Below, in pieces: positions 1 to 64,000 of a stretch of DNA of 64,000 nucleotides. The stretch spans positions 232,140 through 296,139 of the forward strand of contig CDRNVI010000008.1 in assembly GCA_977017575.1 (NCBI GenBank), read 5' to 3'. Both the position numbers and the translations under genes were made by a program. Position 1 is the first letter of the stretch, and every line of letters begins with the position of its first letter. The notes under the pieces were generated by a model. The model did no database searches, had not been told where the DNA came from, and saw nothing but the letters and a program-made list of their open reading frames with translations. The stretch comes from Paramoeba atlantica (lineage: Eukaryota; Protista; Discosea).

Positions 1-523
1 CTGTTCTACTTGGGGTCGGCCTAGAAAGGGCCATGTCTCTCTTACTGGGAGGTCTCTTACTGTTGGTTCTCCGGTATCTTTGGAAAGCATTCTCATTGAT
101 TTTTATAAACCCCGTTCCGGTTTAATGTACCTGTAGATCGCTATTGGAGCCCCTGCAACTTGGCGTCTTTTTTGGGTCCACTCGGGGTCACGGTGGGTCA
201 CTAGGGGCCGTGGTGGTCCCCTAGTGACCACTGCTACTTGTCCTTGTTGATCATTTTGTATGTATGTAATTATTGAGGGAGATACGGAGTATCTAACTCG
301 CTTACTAAGGTTAATTCCAAAAACTGAAAAAGATCCCCAAAGAAGCATAAGACTGAGTTTTTTCAAAATTCCAAAACGTAGCAGTAGGTCATTAGATGAA
401 CTCTTAAATACTCTAGAAATCATCTAAAACAACCTTATTTCCCAAATTTTAGAACATTTTTCGTAAACAAAAGTGCGTGTGCAAAGGTCTGCGATACGAC
501 AAACTGGTTGACTAAGGAGCGTC

Positions 524-601
524 CTTTGAGTAGTCCAGTTGGTAAAGGGGTTCCATTTTGACGCTGAACGTCCGCGGTTCGATTCCCGACATTGACATTT
601 T
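524..601 (+). promoter_or_regulatory. tRNA-derived Pol III cassette (A box, B box, oligo-T) inside element X
   Basis: A box TAGTCCAGTTGG (531-542), B box GGTTCGATTCC (576-586), T run at 598-601. Acceptor and T stems do not pair, so this is not a functional tRNA. Confidence 0.7.
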
Positions 602-699
602 ACTAAAAAAATCGAAAAAAAAATTATTTGCTCAAGATCGCCAAAAAAAACAAATTCGGAACAATTCTTTTTTTTCAGATTTTTTTTTCTCGTGCATAC

Positions 700-1089
700 G
701 TGTACACGTGGCACTTACTCTTTCGTGGCAGTGGTGTACTGCCACGTGAGGCAGTGAACGCAGTGTAGATGCAGTGTAAGTGCACTGCCACGTGAGGCAG
801 TGACTGCAGTGCAGCTGCATCACGTACGTGAAAGAGTAACTGTACTGCCACGTGAGGCAGTGAACGCAGTGTAGATGCAGTGGCACGTGCGAGAGTAAGT
901 GTACTGCCACGTGAGGCAGTGAACGCAGTGTAGATGCAGTGGCGCGTGAGAGAGTCAGTGACTGCAGTGCAGATGCAGTATAAGTGCACTGCCACGTGAG
1001 GCAGTGACTGCAGTGCAGCTGCATCACGTACGTGAAAGAGTAAGTGTGCGGCCACGTGAGGCAGTGAACGCAGTGGTGCGTGAGAGAGT
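700..1089 (+). repeat. CACGTG/GCAGTG-rich minisatellite of element X, left part
   Basis: Repeated units like GTGAGAGAGTAAGTGTACTGCCACGTGAGGCAGTGAACGCAGTGTAGATGCAGTGGCAC (about 59 bp). Confidence 0.9.
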
Positions 1090-2532
1090 TGTGGATTGTC
1101 ATACTCAGTGCAACACCTTTTTGTCATACTCAGTGCAACAAAAATGAGAAAAATATGGGTGTGTTCCGGATGTCAGGATTTTCGCATACTCAGTGCAACA
1201 CTGTTTTTTCGGTCGGACAGCACCACGAACGGACACGGGATTGTATGAGCCATGTTAAGAAAGAAACAATGGATTAAGGAAAAAAAATTATATAAGGAGA
1301 AGAAAAAAGGAGTACCTGGATAATCGATATTGACGGAACAACATAACGCGTTTCTTTAGTAAAGAGATAAACTTTTTACCTTTACTACTTTACAACTTAC
1401 GGCTATACAACTTACTGCTTTCATGTATAGTACCGTCTCTTTATAGTAAAATTTGGCCTTCCAAGGTCTTTGGGGAGACCCATTTCAAGCACTTTCGTGG
1501 CCGTTTCTTCAGTTTGTTGGCCGTCTTACTAACTTCGCGCTGTGTCAACCCCTCAAAAGTATCTGACTTGGTGTGATACTACCGGACCAGACCATTCATG
1601 TTTTCAACGGCCCCCTTTTCCCATGAGTGGTAAGGATGACAAAAGTAAGATTTGCATCCTAACTTCCTGTTGATGGCTTCATAATTGGTGTTTTCAGTTC
1701 CATTGTCATACGTTATGGTATGCACTTTGTATTTCTTTAAGGCTTTCAGCACCTGTGTTTCAACTTGTTTTGACTGCTTGGATTGAAATACACGGACAAC
1801 AAACCTTTCTTTCGTTCACAAAGGGTCAGGATGAAATACCCACTTTTCTTTGCTCCCTCAATTAAATCGGCCTCCCAATCACCATACCGACGTCGTGTGT
1901 TTACTATTTGGGGACGATGATCGATAGAAACCCGGTTTGGAATGGTACTTCGACCATGAATGCGTCGAACATAAGGCCGCCTTCCGCGGATCCGTAGGCA
2001 CCTATGAATCTTCCCCCCATTGTCTTTGTCTCGACGAACAAATCGATAGATTGTGGAGGTGGATGGTGAACCTTGTGAGCCGACAACAAGTGTATTAGCA
2101 ACCTGCTCCGGGCTGTGAAGCTTTCGGAGACGGGTCTTTACACTTTTTTCAAGACTGGCTCGAATTAGACGTGGTCTGGTCCCTTTATTAACCAGTCGTC
2201 TCTTGGCAACACGATGGGCACGTCTGGAACGATATTGCCCACCTCTTTTCCTGTTGCGTGCCAGCTCACGACATACCGCACTTGGTGACTTATCAATCGA
2301 TCGGGCAATTTCCCTCTTCGTGGCGCCACTTTCAAACATCGTTTGAATATCTTTGCGATTGTTTTCAGATAATCTTCTGTACTTTGGCATGAATGAACTC
2401 AATTATGTAGAAATTAGTATATGAAGTGTACTATGTAGAAATTAACCTTTTGTTGCGCTGAGTATGACAATTATTATTATTTTGTTGCACTGAGTAATGA
2501 CAATTTGTTGCACTGACATTGACAATCCACCA
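1090..2532 (-). mobile_element. IS30-family-like transposon, 1443 bp, with TIRs and three subterminal repeats per end
   Basis: Left end TGTGGATTGTCATACTCAGTGCAACA; right end (rc) TGGTGGATTGTCAATGTCAGTGCAACA. CATACTCAGTGCAACA occurs at 1100, 1125 and 1185, and inverted at about 2451, 2483 and 2506. A GT (or AGT) TSD restores the minisatellite unit GAGAGTAAGTG. Confidence 0.85.
1441..2402 (-). pseudogene. IS30-family DDE transposase, about 320 aa, with one frameshift (near 1800) and one in-frame stop
   Basis: N-terminal HTH (REIARSIDKSPSAVCRELARN), SPEQV, STIY and IPNRVSIDHRP...GDWEADL. After the frameshift: KVHTITYDNGTE...YFCHPYHSWEKGAVENMNGLVR*Y...RPRKCLKWVSP, ending at TAA 1441-1443. These are typical IS30 motifs. 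Confidence 0.92.
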
Positions 2533-3300
2533 GTAAGTGACTGCAGTGTAGCTGCAGTGGCACGTGCGAGAATAAGTGCACTTCCACGTGAGGCAGTGAA
2601 CGCAGTGTAGATGCAGTGGCGCGTGAGAGAGTAAGTGTACTGCCACGGGAGGAAGTGAATGTATTGATGTAGTGCAGCTGCAGTGGCACGTGCGAGAGTA
2701 AGTGCACTACCACTGTAAGTACAGTGGTACGTGAAAGAGTAAGTGTACTGCCACGTGAGGCAGTGAACGCAGTGTAGATGCAGTGGCACGTGAGAGAGTA
2801 AGTGTACTTCCACGTGAGGCAGTGAACGCAGTGCAGATGCAGTGGCGCGTGAGAGAGTCAGTGACTGCAGTGCGAGAGTAAGTGTACTGCCACGTGAGGC
2901 AGTGAACGCAGTGTAGATGCAGTGGCACGTGAGAGAGTAAGTGTACTTCCACGTGAGGCAGTGAACGCAGTGTAGATGCAGTGGCGCGTGAGAGAGTCAG
3001 TGACTGCAGTGCGAGAGTAAGTGTACTGCCACGTGAGGCAGTGAACGCAGTGTAGATGCAGTGGCACGTGAGAGAGTAAGTGTACTTCCACGTGAGGCAG
3101 TGAACGCAGTGCAGATGCAGTGGCGCGTGAGAGAGTCAGTGACTGCAGTGCGAGAGTAAGTGTACTGCCACGTGAGGAAGTGACTGCAGTAATGCAATGC
3201 AGCTACAGTGGCAAGTTCGAGAGTAATGTACTGCCACGTGAGGCGGTGACTGTATTGATGCAGTGTGTAGCTAGAGTGGAACGTGGGTGCAGGTGGCTGC
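2533..3300 (+). repeat. Minisatellite of element X, right part: 59-bp unit with about 139-bp higher-order period
   Basis: 59-bp period visible at 2881/2940. Equivalent positions recur at 2813, 2952 and 3091. Confidence 0.9.
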
Positions 3301-3414
3301 ACATGAAACACCCACATGAGAGACCGTGCGCCACCAGTGGCTGCACTGGTGTTCCATTTAGAGAGTTTTGTTACAGATCGCCATGTTGTGGAAGGGTGGC
3401 CAGCTGGGAGATAA

Positions 3415-3616
3415 CCCAGATTGAAAGGGTCGAGGGAGATACGAAGCAACAGGCGTGGCAGATTCCCACTGAAAAGAAATGGTATCTCCCTGCACGAAGT
3501 TTGTCTCCGAGCTAGCAAGCGCAAAGGCTTTTCTCGTGCGGGGAGATACCATTTCTTTTCAGTGGTAATCTGCCACGCCTGTTGCTTCGTATCTCCCTCG
3601 ACCCTTTCAATCTGGG
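3415..3616. repeat. About 200-bp foldback (long hairpin) forming the 3' end of element X
   Basis: CCCAGATTGAAAGGGTCGAGGGAGATACGAAGCAACAGGCGTGGCAGATT... pairs with ...AATCTGCCACGCCTGTTGCTTCGTATCTCCCTCGACCCTTTCAATCTGGG; arms about 75-80 bp. Confidence 0.95.
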
Positions 3617-3621
3617 TTGTG

Positions 3622-4011
3622 ATGGGAAAAATATATTGTCCTCGCTGCAAGGTGGACCGCCACGTGTCTTTGGGGGAACCTATAAGGTGTGTAATGTGTG
3701 CATGCACCATTGAAAGTGATGCAAAGGATCCTTGCATCCAATGTCAAAGGGTCTCTGTAATCATAGGTACGAACTACTGTCCTCTATGTAATGCTCCACA
3801 GGACTCTGAACGACTTCTGCCCAGTGCCATCGACCATCTACACGCTCGTGAGCTTCAAGGGAAGCACAATTTTCGCGCTCTTGCGGATGGAGGGTTTTAT
3901 GAAAGTCGCACCAATATGCTGATACTGCCTCATTCAAAGACAATTCCCGTATCAGTTGTCCAAGCAAAAACAGGACCACAAGTGCGAACAATCTCTTTTA
4001 CACTTTCATAG
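3622..4011 (+). CDS. Putative 129-aa Cys-rich protein with four CxxC pairs (zinc-ribbon-like), possible TE cargo
   Basis: MGKIYCPRC...CVMC...CIQC...CPLC, uninterrupted frame. No family recognised. Confidence 0.4.
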   Translation: MGKIYCPRCKVDRHVSLGEPIRCVMCACTIESDAKDPCIQCQRVSVIIGTNYCPLCNAPQDSERLLPSAIDHLHARELQGKHNFRALADGGFYESRTNMLILPHSKTIPVSVVQAKTGPQVRTISFTLS

Positions 4012-4377
4012 CTTTTTAGGTCATGTTTTCATAAAATCCATGAATTCCTTAGTGGGGTATTATCAATGCCTAGCACCTGTCCCTCGCCGGAGGTATTTCT
4101 CGTCGGTTTTTGGGTCCACTAGGGGCCACACTGGGCCACTCGGACCCTGCATTGAGTCCATTGTACCGGGGGTGGGGGACAATACGTGGGAACGCTTGGT
4201 TTTATTGTACACCCCCTGCGTAAAAGAGGGCCTTCTTTTGCCTTTTCACAGATTTTCTTTCTAAAAATGATTACATTTTTACCCAAATTAGCAGCGAAGA
4301 CATGAAAATAGCGAAGCTCCGACTATTTTCGGGGAGAATATTTCCCGACTATTTTCGGGGAAGCTCCGAATTCGGGG

Positions 4378-4743
4378 AAGAATTCAAAGTTTGAAGCACA
4401 TGGTGCTCAGACGGCGAGTTCAAACCCGCTCATCCCAATATTCCCGGCGGCCTCACTCTAAGAGGCTGGGCTGATAACCGACTAGGTCCAGTACTCGGAG
4501 GACCGTCCCGGACCCTCCCCTCAGGGAACCAGCTCCCTTACCCGGCTTACACCTCTTGGGTGAGCCGTGTTGACGTACAGTTCGTCGACGCAGCGTGTTG
4601 GCAACATCACGTTGGTGCCTTTGGACAAGCGGAAACTGGTAGAGGACGTCGGCCTCGGAACTTCCAAATCTGTCTGTGAAGGGTCTGGCTTGCCAGTGAC
4701 CATCCAGAGAGATCCGGAATGATTTGGATTTTTTTTGGATTTT
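4378..4743 (+). mobile_element. tRNA-derived SINE, slightly 5'-truncated
   Basis: Shares the roughly 380-bp consensus of the other copies and the (TTGGAT)n-like tail; sits in a short GAAGCTCCGACTATTTTCGGGG repeat. Confidence 0.85.
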
Positions 4744-4937
4744 GGGGAAGCTCCGACTATTTTCGTTATTTTTCGGAATTGTTATTGTACCTGTAGCTAC
4801 GCATTCTACCTGTAGCTAGTTATTGTACCGGGCGGGTACATTAACCCGGACGGGGGTTTAATTACCGGTGAAGCTTTTATTAAGAATAACATTAATTAAA
4901 GTAATTTCTGACGAGAAAAAATGTTTACTTTAATTAA

Positions 4938-5052
4938 TTCTTTTTTAGGCTCTTCGTTACACGCGCTGGTTATTTTCAACTTAGAAGTCACTAATGCTGC
5001 GTGCTTCGCGTTGAAAACTACCACCGCGTTTAAAGAAGATCCTAAAAAAGAA
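4938..5052. repeat. About 115-bp foldback repeat family C
   Basis: TTCTTTTTTAGGCTCTTCGTTA...AAGAAGATCCTAAAAAAGAA. Other copies at 15185-15303 (inverted) and partial copies at 9458-9530 and 15335-15374. Confidence 0.75.
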
Positions 5053-5324
5053 AAATCGCCAAAAGATCATGAATAATCTATTTTTTTGCGTGAAAATGCG
5101 CGATTTTTAGGCGAAAATTGCGAAATTTTAACCCGAATTTGTACCATTTTTGATGCCTTACCAGTAGGGGTGGGAAGCGAATCAGCCGAAAAAAACGTCG
5201 TTGAATGGTAGCTGAGGCCCAAAACTCTTAAAATGCGTTTTAGGAGTCGATTTTGGAAAAATAATATCTTTACTTTCTTTTGGGTCAAAAAACTTTTTTT
5301 TTGGGTCACCCCAAAAAAATCGGA

Positions 5325-5480
5325 CATTTTGATCTTGTCGGACCCCTCCTGCGCGTACCAGGGGGGGTACCCCCAGTGGGGGGGTGAAAAGTTATCGCCG
5401 CGGCCTACTCTATCACTTCCCTGCGCTCGATTTCGAAAAGCAAAAAATTTGAAAAAACTTTCTTGACGTATGCTCCCCCC
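5325..5480. repeat. Dispersed AT-rich/G-C-run repeat family D
   Basis: CCCCTCCTGCGCGTACCAGGGGGGG...TTATCGCCGCGGCCTAC...CGCTCGATTT recurs at about 12590-12735. Confidence 0.6.
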
Positions 5481-6851
5481 TGGACCCCCCCTGGACCGCC
5501 CCCTGGACCCCCCCCTGGACCCCCCTCCCCTAGACCCCCCGTTTTTTTCAATTTCTTTTTTCATTTTCGGACCACCGGAGCCCCCTTTTGTATTTTCTTC
5601 TATTATATTACTGTGTTTCTCTTTATATTTTCACTGTTTTTGTTCACTTTTTTTTCAATAATCGAGGGTAGAGCGGTACTTATACAACTACCGCAATGCT
5701 ACGTTAATTAAAGTTACGTCAATTTATGTTTTTGTGGCGTAAGTAAATTTGAGATTTACTATTTTTAAGCCCATAAGATTGAACGTAGTTTGCACACTTT
5801 TCCAAAATTTCCCAAAAGGTAACTAAACATCAACGAATTCCAAAGAAAATCAAGAATAAGCACACTAGAAGGTTTCTGCACAAAACAATGCCCCATCCAA
5901 CAAAACTCGTACCAGCGGACTTAACCTCACTTAACAGAAGACGTGTGACCATGATTTCACCCGTACCTGAGAACGTCAAAAGGTCAAAAATACTACAGTG
6001 TAGCAACGACTCTAAACTATGTATTTTGCAAGAAACAGAAACAAAAAAGAATTAAAAAATCGTTTTCTACTTTCGTGAAAAACTAAGCAAACATCGCTCA
6101 ATTCCATCTAAAGCGAAATACTCCACCGCCTATGGGTGTTGTTTCCAAGGGCAACTGGTCGTATTCTTGAGACATCTTCTAGAAATTTAAAAAATGAAAT
6201 TAGTAATTATTTTTCGTCATTTTTTGACCAAAATTAATTATTACGTTAATTACCGTAGAAACTTCAATTAAGGGTAATTAAAATTAAGGCAACTTTAATT
6301 AAGGCAGCTTTAATTACACCCAAGCCAAAAATTATTATCGCTAAAATTATTGGCACAAAAATTATTGTTTTTTTAATTAAAAGCTGTCAATTTTTGGCGA
6401 GAAACATTTTTTAATTTTTTTGGTCAATTTTTGAATTTCTCATGAGGTCTGATCTTGGCAACCACGTTTTAGAGAAGAGTTCCATAGATTTTACACAAAA
6501 ATTCAAATTTTATGAGAGGATTTGACGCGAGAGAAGCGAGATTGGCTTTATGTCAACACCCGGTCGTGAGATCATGCGAGATCACACCCGCATCCCATCA
6601 TTTAATGACCACTTAATAACCTGCCCTTCGCAACGCATTTGGCAAGATTAGAGAGATGCAAACCACCGTCCGGGTTATACCTAGGGACACTTGTGCTTCC
6701 TAAGGATAATAATTTTTTGGTGATAAGCAACTTTCTTCCCCGTAAAAATTCTTGAATCTTTTTGGGAGCAAAAAAACCCTTTCGACCTAATTTTGGGGTT
6801 TTCCGCCCCTCTACTAACAACTTCTATTGTTTGTCAATATGTACAAATTTC

Positions 6852-7925
6852 CAGGGTTCGCAGAAACTATAAAACTATCAATATAGTACTATATAGTTAC
6901 TATAAACTTTTTTCGAAAACTATAAAAAACTATATTTTTTTGTTTCACATTTTAGGCACTCCGAAGCTCACCAACACTCCATAAATACACGGCGAATTCA
7001 TTTGTGTACGATTTTTCTTATTTTTAAACCCGAAAATTGATGCCCGAAATTAAAGTTACGAGGGGTAGTTTCTGCAAAGATTATTTTATTGAACTGCTGC
7101 ACACGGAGGGAAGTAAAAAAGCGGTTGAATGTAACTTGTGTCAGGAGGGGACGTACCCCAGTCCCATCGCGTGGCCTTGACAGATTGCCTTGTGCGAATC
7201 TTGCGTCCCGAACATCTTCTCACTGCATCGCTGTCGCCGCGCTTTGGCTGGAGCCACCGACGTTATGTCTTGGGACTGAATAACTGCTGCTCACAATTCT
7301 ATGAGTTTGAATAAATACAATCATATGAGTCTGAATAAATTACGCGGTGTGTTGTCGAGTGGAGAGTTTGTACTTCCTATCGTCACTCCTTTCGCATGCG
7401 TTTCATTGCCATTTCCGAGGAGATGACACACTAGTTGATGATATTTTTCGGCGGTGATGGAATCGCGGGGAAGAGGGAGCATGTTTCGATAGCTATGTAA
7501 CCCAGGATAAAGTGGACGAGGGAGGTTCTAAAAGCACCTTTAAACCACCACAAAAATAGAATGATATCTCCCGGTTTGTAAAGGATTCCGACGTGCCAAA
7601 AGAATCTTTAAGGGACATACCCTTCCATTTTTATGGTGGTTTAAAGGTGCTTTTAGAACCTCCCTCGTCCACTTTAGCTTGGGTTACATTTTTTTCAGAA
7701 TTTCTTGTCATATCATACGTATGTAAGCGTGTAAGAACGCATGTAAAGGCGTGTGTATGTCCTTCACAAGCGGAGAGGACTCAAAACATATCACTTGTAA
7801 AGTGAAAAAAACTTTATAGTTTTCTTATAGTTTTATAGTAAAATATAGTAAATATAGTACTATATAGTAACTATATTCAATGAAAAAAACTATATTTTAC
7901 TATATTATAGTTTCTGCGAACCCTG
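6852..7925. mobile_element. Non-autonomous hAT-superfamily element
   Basis: Perfect 21-bp TIR CAGGGTTCGCAGAAACTATAA (6852-6872 and 7905-7925). 8-bp TSD CAAATTTC (6844-6851, 7926-7933). CAG ends plus an 8-bp TSD are hAT hallmarks. Confidence 0.9.
7495..7689. repeat. About 195-bp foldback family B, inside the hAT element
   Basis: ATGTAACCCAGGATAAAGTGGACGAGGGAGGTTCTAAAAGCACCTTTAAACCACC... with an inverted arm ending ...CCACTTTAGCTTGGGTTACAT. Confidence 0.85.
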
Positions 7926-8469
7926 CAAATTTCTACGAAAATTATTGGCACAAAAATTATTGATTTTTTAATTAAAAGTTGCAGAGCTTTGCCAATAATT
8001 AAAACCTCAATAATATTAGTCGGCAGTGTAAGGCAATAATTAATTTTTTGTCATTTTGGGGAAAAAATTGGGAAAAAAAAATTTCATGATTCCGTCTCAG
8101 ACTTTTCCTTTCAATGATCGTTTTAACTTTTCTCTCACACGTTGAACTGGTTGAAGACCGTAAAGTTAGGCGAAACAGGCGAAGCTCGTCTAGAAAAGTT
8201 CGAAAAACATGAAAAATGATAACAAATTGAGCACTTTTAGCAGAAATGTGATATTTATGCTACAAACGACAATATTTAAATAAGAACTTTTTGGGCTTTT
8301 ATCAGCGCCACTTTAATTAAGGCAACTTTGATTAAGGCAAAAATTAATTTTTAAATCCGTTCTGCCTTAATTACTTTTATCCTTAATAACCGTTTCCCCG
8401 GTAATCTCGAGTGCAAGATTATATTCAAATCGTTTTTTGTTGCGACATTATACAATTAACATCAAATTA

Positions 8470-8846
8470 AACGGGGGTACGACTTAATGTACCGGGTACC
8501 CTTTTATATACCGGGGGGGTATAATCGCTACCCAATATACCCCCCCCTGGGCACCGTGGAAAACAAGGGGGTGGTGGTATAAACGCTCAAAAGAAATAGA
8601 GCGTTTATGCCTCCCACCCCCTTGTTTTCCACGGTGCCATCATGTATTGTCCCTTTTAACCTCTTTGGTTACCGTAAAAAACAGGTCCTCTTTGGTTTAC
8701 CGCAAAAAAACATTGGAGCTAATATACCCCCCACCCCCCCGCATTATACCCCCCACCCGGTATAAACGGTGAGCGAATATACCCCCCCTTAATATACAGA
8801 GTACACTTTATTATACCCCCCCTGTACATTAAGTCGTACCCCCGTT
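8470..8846. mobile_element. MITE, TA TSD, with internal 89-bp hairpin
   Basis: TIR AACGGGGGTACGACTTAATGTAC at both ends, TA at 8468-8469 and 8847-8848. Internal inverted repeat 8550-8638. Confidence 0.85.
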
Positions 8847-9067
8847 TACGACATTATACTCAAATACGATTTATTCCCATTTTCTCGAAAATAACGTTGT
8901 TTATTCAACAACGCATTCCTTGAATAGAACTCATTCTGCACATGAACGTGTTTGTCCATAAAAAAAGGGCCGCGAAGCGACGCCAAATTTTTTTTACCCT
9001 TGTTTTGGTTTTTTCCGATATTTACATTATTAATTATTGTGCCTAGAGCCAATTATTGTGCAGGGGT

Positions 9068-9091
9068 GGAACAATAACCCGGAACAGGGTT
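9068..9091. mobile_element. Solo TIR related to the 108-4858 element
   Basis: Reverse complement AACCCTGTTCCGGGTTATTGTTCC, followed by TA. Confidence 0.5.
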
Positions 9092-10550
9092 TACTTTAAA
9101 TCAACGAACGCTCAGCTAAAGCAAAAGAATCAGGCGGCAAAGGATGCACGCAGCAGAGATTTGCACTCAAGTCAAAAAGAGCAAAAGAGGAAAAACAAAA
9201 ATATATAGGCGCTTTCTAATTAATAGTAAATGTTTGTTTAGCTTCTCCTACCTTCATATGCACATTGTTTATGATTTTTAACAATTGAATGAGTTTTCTT
9301 TAAAAAAAAGGGTCGCTCTTACGTCGAATTTCTAGAACTCGCGTTTCGACCAAGTCTTTTCTTCCGCTTAAATTCAACCAGGACCGGTGGGATCGGCCGA
9401 GATCGACCGGGATCGTAAATCTCTAGTTTCAGCCCTCTAATTATTACGTTCCTTAATTTTTAGGCTCTTCGTTAAACGCGGTGGTTGTTTTCAACTTAGA
9501 AGTCACTCATGCTGCGCGCTTCGCGTTGAACCTTGAGCAAGGCTTACGTTTTGCGTTTCCTACCGGTACACTTTTGTCATGTATAGGTCACATGATCAAT
9601 TGCGTTTGTAAGACAGTTTTCAAGTCCTACGAAGAGTCTGCTTCTTTTAAATTTAAGAAAGCGTTCTCTCAAGCCTTTTATTCTTCCGGGAAGGTAGTGC
9701 TTCAAAGGGGAAGTACAAAGGTGTAGCGCTCGGGATGAAATTAGCTAAATGTGACGAGTCCTTCTTAAGAGCGTCGTCCAATTTTCGGACGTACTACAGT
9801 AGGTTCGGGGAGCGCTGCCTCAAACGCTATCGCCCAGGCCTAGAAAAGGGTGTTGTTGAAAGCCTTAGAGTTTTACAATCTGTAATCCCTAGTGAATCTC
9901 AGGAACTGCTCGCAAAGTTGGATCCATGTATGAACTTGATCAGTGCACAAGGTCCCGGGAGTTGTACTACCAAGGCAGTGAAGACTTACCACACAGTGAA
10001 GAATACTTCCATTAAATTTCAACTTCTTACCCCTTCCGGACTCGTTCTCCATTTAAGTAACATCCCTCCCGCTGTACAAATTAGAATCCCGGATAGAACT
10101 CTTCATCCCTTCCCGACTCGTTCTCCATGTAACTAACATCCCTCTCGCTAAAAATATTTGCTTTCAGAATAGCAAGCTAACAAGCGAGCGAGAGATACCC
10201 ACACCAAGTTTTTGAATACGTTTACTATCCTAGTACGGTAGTTAGTACGTACTAGTACGAAAATAGGGGTCCGTACTAGATTTAGTACATCGTACCGTAC
10301 TATGCACATGTGTGCAGTATTAATTTGAAGGTACCTACTTCGTTTTTATGCATCAATAAATTGTGTTTTTCGTCTAAAAAATCTTACCTCGAAATTGCAA
10401 AAAAACTGTTCACATGTTTTTTTTACTTGCACCCGATCACACTTTTGTTACAAAGCTGATTGAGTCGGAAGCTCTATGGCAACATATACGTAGTATATGT
10501 AAATTTTATATACATGTATGGAGTACTCACGCGTACACTACTCTGATATG

Positions 10551-12154
10551 AACCAGGGGACGGAATAATATTAAGATGCGGTTTATTATTAAGTTGCGGC
10601 TTATTATTAAGTTAGACAAGTTATTATTAAGCTAGACAGGTTATTATTAAGCTGGACAAGTTATTATTAAGTTGTCAAGTTATTATTAAGTTTGTGTTTT
10701 TCGATGGGAGAAGGAGATTCTTGGAGCTCGAGAGAACGATGCTTTGATAACAACCGAGATGGTGCGCCAAGAGGCATTTCGCATGCTGAAAAAGGAAAAC
10801 CGCAAATCACCAGAGCAGAACAAAACACGGGGGATTACAAGAGTAAGCGAACGTTGGATAGGTAGATTCCTCCACTCTTACAAATGGTCTATAAGATTAG
10901 TAAAGAGATCAACTCAGCTATCAAGTGAAGAGATAAAGAAAAGAATTCATTCCTTTCATGCGTTTGCCTATGGTTGTCTTAAAACAAAAAAGTTTCGTTC
11001 CGTTCTGAATTTTGATGAAATTCCCATATCATTTCGCGGGTCCATGAAATCTTTAAAAACAATTGCACAGCGAGGAGAAGAAGATGTGCGAGGGCGTTGC
11101 AATCCGGATGATATGAAGCGATGCGCAACGCTTATCTGCGGTGCTGGCGTGAAACTGGATAAAAATGGAAGTCCAAAGAGTCATTTCTTTCTAAAACCTT
11201 TTATCGTGTGGAAAGGAGCTGGAAATGGATCTAGTCACGAGATATTTGATGCGAGGACGGCTCGAGCTTTTACTCCGAAAGGTGTCGTGAACAAAGATTT
11301 TTTTCTCCAAGACTTTATTCCCTTTCTCAAACGTGAACTGGATATAAATGACGCAGGCCACACTTTAATTTATCTAGACTCCTGCCGATCTCACATAACA
11401 AGTGACGTTCTCGATGCGTTTGCCACTGTGGCTAACTGCTATTGTGCCATATTACCCCCTGCAACAACATCCTGGATCCAATGGATTGATGTATTTTATG
11501 CTTCTTCGTACAAACGCGAGCAAGTAAACATTTGGCACAGAGAACAACATATCCGTCGGACCGCCCGCCAAAAAAGACAATGGATACATAATGCCGTTGC
11601 CCGAGCGCACGAACAAGTTATAAACCTCGACAACGACTCTCTTGATGAATCAAGGACCCTTTCCTCTTCTATGAACGTTGTTCAACAATTCAAAAGCTTG
11701 GGGTATATCGACCCTTGTGATGCATCGTGGTCGCATGTGAAATGTTTAGAAGGATATGTCTTTGTTCCACCAAGCGATGACGATGAGAGAGACGAAGCTA
11801 AGGGAATCGAAGATGCCTTTAAGCGTGGGAAAAGCGTCCAGGCACGAAAGTCATTCCAAGGACGGCTCGATAAATGGTGTAACCCACGACGCTCCACCGA
11901 ATAAAGGTAAAGAAAAGAAAGATTTATGAAGTTTATGAAGTCGGGTAAAGATTCAGATAAAAAAAATATTGTTAAAGATTGCATACATAAAAAAACAATT
12001 TGTTAATTTTATTACAAACTTAATAATAACCCGCCGACAAGTTAATATTAAGTTTCAAAACGTTGACAGGTTATTATTAAGTTTGACAGGTTGTTATTAA
12101 GTTGTCAAGTTATTATTAAGTTTCAACAACTTAATATTATTCCGTCCCCCGGTT
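10551..12154 (+). mobile_element. pogo-family DNA transposon, internally deleted at the transposase N-terminus
   Basis: 25-bp TIR AACC(A/G)GGGGACGGAATAATATTAAG (10551-10575, 12130-12154). Multiple TTATTATTAAG subterminal repeats. TA on the right, TG on the left. Confidence 0.88.
10744..11904 (+). CDS. pogo/Tigger-type DDE_1 transposase (partial CENP-B-type HTH plus DD36D catalytic domain)
   Basis: SERWIGRF helix, NFDEIP, LKPFIVWKG, LIYLDSCRSH, LPPATTSWIQWIDV. The frame is open only from 10690, so the N-terminus is lost. Confidence 0.85.
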   Translation: MITTEMVRQEAFRMLKKENRKSPEQNKTRGITRVSERWIGRFLHSYKWSIRLVKRSTQLSSEEIKKRIHSFHAFAYGCLKTKKFRSVLNFDEIPISFRGSMKSLKTIAQRGEEDVRGRCNPDDMKRCATLICGAGVKLDKNGSPKSHFFLKPFIVWKGAGNGSSHEIFDARTARAFTPKGVVNKDFFLQDFIPFLKRELDINDAGHTLIYLDSCRSHITSDVLDAFATVANCYCAILPPATTSWIQWIDVFYASSYKREQVNIWHREQHIRRTARQKRQWIHNAVARAHEQVINLDNDSLDESRTLSSSMNVVQQFKSLGYIDPCDASWSHVKCLEGYVFVPPSDDDERDEAKGIEDAFKRGKSVQARKSFQGRLDKWCNPRRSTE

Positions 12155-12765
12155 TACTACTTCAATGCACACGACACCTGGCCAACACTTGGCAGGGAAA
12201 CACCAACAACAAAAAAGTGTCAAACATGTGAACAGTTTTTTTGTATACTGTACTTTTTTTGCCATTTTTTTCGCCAAGTTGAAATTTTCTATAATTCTCT
12301 TTTTCCGAAAAAATCCGAGCTTGGCGGACCAGTCCTGCGGATACGCGGGGGGTTCACCCCCGGGTAGGGTGGTGGAAAATACTCGCCAAGACCCTATCCC
12401 TTCTGCGGGTTTGTTTCGAAAAATAAGTTTTTCAAAAAAAATCTTGCGGTATAGACCCCCCATTTTTTTCAATTTTGGACAACCGGAGCCCCCTTCAAAA
12501 AACATTTTAATTAATTAATTAAAAAAACCACCGTAGCCCCCCCTAAAAAAAATTTTCCTTTATTATATTACCCCAAAAAAATCGGAAAATTTGACCTTGT
12601 CGAACCCCTCCTGCGCGTACCAGGGGGGGGGGGGGGAATTATCGCCGCGGCCTACCCCACCACTTCCCTACGCTCGATTTTGAAAATCAAAAAATTCGAA
12701 ACATAAATTCGCGACGTATGCCCCCCCTCCCTGAACCCCCCATTATTTTGGATGGGGGGTTCCCC

Positions 12766-12882
12766 ATGAATGGAAGCCTACCGAACGTATTGGGTGGAGA
12801 AAGCGACTCCAACCGTACCATTCTTTCGACACAAAAATGCCCCTTTAGGTCCGAAAAATATTTTTTCACCTTTTTTAGTCAA
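12766..12882. repeat. About 120-bp dispersed repeat with an inverted copy at 14940-15056
   Basis: Both copies give the same spurious MKKYFSDLKGHFCVERMV frame on opposite strands. Confidence 0.75.
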
Positions 12883-13099
12883 AAATGGGTCATTTTGAGG
12901 GGCGCACCACGGTTCGAAGAAGTGATACCTTGCGAAAACAACTGCGGAGAAAGCTAGTGTAGGTCCCAAACTATCAAAATAGAATAGGGGAAACGATTTT
13001 GGAAAAATATTTCTTTTGCCATTTTTTTCGCCAAGTTGAATTTTTTTTAGCTAGTTGGGCGATGGGGTTCAGGTAGGGGGGCGGAAAAAAAAATCCAAG

Positions 13100-14336
13100 G
13101 TTAAAGCACCACAGTCTGACAAAGATTCTGTTGCAAAGAAGTTTGTACGGCGTAAAGCGAGAGAAAGACGCGAGAGAAAACCACTTTCAGAAAAACGGAA
13201 GAGGCGGGCCATAGGGTACACGACAATGAGTTACGCGATAGGGAAGATTTGCTTGCAATGGAGCTTGATCCATGTTCGACGCAACTAACGACAACCCAAA
13301 TACAGACTGCGTCCGCTGGATCCACGATTCACGACCAAGCTGCCCCCTATCCCTAGGGTGGAGGTGGCGGAGTGGCAAGAATTCAAAGTTTGAAGCACAT
13401 GGTGCTCAGGCGGCGGGTTCAAACCCGCTCATCGAAATATTCCTGGCGGCCTCACTCTAAGAGGCTGGGCTGATAACCGACTAGGCCCAGTACTCGGAGG
13501 ACCGTCCCGGACCCTCCCCTCAGGGAACCAGCTCCCTTACCTGGCTTACACCTCTTGGGTGAGCCGTGTTGACGTACAGTTCGTCGACGCAGCGTGTTGG
13601 CAACAGCACGTTGGTGCCGCCTTGGACAAGCGGAAACTGGTAGAGGACGTCGGCCTCGGAACTTCCAAATCTGTCTGTGAAGGGTCTGGCTTGCCAGTGA
13701 CCATCCGGAGCAATCCGGAATGATTTGGATTTTTGGATTTTTTTTGCCCCCTATCCCCCATCATCGCAACAACGAGGAATGCCCCCAGCAACCAATTCTG
13801 CAGAGAACGCTGTCTCAGCAGAATTGAGTCAAGGACAACGGGAAGATGGGTACTCCGGCTCACAAGGCGCATCTTTTCCCCTCAACGGAGACGATTCTCG
13901 ACAGTGCCCGGCTCAGGGATGTTCATGACGGAGCTTGCCAAACGTGTCGTGGCAAGCTTTTTACAACCACGTCGCTTGCCGGCACGGAAGCAGCATTCCC
14001 GCAGAGTGGTGGGATGGAGAAGGTCGCTTCCTTTGTTCTTCTTGCGGGCGAAACTACGGCAAAAACAAACGTTCATATCACCCCCATAGCTGCAAAGCAA
14101 CAATGGCCTCTCCGCCATCCGAGCTTCATGCGCAAACCCTTCCTGACGCGGAGAGCCCAGGACGGAGAGCCGTAATCACTCAGTTTGAGATTCCATCTTC
14201 ATCAACTATCTGCTCGCTACCGCTTAGTACATGCAAGGACGCACCACATCGATGCCGAAAAAAAAAAAATCGATGCCGCCAGCTGTGGGGTGAAATTCTT
14301 ACGGAGACCATGGATAACGCCGTCAAAAACAATTCA
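13100..14336 (+). pseudogene. CRE-clade non-LTR retrotransposon N-terminal fragment (C2H2 zinc fingers), split by a SINE
   Basis: The frame rejoins across the SINE TSD (DQAAPYP|PSSQQ). CPAQGC...FYNHVACRH and FLCSSCG...HPHSC fingers, then IPSSSTICSLPLSTCKDAPHRCR..LWGEIL, resembling the pre-RT region of CRE ORFs. Confidence 0.6.
13356..13744 (+). mobile_element. tRNA-derived SINE, full length
   Basis: A box TGGCGGAGTGG, B box GGGTTCAAACCC, tail GATTTGGATTTTTGGATTT, 13-bp TSD TGCCCCCTATCCC (13341-13353, 13745-13757). Confidence 0.92.
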
Positions 14337-14400
14337 CTATTATTAAGTTGTCAAGTTATTATTAAGTTTCAACAACTTAATATTATTCCGCTCCCCGGTT
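14337..14400. mobile_element. Solo right end of the pogo element
   Basis: TATTAAGTTGTCAAGTTATTATTAAGTTTCAACAACTTAATATTATTCCGCTCCCCGGTT|TA matches about 12095-12154. Confidence 0.85.
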
Positions 14401-14722
14401 TACACGCGGCACATCTTCAGATACAGGTTCTAGCTGTGAAAGTGATTTTCTTCTCTTTCCTATTTCATTACCAGTCTACTTAACATACCTATACCTTGAT
14501 AACAAACCTATACCTTGATAACATACCGGGGGAGTATGTTAAATGGGTATGTGGTTTATATGACGTTTTTTCGATCAGATACCTAAACACCCCCTACTGG
14601 TAATGAATTCAAAATCCTAGGTCAAAACACTGGGACCTGTTATACCTGTATACGCTTTGGTTTCATTCGATAAGTCTTCACCCTGTACTGGTAATACACT
14701 TACAAAGGCCAACATTCAACTT

Positions 14723-14935
14723 GAAGTGTGTGACACGCGAGGCCGAAGAGGAATGAGGAGGCGCAAGGAAAAAAGGCAGAAGGCGGTGCCTTCTGTCTTT
14801 TTGCCGCGGCGACGACGACTTCCTCGCGTGGGAAGCTGTAAGGGGTCCTAGGGAGCATGTTTCAATGGCTATGTAACCCAGGCTAAAGTGGACGAGGGAG
14901 ATACCAAAGGCGCCTTTGGAAAACGACCACAAAAC
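14723..14935 (+). repeat. Family B module (with 15-bp-stem hairpin) plus half foldback
   Basis: AAAAAGGCAGAAGGC-GGT-GCCTTCTGTCTTTTT hairpin, then ...CTATGTAACCCAGGCTAAAGTGGACGAGGGAGATAC. Inverted full copy at 52992-53339. Confidence 0.8.
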
Positions 14936-15510
14936 TTTGACTAAAAAAAGGTGAAAAAGTATTTTTCGGACCTAAAGGGGCACTTTTGTGTCGAAAGAAT
15001 GGTGTGGTTGGAGTCGCGTTCTCTACTCAATACGTTCGGTAGGCTTCCATTCATGCCTACGAGTGATTTCCCACGCGCAAATATCGGATTTAGTGCTCTG
15101 AGAGTCAAAATACGCGAAAATCACCCCATTTTTACCCGAAATTCGGCTATTTTTAGCTATAATCTTTCCGTTTTCCAGGCTAAATTTTCTTTTTTAGGCT
15201 CTTCGTTAAACGCGGCGGTAGTTTTCAACGCGAAGCGCGCAGCATGAGTGACTTCTAAGTTGAAAACAACCACCGCGTTTAACGAAGAGCCTAAAAAAGA
15301 AAATAGTTACCGTCCGATCCATAATTAAGGAATTTCTTTTTTAGGCTCTTCGTTAAACGCGGTGGTTGTTTTCAGAAGTGTGTGTTCCGCGCAAAACTCT
15401 CACTGAACCATCCGTGTAGAAATGTACAGATTTAAGTTTGGTGAATGGAACGCTAGATTCTTCAATAAATTGCAGATCTTTATACCGTCCGATCCATAAT
15501 TACTGCGGTG

Positions 15511-15903
15511 AAAAATCATTCCAAAAAAAAAAATCCAAATCATTCCGGATTGCTCCGGATGGTCACTGGCAAGCCAGACCCTTCACAGACAGATTTGGAA
15601 GTTCCGAGGCCGACGTCCTCTACCAGTTTCCGCTTGCCCAAGGCGGCACCAACGTGATGTTGCCAACACGCTGCGTCGACGAACTGTACGTCAACACGGC
15701 TTACCCAAGAGGTGTAAGCCGGGTAAGGGAGCTGGTTCCCTGAGGGGAGGGTCCGGGACGGTCCTCCGAGTACTGGACCTAGTCGGTTATCAGCCCAGCC
15801 TCTTAGAGTGAGGCCGCCAGGAATATTGGGATGAGCGGGTTTGAACTCGCCGTCTGAGCACCATGTGCTTCAAACTTTGAATTCTTGCCACTCCGCCACC
15901 TCC
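15511..15903 (-). mobile_element. tRNA-derived SINE, full length
   Basis: Reverse complement of the consensus; head GGAGGTGGCGGAGTGG at 15903. Confidence 0.9.
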
Positions 15904-15911
15904 GCCCTAAA

Positions 15912-16027
15912 GAGTACAACACTCAGGGTTCCCGAGCGATCGCTCACCTCAGTACTAACTGAGCCTGGCGGTGCTTAACCTCACAAAGAACAGGATGTGG
16001 TGTTTTCACCGTAGTATGGCCGTACAA
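15912..16027 (-). rRNA. 5S rRNA gene or pseudogene (116 nt, short deletion in loop C)
   Basis: Minus strand TTGTACGGCCATACTACGGTGAAAACACCACATCCTGTTCTTTGTGAGGTTAAGCACCGCCAGGCTCAGTTAGTACTGAGGTGAGCGATCGCTCGGGAACCCTGAGTGTTGTACTC. Helix I pairs (GTACGGC/GTTGTAC) and the GTTAAGC and TTAGTACT motifs are present. Confidence 0.85.
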
Positions 16028-16034
16028 CCTGCAG

Positions 16035-16356
16035 GTTGGTGGTTAGATTCCCGCTATCGACAAAACTCGCAACCTGGCGGCCTCACTCAAGGGGAAGCGA
16101 TCAGGAGTTCCTCCAAGGCCCATACTCAACCCCGCTCCCCTGGAGGACCGATCTGGAACCGCCGAGCTGAACCAGGCTCCGGCGCAACCGCTAAATTGCG
16201 ATCTGCCTACGCAAAGGAGGCTTGAGACACAGCCTAAACGATTCGAGGCGGTTGGACGCCCGTCCTGGTAGCTACGGTTGCGTAGCCGTTCTCGGGCTGC
16301 AAGGTGTCGAGTGCCGTCTGGGAAGGGGGTAGCAAGACAATGAAGGTCAGTGACCT
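16035..16356 (+). mobile_element. Diverged, headless relative of the SINE (second subfamily)
   Basis: Collinear blocks shared with the SINE: CCCGCT(C)ATCG, GGCGGCCTCACTC, AGGCCCA(G)TACTC, GGAGGACCG, GTCTG(G/T)GAAGGG, CAGTGACC. Confidence 0.6.
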
Positions 16357-16365
16357 GAAACTCTA

Positions 16366-16904
16366 CCCTAACGGTTGGCGCTGCAGAGCCCTCCGTGTCT
16401 TCTTCTTTTTCTTCTTCTTCATCTTCTTCTTCTTCTTCTTCTTCTTCTTCTTCCGCAAGGAATACATAGATGCATTCCTTGGCAATGTTGTGCCACATGT
16501 TTGGTCATAGCCTCTTTTTCAAGAGGTGTTTCGGAACACCTGGTATGTGTTTTCCGTTTCAAGGACGTTTTCTGTCCAAAGAAAAGCTGTCCAAAAAAAG
16601 CTTCTGCGGGTTTTGTTCGAAAAAAGTTTTTTTCAAAAAAAGTTCGTGCGGTATCCCCCCCCCACTAGACCCCCTCCATGGACGCCCCCCATGGACCCCC
16701 CATTTTTTTCATTTTTTTTTTAAATTTTGGCCCTTTTTGATCTTTTGCACAAAGTTGAGCTTCGGGATTCGGAAGGTCACTTTCGAGAAGAATAACTCAC
16801 CAATTGTAATAAGTTGATCGTCGTTCGTTCGCTTTTTGTACCTTTTTATGCACTCTTCTTGAGCTTCCGTACTGACTGAAAAATCTTAAAAAGGAAGACG
16901 ATCA
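16366..16904. mobile_element. Left part of a TA-TSD MITE, truncated by the LINE; contains a (TTC)n microsatellite
   Basis: Same left TIR CCCTAACGGTTGGCGCTGCAGAGCCCTC as the intact copy at 50660-51308. Confidence 0.8.
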
Positions 16905-19811
16905 CAACAACACAACAACAAAGACACTGATATTTGAATATCAGTTAAAGGGTCTGTAATTTACACCATAAAATAGAACCCACCTACGTACAAGCTCACT
17001 TGGCTTTTACGCGTAGAAGCATCTTCTACGACCATGACATACATACTTCCTCATTACTTTCTTTGGTAAATAACCCGTTAGGTGCGAATGCGGCTTCCGG
17101 CGCTTTGCTTTCATAACCATTTGACTTCCTTATCTGTTGGCTCTATATTCCTGTTTTTGCCTAGGGCAAAGAGCGAAAAAGCTTAATAAATCCAAACCTT
17201 ATTGACAAAATCAATATCCTATCTCTCTTCTTCATAAAACGTATATTAATACTAATGGCATAGTGTATTTAACGACTTCCCTTAGCATGGTTTTGCTTTC
17301 CTTATTTGCTCAATGAGATCTCCTGGTAGATTTTTGCGTCTTGCTTTCATCCTCTCTAAGCGAGCGTTTTCTCTGAGGGGTTCTTCCCGTAAGTACTGAT
17401 ATGCAAACTGGGATCTCATTCTTGACGCGTGTGTCTTCTGCACTCTTGCGCAGTTTTATGCCAATTTTTTCATTGGTTTTGGTTGATTTCCCCTTCGAAC
17501 GGGTGCGTTTCAATGTTTTTGATGAAGGGGTTCTACTAACAACTTCATTTTGAGAAAGAGCCTCAGATTTTGGAGGATCGGGTGTTTCCTCTTCAGCCCT
17601 CACCTGTGTAAATGCAAAAACTGGCAAAGTCCGTTTTTGTAACGATTTGAACATTTGGTCTGTGTTCAGTGGGGTCATGTTTCGTCTTTTGGAGCAGGAT
17701 TTTTCTTCCAAACCACGGAAAAAAAAGGAGGCGTTTTCGTCAGACTGTTGATAAGCTCTTTTCGCAAGCCAGTCCGATGTGTCATTATGTGGGTTCCCTT
17801 CATGCCCCCTAACCTTGATGATGAACACGCGTCGGTCAGCTTCTAATTGAAAGCAGGCACGATGTATCTTTGATAAGAGGTCCGAATTTTCAAATTGGTG
17901 AAACCCGAATAGAGAAAACCTGTTCCGAATCACATGGAAAAATTCCCATACATACGCAGAGCCTGTGTGAATGATAATATCCTTCTCATGCTTCATTGCC
18001 ATCTGCAGAGCCTCATAGACAGCATAAAGTTCCGCAGCTGTTATTGTGAGTGATATTTCTGACGGAGGTTTTAGTCCTACAAGTGTCTTTTCTACCCGAT
18101 TGCCCAATAACACAATACCGCAACCTGATGAAATTCCTGTTTTCGTTGTTCTTAATGCGCCGTCTGTGTATAAATGCAAGGAATCCGTAAGGAAGTGAAA
18201 AGGCACCGCACCTTCTTCTACGAATTGTAATGACGAGTAGACTTTTTGCTTCATTGAATCCTGTTTGGTTTTTTCCCATCTTGGAGATTCTATAGGAAGA
18301 TAATTCGGACGTGGCTCAATGCGCGCCTTTAAACGATCAACATTAGAGCGCCAGCGTGTTCTGTCTTTAGAAATTTGAATAACATCGGGAACAGACAAGC
18401 CTAGATCATCGGAACAAGATTCAGACAGACAGGTTTGCGTCTTTCGTTCCGCCACACTGAAAGGAGAATCGTGTCGAAGAAGATGGCCTATAAGCTGCGC
18501 TCTCTGTATTTTCGCCACCGTGCTAAGCTTTGAATCATTTTGGTACAGAGCTTCTGTTCGAATACCCCTTTTCCCATCCCAAGTACGGCCTACACCACAC
18601 ACCATTCTGCGCATTTTGTTTACCTCAATATCTAATTCCCGGAGCCTATTGGTTGATATATCCCATGTTCCTGAATTATATTGCACTACTGGCATCACAA
18701 GTGTACGGAATACTGTCATACGGCTCGAGATTGGCAAAGGTGATTTCCAGATCGGCCTAAGTTTATGCATCAATGCCCACCCAAGTCTCATTCGTTCGTT
18801 GGGTGCAACATTTCGATCCTCGCTTTCCTGCGTGCTTCCTAGGTAGCGGTATTTGTAAACTCTGGGGATATGCCCTATACCCGGTATTATAAGTTCGCCC
18901 CCGCTATCAGAAACCTTTCCAACAGTCATCCAAGCAGTTTTATTGACCCCCAAGTTAATACTGAGGTTTTCGTTCCGAGCAGCTCGGTAAAGACTCTCTA
19001 ACATGTCAGTGAGTTCTACTTTAGATGAGGCAAATAAGACTATATCATCGGCGTAGTCGATATCCGAGATACGCAAATGTTTCTCACCACGGCTTTTCGA
19101 TCCTGTAGAATATGTTATTAAACCAGACCCTTTAGCATCGAGCGCTTCTGCCAATATCCGATCGAGTACCATGATAAACAGATAGGGTGCGAGAACGTCT
19201 CCTTGCAGAGTACCATTGGGTCATTATGGTAACACCGTAACTCCGCATGAATGCCACGGCCTGGTGTAGACGATAACTGCGACGTAGAGCAAATGCGTCC
19301 GCGGACTTGCATTTCAATGTGTCCACATTTAGGGTGCTCACCACAAACCCCCCTCTCATAGCTTGAATCTTCGGTCTCTGCTCTCGGGCGCCACGCCGAA
19401 AACAGGTTTTGCGCTTCCGATTGCGTCCGTGTAATGATTTTGGGAGTATTCCAACCCTGCCTCCCAGCACATGGACACGTTCATCTCTCGGTGGAAACGG
19501 GAGGAGCCGTCCATTCATCAAGTCGTACTTAACAAGCCAATTAGACCCGCCAAGCGAAGAATGAACAACCCCTTCCCAAAGTGTAATGCGTTTGCGGTAG
19601 GCCATGCGCCAAACAACGGCCACACGTTTTCCAACTCCAAAAACCTTCGACATCTGCAAAAGGGCCTGCTGCCGGAGTTTTCTTACACCACCCCTCTGCT
19701 TTGGTTGCAAAAAGAGGTTGCCCCGACCACACCTGGCCGTTAGGAGTTTGTCACGAACTTCCAACAAACCATCGAACGGTCCGGAGGCCTCCGCCATTTT
19801 GTATCAACGTA
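16905..19811 (-). mobile_element. Non-LTR retrotransposon copy 1 (single-ORF APE-RT-RNase H type, RTE/Ingi-like), internally deleted
   Basis: 5' part (ATG 19797; VSTLNVDTL...GVTIMT) is joined at about 19218 directly to RT motif NGTLQGD, so APE and most of RT are deleted relative to copy 2. The 3' UTR has a stem-loop ACTGATAT-TTGA-ATATCAGT (16926-16945) and a (TTG)n tail. Confidence 0.9.
17310..19172 (-). pseudogene. C-terminal RT, thumb and RNase H part of the LINE ORF
   Basis: IDYADDIVL, YKYRYLGS, FRTLVMPVVQY, KDRTRWRSNV, then RNase H: LYTDGA, AAELYAV, IHTGSAY, KVRGHEGNPHNDTSDWLAK. Confidence 0.9.
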
Positions 19812-22800
19812 TTAATACAAAAAGTGATCTTAATACAAAAAGTGATCTTAATACAAAAAGTGATCTTAATACAAAAGGTGATCTTAATACAAAAAGTGAT
19901 CTTAATACAAAAAGTGATCTTAATACAAAAAGTGATCTTAATACAAAAAGTGATCTTAATACAAAAAGTGATCTTAATACAAAAAGTGATCTTAATACAA
20001 AAAGTGATCTTAATACAAAAAGTGATCTTAATACAAAAAGTGATCTTAATACAAAAAGTGATCTTAATACAAAAAGTGATCTTAATACAAAAAGTGATCT
20101 TAATACAAAAAGTCATCTTAATACAAAAAGTGATCTTAATACCAAAAGTGATCTTAATACAAAAAGTGATCTTAATACAAAAAGTGATCTTAATACAAAA
20201 AGTGATCTTAATACAAAAAGTGATCTTAATACAAAAAGTGATCTTAATACAAAAAGTGGTCTTAATACAAAAAGTGATCTTAATACAAAAAGTGATCTTA
20301 ATACAAAAGGTGATCTTAATACAAAAAGTGATCTTAATACAAAAAGTGATCTTAATACAAAAAGTGATCTTAATACAAAAAGTGATCTTAATACAAAAAG
20401 TGATCTTAATACAAAAAGTGATCTTAATACAAAAAGTGATCTTAATACAAAAAGTGATCTTAATACCAAAAGTGATCTTAATACAAAAAGTGATCTTAAT
20501 ACAAAAAGTGATCTTAATACAAAAAGTGATCTTAATACAAAAAGTGATCTTAATACAAAAAGTGATCTTAATACAAAAAGTGATCTTAATACCAAAAGTG
20601 ATCTTAATACAAAAAGTGATCTTAATACAAAAAGTGATCTTAATACAAAAAGTGATCTTAATACAAAAAGTGATCTTAATACAAAAAGTGATCTTAATAC
20701 AAAAAGTGATCTTAATACAAAAAGTGATCTTAATACAAAAAGTGATCTTAATACAAAAAGTGATCTTAATACAAAAAGTGATCTTAATACAAAAAGTGAT
20801 CTTAATACAAAAAGTGATCTTAATACCAAAAGAGATCTTAATACAAAAAGTGATCTTAATACAAAAAGTGATCTTAATACAAAAAGTGATCTTAATACAA
20901 AAAGTGATCTTAATACAAAAAGTGATCTTAATACAAAAAGTGATCTTAATACAAAAAGTGATCTTAATACAAAAAGTGATCTTAATACAAAAAATGATCT
21001 TAATACAAAAAGTGATCTTAATACAAAAAGTGATCTTAATACAAAAAGTGATCTTAATACAAAAAGTGGTCTTAATACAAAAAGTGATCTTAATACAAAA
21101 AGTGATCTTAATACAAAAAGTGATCTTAATACAAAAAGTGATCTTAATACAAAAAGTGATCTTAATACAAAAAGTGATCTTAATACAAAAAGTGATCTTA
21201 ATACAAAAAGTGATCTTAATACAAAAAGTGATCTTAATACAAAAAGTGATCTTAATACAAAAAGTGATCTTAATACAAAAAGTGATCTTAATACAAAAAG
21301 TGATCTTAATACAAAAAGTGATCTTAATACCAAAAGTGATCTTAATACAAAAAGTGATCTTAATACAAAAAGTGATCTTAATACAAAAAGTGATCTTAAT
21401 ACAAAAAGTGTTCTTAATACTAAAAGTGATCTTAATACAAAAAGTGATCTTAATACAAAAAGTGATCTTAATACAAAAAGTGATCTTAATACAAAAAGTG
21501 ATCTTAATACAAAAAGTGATCTTAATACAAAAAGTGATCTTAATACAAAAAGTGATCTTAATACAAAAAGTGATCTTAATACAAAGGGTGATCTTAATAC
21601 AAAAAGTGATCTTAATACAAAAAGTGATCTTAATACAAAAAGTGATCTTAATACCAAAAGTGATCTTAATACAAAAAGTGATCTTAATACAAAAAGTGAT
21701 CTTAATACAAAAAGTGATCTTAATACAAAAAGTGATCTTAATACAAAAAGTGATCTTAATACAAAAAGTGATCTTAATACAAAAAGTGGTCTTAATACAA
21801 AAAGTGATCTTAATACAAAAAGTGATCTTAATACAAAAAGTCATCTTAATACAAAAAGTGATCTTAATACAAAAAGTGATCTTAATACAAAAAGTGATCT
21901 TAATACAAAAAGTGATCTTAATACAAAAAGTCATCTTAATACAAAAAGTGATCTTAATACCAAAAGTGATCTTAATACAAAAAGTGATCTTAATACAAAA
22001 AGTGATCTTAATACAAAAAGTGATCTTAATACAAAAAGTGATCTTAATACAAAAAGTGATCTTAATACAAAAAGTGATCTTAATACAAAAAGTGATCTTA
22101 ATACAAAAAATGATCTTAATACAAAAAGTGATCTTAATACAAAAAGTGATCTTAATACAAAAAGTGATCTTAATACAAAAAGTGGTCTTAATACAAAAAG
22201 TGATCTTAATACAAAAAGTGATCTTAATACAAAAAGTGATCTTAATACAAAAAGTGATCTTAATACAAAAAGTGATCTTAATACAAAAAGTGATCTTAAT
22301 ACAAAAAGTGATCTTAATACAAAAAGTGATCTTAATACAAAAAGTGATCTTAATACAAAAAGTGATCTTAATACAAAAAGTGATCTTAATACAAAAAGTG
22401 ATCTTAATACAAAAAGTGATCTTAATACAAAAAGTGATCTTAATACAAAAAGTGATCTTAATACCAAAAGTGATCTTAATACAAAAAGTGATCTTAATAC
22501 AAAAAGTGATCTTAATACAAAAAGTGTTCTTAATACTAAAAGTGATCTTAATACAAAAAGTGATCTTAATACAAAAAGTGATCTTAATACAAAAAGTGAT
22601 CTTAATACAAAAAGTGATCTTAATACAAAAAGTGATCTTAATACAAAAAGTGATCTTAATACAAAAAGTGATCTTAATACAAAAAGTGATCTTAATACAA
22701 AGGGTGATCTTAATACAAAAAGTGATCTTAATACAAAAAGTGATCTTAATACAAAAAGTGATCTTAATACCAAAAGTGATCTTAATACAAAAAGTGATCT

Positions 22801-25800
22801 TAATACAAAAAGTGATCTTAATACAAAAAGTGATCTTAATACAAAAAGTGATCTTAATACAAAAAGTGATCTTAATACAAAAAGTGATCTTAATACAAAA
22901 AGTGGTCTTAATACAAAAAGTGATCTTAATACAAAAAGTGATCTTAATACAAAAAGTCATCTTAATACAAAAAGTGATCTTAATACAAAAAGTGATCTTA
23001 ATACAAAAAGTGATCTTAATACAAAAAGTGATCTTAATACAAAAAGTGATCTTAATACAAAAAGTCATCTTAATACAAAAAGTGATCTTAATACAAAAAG
23101 TGATCTTAATACAAAAAGTGATCTTAATACAAAAAGTGATCTTAATACAAAAAGTGATCTTAATACAAAAAGTGATCTTAATACCAAAAGTGATCTTAAT
23201 ACAAAAAGTGATCTTAATACAAAAAGTGATCTTAATACAAAAAGTGATCTTAATACAAAAAGTGATCTTAATACAAAAAGTGATCTTAATACAAAAAGTG
23301 ATCTTAATACCAAAAGTGATCTTAATACAAAAAGTGATCTTAATACAAAAAGTGATCTTAATACAAAAAGTGATCTTAATACAAAAAGTGATCTTAATAC
23401 AAAAAGTGATCTTAATACAAAAAGTGATCTTAATACAAAAAGTGATCTTAATACAAAAAGTGATCTTAATACAAAAAGTGATCTTAATACAAAAAGTGAT
23501 CTTAATACAAAAAGTGATCTTAATACCAAAAGAGATCTTAATACAAAAAGTGATCTTAATACAAAAAGTGATCTTAATACAAAAAGTGATCTTAATACAA
23601 AAAGTGATCTTAATACAAAAAGTGATCTTAATACAAAAAGTGATCTTAATACAAAAAGTGATCTTAATACAAAAAGTGATCTTAATACAAAAAGTGATCT
23701 TAATACAAAAAGTGATCTTAATACAAAAAGTGATCTTAATACAAAAAGTGATCTTAATACAAAAAGTGGTCTTAATACAAAAAGTGATCTTAATACAAAA
23801 AGTGATCTTAATACAAAAAGTGATCTTAATACAAAAAGTGATCTTAATACAAAAAGTGATCTTAATACAAAAAGTGATCTTAATACAAAAAGTGATCTTA
23901 ATACAAAAAGTGATCTTAATACAAAAAGTGATCTTAATACAAAAAGTGATCTTAATACAAAAAGTGATCTTAATACAAAAAGTGATCTTAATACAAAAAG
24001 TGATCTTAATACAAAAAGTGATCTTAATACAAAAAGTGATCTTAATACAAAAAGTGATCTTAATACCAAAAGTGATCTTAATACAAAAAGTGATCTTAAT
24101 ACAAAAAGTGATCTTAATACAAAAAGTGATCTTAATACAAAAAGTGTTCTTAATACTAAAAGTGATCTTAATACAAAAAGTGATCTTAATACAAAAAGTG
24201 ATCTTAATACAAAAAGTGATCTTAATACAAAAAGTGATCTTAATACAAAAAGTGATCTTAATACAAAAAGTGATCTTAATACAAAAAGTGATCTTAATAC
24301 AAAAAGTGATCTTAATACAAAAAGTGATCTTAATACAAAAAGTGATCTTAATACAAAAAGTGATCTTAATACAAAAAGTGATCTTAATACAAAAAGTGAT
24401 CTTAATACCAAAAGTGATCTTAATACCAAAAGTGATCTTAATACAAAAAGTGATCTTAATACAAAAAGTGATCTTAATACAAAAAGTGATCTTAATACAA
24501 AAAGTGATCTTAATACAAAAAGTGATCTTAATACAAAAAGTGATCTTAATACAAAAAGTGATCTTAATACAAAAAGTGATCTTAATACAAAAAGTGATCT
24601 TAATACAAAAAGTGATCTTAATACAAAAAGTGATCTTAATACAAAAAGTGATCTTAATACCAAAAGTGATCTTAATACAAAAAGTGATCTTAATACAAAA
24701 AGTGATCTTAATACAAAAAGTGATCTTATTCCAAAAGGTGATCTTAATACAAAAAGTGATCTCAATACAAAAAGTGATCTTAATACAAAAAGTGATCTTA
24801 ATACAAAAAGTGATCTTAATACAAAAAGTGGTCTTAATACAAAAAGTGATCTTAATACAAAAAGTGATCTTAATACAAAAAGTCATCTTAATACAAAAAG
24901 TGATCTTAATACAAAAAGTGATCTTAATACAAAAAGTGATCTTAATACAAAAAGTGATCTTAATACAAAAAGTGATCTTAATACAAAAAGTCATCTTAAT
25001 ACAAAAAGTGATCTTAATACCAAAAGTGATCTTAATACAAAAAGTGATCTTAATACAAAAAGTGATCTTAATACAAAAAGTGATCTTAATACAAAAAGTG
25101 ATCTTAATACAAAAAGTGATCTTAATACCAAAAGTGATCTTAATACAAAAAGTGATCTTAATACAAAAAGTGATCTTAATACAAAAAGTGATCTTAATAC
25201 AAAAAGTGATCTTAATACAAAAAGTGATCTTAATACAAAAAGTGATCTTAATACAAAAAGTGATCTTAATACAAAAAGTGATCTTAATACAAAAAGTGAT
25301 CTTAATACAAAAAGTGATCTTAATACAAAAAGTGATCTTAATACAAAAAGTGATCTTAATACAAAAAGTGATCTTAATACAAAAAGTGATCTTAATACAA
25401 AAAGTGATCTTAATACCAAAAGTGATCTTAATACAAAAAGTGATCTTAATACAAAAAGTGATCTTAATACAAAAAGTGATCTTAATACAAAAAGTGTTCT
25501 TAATACTAAAAGTGATCTTAATACAAAAAGTGATCTTAATACAAAAAGTGATCTTAATACAAAAAGTGATCTTAATACAAAAAGTGATCTTAATACAAAA
25601 AGTGATCTTAATACAAAAAGTGATCTTAATACAAAAAGTGATCTTAATACAAAAAGTGATCTTAATACAAAAAGTGATCTTAATACAAAAAGTGATCTTA
25701 ATACAAAAAGTGATCTTAATACAAAAAGTGATCTTAATACAAAAAGTGATCTTAATACCAAAAGTGATCTTAATACCAAAAGTGATCTTAATACAAAAAG

Positions 25801-28800
25801 TGATCTTAATACAAAAAGTGATCTTAATACAAAAAGTGATCTTAATACAAAAAGTGATCTTAATACAAAAAGTGATCTTAATACAAAAAGTGATCTTAAT
25901 ACAAAAAGTGATCTTAATACAAAAAGTGATCTTAATACAAAAAGTGATCTTAATACAAAAAGTGATCTTAATACAAAAAGTGATCTTAATACAAAAAGTG
26001 ATCTTAATACCAAAAGTGATCTTAATACAAAAAGTGATCTTAATACAAAAAGTGATCTTAATACAAAAAGTGATCTTAATACAAAAAGTGATCTTAATAC
26101 AAAAAGTGATCTTAATACAAAAAGTGATCTTAATACAAAAAGTGATCTTAATACAAAAAGTGATCTTAATACAAAAAGTGGTCTTAATACAAAAAGTGAT
26201 CTTAATACAAAAAGTGATCTTAATACAAAAAGTCATCTTAATACAAAAAGTGATCTTAATACAAAAAGTGATCTTAATACAAAAAGTGATCTTAATACAA
26301 AAAGTGATCTTAATACAAAAAGTGATCTTAATACAAAAAGTCATCTTAATACAAAAAGTGATCTTAATACCAAAAGTGATCTTAATACAAAAAGTGATCT
26401 TAATACAAAAAGTGATCTTAATACAAAAAGTGATCTTAATACAAAAAGTGATCTTAATACAAAAAGTGATCTTAATACCAAAAGTGATCTTAATACAAAA
26501 AGTGATCTTAATACAAAAAGTGATCTTAATACAAAAAGTGATCTTAATACAAAAAGTGATCTTAATACAAAAAGTGATCTTAATACAAAAAGTGATCTTA
26601 ATACAAAAAGTGATCTTAATACAAAAAGTGATCTTAATACAAAAAGTCATCTTAATACAAAAAGTGATCTTAATACCAAAAGTGATCTTAATACAAAAAG
26701 TGATCTTAATACAAAAAGTGATCTTAATACAAAAAGTGATCTTAATACAAAAAGTGATCTTAATACAAAAAGTGGTCTTAATACAAAAAGTGATCTTAAT
26801 ACAAAAAGTGATCTTAATACAAAAGGTGATCTTAATACAAAAAGTGATCTTAATACAAAAAGTGATCTTAATACAAAACGTGATCTTAATACAAAAAGTG
26901 ATCTTAATACAAAAAGTGATCTTAATACAAAAAGTGATCTTAATACAAAAAGTGATCTTAATACAAAAAGTGATCTTAATACCAAAAGTGATCTTAATAC
27001 AAAAAGTGATCTTAATACAAAAAGTGATCTTAATACAAAAAGTGATCTTAATACAAAAAGTGATCTTAATACAAAAAGTGATCTTAATACAAAAAGTGAT
27101 CTTAATACAAAAAGTGATCTTAATACAAAAAGTGATCTTAATACAAAAAGTGATCTTAATACAAAAAGTGATCTTAATACAAAAAGTGATCTTAATACAA
27201 AAAGTGATCTTAATACAAAAAGTGATCTTAATACAAAAAGTGATCTTAATACAAAAAGTGATCTTAATACAAAAAGTGATCTTAATACAAAAAGTGATCT
27301 TAATACCAAAAGAGATCTTAATACAAAAAGTGATCTTAATACAAAAAGTGATCTTAATACAAAAAGTGATCTTAATACAAAAAGTGATCTTAATACAAAA
27401 AGTGATCTTAATACAAAAAGTGATCTTAATACAAAAAGTGATCTTAATACAAAAAGTGATCTTAATACAAAAAGTGATCTTAATACAAAAAGTGATCTTA
27501 ATACAAAAAGTGGTCTTAATACAAAAAGTGATCTTAATACAAAAAGTGATCTTAATACAAAAAGTGATCTTAATACAAAAAGTGATCTTAATACAAAAAG
27601 TGATCTTAATACAAAAAGTGATCTTAATACAAAAAGTGATCTTAATACAAAAAGTGATCTTAATACAAAAAGTGATCTTAATACAAAAAGTGATCTCAAT
27701 ACAAAAAGTGATCTTAATACAAAAAGTGATCTTAATACAAAAAGTGATCTTAATACAAAAAGTGATCTTAATACAAAAAGTGATCTTAATACAAAAAGTG
27801 ATCTTAATACAAAAAGTGATCTTAATACAAAAAGTGATCTTAATACAAAAAGTGATCTTAATACAAAAAGTGATCTTAATACAAAAAGTGATCTTAATGC
27901 AAAAAGTGATCTTAATACAAAAAGTGATCTTAATACAAAAAGTGATCTTAATACAAAAAGTGATCTTAATACAAAAAGTGATCTTAATACAAAAAGTGAT
28001 CTTAATACAAAAAGTGATCTTAATACAAAAAGTGATCTTAATACAAAAAGTGATCTTAGTACCAAAAGTGATCTTAATCGAAAACGTGATCTGAATACAA
28101 AAAGTGATCTTAATACAAAAAGGTGATCTTAATACAAAAAGTGATCTTAATACAAAAAGTGATCTTAATACAAAAAGTGGTCTTAATACAAAAAGTGATC
28201 TTAATACAAAAAGTGATCTTAATACAAAAAGTGATCTTAATACAAAAGGTGATCTTAATACAAAAAGTGATCTTAATACAAAAAGTGAGCTTAATACAAA
28301 AGGTGATCTTAATACAAAAAGTGATCTTAATACAAAAAGTGATCTTAATACAAAAAGTGATCTTAATACAAAAAGTGATCTTATTCCAAAAGGTGATCTT
28401 AATACAAAAAGTGATCTTAATACAAAAAGTGATCTTAATACAAAAAGTGATCTTAATACAAAAAGTGATCTTAATACAAAAAGTGATCTTAATACAAAAA
28501 GTGATCTTAATACAAAAAGTGATCTTAATACAAAACGTGATCTTAATACAAAAAGTGATCTTAATACAAAAAGTGATCTTAATACAAAAGGTGATCTTAA
28601 TACAAAAAGTGATCTTAATACAAAAAGTGATCTTAATACGAAAAGTGATCTTAATACAAAAAGTGATCTTAATACAAAAAGTGATCTTAATACAAAACGT
28701 GATCTTATTACAAAAGGTGATCTTAATGCAAAAAGTGATCTTAATACAAAAAGTGATCTTAATACAAAAAGTGATCTTAATACAAAAAGTGATCTTAATA

Positions 28801-31800
28801 CAAAAAGTGATCTTAATACAAAAAGTGATCTTAATACAAAAAGTCATCTTAATACAAAAAGTGATCTTAATACAAAAAGTGATCTTAATACAAAAAGTGA
28901 TCTTAATACAAAAAGTGATCTTAATACAAAAAGTGATCTTAATACAAAAAGTGATCTTAATACAAAACGTGATCTTAATACAAAAAGTGATCTTAATACA
29001 AAAAGTGATCTTAATACAAAAAGTGATCTTAATACAAAAGGTGATCTTAATACAAAAGGTGATCTTAATACAAAAAGTGATCTTAATACAAAAAGTGATC
29101 TTAATACAAAAAGTGATCTTAATACAAAAGGTGATCTTAATACAAAAGTGATCTTAATACAAAAAGTGATCTGAATACAAAAAGTGATCTTAATACAAAA
29201 CGTGATCTTAATACAAAAAGTGATCTTAATACAAAAAGTGATCTTAATACAAAAAGTGATCTTAATACAAAAAGTGATCTTAATACAAAAAGTGATCTTA
29301 ATACAAAAAGTGATCTTAATACAAAATGTGATCTTAATACAAAAAGTGATCTTAATACAAAAAGTGATCTTAATACAAAAAGTGATCTTAATACAAAACG
29401 TGATCTTAATACAAAAAGTGATCTTAATACAAAAGGTGATCTTAATACAAAAAGTGATCTTAATACAAAAGGTGATCTTAATACAAAAGGTGATCTTAAT
29501 ACAAAAAGTGAACTTAATACAAAAAGTGATCTTAATACAAAAAGTGATCTTAATACAAAAAGTGATCTTAATACAAAAAGTGATCTTAATACAAAAAGTG
29601 ATCTTAATACAAAAAGTGATCTTAATACAAAAAGTGATCTTAATACAAAAAGTGATCTTAATACAAAAAGTGATCTTAATACAAAAAGTGATCTTAATAC
29701 AAAAAGTGATCTTAATACAAAACGTGATCTTAATACAAAAAGTGATCTTAATACAAAAAGTGATCTTAATACAAAAAGTGGTCTTAATACAAAAAGTGAT
29801 CTTAATACAAAAAGTGATCTTAATACAAAAAGTGATCTTAATACAAAAAGTGATCTTAATACAAAAAGTGATCTTAATACAAAAAGTGATCTTAATACAA
29901 AAAGTGATCTTAATACAAAAAGTGATCTTAATACAAAACGTGATCTTAATACAAAAAGTGATCTTAATACAAAAGGTGATCTTAATACAAAAAGTGATCT
30001 TAATACAAAAAGTGATCTTAATACAAAAAGTGATCTTAATACAAAAAGTGATCTTAATACAAAAAGTGATCTTAATACAAAAAGTGATCTTAATACAAAA
30101 GGTGATCTTAATACAAAAAGTGATCTTAATGCAAAAAGTGATCTTAATACAAAAAGTGATCATAATACCAAAAGTGATCTTAATACCAAAAGTGATCTTA
30201 ATACAAAAAGTGATCTTAATACAAAAAGTGATCTTAATACAAAAAGTGATCTTAATACAAAAAGTGATCTTAATACAAAAAGTGATCTTAATACAAAAAG
30301 TGATCTTAATACAAAAAGTGATCTTAATACAAAAAGTGATCTTAATACAAAAAGTGATCTTAATACAAAATGTGATCTTAATACAAAAAGTGATCTTAAT
30401 ACAAAAAGTGATCTTAATACAAAAAGTGATCTTAATACAAAAAGTGATCTTAATACAAAAAGTGATCTTAATACAAAAAGTGATCTTAATACAAAAAGTG
30501 ATCTTAATACAAAAAGTGATCTTAATACAAAAAGTGATCTTAATACAAAAAGTGATCTTAATACAAAAAGTGATCTTAATACAAAAAGTGATCTTAATAC
30601 AAAAAGTGATCTTAATACAAAAAGTGATCTTAATACAAAAAGTGATCTTAATACCAAAAGTGATCTTAATACAAAAAGTGATCTTAATACAAAAAGTGAT
30701 CTTAATACAAAAAGTGATCTTAATACAAAAAGTGATCTTAATACAAAAAGTGATCTTAATACAAAAAGTGGTCTTAATACAAAAAGTGATCTTAATACAA
30801 AAAGTGATCTTAATACAAAAAGTGATCTTAATACAAAAAGTGGTCTTAATACAAAACGTGATCTTAATACAAAAAGTGATCTTAATACAAAAAGTGATCT
30901 CAATACAAAAAGTGATCTTAATACAAAAAGTGATCTTAATACAAAAAGTGTTCTTAATACAAAAAGTGATCTTAATACAAAAAGTGATCTTAATACAAAA
31001 AGTGATCTTAATACCAAAAGTGATCTTAATACAAAAAGTGATCTTAATACAAAAAGTGATCTTAATACAAAAAGTGTTCTTAATACAAAAAGTGATCTTA
31101 ATACAAAAAGTGATCTTAATACAAAAAGTGATCTTAATACAAAAAGTGATCTTAATACAAAAAGTGATCTTAATACAAAAAGTGATCTTAATACAAAAAG
31201 TGATCTTAATACCAAAAGTGATCTTAATACAAAAAGTGATCTTAATACAAAAAGTGATCTTAATACAAAAAGTGTTCTTAATGCAAAAAGTGATCTTAAT
31301 ACAAAAAGTGATCTTAATACAAAAAGTGTTCTTAATACAAAAAGTGATCTTAATACAAAAAGTGATCTTAATACAAAAAGTGATCTTAATACAAAAAGTG
31401 ATCTTAATACAAAAAGTGATCTTAATACAAAAAGTGATCTTAATACAAAAAGTGATCTTAATACAAAAAGTGATCTTAATACAAAAAGTGATCTTAATAC
31501 AAAAAGTGATCTTAATACAAAAAGTGATCTTAATACAAAAAGTGATCTTAATACAAAAAGTGATCTTAATACAAAAAGTGATCTTAATACAAAAAGTGAT
31601 CTTAATACAAAAAGTGATCTTAATACAAAAAGTGATCTTAATACAAAATGTGATCTTAATACAAAAAGTGATCTTAATACAAAAAGTGATCTTAATACAA
31701 AAAGTGATCTTAATACAAAACGTGATCTTAATACAAAAAGTGATCTTAATACAAAAGGTGATCTTAATACAAAAAGTGATCTTAATACAAAAGGTGATCT

Positions 31801-34800
31801 TAATACAAAAGGTGATCTTAATACAAAAAGTGATCTTAATACAAAAAGTGATCTTAATACAAAAAGTGATCTTAATACAAAAAGTGATCTTAATACAAAA
31901 AGTGATCTTAATACAAAAAGTGATCTTAATACAAAAAGTGATCTTAATACAAAAAGTGATCTTAATACAAAAAGTGATCTTAATACAAAAAGTGATCTTA
32001 ATACAAAACGTGATCTTAATACAAAAAGTGATCTTAATACAAAAAGTGATCTTAATACAAAAAGTGGTCTTAATACAAAAAGTGATCTTAATACAAAAAG
32101 TGATCTTAATACAAAAAGTGATCTTAATACAAAAAGTGATCTTAATACAAAATGTGATCTTAATACAAAAAGTGATCTTAATACAAAAAGTGATCTTAAT
32201 ACAAAAAGTGATCTTAATACAAAACGTGATCTTAATACAAAAAGTGATCTTAATACAAAAGGTGATCTTAATACAAAAAGTGATCTTAATACAAAAAGTG
32301 ATCTTAATACAAAATGTGATCTTAATACAAAAAGTGATCTTAATACAAAAAGTGATCTTAATACAAAAAGTGATCTTAATACAAAACGTGATCTTAATAC
32401 AAAAAGTGATCTTAATACAAAAGGTGATCTTAATACAAAAAGTGATCTTAATACAAAAGGTGATCTTAATACAAAAGGTGATCTTAATACAAAAAGTGAT
32501 CTTAATACAAAAAGTGATCTTAATACAAAAAGTGATCTTAATACAAAAAGTGATCTTAATACAAAAAGTGATCTTAATACAAAAAGTGATCTTAATACAA
32601 AAAGTGATCTTAATACAAAAAGTGATCTTAATACAAAAAGTGATCTTAATACAAAAAGTGATCTTAATACAAAAAGTGTTCTTAATGCAAAAAGTGATCT
32701 TAATACAAAAAGTGATCTTAATACAAAAAGTGTTCTTAATACAAAAAGTGATCTTAATACAAAAAGTGATCTTAATACAAAAAGTGATCTTAATACAAAA
32801 AGTGATCTTAATACAAAAAGTGATCTTAATACAAAAAGTGATCTTAATACAAAAAGTGATCTTAATACAAAAAGTGATCTTAATACAAAAAGTGATCTTA
32901 ATACAAAAAGTGATCTTAATACAAAAAGTGATCTTAATACAAAAAGTGATCTTAATACAAAAAGTGATCTTAATACAAAAAGTGATCTTAATACAAAAAG
33001 TGATCTTAATACAAAAAGTGATCTTAATACAAAAAGTGATCTTAATACAAAATGTGATCTTAATACAAAAAGTGATCTTAATACAAAAAGTGATCTTAAT
33101 ACAAAAAGTGATCTTAATACAAAACGTGATCTTAATACAAAAAGTGATCTTAATACAAAAGGTGATCTTAATACAAAAAGTGATCTTAATACAAAAGGTG
33201 ATCTTAATACAAAAGGTGATCTTAATACAAAAAGTGATCTTAATACAAAAAGTGATCTTAATACAAAAAGTGATCTTAATACAAAAAGTGATCTTAATAC
33301 AAAAAGTGATCTTAATACAAAAAGTGATCTTAATACAAAAAGTGATCTTAATACAAAAAGTGATCTTAATACAAAAAGTGATCTTAATACAAAAAGTGAT
33401 CTTAATACAAAACGTGATCTTAATACAAAAAGTGATCTTAATACAAAAAGTGATCTTAATACAAAAAGTGGTCTTAATACAAAAAGTGATCTTAATACAA
33501 AAAGTGATCTTAATACAAAAAGTGATCTTAATACAAAAAGTGATCTTAATACAAAATGTGATCTTAATACAAAAAGTGATCTTAATACAAAAAGTGATCT
33601 TAATACAAAAAGTGATCTTAATACAAAAAGTGATCTTAATACAAAAAGTGATCTTAATACAAAAAGTGATCTTAATACAAAAAGTGATCTTAATACAAAA
33701 AGTGATCTTAATACAAAATGTGATCTTAATACAAAAAGTGATCTTAATACAAAAAGTGATCTTAATACAAAAAGTGATCTTAATACAAAACGTGATCTTA
33801 ATACAAAAAGTGATCTTAATACAAAAGGTGATCTTAATACAAAAAGTGATCTTAATACAAAAGGTGATCTTAATACAAAAGGTGATCTTAATACAAAAAG
33901 TGATCTTAATACAAAAAGTGATCTTAATACAAAAAGTGATCTTAATACAAAAAGTGATCTTAATACAAAAAGTGATCTTAATACAAAAAGTGATCTTAAT
34001 ACAAAAAGTGATCTTAATACAAAAAGTGATCTTAATACAAAAAGTGATCTTAATACAAAAAGTGATCTTAATACAAAACGTGATCTTAATACAAAAAGTG
34101 ATCTTAATACAAAAAGTGATCTTAATACAAAAAGTGGTCTTAATACAAAAAGTGATCTTAATACAAAAAGTGATCTTAATACAAAAAGTGATCTTAATAC
34201 AAAAAGTGATCTTAATACAAAATGTGATCTTAATACAAAAAGTGATCTTAATACAAAAAGTGATCTTAATACAAAAAGTGATCTTAATACAAAACGTGAT
34301 CTTAATACAAAAAGTGATCTTAATACAAAAGGTGATCTTAATACAAAAAGTGATCTTAATACAAAAAGTGATCTTAATACAAAAAGTGATCTTAATACAA
34401 AAAGTGATCTTAATACAAAAAGTGATCTTAATACAAAAAGTGATCTTAATACAAAAGGTGATCTTAATACAAAAAGTGATCTTAATGCAAAAAGTGATCT
34501 TAATACAAAAAGTGATCATAATACCAAAAGTGATCTTAATACCAAAAGTGATCTTAATACAAAAAGTGATCTTAATACAAAAAGTGATCTTAATACAAAA
34601 AGTGATCTTAATACAAAAAGTGATCTTAATACAAAAAGTGATCTTAATACAAAAGTGATCTTAATACAAAAAGTGATCTTAATACAAAAAGTGATCTTAA
34701 TACAAAAAGTGATCTTAATACAAAATGTGATCTTAATACAAAAAGTGATCTTAATACAAAAAGTGATCTTAATACAAAAAGTGATCTTAATACAAAAAGT

Positions 34801-37800
34801 GATCTTAATACAAAAAGTGATCTTAATACAAAAAGTGATCTTAATACAAAAAGTGATCTTAATACAAAAAGTGATCTTAATACAAAAAGTGATCTTAATA
34901 CAAAAAGTGATCTTAATACAAAAAGTGATCTTAATACAAAAAGTGATCTTAATACAAAAAGTGATCTTAATACAAAAAGTGATCTTAATACAAAAAGTGA
35001 TCTTAATACCAAAAGTGATCTTAATACAAAAAGTGATCTTAATACAAAAAGTGATCTTAATACAAAAAGTGATCTTAATACAAAAAGTGATCTTAATACA
35101 AAAAGTGATCTTAATACAAAAAGTGGTCTTAATACAAAAAGTGATCTTAATACAAAAAGTGATCTTAATACAAAAAGTGATCTTAATACAAAAAGTGGTC
35201 TTAATACAAAAAGTGATCTTAATACAAAAAGTGATCTTAATACAAAAAGTGATCTCAATACAAAAAGTGATCTTAATACAAAAAGTGATCTTAATACAAA
35301 AAGTGTTCTTAATACAAAAAGTGATCTTAATACAAAAAGTGATCTTAATACAAAAAGTGATCTTAATACAAAAAGTGATCTTAATACAAAAAGTGATCTT
35401 AATACAAAAAGTGATCTTAATACAAAAAGTGTTCTTAATACAAAAAGTGATCTTAATACAAAAAGTGATCTTAATACAAAAAGTGATCTTAATACAAAAA
35501 GTGATCTTAATACAAAAAGTGATCTTAATACAAAAAGTGATCTTAATACAAAAAGTGATCTTAATACCAAAAGTGATCTTAATACAAAAAGTGATCTTAA
35601 TACAAAAAGTGATCTTAATACAAAAAGTGATCTTAATACAAAAAGTGATCTTAATACAAAATGTGATCTTAATACAAAAAGTGATCTTAATACAAAAAGT
35701 GATCTTAATACAAAAAGTGATCTTAATACAAAAAGTGATCTTAATACAAAAAGTGATCTTAATACAAAAAGTGATCTTAATACAAAAAGTGATCTTAATA
35801 CAAAAAGTGATCTTAATACAAAAAGTGATCTTAATACAAAAAGTGATCTTAATACAAAAAGTGATCTTATTCCAAAAGGTGATCTTAATACAAAAAGTGA
35901 TCTTAATACAAAAAGTGATCTTAATACAAAAAGTGATCTTAATACAAAAAGTGATCTTAATACAAAAAGTGATCTTAATACAAAAAGTGATCTTAATACA
36001 AAAAGTGATCTTAATACCAAAAGTGATCTTAATGCAAAAAGTGATCTTAATACAAAAAGTGATCTTAATACAAAAAGTGATCTTAATACAAAAAGTGATC
36101 TTAATACAAAAAGTGATCTTAATACAAAAAGTGATCTTAATACAAAAAGTCATCTTAATACAAAAAGTGATCTTAATACCAAAAGTGATCTTAATGCAAA
36201 AAGTGATCTTAATACAAAAAGTGATCTTAATACAAAAAGTGATCTTAATACAAAAAGTGATCTTAATACAAAAAGTGATCTTAATACAAAAGGTGATCTT
36301 AATACAAAAAGTGATCTTAGTACAAAAAGTGATCTTAATACAATAAGTGATCTTAATACAAAAAGTGATCTTAATACAAAAAGTGATCTTAATACAAAAA
36401 GTGATCTTAATACAAAATGTGATCTTAATACAAAAAGTGATCTTAATACAAAAAGTGATCTTAATACAAAAAGTGATCTTAATACAAAAAGTGATCTTAA
36501 TACAAAAAGTGATCTTAATACAAAAAGTGATCTTAATACAAAAAGTGATCTTAATACAAAAAGTGATCTTAATACAAAAAGTGATCTTAATACAAAAAGT
36601 GATCTTAATACAAAAAGTGATCTTATTCCAAAAGGTGATCTTAATACAAAAAGTGATCTTAATACAAAAAGTGATCTTAATACAAAAAGTGATCTTAATA
36701 CAAAAAGTGATCTTAATACAAAAAGTGATCTTAATACAAAAAGTGATCTTAATACAAAAAGTGATCTTAATACCAAAAGTGATCTTAATGCAAAAAGTGA
36801 TCTTAATACAAAAAGTGATCTTAATACAAAAAGTGATCTTAATACAAAAAGTGATCTTAATACAAAAAGTGATCTTAATACAAAAAGTGATCTTAATACA
36901 AAAAGTGATCTTAATACAAAAAGTCATCTTAATACAAAAAGTGATCTTAATACAAAAAGTGATCTTAATACCAAAAGTGATCTTAATACAAAAAGTGATC
37001 TTAATACAAAAAGTGATCTTAATACAAAAAGTGATCTTAATACAAAAAGTGATCTTAATACAAAATGTGATCTTAATACAAAAAGTGATCTTAATACAAA
37101 AAGTGATCTTAATACAAAAAGTGATCTTAATACAAAAAGTGATCTTAATACAAAAAGTGATCTTAATACAAAAAGTGATCTTAATACAAAAAGTGATCTT
37201 AATACAAAAAGTGATCTTAATACAAAAAGTGATCTTAATACAAAAAGTGATCTTAATACAAAAAGTGATCTTATTCCAAAAGGTGATCTTAATACAAAAA
37301 GTGATCTTAATACAAAAAGTGATCTTAATACAAAAAGTGATCTTAATACAAAAAGTGATCTTAATACAAAAAGTGATCTTAATACAAAAAGTGATCTTAA
37401 TACAAAAAGTGATCTTAATACAAAAAGTGATCTTAATACAAAAAGTGATCTGAATACAAAAAGTGATCTTAATACAAAAAGGTGATCTTAATACAAGAAG
37501 TGATCTTAATACAAAAAGTGATCTTAATACAAAAACTGGTCTTAATACAAAAAGTGATCTTAATACAAAAAGTGATCTTAATACAAAAAGTGATCTTAAT
37601 ACCAAAGGTGATCTTAATACAAAAAGTGATCTTAATACAAAAAGTGAGCTTAATACAAAAGGTGATCTTAATACAAAAAGTGATCTTAATACAAAAAGTG
37701 ATCCTAATACAAAAAGTGATCTTAATACAAAAGTGATCTTAATACAAAAAGTGATCTTAATACAAAAAGTGATCCTAATACAAAAAGTGATCTGAACACA

Positions 37801-40800
37801 AAAAGTGATCTTAATACAAAAAGTGATCTTAATACAAAAAGTGATCTTAATACAAAAAGTGATCTTATTCCAAAAGGTGATCTTAATACAAAAAGTGATC
37901 TTAATACAAAAAGTGATCTTAATACAAAAAGTGATCTTAATACAAAAAGTGATCTTAATACAAAAAGTGATCGTAATACAAAAAGTGATCTTAATACAAA
38001 AAGTGATCTTAATACAAAAAGTGATCTTAATACAAAAAGTGATCTTAATACAAAAAGTGATCTTAATACAAAAAGTGATCTTAATACAAAAAGTGATCTT
38101 AATACAAAAAGTGATCTTAATACAAAACGTGATCTTAATACAAAAAGTGATCTTAATACAAAAAGTGATCTTAATACAAAAAGTGATCTTAATACAAAAG
38201 GTGATCTTAATACAAAAAGTGATCTTAATACAAAAAGTGATCTTAATACAAAACGTGATCTTAATACAAAAGGTGATCTTAATACAAAAAGTGATCTTAA
38301 TACAAAAAGTGATCTTAATACAAAAAGTGATCTTAATACAAAAAGTGATCTTAATACAAAAAGTGATCTTAATACAAAAAGTGATCTTAATACAAAAAGT
38401 GATCTTAATACAAAAAGTGATCTTAATACCAAAAGTGATCTTAATGCAAAAAGTGATCTTAATACAAAAAGTGATCTTAATACAAAAAGTGATCTTAATA
38501 CAAAAAGTGATCTTAATACAAAAAGTGATCTTAATACAAAACGTGATCTTAATACAAAAAGTGATCTTAATACAAAAAGTGATCTTAATACAAAAAGTGA
38601 TCTTAATACAAAAAGTGATCTTAATACAAAAAGTGATCTTAATACAAAAAGTGATCTTAATACAAAACGTGATCTTATTACAAAAGGTGATCTTAATGCA
38701 AAAAGTGATCTTAATACAAAAAGTGATCTTAATACAAAAAGTGATCTTAATACAAAAAGTGATCTTAATACAAAAAGTGATCTTAATACAAAAAGTGATC
38801 TTAATACAAAAAGTCATCTTAATACAAAAAGTGATCTTAATACAAAAAGTGATCTTAATACAAAAAGTGATCTTAATAGAAAAAGTGATCTTAATACAAA
38901 AAGTAATCTTAATACAAAAAGTGATCTTAATACAAAACGTGATCTTAATACAAAAAGTGATCTTAATACAAAAAGTGATCTTAATACAAAAAGTGATCTT
39001 AATACAAAAGGTGATCTTAATACAAAAGGTGATCTTAATACAAAAAGTGATCTTAATACAAAAAGTGATCTTAATACAAAAAGTGATCTTAATAGAAAAG
39101 TGATCTTAATACAAAAAGTGATCTTAATACAAAAGTGATCTTAATACAAAAGTGATCTTAATACAAAAAGTGATCTGAATACAAAAAGTGATCTTAATAC
39201 AAAACGTGATCTTAATACAAAAAGTGATCTTAATACAAAAAGTGATCTTAATACAAAAAGTGATCTTAATACAAAAAGTGATCTTAATACAAAAAGTGAT
39301 CTTAATACAAAAAGTGATCTTAATACAAAACGTGATCTTAATACAAAAAGTGATCTTAATACAAAAGGTGATCTTAATACAAAAAGTGATCTTAATACAA
39401 AAGGTGATCTTAATACAAAAGGTGATCTTAATACAAAAAGTGATCTTAATACAAAAAGTGATCTTAATACAAAAAGTGATCTTAATACAAAAAGTGATCT
39501 TAATACAAAAAGTGTTCTTAATACAAAAAGTGATCTTAATACAAAAAGTGATCTTAATACAAAATGTGATCTTAATACAAAAAGTGATCTTAATACAAAA
39601 AGTGATCTTAATACAAAAAGTGATCTTAATACAAAAAGTGATCTTAATACAAAAAGTGATCTTAATACAAAAAGTGATCTTAATACAAAAAGTGATCTTA
39701 ATACAAAAAGTGATCTTAATACAAAAAGTGATCTTAATACAAAAAGTGATCTTAATACAAAAAGTGATCTTAATACAAAAAGTGACCTTAATACAAAAAG
39801 TGATCTTAATACAAAAAGTGATCTTAATACAAAAAGTGATCTTAATACCAAAAGTGATCTTAATACAAAAAGTGATCTTAATACAAAAAGTGATCTTAAT
39901 ACAAAAAGTGATCTTAATACAAAAAGTGATCTTAATACAAAAAGTGATCTTAATACAAAAAGTGGTCTTAATACAAAAAGTGATCTTAATACAAAAAGTG
40001 ATCTTAATACAAAAAGTGATCTTAATACAAAAAGTGGTCTTAATACAAAACGTGATCTTAATACAAAAAGTGATCTTAATACAAAAAGTGATCTCAATAC
40101 AAAAAGTGATCTTAATACAAAAAGTGATCTTAATACAAAAAGTGTTCTTAATACAAAAAGTGATCTTAATACAAAAAGTGATCTTAATACAAAAAGTGAT
40201 CTTAATACAAAAAGTGATCTTAATACAAAAAGTGATCTTAATACAAAAAGTGATCTTAATACAAAAAGTGTTCTTAATACAAAAAGTGATCTTAATACAA
40301 AAAGTGATCTTAATACAAAAAGTGATCTTAATACAAAAAGTGATCTTAATACAAAAAGTGATCTTAATACAAAAAGTGATCTTAATACAAAAAGTGATCT
40401 TAATACCAAAAGTGATCTTAATACAAAAAGTGATCTTAATACAAAAAGTGATCTTAATACAAAAAGTGTTCTTAATGCAAAAAGTGATCTTAATACAAAA
40501 AGTGATCTTAATACAAAAAGTGTTCTTAATACAAAAAGTGATCTTAATACAAAAAGTGATCTTAATACAAAAAGTGATCTTAATACAAAAAGTGATCTTA
40601 ATACAAAAAGTGATCTTAATACCAAAAGTGATCTTAATACAAAAAGTGATCTTAATACCAAAAGTGATCTTAATACCAAAAGTGATCTTAATACAAAAAG
40701 TGATCTTAATACAAAAAGTGATCTTAATACAAAAAGTGATCTTAATACAAAAAGTGATCTTAATACAAAAAGTGATCTTAATACAAAAAGTGATCTTATT

Positions 40801-43800
40801 CCAAAAGGTGATCTTAATACAAAAAGTGATCTTAATACAAAAAGTGATCTTAATACAAAAAGTGATCTTAATACAAAAAGTGATCTTAATACAAAAAGTG
40901 ATCTTAATACAAAAAGTGATCTTAATACAAAAAGTGATCTTAATACCAAAAGTGATCTTAATGCAAAAAGTGATCTTAATACAAAAAGTGATCTTAATAC
41001 AAAAAGTGATCTTAATACAAAAAGTGATCTTAATACAAAAAGTGATCTTAATACAAAAAGTGATCTTAATACAAAAAGTGATCTTAATACAAAAAGTCAT
41101 CTTAATACAAAAAGTGATCTTAATACCAAAAGTGATCTTAATGCAAAAAGTGATCTTAATACAAAAAGTGATCTTAATACAAAAAGTGATCTTAATACAA
41201 AAAGTGATCTTAATACAAAAAGTGATCTTAATACAAAAGGTGATCTTAATACAAAAAGTGATCTTAGTACAAAAAGTGATCTTAATACAATAAGTGATCT
41301 TAATACAAAAAGTGATCTTAATACAAAAAGTGATCTTAATACAAAAAGTGATCTTAGTACCAAAAGTGATCTTAATCGAAAAAGTGATCTGAATACAAAA
41401 AGTGATCTTAATACAAAAAGGTGATCTTAATACAAGAAGTGATCTTAATACAAAAAGTGATCTTAATACAAAAACTGGTCTTAATACAAAAAGTGATCTT
41501 AATACAAAAAGTGATCTTAATACAAAAAGTGATCTTAATACCAAAGGTGATCTTAATACAAAAAGTGATCTTAATACAAACAGTGAGCTTAATACAAAAG
41601 GTGATCTTAATACAAAAAGTGATCTTAATACAAAAAGTGATCCTAATACAAAAAGTGATCTTAATACAAAAGTGATCTTAATACAAAAAGTGATCTTAAT
41701 ACAAAAAGTGATCCTAATACAAAAAGTGATCTGAACACAAAAAGTGATCTTAATACAAAAAGTGATCTTAATACAAAAAGTGATCTTAATACAAAAAGTG
41801 ATCTTAATACAAAAAGTGATCGTAATACAAAAAGTGATCTTAATACAAAAAGTGATCTTAATACAAAAAGTGATCTTAATACAAAAAGTGATCTTCAATA
41901 CAAAAAGTGATCTTAATACAAAAAGTGATCTTAATACAAAAAGTGATCTTAATACAAAAAGTGATCTTAATACAAAACGTGATCTTAATACAAAAAGTGA
42001 TCTTAATACAAAAAGTGATCTTAATACAAAAAGTGATCTTAATACAAAAGGTGATCTTAATACAAAAAGTGATCTTAATACAAAAAGTGATCTTAATACA
42101 AAACGTGATCTTAATACAAAAGGTGATCTTAATACAAAAAGTGATCTTAATACAAAAAGTGATCTTAATACAAAAAGTGATCTTAATACAAAAAGTGATC
42201 TTAATACAAAAAGTGATCTTAATACAAAAAGTGATCTTAATACAAAAAGTGATCTTAATACAAAAAGTGATCTTAATACCAAAAGTGATCTTAAAGCAAA
42301 AAGTGATCTTAATACAAAAAGTGATCTTAATACAAAAAGTGATCTTAATACAAAAAGTGATCTTAATACAAAAAGTGATCTTAATACAAAACGTGATCTT
42401 AATACAAAAAGTGATCTTAATACAAAAAGTGATCTTAATACAAAAAGTGATCTTAATACAAAAAGTGATCTTAATACAAAAGGTGATCTTAATACAAAAA
42501 GTGATCTTAATACAAAAAGTGATCTTAATACAAAAAGTGATCTTAATACAAAAAGTGATCTTAATACAAAAAGTGATCTTAATACAAAAAGTGATCTTAA
42601 TACAAAACGTGATCTTATTACAAAAGGTGATCTTAATACAAAAAGTGATCTTAATACAAAAAGTGATCTTAATACAAAAAGTGATCTTAATACAAAAAGT
42701 GATCTTAATACAAAAAGTGATCTTAATACAAAAAGTCATCTTAATACAAAAAGTGATCTTAATACCAAAAGTGATCTTAATGCAAAAAGTGATCTTAATA
42801 CAAAAAGTGATCTTAATACAAAAAGTGATCTTAATACAAAAAGTGATCTTAATACCAAAAGTGATCTTAATACAAAAAGTGATCTTAATACAAAAAGTGA
42901 TCTTAATACAAAAAGTGATCTTAATACAAAAAGTGATCTTAATACAAAAAGTGATCTTAATACAAAAAGTGGTCTTAATACAAAAAGTGATCTTAATACA
43001 AAAAGTGATCTTAATACAAAAAGTGATCTTAATACAAAAAGTGGTCTTAATACAAAACGTGATCTTAATACAAAAAGTGATCTTAATACAAAAAGTGATC
43101 TCAATACAAAAAGTGATCTTAATACAAAAAGTGATCTTAATACAAAAAGTGTTCTTAATACAAAAAGTGATCTTAATACAAAAAGTGATCTTAATACAAA
43201 AAGTGATCTTAATACAAAAAGTGATCTTAATACAAAAAGTGATCTTAATACAAAAAGTGATCTTAATACAAAAAGTGTTCTTAATACAAAAAGTGATCTT
43301 AATACAAAAAGTGATCTTAATACAAAAAGTGATCTTAATACAAAAAGTGATCTTAATACAAAAAGTGATCTTAATACAAAAAGTGATCTTAATACAAAAA
43401 GTGATCTTAATACCAAAAGTGATCTTAATACAAAAAGTGATCTTAATACAAAAAGTGATCTTAATACAAAAAGTGTTCTTAATGCAAAAAGTGATCTTAA
43501 TACAAAAAGTGATCTTAATACAAAAAGTGTTCTTAATACAAAAAGTGATCTTAATACAAAAAGTGATCTTAATACAAAAAGTGATCTTAATACAAAAAGT
43601 GATCTTAATACAAAAAGTGATCTTAATACCAAAAGTGATCTTAATACAAAAAGTGATCTTAATACAAAAAGTGATCTTAATACCAAAAGTGATCTTAATA
43701 CAAAAAGTGATCTTAATACAAAAAGTGATCTTAATACAAAAAGTGATCTTAATACAAAAAGTGATCTTAATACAAAAAGTGATCTTATTCCAAAAGGTGA

Positions 43801-46800
43801 TCTTAATACAAAAAGTGATCTTAATACAAAAAGTGATCTTAATACAAAAAGTGATCTTAATACAAAAAGTGTTCTTAATACAAAAAGTGATCTTAATACA
43901 AAAAGTGATCTTAATACAAAAAGTGATCTTAATACAAAATGTGATCTTAATACAAAAAGTGATCTTAATACAAAAAGTGATCTTAATACAAAAAGTGATC
44001 TTAATACAAAAAGTGATCTTAATACAAAAAGTGATCTTAATACAAAAAGTGATCTTAATACAAAAAGTGATCTTAATACAAAAAGTGATCTTAATACAAA
44101 AAGTGATCTTAATACAAAAAGTGATCTTAATACAAAAAGTGATCTTAATACAAAAAGTGACCTTAATACAAAAAGTGATCTTAATACAAAAAGTGATCTT
44201 AATACAAAAAGTGATCTTAATACCAAAAGTGATCTTAATACAAAAAGTGATCTTAATACAAAAAGTGATCTTAATACAAAAAGTGATCTTAATACAAAAA
44301 GTGATCTTAATACAAAAAGTGATCTTAATACAAAAAGTGGTCTTAAGACAAAAAGTGATCTTAATACAAAAAGTGATCTTAATACAAAAAGTGATCTTAA
44401 TACAAAAAGTGGTCTTAATACAAAACGTGATCTTAATACAAAAAGTGATCTTAATACAAAAAGTGATCTCAATACAAAAAGTGATCTTAATACAAAAAGT
44501 GATCTTAATACAAAAAGTGTTCTTAATACAAAAAGTGATCTTAATACAAAAAGTGATCTTAATACAAAAAGTGATCTTAATACAAAAAGTGATCTTAATA
44601 CAAAAAGTGATCTTAATACAAAAAGTGATCTTAATACAAAAAGTGATCTTAATACAAAAAGTGTTCTTAATACAAAAAGTGATCTTAATACAAAAAGTGA
44701 TCTTAATACAAAAAGTGATCTTAATACAAAAAGTGATCTTAATACAAAAAGTGATCTTAATACAAAAAGTGATCTTAATACCAAAAGTGATCTTAATACA
44801 AAAAGTGATCTTAATACAAAAAGTGATCTTAATACAAAAAGTGTTCTTAATGCAAAAAGTGATCTTAATACAAAAAGTGTTCTTAATACAAAAAGTGATC
44901 TTAATACAAAAAGTGATCTTAATACAAAAAGTGATCTTAATACAAAAAGTGATCTTAATACAAAAAGTGATCTTAATACCAAAAGTGATCTTAATACAAA
45001 AAGTGATCTTAATACAAAAAGTGATCTTAATACCAAAAGTGATCTTAATACAAAAAGTGATCTTAATACAAAAAGTGATCTTAATACAAAAAGTGATCTT
45101 AATACAAAAAGTGATCTTAATACAAAAAGTGATCTTATTCCAAAAGGTGATCTTAATACAAAAAGTGATCTTAATACAAAAAGTGATCTTAATACAAAAA
45201 GTGATCTTAATACGAAAAGTGATCTTAATACAAAAAGTGATCTTAATACAAAAAGTGATCTTAATACAAAAAGTGATCTTAATACCAAAAGTGATCTTAA
45301 TGCAAAAAGTGATCTTAATACAAAAAGTGATCTTAATACAAAAAGTGATCTTAATACAAAAAGTGATCTTAATACAAAAAGTGATCTTAATACAAAAAGT
45401 GATCTTAATACAAAAAGTGATCTTAATACAAAAAGTCATCTTAATACAAAAAGTGATCTTAATACCAAAAGTGATCTTAATGCAAAAAGTGATCTTAATA
45501 CAAAAAGTGATCTTAATACAAAAAGTGATCTTAATACAAAAAGTGATCTTAATACAAAAAGTGATCTTAATACAAAAGGTGATCTTAATACAAAAAGTGA
45601 TCTTAGTACAAAAAGTGATCTTAATACAATAAGTGATCTTAATACAAAAAGTGATCTTAATACAAAAAGTGATCTTAATACAAAAAGTGATCTTAATACA
45701 AAAAGTGATCTTAATACAAAAAGTGATCTTAATACAAAAAGTGATCTTAATACCAAAAGTGATCTTAATACAAAAAGTGATCTTAATACAAAAAGTGATC
45801 TTAATACAAAAAGTGTTCTTAATGCAAAAAGTGATCTTAATACAAAAAGTGATCTTAATACAAAAAGTGTTCTTAATACAAAAAGTGATCTTAATACAAA
45901 AAGTGATCTTAATACAAAAAGTGATCTTAATACAAAAAGTGATCTTAATACAAAAAGTGATCTTAATACCAAAAGTGATCTTAATACAAAAAGTGATCTT
46001 AATACAAAAAGTGATCTTAATACCAAAAGTGATCTTAATACAAAAAGTGATCTTAATACAAAAAGTGATCTTAATACAAAAAGTGATCTTAATACAAAAA
46101 GTGATCTTAATACAAAAAGTGATCCTAATACAAAAAGTGATCTTATTCCAAAAGGTGATCTTAATACAAAAAGTGATCTTAATACAAAAAGTGATCTTAA
46201 TACAAAAAGTGATCTTAATACAAAAAGTGATCTTAATACAAAAAGTGATCTTAATACAAAAAGTGATCTTAATACAAAAAGTGATCTTAATACAAAAAGT
46301 GATCTTAATACAAAAAGTGATCTTAATACAAAAAGTGATCTTAATACAAAAAGTGATCTTAATACAAAAAGTCATCTTAATACAAAAAGTGATCTTAATA
46401 CCAAAAGTGATCTTAATGCAAAAAGTGATCTTAATACAAAAAGTGATCTTAATACAAAAAGTGATCTTAATACAAAAAGTGATCTTAATACAAAAAGTGA
46501 TCTTAATACAAAAGGTGATCTTAATACAAAAAGTGATCTTAGTACAAAAAGTGATCTTAATACAATAAGTGATCTTAATACAAAAAGTGATCTTAATACA
46601 AAAAGTGATCTTAATACAAAAAGTGATCTTAATACAAAAAGTGATCTTAATACAAAAAGTGATCTTAATACAAAAAGTGATCTTAATACCAAAAGTGATC
46701 TTAATACAAAAAGTGATCTTAATACAAAAAGTGATCTTAATACAAAAAGTGTTCTTAATGCAAAAAGTGATCTTAATACAAAAAGTGATCTTAATACAAA

Positions 46801-49357
46801 AAGTGTTCTTAATACAAAACGTGATCTTAATACAAAAAGGTGATCTTAATACAAGAAGTGATCTTAATACAAAAAGTGATCTTAATACAAAAACTGGTCT
46901 TAATACAAAAAGTGATCTTAATACAAAAAGTGATCTTAATACAAAAAGTGATCTTAATACCAAAGGTGATCTTAATACAAAAAGTGATCTTAATACAAAA
47001 AGTGAGCTTAATACAAAAGGTGATCTTAATACAAAAAGTGATCTTAATACAAAAAGTGATCCTAATACAAAAAGTGATCTTAATACAAAAGTGATCTTAA
47101 TACAAAAAGTGATCTTAATACAAAAAGTGATCCTAATACAAAAAGTGATCTGAACACAAAAAGTGATCTTAATACAAAAAGTGATCTTAATACAAAAAGT
47201 GATCTTAATACAAAAAGTGATCTTAATACAAAAAGTGATCTTATTCCAAAAGGTGATCTTAATACAAAAAGTGATCTTAATACAAAAAGTGATCTTAATA
47301 CAAAAAGTGATCTTAATACAAAAAGTGATCTTAATACAAAAAGTGATCTTAATACAAAAAGTGATCTTAATACAAAAAGTCATCTTAATACAAAAAGTGA
47401 TCTTAATACCAAAAGTGATCTTAATGCAAAAAGTGATCTTAATACAAAAAGTGATCTTAATACAAAAAGTGATCTTAATACAAAAGGTGATCTTAATACA
47501 AAAAGTGATCTTAGTACAAAAAGTGATCTTAATACAATAAGTGATCTTAATACAAAAAGTGATCTTAATCGAAAAAGTGATCTGAATACAAAAAGTGATC
47601 TTAATACAAAAAGGTGATCTTAATACAAGAAGTGATCTTAATACAAAAAGTGATCTTAATACAAAAACTGGTCTTAATACAAAAAGTGATCTTAATACAA
47701 AAAGTGATCTTAATACAAAAAGTGATCTTAATACCAAAGGTGATCTTAATACAAAAAGTGATCTTAATACAAAAAGTGAGCTTAATACAAAAGGTGATCT
47801 TAATACAAAAAGTGATCTTAATACAAAAAGTGATCCTAATACAAAAAGTGATCTTAATACAAAAGTGATCTTAATACAAAAAGTGATCTTAATACAAAAA
47901 GTGATCCTAATACAAAAAGTGATCTGAACACAAAAAGTGATCTTAATACAAAAAGTGATCTTAATACAAAAAGTGATCTTAATACAAAAAGTGATCTTAA
48001 TACAAAAAGTGATCTTATTCCAAAAGGTGATCTTAATACAAAAAGTGATCTTAATACAAAAAGTGATCTTAATACAAAAAGTGATCTTAATACAAAAAGG
48101 GATCTTAATACAAAAAGTGATCGTAATACAAAAAGTGATCTTAATACAAAAAGTGATCTTAATACAAAAAGTGATCTTAATACAAAAAGTGATCTTAATA
48201 CAAAAAGTGATCTTAATACAAAAAGTCATCTTAATACAAAACGTGATCTTAATACAAAAAGTGATCTTAATACAAAAAGTGATCTTAATACAAAAAGTGA
48301 TCTTAATACAAAAGGTGATCTTAATACAAAAAGTGATCTTAATACAAAAAGTGATCTTAATACAAAAAGTGATCTTAATACAAAAAGTGATCTTAATACA
48401 AAACGTGATCTTAATACAAAAAGTGATCTTAATACAAAAAGTGATCTTAATACAAAAAGTGATCTTAATACAAAAAGTGATCTTAATACAAAAGGTGATC
48501 TTAATACAAAAAGTGATCTTAATACAAAAAGTGATCTTAATACAAAAAGTGATCTTAATACAAAAAGTGATCTTAATACAAAAAGTGATCTTAATACAAA
48601 ACGTGATCTTAATACAAAAGGTGATCTTAATACAAAAAGTGATCTTAATACAAAAAGTGATCTTAATACAAAAAGTGATCTTAATACAAAAAGTGATCTT
48701 AATACAAAAAGTGATCTTAATACAAAAAGTGATCTTAATACAAAAAGTGATCTTAATACAAAAAGTGATCTTAATACCAAAAGTGATCTTAATGCAAAAA
48801 GTGATCTTAATACAAAAAGTGATCTTAATACAAAAAGTGATCTTAATACAAAAAGTGATCTTAATACAAAAAGTGATCTTAATACAAAACGTGATCTTAA
48901 TACAAAAAGTGATCTTAATACAAAAAGTGATCTTAATACAAAAAGTGATCTTAATACAAAAAGTGATCTTAATACAAAAGGTGATCTTAATACAAAAAGT
49001 GATCTTAATACAAAAAGTGATCTTAATACAAAAAGTGATCTTAATACAAAAAGTGATCTTAATACAAAAAGTGATCTTAATACAAAACGTGATCTTATTA
49101 CAAAAGGTGATCTTAATACAAAAAGTGATCTTAATACAAAAAGTGATCTTAATACAAAAAGTGATCTTAATACAAAAAGTGATCTTAATACAAAAAGTGA
49201 TCTTAATACAAAAAGTCATCTTAATACAAAAAGTGATCTTAATACCAAAAGTGATCTTAATGCAAAAAGTGATCTTAATACAAAAAGTGATCTTAATACA
49301 AAAAGTGATCTTAATACAAAAAGTGATCTTAATACAAAAAGTGATCTTAATACAAAA
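19812..49357 (+). repeat. 18-bp satellite array, about 1,640 units of TTAATACAAAAAGTGATC
   Basis: Continuous head-to-tail array of 29,546 bp with no spacers or inversions seen, scattered single-base variants and rare 17/19-bp units. Confidence 0.99.
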
Positions 49358-49361
49358 TTCC

Positions 49362-49440
49362 GCCTTCTGTCTTTTTGCCGCGGCGACGACGACTCCCTCG
49401 CGTGGGAAACAGTAAAGCGCCATAGGGAGCATGTTCGGAT
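49362..49440 (+). repeat. Family B module fragment starting at its hairpin apex
   Basis: GCCTTCTGTCTTTTTGCCGCGGCGACGACGAC...TAGGGAGCATGTT matches about 14788-14865. Confidence 0.85.
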
Positions 49441-49471
49441 CCAAAAATCCAAAATCCGAATCATTCCGGAT
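49439..49471 (-). mobile_element. SINE tail-only fragment
   Basis: ATCCAAAAATCCAAAATCCGAATCATTCCGGAT is the reverse complement of the SINE 3' end. Confidence 0.7.
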
Positions 49472-49822
49472 CGCTCAATGTTTCAAATAATTTGCAGAAT
49501 TTTGACCCTTCTTTTCCTTAAAAATCTTTCCTATAGCCATCTGGTGTTTTATGAAGCTTTTTATGCAGCAAATCAGCTTAGAATTTCGAGATCTGTTGAA
49601 TGCCGAAGGAATGAGATCACAAGCTCTCACGACACAAATTTTATACTCCAGGTTATGCAAGACCTGGGTGCTATAATCCGAAATGCTCTGATCATGTTCT
49701 TAAACCCTTGGTAGGATGCACCTTGACAGGTTTTGTTTGTTTTTTTGGTAACGAACTTTATCGCAGGGCATCTTCAGATGCCGTGATTCAGGAGTGGCAT
49801 TCTTTCCTTCCTTTCTGAAAAC

Positions 49823-50197
49823 ATCCAATCCAAATCATTCCGGATTGCTCTGGATGGTCACTGGCAAGCCAGACCCTTCACAGACAGATTTGGAAGTTCC
49901 GAGGCCGACGTCCTCTACCAGTTTCCGCTTGCCCAAGGCGGCACCAACGTGATGTTGCCAACACGCTGCGTCGACGAACTGTACGTCAACACGGCTTACC
50001 CAAGAGGTGTAAGCCGGGTAAGGGAGCTGGTTCCCTGAGGGGAGGGTCCGGGACGGTCCTCCGAGTACTGGACCTATTCGGTTATCAGCCAGCCTCTTAG
50101 AGTGAGGCCGCCGGGAATATTGCGATGAGCGGGTTTGAACTCGCCGTCTGAGCACCATGTGCTTCAAACTTTGAATTCTTGCCACTCCGCCACCTCC
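49823..50197 (-). mobile_element. tRNA-derived SINE, full length (in duplication D2)
   Basis: Near-identical to 15511-15903. Confidence 0.9.
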
Positions 50198-50205
50198 GCC
50201 CTAAA

Positions 50206-50321
50206 GAGTACAACACTCAGGGTTCCCGAGCGATCGCTCACCTCAGTACTAACTGAGCCTGGCGGTGCTTAACCTCACAAAGAACAGGATGTGGTGTTTT
50301 CACCGTAGTATGGCCGTACAA
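50206..50321 (-). rRNA. 5S rRNA gene or pseudogene, second copy
   Basis: Identical by eye to 15912-16027. Confidence 0.85.
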
Positions 50322-50659
50322 CCTGCAGGTTGGTGGTTAGATTCCCGCTATCGACAAAACTCGCAACCTGGCGGCCTCACTCAAGGGGAAGCGATCAGGA
50401 GTTCCTCCAAGGCCCATACTCAACCCCGCTCCCCTGGAGGACCGATCTGGAACCGCCGAGCTGAACCAGGCTCCGGCGCAACCGCTAAATTGCGATCTGC
50501 CTACGCAAAGGAGGCTTGAGACACAGCCTAAACGATTCGAGGCGGTTGGACGCCCGTCCTGGTAGCTACGGTTGCGTAGCCGTTCTCGGGCTGCAAGGCG
50601 TCGAGTGCCGTCTTGGAAGGGGGTAGCAAGACAATGAAGGTCAGTGACCTGAAACTCTA

Positions 50660-51308
50660 CCCTAACGGTTGGCGCTGCAGAGCCCTCCGTGTCTTCTTCT
50701 TTTTCTTCTTCTTCATCTTCTTCTTTTTCTTCTTCTTCATCTTCTTCTTCTTCTTCTTCTGCAAGGAATACATAGATGCATTCCTTGGCAATGTTGTGCC
50801 ACATGTTTGGTCATAGCCTCTTTTTCAAGAGGTGTTTCGGAACACCTGGTATGTGTTTTCCGTTTCAAGGACGTTTTCTGTCCAAAGAAAAGCTGTCCAA
50901 AAAAAGCTTCTGCGGGTTTTGTTCGAAAAAAAATTCGTGCGGTATCCCCCCCCCCACTAGAGCCCCCCCATGGACGCCCCCCATGGACCCACCATTTTTT
51001 TCATTTTTTTTTTTTTTGGCCCTTTTTGATCTTTTGCACAAAGTTGAGCTTCGGGATTCGGAAGGTCACTTTCGAGAAGAATAACTTTACAAGAATCACC
51101 AATTGTAATAAGTTGATCGTCATTCGTTCGCTTTTTGTACCTTTTCATGCACTCTTCTTGAGCTTCCGTACTGACTGAAAAATCTTAAAAAGGAAGACGA
51201 TCAATGTAGGAAGACTCATAGAAGTATTTTAGTGTGTCTTCTGGATTGCGCTCAGATGAAGAGAAGAAGAAGAAGACACTGAGGGCTCTGCAGCGCCAAC
51301 CGTTAGGG
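50660..51308. mobile_element. TA-TSD MITE (Tc1/mariner-like), intact
   Basis: About 40-bp TIR CCCTAACGGTTGGCGCTGCAGAGCCCTC(C/A)GTGTCTTCTTCTT. Flanks TCTA|...|TAGA reconstruct a TCTAGA site with TA duplicated. Confidence 0.85.
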
Positions 51309-51319
51309 TAGATCCATAC

Positions 51320-52990
51320 TGATTTTAGTGGATGATCTATCCTTGTGAAGGCGTCTTTGGTACGCTTTTCTGGTGGATACAAAGTGAAGGGTATATCCAC
51401 CAATTCGCCATTTTCCAGTGATTTTCGTTGATGCGCTCGGGAACTGGATGCAAGCCTTCCCGATACATATGAAAATATCTAGGGGATAGTCCTTGGTAAA
51501 GATCAAGTGCCCAGTTAGGAAGCTTGGCATGAATCGTGCTTTCCAATGCTCTGGTTAACTCTTCCCGTTGTTGCGTGATATGTGTAACCCTAGAAACTGA
51601 GTGAGGGCTCAGTTCCGTCCACAGAAGACAATGATAGTGCAGTGCGCCTCCTTTTTGACATTCTACTACACCGAAAAAGGCACGAGGAGCGCCGAAGATA
51701 CCAATACGAACTTCCTGTTCCTTCTGTAAGACTAGTCGACAGCAGCGTGTTGTCAGGACTAGTCGACAGCAGCTTCTAGTCGACGCATCGTGTTGGTAAC
51801 AGCACGTGGTGCCGCCTTGGACAAGCGGAAACTGGTAGAGGACGTCGGCCTCGGAACTTCCAAATCTGTCTGTGAAGGGTCTGGCTTGCGAGCGACCATC
51901 CGGAGCAACCCGGAATGATTATCATCCTCAGTAATAATGCGAAGCCCGAGAATATTGTCATTCATGTTTGGACTTATGGTAATCCAAAACGATGGCAATC
52001 CCAATCTTCTTTAAAGTGCCCATATAAGAGCTTGCGAAGCTTTTCGTTTCCCAGGGGAGAAAGGAAGAGACTGGCTTCACACTTAAACGTAAGGTAAAAA
52101 AGCGTCTTCGAGTATTTTGGATTCCCTTCCGTTTGGATTACGTGCTGCATTTTCCACAAGATCTTGAAAATCAGCCCGGGAACAAAAGTGCATCAGACTT
52201 TGCTGCATATCGCGGTGCATAAGCTTGTGCAGTCGCACTTGATACCGCGGGGCGGAGGAGTACGTAAAACGTAAAAAAGGAATGCAGGACAAAAGAAGGG
52301 TTCATTTCGTAGTCTTGGAAAGTGTTTCCCTTGAAACAAAATTTTTGCATGAGATCAGGAAAACTTCCCAACAAGATCTCTCTCATATCTGCATTGAGAA
52401 GACCCGGGCGCATGGTCATGAGCGGTGCACGTGAAAGATAAGTCTTTGCACTAGTGGCTAGCGAGGGACTATGGTCACCCACAAACGTGTGAGTTACTCT
52501 TCCTCGAGGGTCGCTATGGAGTGTGCTCTATAGCGCCACGTACAACCATGCTGCGCGTCGCATCTTCCCTACCTTCATACAAGGCGCGATCCCAAATTGA
52601 CTCCGCAATTCTTTCGCATTGCACATCAGTGGCAACGTTGATCTTTCCTCGCTCCTTGAGACTTCGTTGTGCTCGGCAAGCCAATTGACCCAGGTGTTAA
52701 TAGTCGTGGCGTTGACTGAAAAATATCGGCTCAATTGTGCGGCGCACAATCTTTGAGAGCGTTTGGTTCTCTTACCGTTCGATACCCATACAATCTGAAC
52801 ATACGTACTTGCTCTCTCAAGATCCGGAACGCGGTCGAGACTCAGAAGCTCAACCGTGTCGCGTGCAGCTGCTGTGTCGTGACCCATAAATTTTGCATCA
52901 CCTCCTAACGAAGCAGCGTAAGCCCCACCAAACTTGTTTACTTCGACATACGTACAATGTACTAATATCTTGCAAAGCAAGATTCTTTCT
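51320..52990 (-). pseudogene. Helitron (Helitron2/Helentron-type) RepHel remnant: Rep/HUH region
   Basis: GIFGAPRAFFGVVECQKGGALHYHCLLW (HUH at 51631-51639) and GLPSFWITISPN (about 51970-52004). Upstream ERILLCK...GHD...YVQIVWVS...FSVNATTINTWVNWLAEHN resembles DUF6570. Multiple frameshifts. Confidence 0.85.
51730..51920 (+). mobile_element. 5'-truncated SINE with reiterated 5' junction, inside the Helitron Rep
   Basis: The SINE 3' half is preceded by two to three iterations of CTAGTCGAC(A)GCAGC. Confidence 0.8.
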
Positions 52991-52991
52991 A

Positions 52992-53339
52992 TAATCCAGG
53001 CTAAAGTGGACGAGGGAGATACTAAAGGCACCTTTGGAAAACCACCACAAAACTGGAACGGTATCACCCGTTAAATACCCTTTTGCCACATCAGAATGCT
53101 CTACAAACCGGGAGATACCGTTCCAGTTTCGAGGTCGTTTCCCAAAGGTGCCATTAGTATCTCCCTCGTCCACTTTAGCCTGGATTACATAGCCATCCGA
53201 ACATGTTCCCTATGGCGCTTTACAGCTTCCCATGCGAGGAAGTCGTCGTCGCCGCGGCAAAAAGACAGAAGGCACCGCCTTCTGCCTTTTTGCCTTGCGC
53301 CTCCTCCTTCCTCTACGGCCTTGCGTGTCACACACTTCC
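52992..53339 (-). repeat. Family B module plus complete foldback (52992-53187)
   Basis: Inverted homolog of 14723-14935; foldback arms TAATCCAGGCTAAAGTGGACGAGGGAGATACTAA. Confidence 0.85.
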
Positions 53340-53970
53340 AGGTAAATTTTGGATTTTGTAGGTGTATTATCGGAACAGGGTGGAGAAATATCGAATGAAG
53401 CCAAAGCGTATACACGTATATAAGGCCCGAAACTCTCAAAAAACGGTCTAGGAGTTGATTTGGGAAAAATATATTTTTTGACTTTCACCCATAATTTTTC
53501 AGTTTTTTTTTTCAAAATTTCAAAAATTGCTATGATCACGCTGGTGGGGAGGGGGGCAGGGGTACCCATCGGAATTGTTGACTCGGAATTTTTAGTGATC
53601 TCGTCACTCAATTCGATTCATACGTCTTCCTTTTTTCCTTGCGCCTCCTCCTTCCTCATCGGCCTTGCGTGTCACACACTTCCGGGCAAATTTTGGATTA
53701 TGTAGGTGTATTATCGGCACCGGGTGGAGAAATATCGAATGAAATCAAAGGGTATACAGGTATAGAAGGCTCCAAACTCTCAAAAAACGCTCTAGGAGTT
53801 GATTTGGGAAAAATATATTTTTTCACTTTCACCCATAAATTCTTATTTTTTTTGCAAAATTTCAAAAATAGATATGATCACCCTGGTGGGGATGGGTGGG
53901 GTGGCAAGGGGTACCCATCGGAGTTGTTGAAAAACTAGTCATCTTGTCATTAAATACGATTCATACGTCT
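53293..53970 (+). repeat. Diverged tandem duplication, period about 344 bp
   Basis: CCTTGCGCCTCCTCCTTCCTC...GATTCATACGTCT at 53293-53627 and 53637-53970. Confidence 0.85.
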
Positions 53971-54059
53971 TTGTAAACTTTTTTTTCGAAAACTCACCTG
54001 AAACGATATCGGGCACGAAATCGGGCCACAAATCGGGCACGAAATCGGGCACGGCGAAT

Positions 54060-54470
54060 TAACCTATGGTAGCGAGGGGGTTTTATCTCCCTCAATAAAC
54101 TAATAATAAACTCGAGGTAGGCTGTCAACTGGAGGCTGCGAAGGGATTGGTTCCGGTAGCCTCTCGTTTTTACATTCAGAGCGTTCACACCGACCGCAGA
54201 GAACCTGTATACGATCAGCTATTTCAGATACAAGGAGAAGGGTAACACACCCATTACAATGCGCGAGACGCTGGAAATTGTCAACGGCTTTTTTGAAGTT
54301 TTCCATGCACTTCTCCTTAGATTCTTCACTGACTGAATGGTTTCAAAGTATTGAAGCCCCTGAGGTGCGTGAGTGGAAACACTCATTCATCTCGCCACTG
54401 GAAGGTGGCCAGCTCACTCGACCAAGAAAAGCCTGCCGGTTGGACACCGGGTGGTGGTCGAGGCGGCTGT
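54060..54470 (-). pseudogene. Probable upstream fragment of the Helitron RepHel ORF
   Basis: RVSWPPS...SEESKEKCMENFKKAVDNFQRLAHCNGC...LCGRC...FIEGDKTPSLP resembles the Cys-containing region before DUF6570. Weak match. Confidence 0.45.
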
Positions 54471-54513
54471 GGCAAAGATTTCTCCATAAAATAAAAAATA
54501 AAATAAAAATCTT

Positions 54514-54546
54514 TAACGATAAAGATACAGTTTCTGTACCTTGTTG
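54514..54546 (+). other. Spliced-leader (mini-exon)-like relic
   Basis: TAACGATAAAGATACAGTTTCTGTACCTTGTTG contains the ACAGTTTCTGTAC core and TTG end of kinetoplastid/diplonemid SL exons (recalled). No GT donor follows. Confidence 0.65.
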
Positions 54547-56490
54547 AATTATTTTCCTTATCTCATACCTTTCCATATGATACCATATATGGTGTTTCCT
54601 CTTCAGCCCTCACCTGTGTAAATGCAAAAACTGGCAACGTCCGTTTTTGTAACGATTTGAACTTTTTGTCTGTGTTCAGTGGGGTCATGTTTCGTCTTTT
54701 GGAGCAGGATTTTTCTTCCAAACCACGGAAAAAAAAGGAGGCGTTTCCGTCAGACTGTTGAGAAGCTTTTTTCGCAAGCCAGTCCGATGTGTCATTATGT
54801 GGGTTCCCTTCATGCCCCCTAACCTTGATGATGAACACGCGTCGGTCAGCTTCTAATTGAAAGCAGACACGATGTATCTTTGATAAGAGGTCCGAATTTT
54901 CAAATTGGTGAAACCCGAATAGAGAAAACCTGTTCCGAATCACATGGAAAAATTCCCATACATACGCAGAGCCTGTGTGAATGATAATATCCTTCTCATG
55001 CTTCATTGCCATCTGCAGAGCCTCATAGACAGCATAAAGTTCCGCAGCTGTTATTGTGAGTGATATTTCTGACGGAGGTTTTAGTCCTACAAGTGTCTTT
55101 TCTACCCGATTGCCCAATAACACAATACCGCAACCTGATGAAATTCCTGTTTTCGTTGTTCTTAATGCGCCGTCTGTGTATAAATGCAAGGAAGTGAAAA
55201 GGCACCGCACCTTCTTCTACGAATTGTAATGACGAGTAGACTTTTTGCTTCATTGAATCCTGTTTGGTTTTTTCCCATCTTGGAGATTCTATAGGAAGAT
55301 AATTCGGACGTGGCTCAAGGCGCGCCTTTAAACGATCAACATTAGAGCGCCAGCGTGTTCTGTCTTTAGAAATTTGAATAACATCGGGAACAGACAAGCC
55401 TAGATCATCGGAACAAGATTCAGACAGACAGGTTTGCGTCTTTCGTTTACGTTCTCGCCAGAGAATCGCCACACTGAAAGGAGAATCGTGTCGAAGAAGA
55501 TGGCCTATAAGCTGCGCTCTCTGCATTTTCGCCACCGTGCTAAGCTCTGAATCATTTTGGTACAGAGCTTCTGTTCGAATACCCCTTTTCCCATCCCAAG
55601 TACGGCCTACACCACACACCATTCTGCGCATTTTGTTTACCTCAATATCTAATTCCCGGAGCCTATTGGTTGATATATCCCATGTTCCTAAATTATACCC
55701 AGATTGAAAGGGGCGAGGGAGATACGAAGCAACAGGCGTGGCAGATTCCCACTGATAAGAAATGGTACCCCCGCACGAGAAAAGCCTTTGCGCTTTCTAG
55801 CTCGGAGACAAACTTCGTGCGGGAGATATCATTTCTTTTCAGTGGGAATCTGCCACGCCTGTTGCTTCGTATCTCCCTCGCCCCTTTCAATCTGGGTTAT
55901 ACGGCGGGCCTTTCGAGGCGGTGCAGACCCGCTGGCGCGGGTGGTGCTTTACCTCGTGACAAGTAATCTTAAAGGAAACAAGCTTCTGAAATCTTTTTTT
56001 TGAAGGACCCGCCCGGCTAACATTTTGCCTCTGGGAGGTCTATGTTCGATTCTACTTACGTCTTGTTTATGTTAAGCATTGAGCCCTTTATGTTGTACTT
56101 TAATAATGCAAAAGTGCACCTATGGGCACGTTCACTGGCTCAGTGAGACGGAACCGAGGTTCCCCCAACACTTACACCAGGTCGTGCATACGGAACATTT
56201 CGTTCGTTGACAGTTCTTTATGTATCTCTGCTTGTTTGGCCAACAGGCATTAAGCTCAGACGCCACGTCAAGGCGAGAGATAATTGTCTGAGGACCCTCT
56301 TCTCACGAAGAAGGTATTCAAAATGAATGTGATTTTCGTATCAATTTGCTCTAATTTCTTTTCTATTTTCCACTGTACATTTCTTGTTCCACTGTATTTC
56401 TTGTTCTTCGCTCTTTTGCCCATACCGCTTCTACCGATTCCCGGCTGACGATCTGAGCAAGTTCCGTACGAGACAGTTCAGACTGTGGTC

Positions 56491-56611
56491 ACCCTTCCAC
56501 AACATGGCCAGCTGGCCACCCTTCCACAACATGGCCAGCTGGCCACCCTTCCACAACATGGCCAGCTGGCCACCCTTCCACAACATGGCCAGCTGGCCAC
56601 TCTTCCACAAC
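56491..56611 (+). repeat. 27-bp tandem repeat, about 4.5 copies
   Basis: CCCTTCCACAACATGGCCAGCTGGCCA repeated; about one copy in X copy 1 (about 3381-3406). Confidence 0.9.
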
Positions 56612-56679
56612 ACTCTCCCACCCCCGTGGGACTCACTCAGTGGACTCACTCAACGTGAGCCACTGCCCCACGTGGCAGT

Positions 56680-57670
56680 GATCTGACTCTCTCACGTGCC
56701 ACTGTAGGTACAGTGCCGATGCAGTCACTACCTTACGTGGCAGTACTCTCACTCTCTCACGTGCTACTGCAGCTGCACTGCATCACTGCAGTCACTGCCT
56801 CACGTGGCATTGCCTCTCACTCTGCCACTGTACCTACACTGCAATCACTGCCTCACGTGGCAGTACTCTCACTCTCTCACGTGCTACTGCAGCTACACTG
56901 CAGTCACTGCCTCACGTGACACTACTCTTACTCTCGCACGTGCCAATACAGCTGCACTGCATCACTGCCTCACGGGGCACTGCTCTCACTCTCCCACGTG
57001 CTACTGCAGCTACACTGCAGTCACTGCCTCACGTGGCAGTACTCTCACTCTCTCACGTGCTACTGCAGCTGCACTGCATCACTGCAGTCACTGCCTCACG
57101 TGGCAGTAACCTTACTCTCTCACGTGCCACTGTAGCTACACTGCAGTCACTGACTCTCTCACATTCCACTGTATCTACACTGCATTCACTGCCTCACGTG
57201 GCAGTAATCTTACTCTCTCACGTGCCACTGTAGCTACACTGCAGTCACTGACTCTCTCACATTCCACTGTATCTACACTGCATTCACTGCCTCACGTGGC
57301 AGTAATCTTACTCTCTCACGTGCCGCTGCAGCTGCGCTGCATCACTGCAGTCACTGCCTCACGTGGCACTACTCTTACTCTCTCACTCGCCACTGCAGCT
57401 ACACTGCATCACTGCAGTCACTGCCTCACATGGCAGTGCACTTACTCTCGCACGTGCCACTGCAGCTGCACTGCATCACTGCAGTCACTGCCTCACATGG
57501 CAGTGCACTTACTCTCTCACGTGCCACTGCAGCTACACTGCATCACTTCAGTCACTGCCTCACATGGCAGTGCACTTACTCTCTCACGTGCCACTGCAGC
57601 TGCACTGCATCACTGTGCAATCACTGCCTCACGTGGCACTGCTCTCATTCTCTCAAGGTCCACTGTAGCT
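56680..57670 (-). repeat. Minisatellite of element X copy 2
   Basis: Reverse complement of the CACGTG/GCAGTG minisatellite. Confidence 0.9.
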
Positions 57671-57844
57671 ACACACTGTACCACTCGGACCTGCACATTA
57701 TTTTTCTCTCTATATATATACAAAATGCAAACCGTGTTTTTGGTGGCCAGCTGGCCACTTTTTTCAAGAAAAAAAAATCTGAAAAAAAAAATCGTTCCGA
57801 ATTTATTTTTTTCGCGATTTTGAGTAAATAATTTTTTTTGTTCA

Positions 57845-57922
57845 AAAATGTCGATGCCGGGAATCGAACCGCGGACATCCAGCGTCAAAATGGAACCCCT
57901 TTACCAACTGGACTACTCAAAG
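57845..57922 (-). promoter_or_regulatory. tRNA-derived Pol III cassette in X copy 2
   Basis: B box at 57860-57870, A box at 57904-57915, T5 downstream. Confidence 0.7.
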
Positions 57923-58476
57923 GACTCTCCTTAGTCAACCAGTTTGTCGTATCGCAGACCTTTGCAGACGCACTTTTTTTTTACCAAAAGTGTTCTACAA
58001 TTTGGGAAATGAGGTCGTTGTAGATGATTTTTCGAGTATTAAAGAGTTCATCTAATGAGCTACTGCTAAGTTTTAAAATTTTGAAAAAACTCGATCTCTC
58101 GCTTCTTTGAGGAGCATTTTCAAGTTTTGGAATTAACCTTAGTAAGCGAGTTAGATACTCCGTATCTCCCTCAATTGCACTACTGGCATCACAAGTGTAC
58201 GGAATACTGTCATACGGCTCGAGATTGGCAAAGGTGATTTCCAGATCGGCCTAAGTTTATGCATCAATGCCCACCCAAGTCTCATTCGTTCATTGGGTGC
58301 AACATTTCGATCTTCGCTTTCTTGCTTGTTTCCTAGGTAGCGGTATTTGTAAACTCTGGGGATATGCCCTATACTCGGTATTATGAGTTCGCCCCCGCTA
58401 TCAGAAACCTTTCCAACAGTCATCCAAGCAGTTTTATTGACCCCCAAGTTAATACTGAGGTTTGCGTTCCGAGCAG

Positions 58477-58496
58477 TTTTTGGATTTGGATTTTTG
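58477..58496 (+). mobile_element. 20-nt SINE tail-only insertion with 11-bp TSD
   Basis: GTTCCGAGCAG|TTTTTGGATTTGGATTTTTG|GTTCCGAGCAG. The empty site is present in LINE copy 1 (about 18972). Confidence 0.85.
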
Positions 58497-59428
58497 GTTC
58501 CGAGCAGCTCGGTAAAGACTCTCTAACATGTCAGCGAGTTCTACTTTAGATGAGGCAAATAAGACTATATCATCGGCGTAGTCGATATCCGAGATACGCA
58601 AATGTTTCTCACCACGGCTTTTCGATCCTTTAGAATATGTTATTAAACCAGACCCTTTAGCATCGAGCGCTTCTGCCAATATCCGATCGAGTACCATGAT
58701 AAACAGATAGGGTGCGAGAAAGTCTCCTTGCAGAGTACCATTGCTAATTGAAAAAGATTCCGTGTTTCCGTACGGTGTCCTTACGAATGATTTTAGACCG
58801 TCATACATACTCATAATCACTTTCGAAACGTTTTCCGGTATATGGAAAGAATGAAGTGCTTCGCGTATGGCAGAAAAAGAAACTGATGGGAAAGCTTGTT
58901 TAAAATCCACAAATGACCGCAACTCCTTCACCCCTCAAGGCCTTGGCGGTGATTTCCACGAAAGTAGCTTGAGCACCAGCAGTCGACCTATGTGGACGAA
59001 AACCGAACTGATTCGGCCTAAGCATGTTTTCTACCGCTGGTTGGATTCGTTCGAGTACCATCCGATTCATTATCTTTACCACGTGATTAACAATGCACAC
59101 CGGCCGCCAGTTAGATAGAATACCCAAATTTCCCTTTTTTGGAAGCGGAACTTGAAGTATCGTTTTCCACTTATCTGAAACAGCCCCCGTTTCTCGGACA
59201 TCATTTATTATTTGAAGTAACGTCCCCATCAATCCGTCATGCGAGTTCAAAGATCGTAAAGCTTCGACTGGGATGTCGTCGGAAACAGCCGCCTTTCCGC
59301 CCTTTACCTTCTGCAGAGCTTTGCGCAGCTCATGGAGGTTGAACTCTTTATCATTTATCACAATCATGCTCTTTGTCGATAGGGGAAAATTCAAATTTTC
59401 TACCTTTGTCAGCTCTTGCTTTCCAATT

Positions 59429-59850
59429 GGGGGAGGTGGCGGAGTGGCACCCCCCATTGTCCAATGGGGGAGGTGGCGGAGTGGCAAGAACTCAAAGTTT
59501 GAAGCACATGGTGCTTAGACGGCGAGTTCAAACCCGCTCATCGCAATATTCCCGGCGGCCTCACTCTAAAAGGCTGGGCTGATAACCGACTAGGCCCAGT
59601 ACTCGGAGGACCGTTCCGGACCCTCCCCTCAGGGAACCAGCTCCCTTACCCGGCTTACACCTCTTGGGTAAGCCGTGTTGGCGTACAGTTCGTCGACGCA
59701 GCGTGTTGGTAACCGCACGTTTGTGTCGCCTTGGACAAGCGGAAACTGGTAGAGGACGTCGGCCTCGGAACTTCCAAATCTGTCTGTGAAGGGTCTGGCT
59801 TGCCAGTGACCATCCGGAGCAATCCGGAATGATTTGGATTTTTGGATTTG
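59429..59850 (+). mobile_element. SINE with duplicated head, inserted in the LINE
   Basis: TSD TCCAATT (59422-59428, 59851-59857). An abortive head at 59429-59449 precedes the full head at 59466. Confidence 0.9.
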
Positions 59851-60836
59851 TCCAATTGCCTGAAAATGATTCTTTACAGTAGAAAGGCTATCCTGAGCAG
59901 TATCCCCAAACAAAGAAAATTCCTTACGATTGTCTCCTACAATGTTACGTATGGTGCGATATGCGCTCTTTGGGCGTTTGCATAAATCTTCTTCTAGGAC
60001 TTTACATTCCTCCGTTATGCTTTTATAGATCTGTTCTGCATGTGCTTTCGCAAAATTATCAAATTTGCGCTGATTCCTAGACACCCTTAATATAGTTTTC
60101 ATGACAAAACTCCAGGGATCAGACGTATCATTCGCAGCTCTATTTATATTGTTATCAGTAACGCGTAGAGGTAGTTTTCCGGAAGCTTCCTTCACAGCCG
60201 TAGATAATTTATCCCACAGTAATGGCCCAATCTCATCATCTCTCGATCTCTTGTTTCCCCCATCCATTGCCACCTCCACATTTTTGATGAAGGCATCTTT
60301 TATGCCCTCATTTCGAAGAGATCCCCAAAACGGTTTTCGGTTTCCCGCATTACTTTTGGCTTTCCATCGTATTTTTAGATCCGCAATCACAACACAATGT
60401 CGCGTGGTGCCAGTAGCACCTTCTGAGAACGAATGGGAGAACAAAAGCGATTGTTTGTAATAATATGATCCATCTGCTTCGTGAGTCCAAGTGGATGCTT
60501 CGAAGTAGGGGGAAACCGATACGTCCATTTTCTCTCCGCACTGCAACATTCATGTGCGGATTTCGCTCCAATTCATAGTAGAAACTTCTTAAATTCTCGT
60601 GTTCGTTTAGAAGAACGCTTTTTCCCCATAGATGTTTGCAGGGGAGAGTTCATATCCCCACAGATGATTTTCAGCGAGCTTTCGGAGTCATGCCATGCGT
60701 CAAAGAGTTCTTCATCAAACTCAGATTGCGTAGTTTTCTTTGCTCCTGCTGTAGGGGAATAAACGTTGAATACGCTTGCATTAATATCTCGAACTTTCAT
60801 TGTACCCCGCATTATTCGATCATTGATTTTGTCAAC

Positions 60837-61223
60837 GGGGAGGTGGCGGAGTGGCAAGAACTCAAAGTTTGTAGCACATGGTGCTCAGACGGCGAGTTCA
60901 AACCCGCTCATCGCAATATTCCCGGCGGCCTCACTCTAAGAGGCTGGGCTGATAACCGACTAGGCCCAGTACTCGGAGGACCGTCCCGGACCCTCCCCTC
61001 AGGGAACCAGCTCCCTTACCCGGCTTTAACCTCTTTGGTAAGCCGTGTTGACGTACAGTTTGTCGACGCAGCGTGTTGGTAACAGCACGTTGTTGCCGCC
61101 TTGGACAAGCGGAAACTGGTAGAGGACGTCGGCCTCGGAACTTCCAAATCTTTCTGTGAAGGATCTGGCTTGCCAGTGACCATCCGGAGCAATCCGGAAT
61201 GATTTTGATTTTTTTTGGATTTG
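60837..61223 (+). mobile_element. tRNA-derived SINE, full length, inserted in the LINE APE domain
   Basis: TSD GATTTTGTCAAC (60825-60836, 61224-61235). Confidence 0.92.
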
Positions 61224-62009
61224 GATTTTGTCAACATTCATTGGTAAAAGACTTAAAATCGCCATCCCGTTATACCCCTTAACGGCACTCATAAAATATA
61301 GATGAATATTCATGTCACCCAGATAGAGCCGACAGTGGATAACGGCTCTTCGCTTTCAAACGACAAACGCGTTTCCTGCAGGGTCATTATGGTAACACCG
61401 TAACTCCGCATGAATGCCACGGCCTGGTGTAGACGATAACTGCGACGTAGAGCAAATGCGTCCGCGGACTTGCATTTCAATGTGTCCACATTTAGGGTGC
61501 TTACCACAAACCCCCCTCTCATAGCTTGAATCTTGGGTCTCTGCTCTCGGGCGCCACGCCGAAAACAGGTTTTGAGCTTCCGATTGCGTCCGTGCAATGA
61601 TTTTGGGAGTATTCCAACCCTGCCGCCCAGCACATGGACACGTTCATCTCTCGGTGGAAACGGGAGGAGCCGTCCATTCATCAAGTCGTACTTAACAAGC
61701 CAATTAGACCCGCCAAGCGAAGAATGAACAACCCCTTCCCAAAGTGCAATGCGTTCGCGGTAGGCCATGCGCCAAACAACAGCCACACGTTTTCCAACTC
61801 CAAAAACCATCGACATCTGCAAAAGGGCCTGCTGCCGGAGTTTTATTACACCACCCCTCTGCTTTGGTTGCAAAAAGAGGTTGCCCCGACCACACCTGGC
61901 CGTTAGGAGTTTGTCACGAACTTCCAACAAACCATCGAACGGTCCGGAGGCCTCCGCCATTTTGTATCAACGTATTAATAAAAAAAGTGATCTTAATACA
62001 AAAAGTGAT

Positions 62010-62830
62010 GAACAACCTAGGGAGTGATAACCTCGCGTTCTGTAAGATGGACCCGCGAAACGCATTTAACAACGTAAATAAAAGACTTTCCAGAGTTATC
62101 GCCATGGGTAGAATGGTGCTCCAAATCCAATCCAAATCATTCCGGATTGCTCCGGACGTTCACTGGCAAGCCAGACCCTTCACAGACAGATTTGGAAGTT
62201 CCGAGGCCGACGTCCTCTACCAGTTTCCGCTTTTCCAAGGCGGCACCAACGTGCTGTTGCCAACACGCTGCGTCGGTGGAAGTATAGGAATATTGCATAA
62301 GTATACGAATATTGCATAAGTATAGGAAAATTGTATAAGATTCCTTCTTATATATAATCCTTCTTAAGGAAGAAGGAGGTTAGAATGGTGCTACTCACAC
62401 CCGAGCGTTCTCACCTACGGAAATCACTTCATATCATCTGCGGAAGGTGTGCAACAGGGCTACCCCCTAGGTCCACTCTTATTCTCCCTAGTCCTCTCGA
62501 ACGCCACCGAACAAATAGCATCACGGGCTAACCTAGACTCGCAGCTCTTTAGTATTTGTATGACGGGATCCTTATGGGGTAGGCGGGTGAAGTCAGAAAG
62601 GCATTGGACGTGTTTTCTGAGTTCGGCCCTAAATGCGGTTTGTTCTAAAATCCAAAAAAGCCCATGTCACTGAACAATTCCCTGAAATCCCAGCGGAGAA
62701 AATCCATGTTGACGGAAACTTTGATATCCTCGGAAGTCCGATTGGATCTGCAGAGCATTGCGCGGAATTCCTTCTCTTAAACGCAATAGAACCAGCATTT
62801 TATTATTTTTTGTGTGATTATTTTTTTTTT
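62010..62830 (+). pseudogene. CRE-clade reverse transcriptase fragment
   Basis: FCKMDPRNAFNNV; across the SINE TSD FPELSPWVEWCYSHPSVLTYGNHFISSAEGVQQGYPLGPLLFSL; later FDILGSPIG. Confidence 0.85.
62121..62380 (-). mobile_element. 5'-truncated SINE (62121-62275) plus 105 nt of extra reiterated sequence inside a 12-bp TSD
   Basis: TSD TAGAATGGTGCT (62109-62120, 62381-62392). The extra sequence includes three copies of a 19-bp unit AGTATAGGAATATTGCATA. Confidence 0.85.
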
Positions 62831-63352
62831 TGTTTTTTTTTAAGGGGGGAGAAGTATGAATCGCGGCATTGCCTCTATATTTTGACCCAGTAGACGAACC
62901 AAGTAGGTCCATTGGGGGGGTATACGAGTTGAAAACAAGCAATCAAATTAGCAATTCTTTTTGTTTCCACAGATGTACCTTTTGTTTTTTCTCAGCCCAA
63001 AACTAGCAATTTAATCTCCCCTAAGTATATACTACAAACAAGAAACAGTAAAAACTAAAACAAGCAATACAGACCCAATCCATTCGCGCGTTCCGGACCG
63101 GGTCTTTCGACCACTCCACGGCCTGACTTGTGAACCCTTCCCTTGCTATATGGGAGGGCGCAGGCGCGGGCCTGTGTCGACAGCGACACGGTCGCGAAAC
63201 AGGATGCTGGCCGACGGGGAGGAGATTCACTACCCGTGTACTACCTCACTTGGGGTACCTAGCCCTCGCGGGCTAGGCGTGAGCATAGACTCTGTCGACC
63301 CGACCAGCACCCGTGGCCTATGTCACCACCATAGGATCCGTTGGGTCCGACA

Positions 63353-64000
63353 CTATCCTTCCGTGATGGGCTCGTTCGGGTCGGGCACAGCCATGCGTGT
63401 AACCATCATACGAGCCTGTGCTCGCATGAGGGTCACATTCAATTCGGCATACAATTTATTTGTAGCCTGCTCTTCCGTAAGGGTCCCATTTGAGGCCTGT
63501 GCCCGCCTCTTTCCGACTCCCTTTAGAACGGACGTTGCGCTCACGCTCCAGGAGCCATAGCTCTCTACCACCATGGCTGTGAATTCATGGCCTGCTTCCT
63601 CAGCCTCCAACCGTTGGTGCACCTTTTTTTCCGCGGCGTAGTGCTCGGCGAATGATCCTGCAGCTACCCAGCTAGCGTTACGAACTTTGTCCGTGTATTT
63701 AGTTTGCTGAGCGTGGGTAACTGCAAAATCAAGGACCATGCCTTTAGCCTTGGAATACGTGGGGAGAAACACATCGCCTGGCCTGGTGAGCCCCCCTCCG
63801 GGACCTCGATTGCCAAGACTGTGCTCTCGTTGGGGTGCCAAAGAGGCATGCCCGCAGAAGGAGGAAAAATGTTCAACCAGGGAATTGTGCCGGTTTATTA
63901 TACCTTGTCCATGTTTGCACACGAGTGCGTGATCCCCTTCAGGACCCAGAGGGAGTTTGCATTCATCCGAGGGACATGGACGAGTTTCTCCGTATACATC
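63353..64000 (-). CDS. C-terminus of a CRE-clade non-LTR retrotransposon ORF: CCHC knuckle plus restriction-like endonuclease (runs off the window)
   Basis: CPSDECKLPLGPEGDHALVC, RHNSL, RPGDV, LDFAV, AAEKK, FTAMVVESYGSW. Confidence 0.9.
   Translation of the reverse strand, partial: DVYGETRPCPSDECKLPLGPEGDHALVCKHGQGIINRHNSLVEHFSSFCGHASLAPQREHSLGNRGPGGGLTRPGDVFLPTYSKAKGMVLDFAVTHAQQTKYTDKVRNASWVAAGSFAEHYAAEKKVHQRLEAEEAGHEFTAMVVESYGSWSVSATSVLKGVGKRRAQASNGTLTEEQATNKLYAELNVTLMRAQARMMVTRMAVPDPNEPITEG

What the first reader, a model, noticed from the sequence alone, without database searches (positions are those of the whole stretch)
19797..49357. A 29.5-kb satellite grown out of the 5' terminus of a LINE: about 1,640 units in one copy, two in the other
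Seen: both LINE copies have the same 5' junction (...CCATTTTGTATCAACGTA|TTAATACAAAAAGTGATC...), with the first unit 15 nt from the start ATG. Copy 2 ends after two units (61975-62009); copy 1 continues for about 1,640. The intact 3' end of copy 1 (16905) lacks the 18-mer, which argues against it being just a target repeat. The array runs in the direction first-strand cDNA would extend past the RNA 5' end. Inference: the 18-mer is a 5'-terminal monomer of the element, and slippage of RT on a 2-unit RNA end (telomerase-like repeat addition) may have seeded an array later amplified by recombination. This would be an RT-coupled satellite generator. Variable 5' repeats (e.g. mouse L1 monomers) and TE-derived satellites are known, but I know of no described case at this scale.
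Basis: partly seen in the sequence, partly recalled or inferred. Interest (0 to 1): 0.9.

Follow-up and report, generated by a model that had tools for sequence, protein, structure and literature searches.

The report
Satellite grown from a LINE's 5' monomer
A 29.5-kb run of about 1,640 copies of an 18-base unit starts exactly at the front end of a jumping gene (a LINE) whose relatives all carry one to hundreds of the same kind of unit there, so this is a clear case of a satellite growing out of a mobile element.

Summary
An 18-bp array (19812-49357, 1,641.6 copies, 97% matches) abuts the 5' end of a minus-strand RT/RNase H LINE, 14 nt from its ATG. A second copy has the same junction with two units. 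The LINE's 3' end at 16905 has no 18-mer.

The reading that the 18-mer is a 5'-terminal monomer of the element is strongly supported. I collected 14 LINE 5' ends from 8 subfamilies: the window, a public ENA assembly and one separate run. Twelve carry a clear 17-19-nt unit of the same design directly before the short unique leader and ATG; two have only one degenerate unit-like stretch. The unit sequence changes with the subfamily. Counts are 0.7, 1, 1, 2, 2, 2, 2.6, about 8, 15, at least 207 and 1,641. No 3' end carries units, which rejects insertion into an existing satellite.

The array grew mainly at the DNA level. Identical multi-unit variant blocks, up to 55 units, recur inside it, and none do in 200 shuffles. 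RT slippage as the seed is neither shown nor excluded. The element is not headed by the host spliced leader, although scan notes say other retroelement families of this genome are. This is a new variant of known kinds: LINE 5' monomers and TE-derived satellites. Array length and genome-wide linkage remain unverified.

The parts
19812..49357 (-). Array of about 1,641 units of 18 bp. In LINE sense the unit is GATCACTTTTTGTATTAA. The distal end is a partial unit, TTTTGTATTAA, at 49347-49357.
   Evidence: TRF. My own unit parsing gives 1,642 units, 44 variants and 1,256 consensus units. Recurrent variant blocks are seen.
19798..19811 (-). Unique 14-nt leader between the last unit and the ATG (TACGTTGATACAAA in LINE sense).
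   Evidence: The same leader is found in L004, L005, L006 and L007.
16905..19797 (-). LINE copy 1. N-terminal ORF 19132-19797, RT(part)/RNase H ORF 17310-19172, 3' UTR and (TTG)n tail ending at 16905. An internal deletion at 19218/19219 removes the endonuclease domain and the N-terminal part of RT.
   Evidence: Pfam, tblastn with the L002 ORFs, self-BLAST and the 3' end comparison.
61975..62009 (-). Two 18-mer units at the 5' end of LINE copy 2. The distal unit starts at base 2, ATCAC...
54591..61974 (-). LINE copy 2, 96-98% identical to copy 1. It keeps the endonuclease and RT regions but has lost its 3' end near 54530-54590. It is interrupted by two SINEs with target duplications (59466-59843, 60839-61213) and by a minisatellite-bearing insert (55698-58173).
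   Evidence: Self-BLAST, tblastn, SINE alignment and Pfam.
49358..49826 (.). Flank distal to the array. It holds a 79-bp piece of a dispersed repeat, a 37-bp SINE-tail fragment and about 350 bp of unique sequence. It does not continue the sequence on the LINE's 3' side, so there is no target-site duplication.
15529..16904 (-). 3' flank of copy 1. It is a copy of a dispersed repeat holding a 5S rRNA gene (15911-16027) followed by a tRNA-headed SINE (15529-15909). It recurs at 49827-51203, where it runs on uninterrupted.
   Evidence: Self-BLAST, Rfam, the alignment.

Best explanation
The 18-mer is the 5'-terminal monomer of a family of endonuclease/RT/RNase H LINEs of a kinetoplastid-type protist. 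Each full-length element begins with one or more head-to-tail copies of a 17-19-nt unit. The unit has a G-A-Y-M-A-C start, a T-rich middle and a TATTAA-type end. It is followed at once by a short unique leader of 0-14 nt where it was read, and then the ATG. So the monomers make up nearly the whole 5' UTR and travel with the element through its RNA (shown). Retrotransposed copies usually carry 1-15 units. Their distal ends fall mostly on unit base 1-2 or in the T-run. That pattern suggests transcripts that start, or cDNAs that stop, at preferred points within a unit (inferred). In the window, one such short array was expanded in place to about 1,640 units. The expansion came mostly from repeated duplication of multi-unit blocks of 0.5-1 kb, by unequal sister-chromatid exchange or replication slippage, after point variants had arisen. 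The duplication pattern is shown; the enzymology is inferred. The same kind of expansion happened independently in another subfamily, giving at least 207 units of 19 bp. The family is therefore a recurrent source of satellite-like DNA.
For: (1) Array and junctions. (2) Family-wide 5' monomers. Unit GATAACAATTTTTATTAA: 15 copies in L001, 2.6 in L002. GACAACGTTTTTTATTAA: about 8 copies at L004:3339-3464. GACCAC/GTACAC-TTTTTGTATTAA: 1, 2, 1 and 0.7 copies in L005, L006, L007 and L004:10001. GTTGATTTCTTCCTATTAA: at least 207 copies in L009. GACCATCTTTTTGTTAA: 2 copies at L011:2856. One unit-like stretch each in L011:4001 and L010:4001, and at least 1.5 units in L012, which comes from a different run. 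N-terminal protein identity between these subfamilies is only 28-57%, yet unit length and design are kept. (3) 3' ends carry a (TTG)n tail and no units. (4) L005 and L006 are 99.6% identical over 4,773 bp but carry 1 and 2 units, so the copy number changes on the time scale of transposition. (5) Block duplication: 119 repeated 20-unit words with at least 4 variants, against 0 in 200 shuffles. Exact repeats reach 55 units with 11 variants, at distances of 0.67-4.3 kb. L009 shows recurring variant blocks as well. (6) Reads-derived contigs of 4 runs give the 18-mer bin 1,200-3,400 times the depth of the LINE 5' bins. They also show further array/flank and LINE 3'/flank junctions.
Against: No target-site duplication brackets array plus LINE in either window copy, so it is not formally shown that the whole array lies inside one insertion. 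The array length and block pattern rest on one assembly; only short-read-type contigs were available as a check. A few short arrays are not followed by a LINE: L002:728-775, L004 minus strand 7238-7345, L007 minus strand 2837-2854. The L002 case looks like an array split by a 434-bp insertion. Nearly all related loci come from one ENA assembly, which shares other repeats with the window at 91-97% identity. It may be the same or a sister organism, so breadth across species is thin. Nothing here measures transcription, so the promoter or initiator role of the unit is inference.
Confidence: 0.7

Rival explanations
1. RT-coupled repeat addition. At the end of first-strand synthesis the LINE's RT reaches an RNA 5' end made of monomers. 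It slips or jumps back by one or more units, telomerase-like. This adds units at each insertion and can occasionally seed very long arrays, which recombination then reshapes.
For: Unit number differs between near-identical young copies: 1 versus 2 at 99.6% identity, and 15 versus 2.6 (5.3 counting the split part) at 97%. Something must replenish units that are lost when transcripts start inside the array. Two independent subfamilies have kb-scale arrays. End-to-end template jumping is a documented property of a non-LTR RT, R2 (Bibillo and Eickbush 2004, as cited in PMC2718515).
Against: The recurrent 25-55-unit variant blocks cannot arise by adding single units copied from a one- or two-unit RNA end. 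Young copies carry few units (0.7-2) rather than a broad spread. The part of the array nearest the LINE is the most uniform, with 14-17 variant units per 100 against 27-39 distally; the model does not predict this. There is no biochemical or RNA evidence.
Confidence: 0.17
2. Target-site preference: the LINE inserts specifically into a pre-existing 18-bp satellite. Telomere-repeat-specific and microsatellite-specific R1-clade LINEs do this, as do rDNA-specific and SL-gene-specific elements.
For: Repeat-specific LINEs exist (my own knowledge: TRAS/SART, Waldo, Mino, Dong, R1/R2, SLACS/CRE). A few short unit arrays lack an attached LINE.
Against: The three 3' ends read in full have no units beside them, and the five further 3' junctions seen in run contigs leave into different flanks with no unit in the 30 letters shown. 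The proximal junction is fixed to the base in the 12 ends with a clear unit, while the distal end varies. Each LINE subfamily has its own unit sequence, including a 17-mer and a 19-mer, which a shared target cannot explain.
Confidence: 0.03
3. Spliced-leader relics: the unit is a remnant of the host spliced leader. It would be stacked by repeated rounds of trans-splicing and retrotransposition, as relict leaders are stacked in dinoflagellate retrogenes.
For: Scan notes report that other retroelement families of this genome begin with the host spliced leader. An SL-like copy lies in the window at 54510-54546. The window unit aligns to it at 16 of 20 positions with one gap, p = 0.0065 before correction. 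Every unit boundary reads T-rich tract plus AAG, the look of a splice acceptor. Stacked relict leaders are documented in dinoflagellates (PMC6050394, seen only as a title and abstract).
Against: Units of the other subfamilies show no significant likeness to the SL-like copy (p = 0.055-0.94). Units differ between subfamilies although the host leader is one sequence. None of 12 distal array flanks resembles the leader beyond chance. Young copies do not carry an exact leader.
Confidence: 0.05
4. Assembly artefact: the long array is an over-extended or misjoined collapse of reads from several short arrays.
For: Long uniform arrays are error-prone in assemblies. No spanning read was available. The public runs hold only about half of the sampled words of the region.
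Against: The 18-mer is more than 1,000 times deeper than the LINE body in four runs. The array has structured, non-periodic variant blocks and 14 phase shifts, not a featureless repeat. Both of its borders are unique junctions.
Confidence: 0.05

Closest known systems
Mouse and rat L1 5' UTR monomers (A, Tf, Gf types)
   Same: Tandem units at the extreme 5' end of a LINE. They are carried through the RNA, vary in number between copies, often have a truncated outermost unit, and differ in type between subfamilies.
   Different: L1 monomers are about 200 bp and are followed by a long non-monomeric 5' UTR. Here the unit is 17-19 nt and the units are nearly the whole 5' UTR (0-14 nt to the ATG). 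Copy number here reaches hundreds to 1,640, against about 1-10 in L1. Promoter activity is shown for L1 and untested here. This comparison rests on my own knowledge.
TE-derived satellites that expand from a TE's internal tandem repeats
   Same: A short tandem repeat carried inside a mobile element is the seed of a long array. The known cases include the central repeats of DINE-type Helitrons in Drosophila virilis, Ogre 3' UTR repeats giving PisTR-A, and HeT-A or L1 3' regions giving satellites, as tabulated in PMC9659126. The array later evolves by unequal exchange.
   Different: The LINE-derived cases listed in that review stem from 3' UTR or ORF2 regions. There, a 5' UTR source is listed only for a DNA transposon, Atenspm giving ENSAT1. 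Here the seed is the 5'-terminal monomer of a LINE, the array is still attached to its element at the native junction, and the same thing has happened in two subfamilies.
Repeat-specific LINEs (TRAS/SART in telomeric repeats; Waldo, Mino and Dong in microsatellites; R1/R2; SLACS/CRE in SL genes)
   Same: A LINE found directly next to a tandem repeat, with a fixed junction.
   Different: Those elements have the target repeat on both sides. Here the repeat is on the 5' side only and changes with the subfamily. Membership was tested and not met.
Spliced-leader-headed retroelements of this same genome, and stacked relict leaders of dinoflagellate retrogenes
   Same: A short sequence fixed at the 5' end of retrocopies that reflects the 5' end of the RNA template. 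In dinoflagellates it is stacked in tandem.
   Different: The units here are not the host leader. This LINE family appears to make its 5' end in another way than the SL-headed families noted elsewhere in the genome.
Telomerase and rolling-circle reverse transcription (for example bacterial DRT2, PMC11100668)
   Same: An RT that reiterates a short template would give head-to-tail repeats in the direction seen here.
   Different: There is no evidence here for reiteration by the RT. The block structure points to DNA-level duplication. PMC11100668 was seen only as a title and abstract.

Membership tests
Non-LTR retrotransposon (LINE) with AP-endonuclease, RT and RNase H | Reverse transcriptase domain | tested here: met
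   RVT_1 hits in ORFs 58449-58931 (1.5e-15), 58900-59487 (1e-09) and 17310-19172 (weak). Full-length relatives P0012 and L002 ORF2 carry RVT_1.
Non-LTR retrotransposon (LINE) with AP-endonuclease, RT and RNase H | AP-type endonuclease N-terminal to RT | tested here: met
   Exo_endo_phos is on record for relatives P0002, P0004 and P0013. Window copy 2 aligns to that part of L002 ORF1 (aa 241-590 at 60860-59851). The direct Pfam scan of window ORF 59629-60549 gave no hit. Copy 1 has this region deleted.
Non-LTR retrotransposon (LINE) with AP-endonuclease, RT and RNase H | RNase H domain C-terminal to RT | tested here: met
   RNase_H at 9.9e-15 in copy 1 and 1.1e-15 in copy 2.
Non-LTR retrotransposon (LINE) with AP-endonuclease, RT and RNase H | Defined 3' end with a simple-repeat tail, no LTRs, different flanks in different copies | tested here: met
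   The (TTG)n tail is at 16905, L005:6269 and L006:14073. Other flanks follow an (ACA)n run in the run contigs.
Non-LTR retrotransposon (LINE) with AP-endonuclease, RT and RNase H | Target-site duplication around the insertion | tested here: inconclusive
   No convincing duplication was found for window copies 1 and 2, L005 or L006.
LINE with 5' monomer array (L1-monomer type organisation) | Tandem units at the 5' terminus, inside the element, with a fixed inner junction | tested here: met
   12 of 14 5' ends carry at least 0.7 of a clear unit with the same inner junction. Two (L010:4001, L011:4001) have only one degenerate unit-like stretch.
LINE with 5' monomer array (L1-monomer type organisation) | Copy number varies between copies; the outermost unit is often partial | tested here: met
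   Counts run from 0.7 to 1,641. Distal starts fall at unit base 1-2 in 7 cases and base 6-9 in 5 cases.
LINE with 5' monomer array (L1-monomer type organisation) | Monomer type co-varies with the element subfamily | tested here: met
   At least six unit sequences of 17, 18 or 19 nt, each tied to one protein subfamily.
LINE with 5' monomer array (L1-monomer type organisation) | Monomers act as the element's promoter or start site | not testable with these tools
   No RNA run was available. The only hint is the preference of distal ends for unit base 1.
TE-derived satellite DNA | Long array whose unit is homologous to a repeat carried inside a TE | tested here: met
   The 29.5-kb array is still joined to the LINE at the native junction. 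A second array of at least 4 kb is in L009.
TE-derived satellite DNA | Array evolves by DNA-level exchange (recurrent multi-unit variant blocks) | tested here: met
   119 repeated 20-unit words against 0 in 200 shuffles, with blocks up to 55 units.
TE-derived satellite DNA | Arrays spread in the genome independently of the TE | tested here: inconclusive
   Only short solo arrays were seen. Depth ratios hint at more units than this one array holds. No genome-wide census was possible.
Repeat-specific (target-site-specific) LINE | Target repeat present on both sides of intact insertions | tested here: not met
   The 3' flanks of window copy 1, L005 and L006 lack units. The five other 3' junctions in run contigs go to unrelated flanks, read over 30 letters only.
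Spliced-leader-headed retroelement / stacked relict leaders | The 5' end is a copy of the host spliced leader | tested here: not met
   12 distal flanks show no likeness to the SL-like copy at 54510-54546 beyond chance. Unit-to-leader likeness is significant only for one unit type, before correction.
Telomerase-like RT repeat addition | Units added by reiterated copying of a short RNA template | not testable with these tools
   This needs biochemistry or marked-element assays. The block structure shows that most growth happened otherwise.

The most novel reading that the evidence does not exclude
This LINE family has a built-in way to regenerate its 5' monomers. Its RT, or the second-strand step, would reiterate the terminal 17-19-nt unit when it reaches the RNA 5' end. 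Each insertion could then gain units, and rare runaway events would seed satellites. That would make it an RT-coupled satellite generator. It would also explain how an element whose whole 5' UTR is a repeat, and whose transcripts seem to start inside that repeat, avoids losing it.
Probability: 0.17. Interest if true: 0.85.

Novelty: new variant of a known kind. Interest (0 to 1): 0.62.

Why it matters
How satellites are born is usually inferred long after the event, from faint likeness between a satellite and a TE. Here the array is still attached, base for base, to the 5' end of its source element. The same family shows every step from 1 unit to more than 1,600, and two subfamilies have made kb-scale arrays independently. 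That makes the TE-to-satellite transition directly testable. One can measure array-length polymorphism, count units in new insertions, and ask whether the RT contributes. It also shows an unusual LINE design: a 5' UTR made almost only of a 17-19-nt repeat, in a trans-splicing protist where, according to scan notes, other retroelements take the host spliced leader as their 5' end. That raises the question of how this family makes and keeps its RNA 5' end.

Tried and rejected
(1) Segmental duplication as the sole reason for the shared junction. The two window copies do share a downstream repeat (15532-16904 and 49827-51203). That repeat runs on uninterrupted in copy 2 and in other genomic copies. 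The distal flanks do not align. Independent elements elsewhere have the same junction, so the point no longer matters; the relation of the two copies stays open.

(2) Target-site duplications: none found.

(3) Spliced-leader origin of the unit and SL-headed 5' ends: not supported.

(4) Scan of JGI metagenome contigs for two tandem units: 0 hits. A scan for the conserved start of the ORF gave 120 loci, all chance GC-rich matches with no LINE N-terminus.

(5) Naming the LINE clade. Searches with the N-terminus, ORF1 and the RT region found only unnamed environmental or ENA proteins close by, and only generic names further off. The clade is left unnamed.

(6) Host taxonomy through an Rpb5 gene of L003 in the ESM Atlas: uninformative.

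(7) tRNA scan of the window: none called. Rfam found only the two 5S genes and nothing in L001-L003.

(8) A simple higher-order period in the array: the autocorrelation of variant units shows no single period. The duplications are irregular blocks.

Full report
OBSERVATION

Tandem Repeats Finder reports one array at 19812-49357: period 18, 1,641.6 copies, 97% matches, unit TTAATACAAAAAGTGATC. The left border reads ...CTCCGCCATTTTGTATCAACGTA|TTAATACAAAAAGTGATC. The CAT of a minus-strand ATG is at 19795-19797, 14 nt from the first unit. The right border ends in a partial unit (...TTAATACAAAA|TTCCGCC) at 49357. The same left junction recurs at 61974/61975, followed by 1.9 units.

The minus-strand ORFs next to both junctions carry RVT_1 and RNase_H domains. 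tblastn with a full-length relative shows two things:
- Copy 1 (16905-19797) has an internal deletion that removes the endonuclease and the first part of RT.
- Copy 2 (54591-61974) keeps these regions but has lost its 3' end.

Copy 2 is also interrupted by two SINEs with their own target duplications and by a minisatellite-bearing insert. Neither copy can therefore derive from the other.

THE 3' END

In LINE sense the element ends ...ATATCAGTGTCTTTGTTGTTGTGTTGTTGT. Two 99.6%-identical elements elsewhere end ...GTATCAGTGTCTTTGTTGTTG(TTG)n and then enter unrelated flanks. Contigs of four public runs leave the window at 16912 into at least three different flanks after an (ACA)n run. No unit lies at any 3' end that could be read.

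THE 18-MER BELONGS TO THE ELEMENT

The N-terminal ORF has no Pfam family. It does have relatives in a public ENA assembly (ERZ24900291) and in one Logan contig of a different run. I fetched their DNA and read what precedes each LINE N-terminus. In LINE sense:

| Unit | Where | Copies |
|---|---|---|
| GATCACTTTTTGTATTAA | window copy 1 | 1,641 |
| GATCACTTTTTGTATTAA | window copy 2 | 2 |
| GACCAC/GTACAC-TTTTTGTATTAA | L005, L006, L007, L004:10001 | 1, 2, 1, 0.7 |
| GATAACAATTTTTATTAA | L001 | 15 |
| GATAACAATTTTTATTAA | L002 | 2.6, plus 2.7 more 434 bp upstream (apparently one array split by an insertion) |
| GACAACGTTTTTTATTAA | L004:3339 | about 8 |
| GTTGATTTCTTCCTATTAA (19 nt) | L009 | at least 207 (fills the whole 4-kb flank that could be fetched) |
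| GACCATCTTTTTGTTAA (17 nt) | L011:2856 | 2 |
| one degenerate unit-like stretch | L011:4001 and L010:4001 | about 1 each |
| 17-19-nt unit | L012 (contig start) | at least 1.5 |

Key points from these 14 ends:
- The subfamilies share only 28-57% N-terminal protein identity, yet the unit keeps its length and design.
- The unit always ends directly at a short unique leader or at the ATG itself.
- The unit sequence changes with the subfamily.
- The inner junction is fixed and the outer end varies. Seven of 13 outer ends start at unit base 1-2 and five at base 6-9.

These facts, together with unit-free 3' ends, reject insertion into a pre-existing satellite. They show that the unit is the element's own 5'-terminal monomer, carried through the RNA.

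One caution applies. The ENA assembly shares other repeats with the window at 91-97% identity, so it may be the same or a sister organism. The evidence is therefore breadth across LINE subfamilies more than across species.

HOW THE ARRAY GREW

I parsed the array into 1,642 units: 1,256 consensus units and 44 variants. Written as a string of variant symbols, it shows the same multi-unit patterns again and again.
- There are 119 different 20-unit words with at least four variants that occur more than once. None does in 200 shuffles of unit order.
- Exact repeats reach 55 units (990 bp) with 11 variants, at distances of 0.67-4.3 kb.
- There is no single higher-order period.

Such blocks require that point variants arose first and were then copied together. 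This is DNA-level duplication, by unequal exchange or slippage over hundreds of bases, and not unit-by-unit addition. Variant density rises from 14-17 per 100 units next to the LINE to 27-39 distally. The L009 array shows recurring variant blocks too.

Near-identical copies differ in unit number, and R2's RT is known to jump between template ends (cited in PMC2718515). But nothing here demands it.

IS THE ARRAY REAL?

Only Logan contigs of four runs from one study were available. They confirm the LINE, its deletion branch point at 19218 and the junction region. They give the bin with the 18-mers a word depth 1,200-3,400 times that of the LINE 5' bins in all four runs. The tool warns that this is not a copy number. 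It does fit thousands of units and argues against a gross assembly artefact. No spanning read was seen, so the exact length is unverified.

SPLICED-LEADER IDEA

Scan notes say this is a kinetoplastid-type genome in which other retroelement families begin with the host spliced leader. A kinetoplastid-type leader copy is indeed in the window at 54510-54546. It matches 17 of 19 positions of a consensus I recalled from memory, against a chance expectation of 0.04 matches. I tested whether the unit is a leader relic.
- The window unit resembles the leader copy (16 of 20 positions, p = 0.0065 uncorrected). The other unit types do not.
- None of 12 outer array flanks resembles the leader beyond chance.

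So this family is not leader-headed. Its RNA 5' end seems to lie in the monomers themselves. Every unit boundary reads T-rich tract plus AAG, and outer ends prefer unit base 1. Whether that marks an initiator, a splice acceptor or an RT stop cannot be decided here.

SURROUNDINGS

The 3' flank of copy 1 (15529-16904) is a copy of a dispersed repeat with a 5S rRNA gene directly followed by a tRNA-headed SINE. The same repeat at 49827-51203 runs on uninterrupted, as it does in other genomic copies. Copy 1 therefore inserted into that repeat. The expected continuation is not found beyond the array, and no target duplication was found for any copy. The two window copies may or may not be independent insertions.

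COMPARISON AND VERDICT

In how it works, this is closest to two known things. One is rodent L1 5' monomers. The other is satellites that expand from a TE's internal tandem repeats; the LINE cases listed in PMC9659126 come from 3' UTR or ORF2 regions, not the 5' end. It differs in three ways:
- the tiny unit, which forms nearly the whole 5' UTR;
- the range from 1 to more than 1,600 units within one family;
- the array still joined to its source at the native junction, twice independently.

I rate it a new variant of a known kind.

Noticed in passing
window 15911-16027 (-) and 50205-50321 (-): Two 5S rRNA genes (Rfam 75.6 bits each). Each is followed after 1-2 nt by a full tRNA-headed SINE, inside a dispersed repeat of at least 1.4 kb whose likeness ends exactly at the SINE's 3' end. 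This looks like a 5S-plus-SINE composite that moves or is duplicated as a unit.
   Followed up: partly
window 54510-54546 (+): A kinetoplastid-type spliced-leader-like copy (...AACGATAAAGATACAGTTTCTGTACCTTGTTG) preceded by an A-rich run. It sits exactly where LINE copy 2 loses its 3' end. It is probably the head of an SL-headed retroposon of the kind noted elsewhere in this genome.
   Followed up: partly
window 62120-62339: A 5'-truncated SINE fragment (the last 156 bp, minus strand) whose truncated end abuts a 19-bp tandem repeat (AAGTATAGGAATATTGCAT, 3.2 copies) that is unrelated to the SINE. Another first-stage note read this as RT reiteration.
   Followed up: no
window 4375-4733, 13354-13734, 59466-59843, 60839-61213: Full copies of a roughly 380-bp tRNA-headed SINE with 9-13-bp target duplications and GGATT/T-run tails. 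Two of them landed inside LINE copy 2. Its tail differs from the LINE's (TTG)n tail, so this LINE is probably not its partner.
   Followed up: partly
window 55698-58173; also 730-1075 and 2532-3250: An insert in LINE copy 2 that carries a 59-67-bp minisatellite (CACGTG-containing units). The same minisatellite lies in inverted orientation near the window's start.
   Followed up: no
L010 1-229 and 686-887; L002 7262-7303: Another 18-bp tandem repeat (AAGACCTTTGTTTTTTTG in the sense of the L002 copy; 12.7, 11.1 and 2.3 copies). It is not followed by a recognisable LINE N-terminus. In L010 it lies downstream of a minus-strand RT gene.
   Followed up: partly
window 16656-16701 and 50949-50990; L001 483-899: Short runs of a GGGGGGTCCATGG-type 12-13-bp repeat recur in the 5S-bearing repeat of the window and upstream of the LINE in L001.
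   Followed up: no
window 52528-53067 (-) and 1746-2402 (-): An ORF with DUF6570 (a domain found with Helitron-type helicases, 1.2e-06) and an ORF with an HTH_38 domain (3.8e-12; an IS30-like transposase was noted here by another reader). The window is a dense pile of mobile elements.
   Followed up: no
Read-laying output, places 19809 and 19847: Loose ends GCAGTGGTATCAACGCAGA and GGAAGAGC look like library or amplification adapter sequence joined to 18-mer DNA in the public runs. They are not biology.
   Followed up: no
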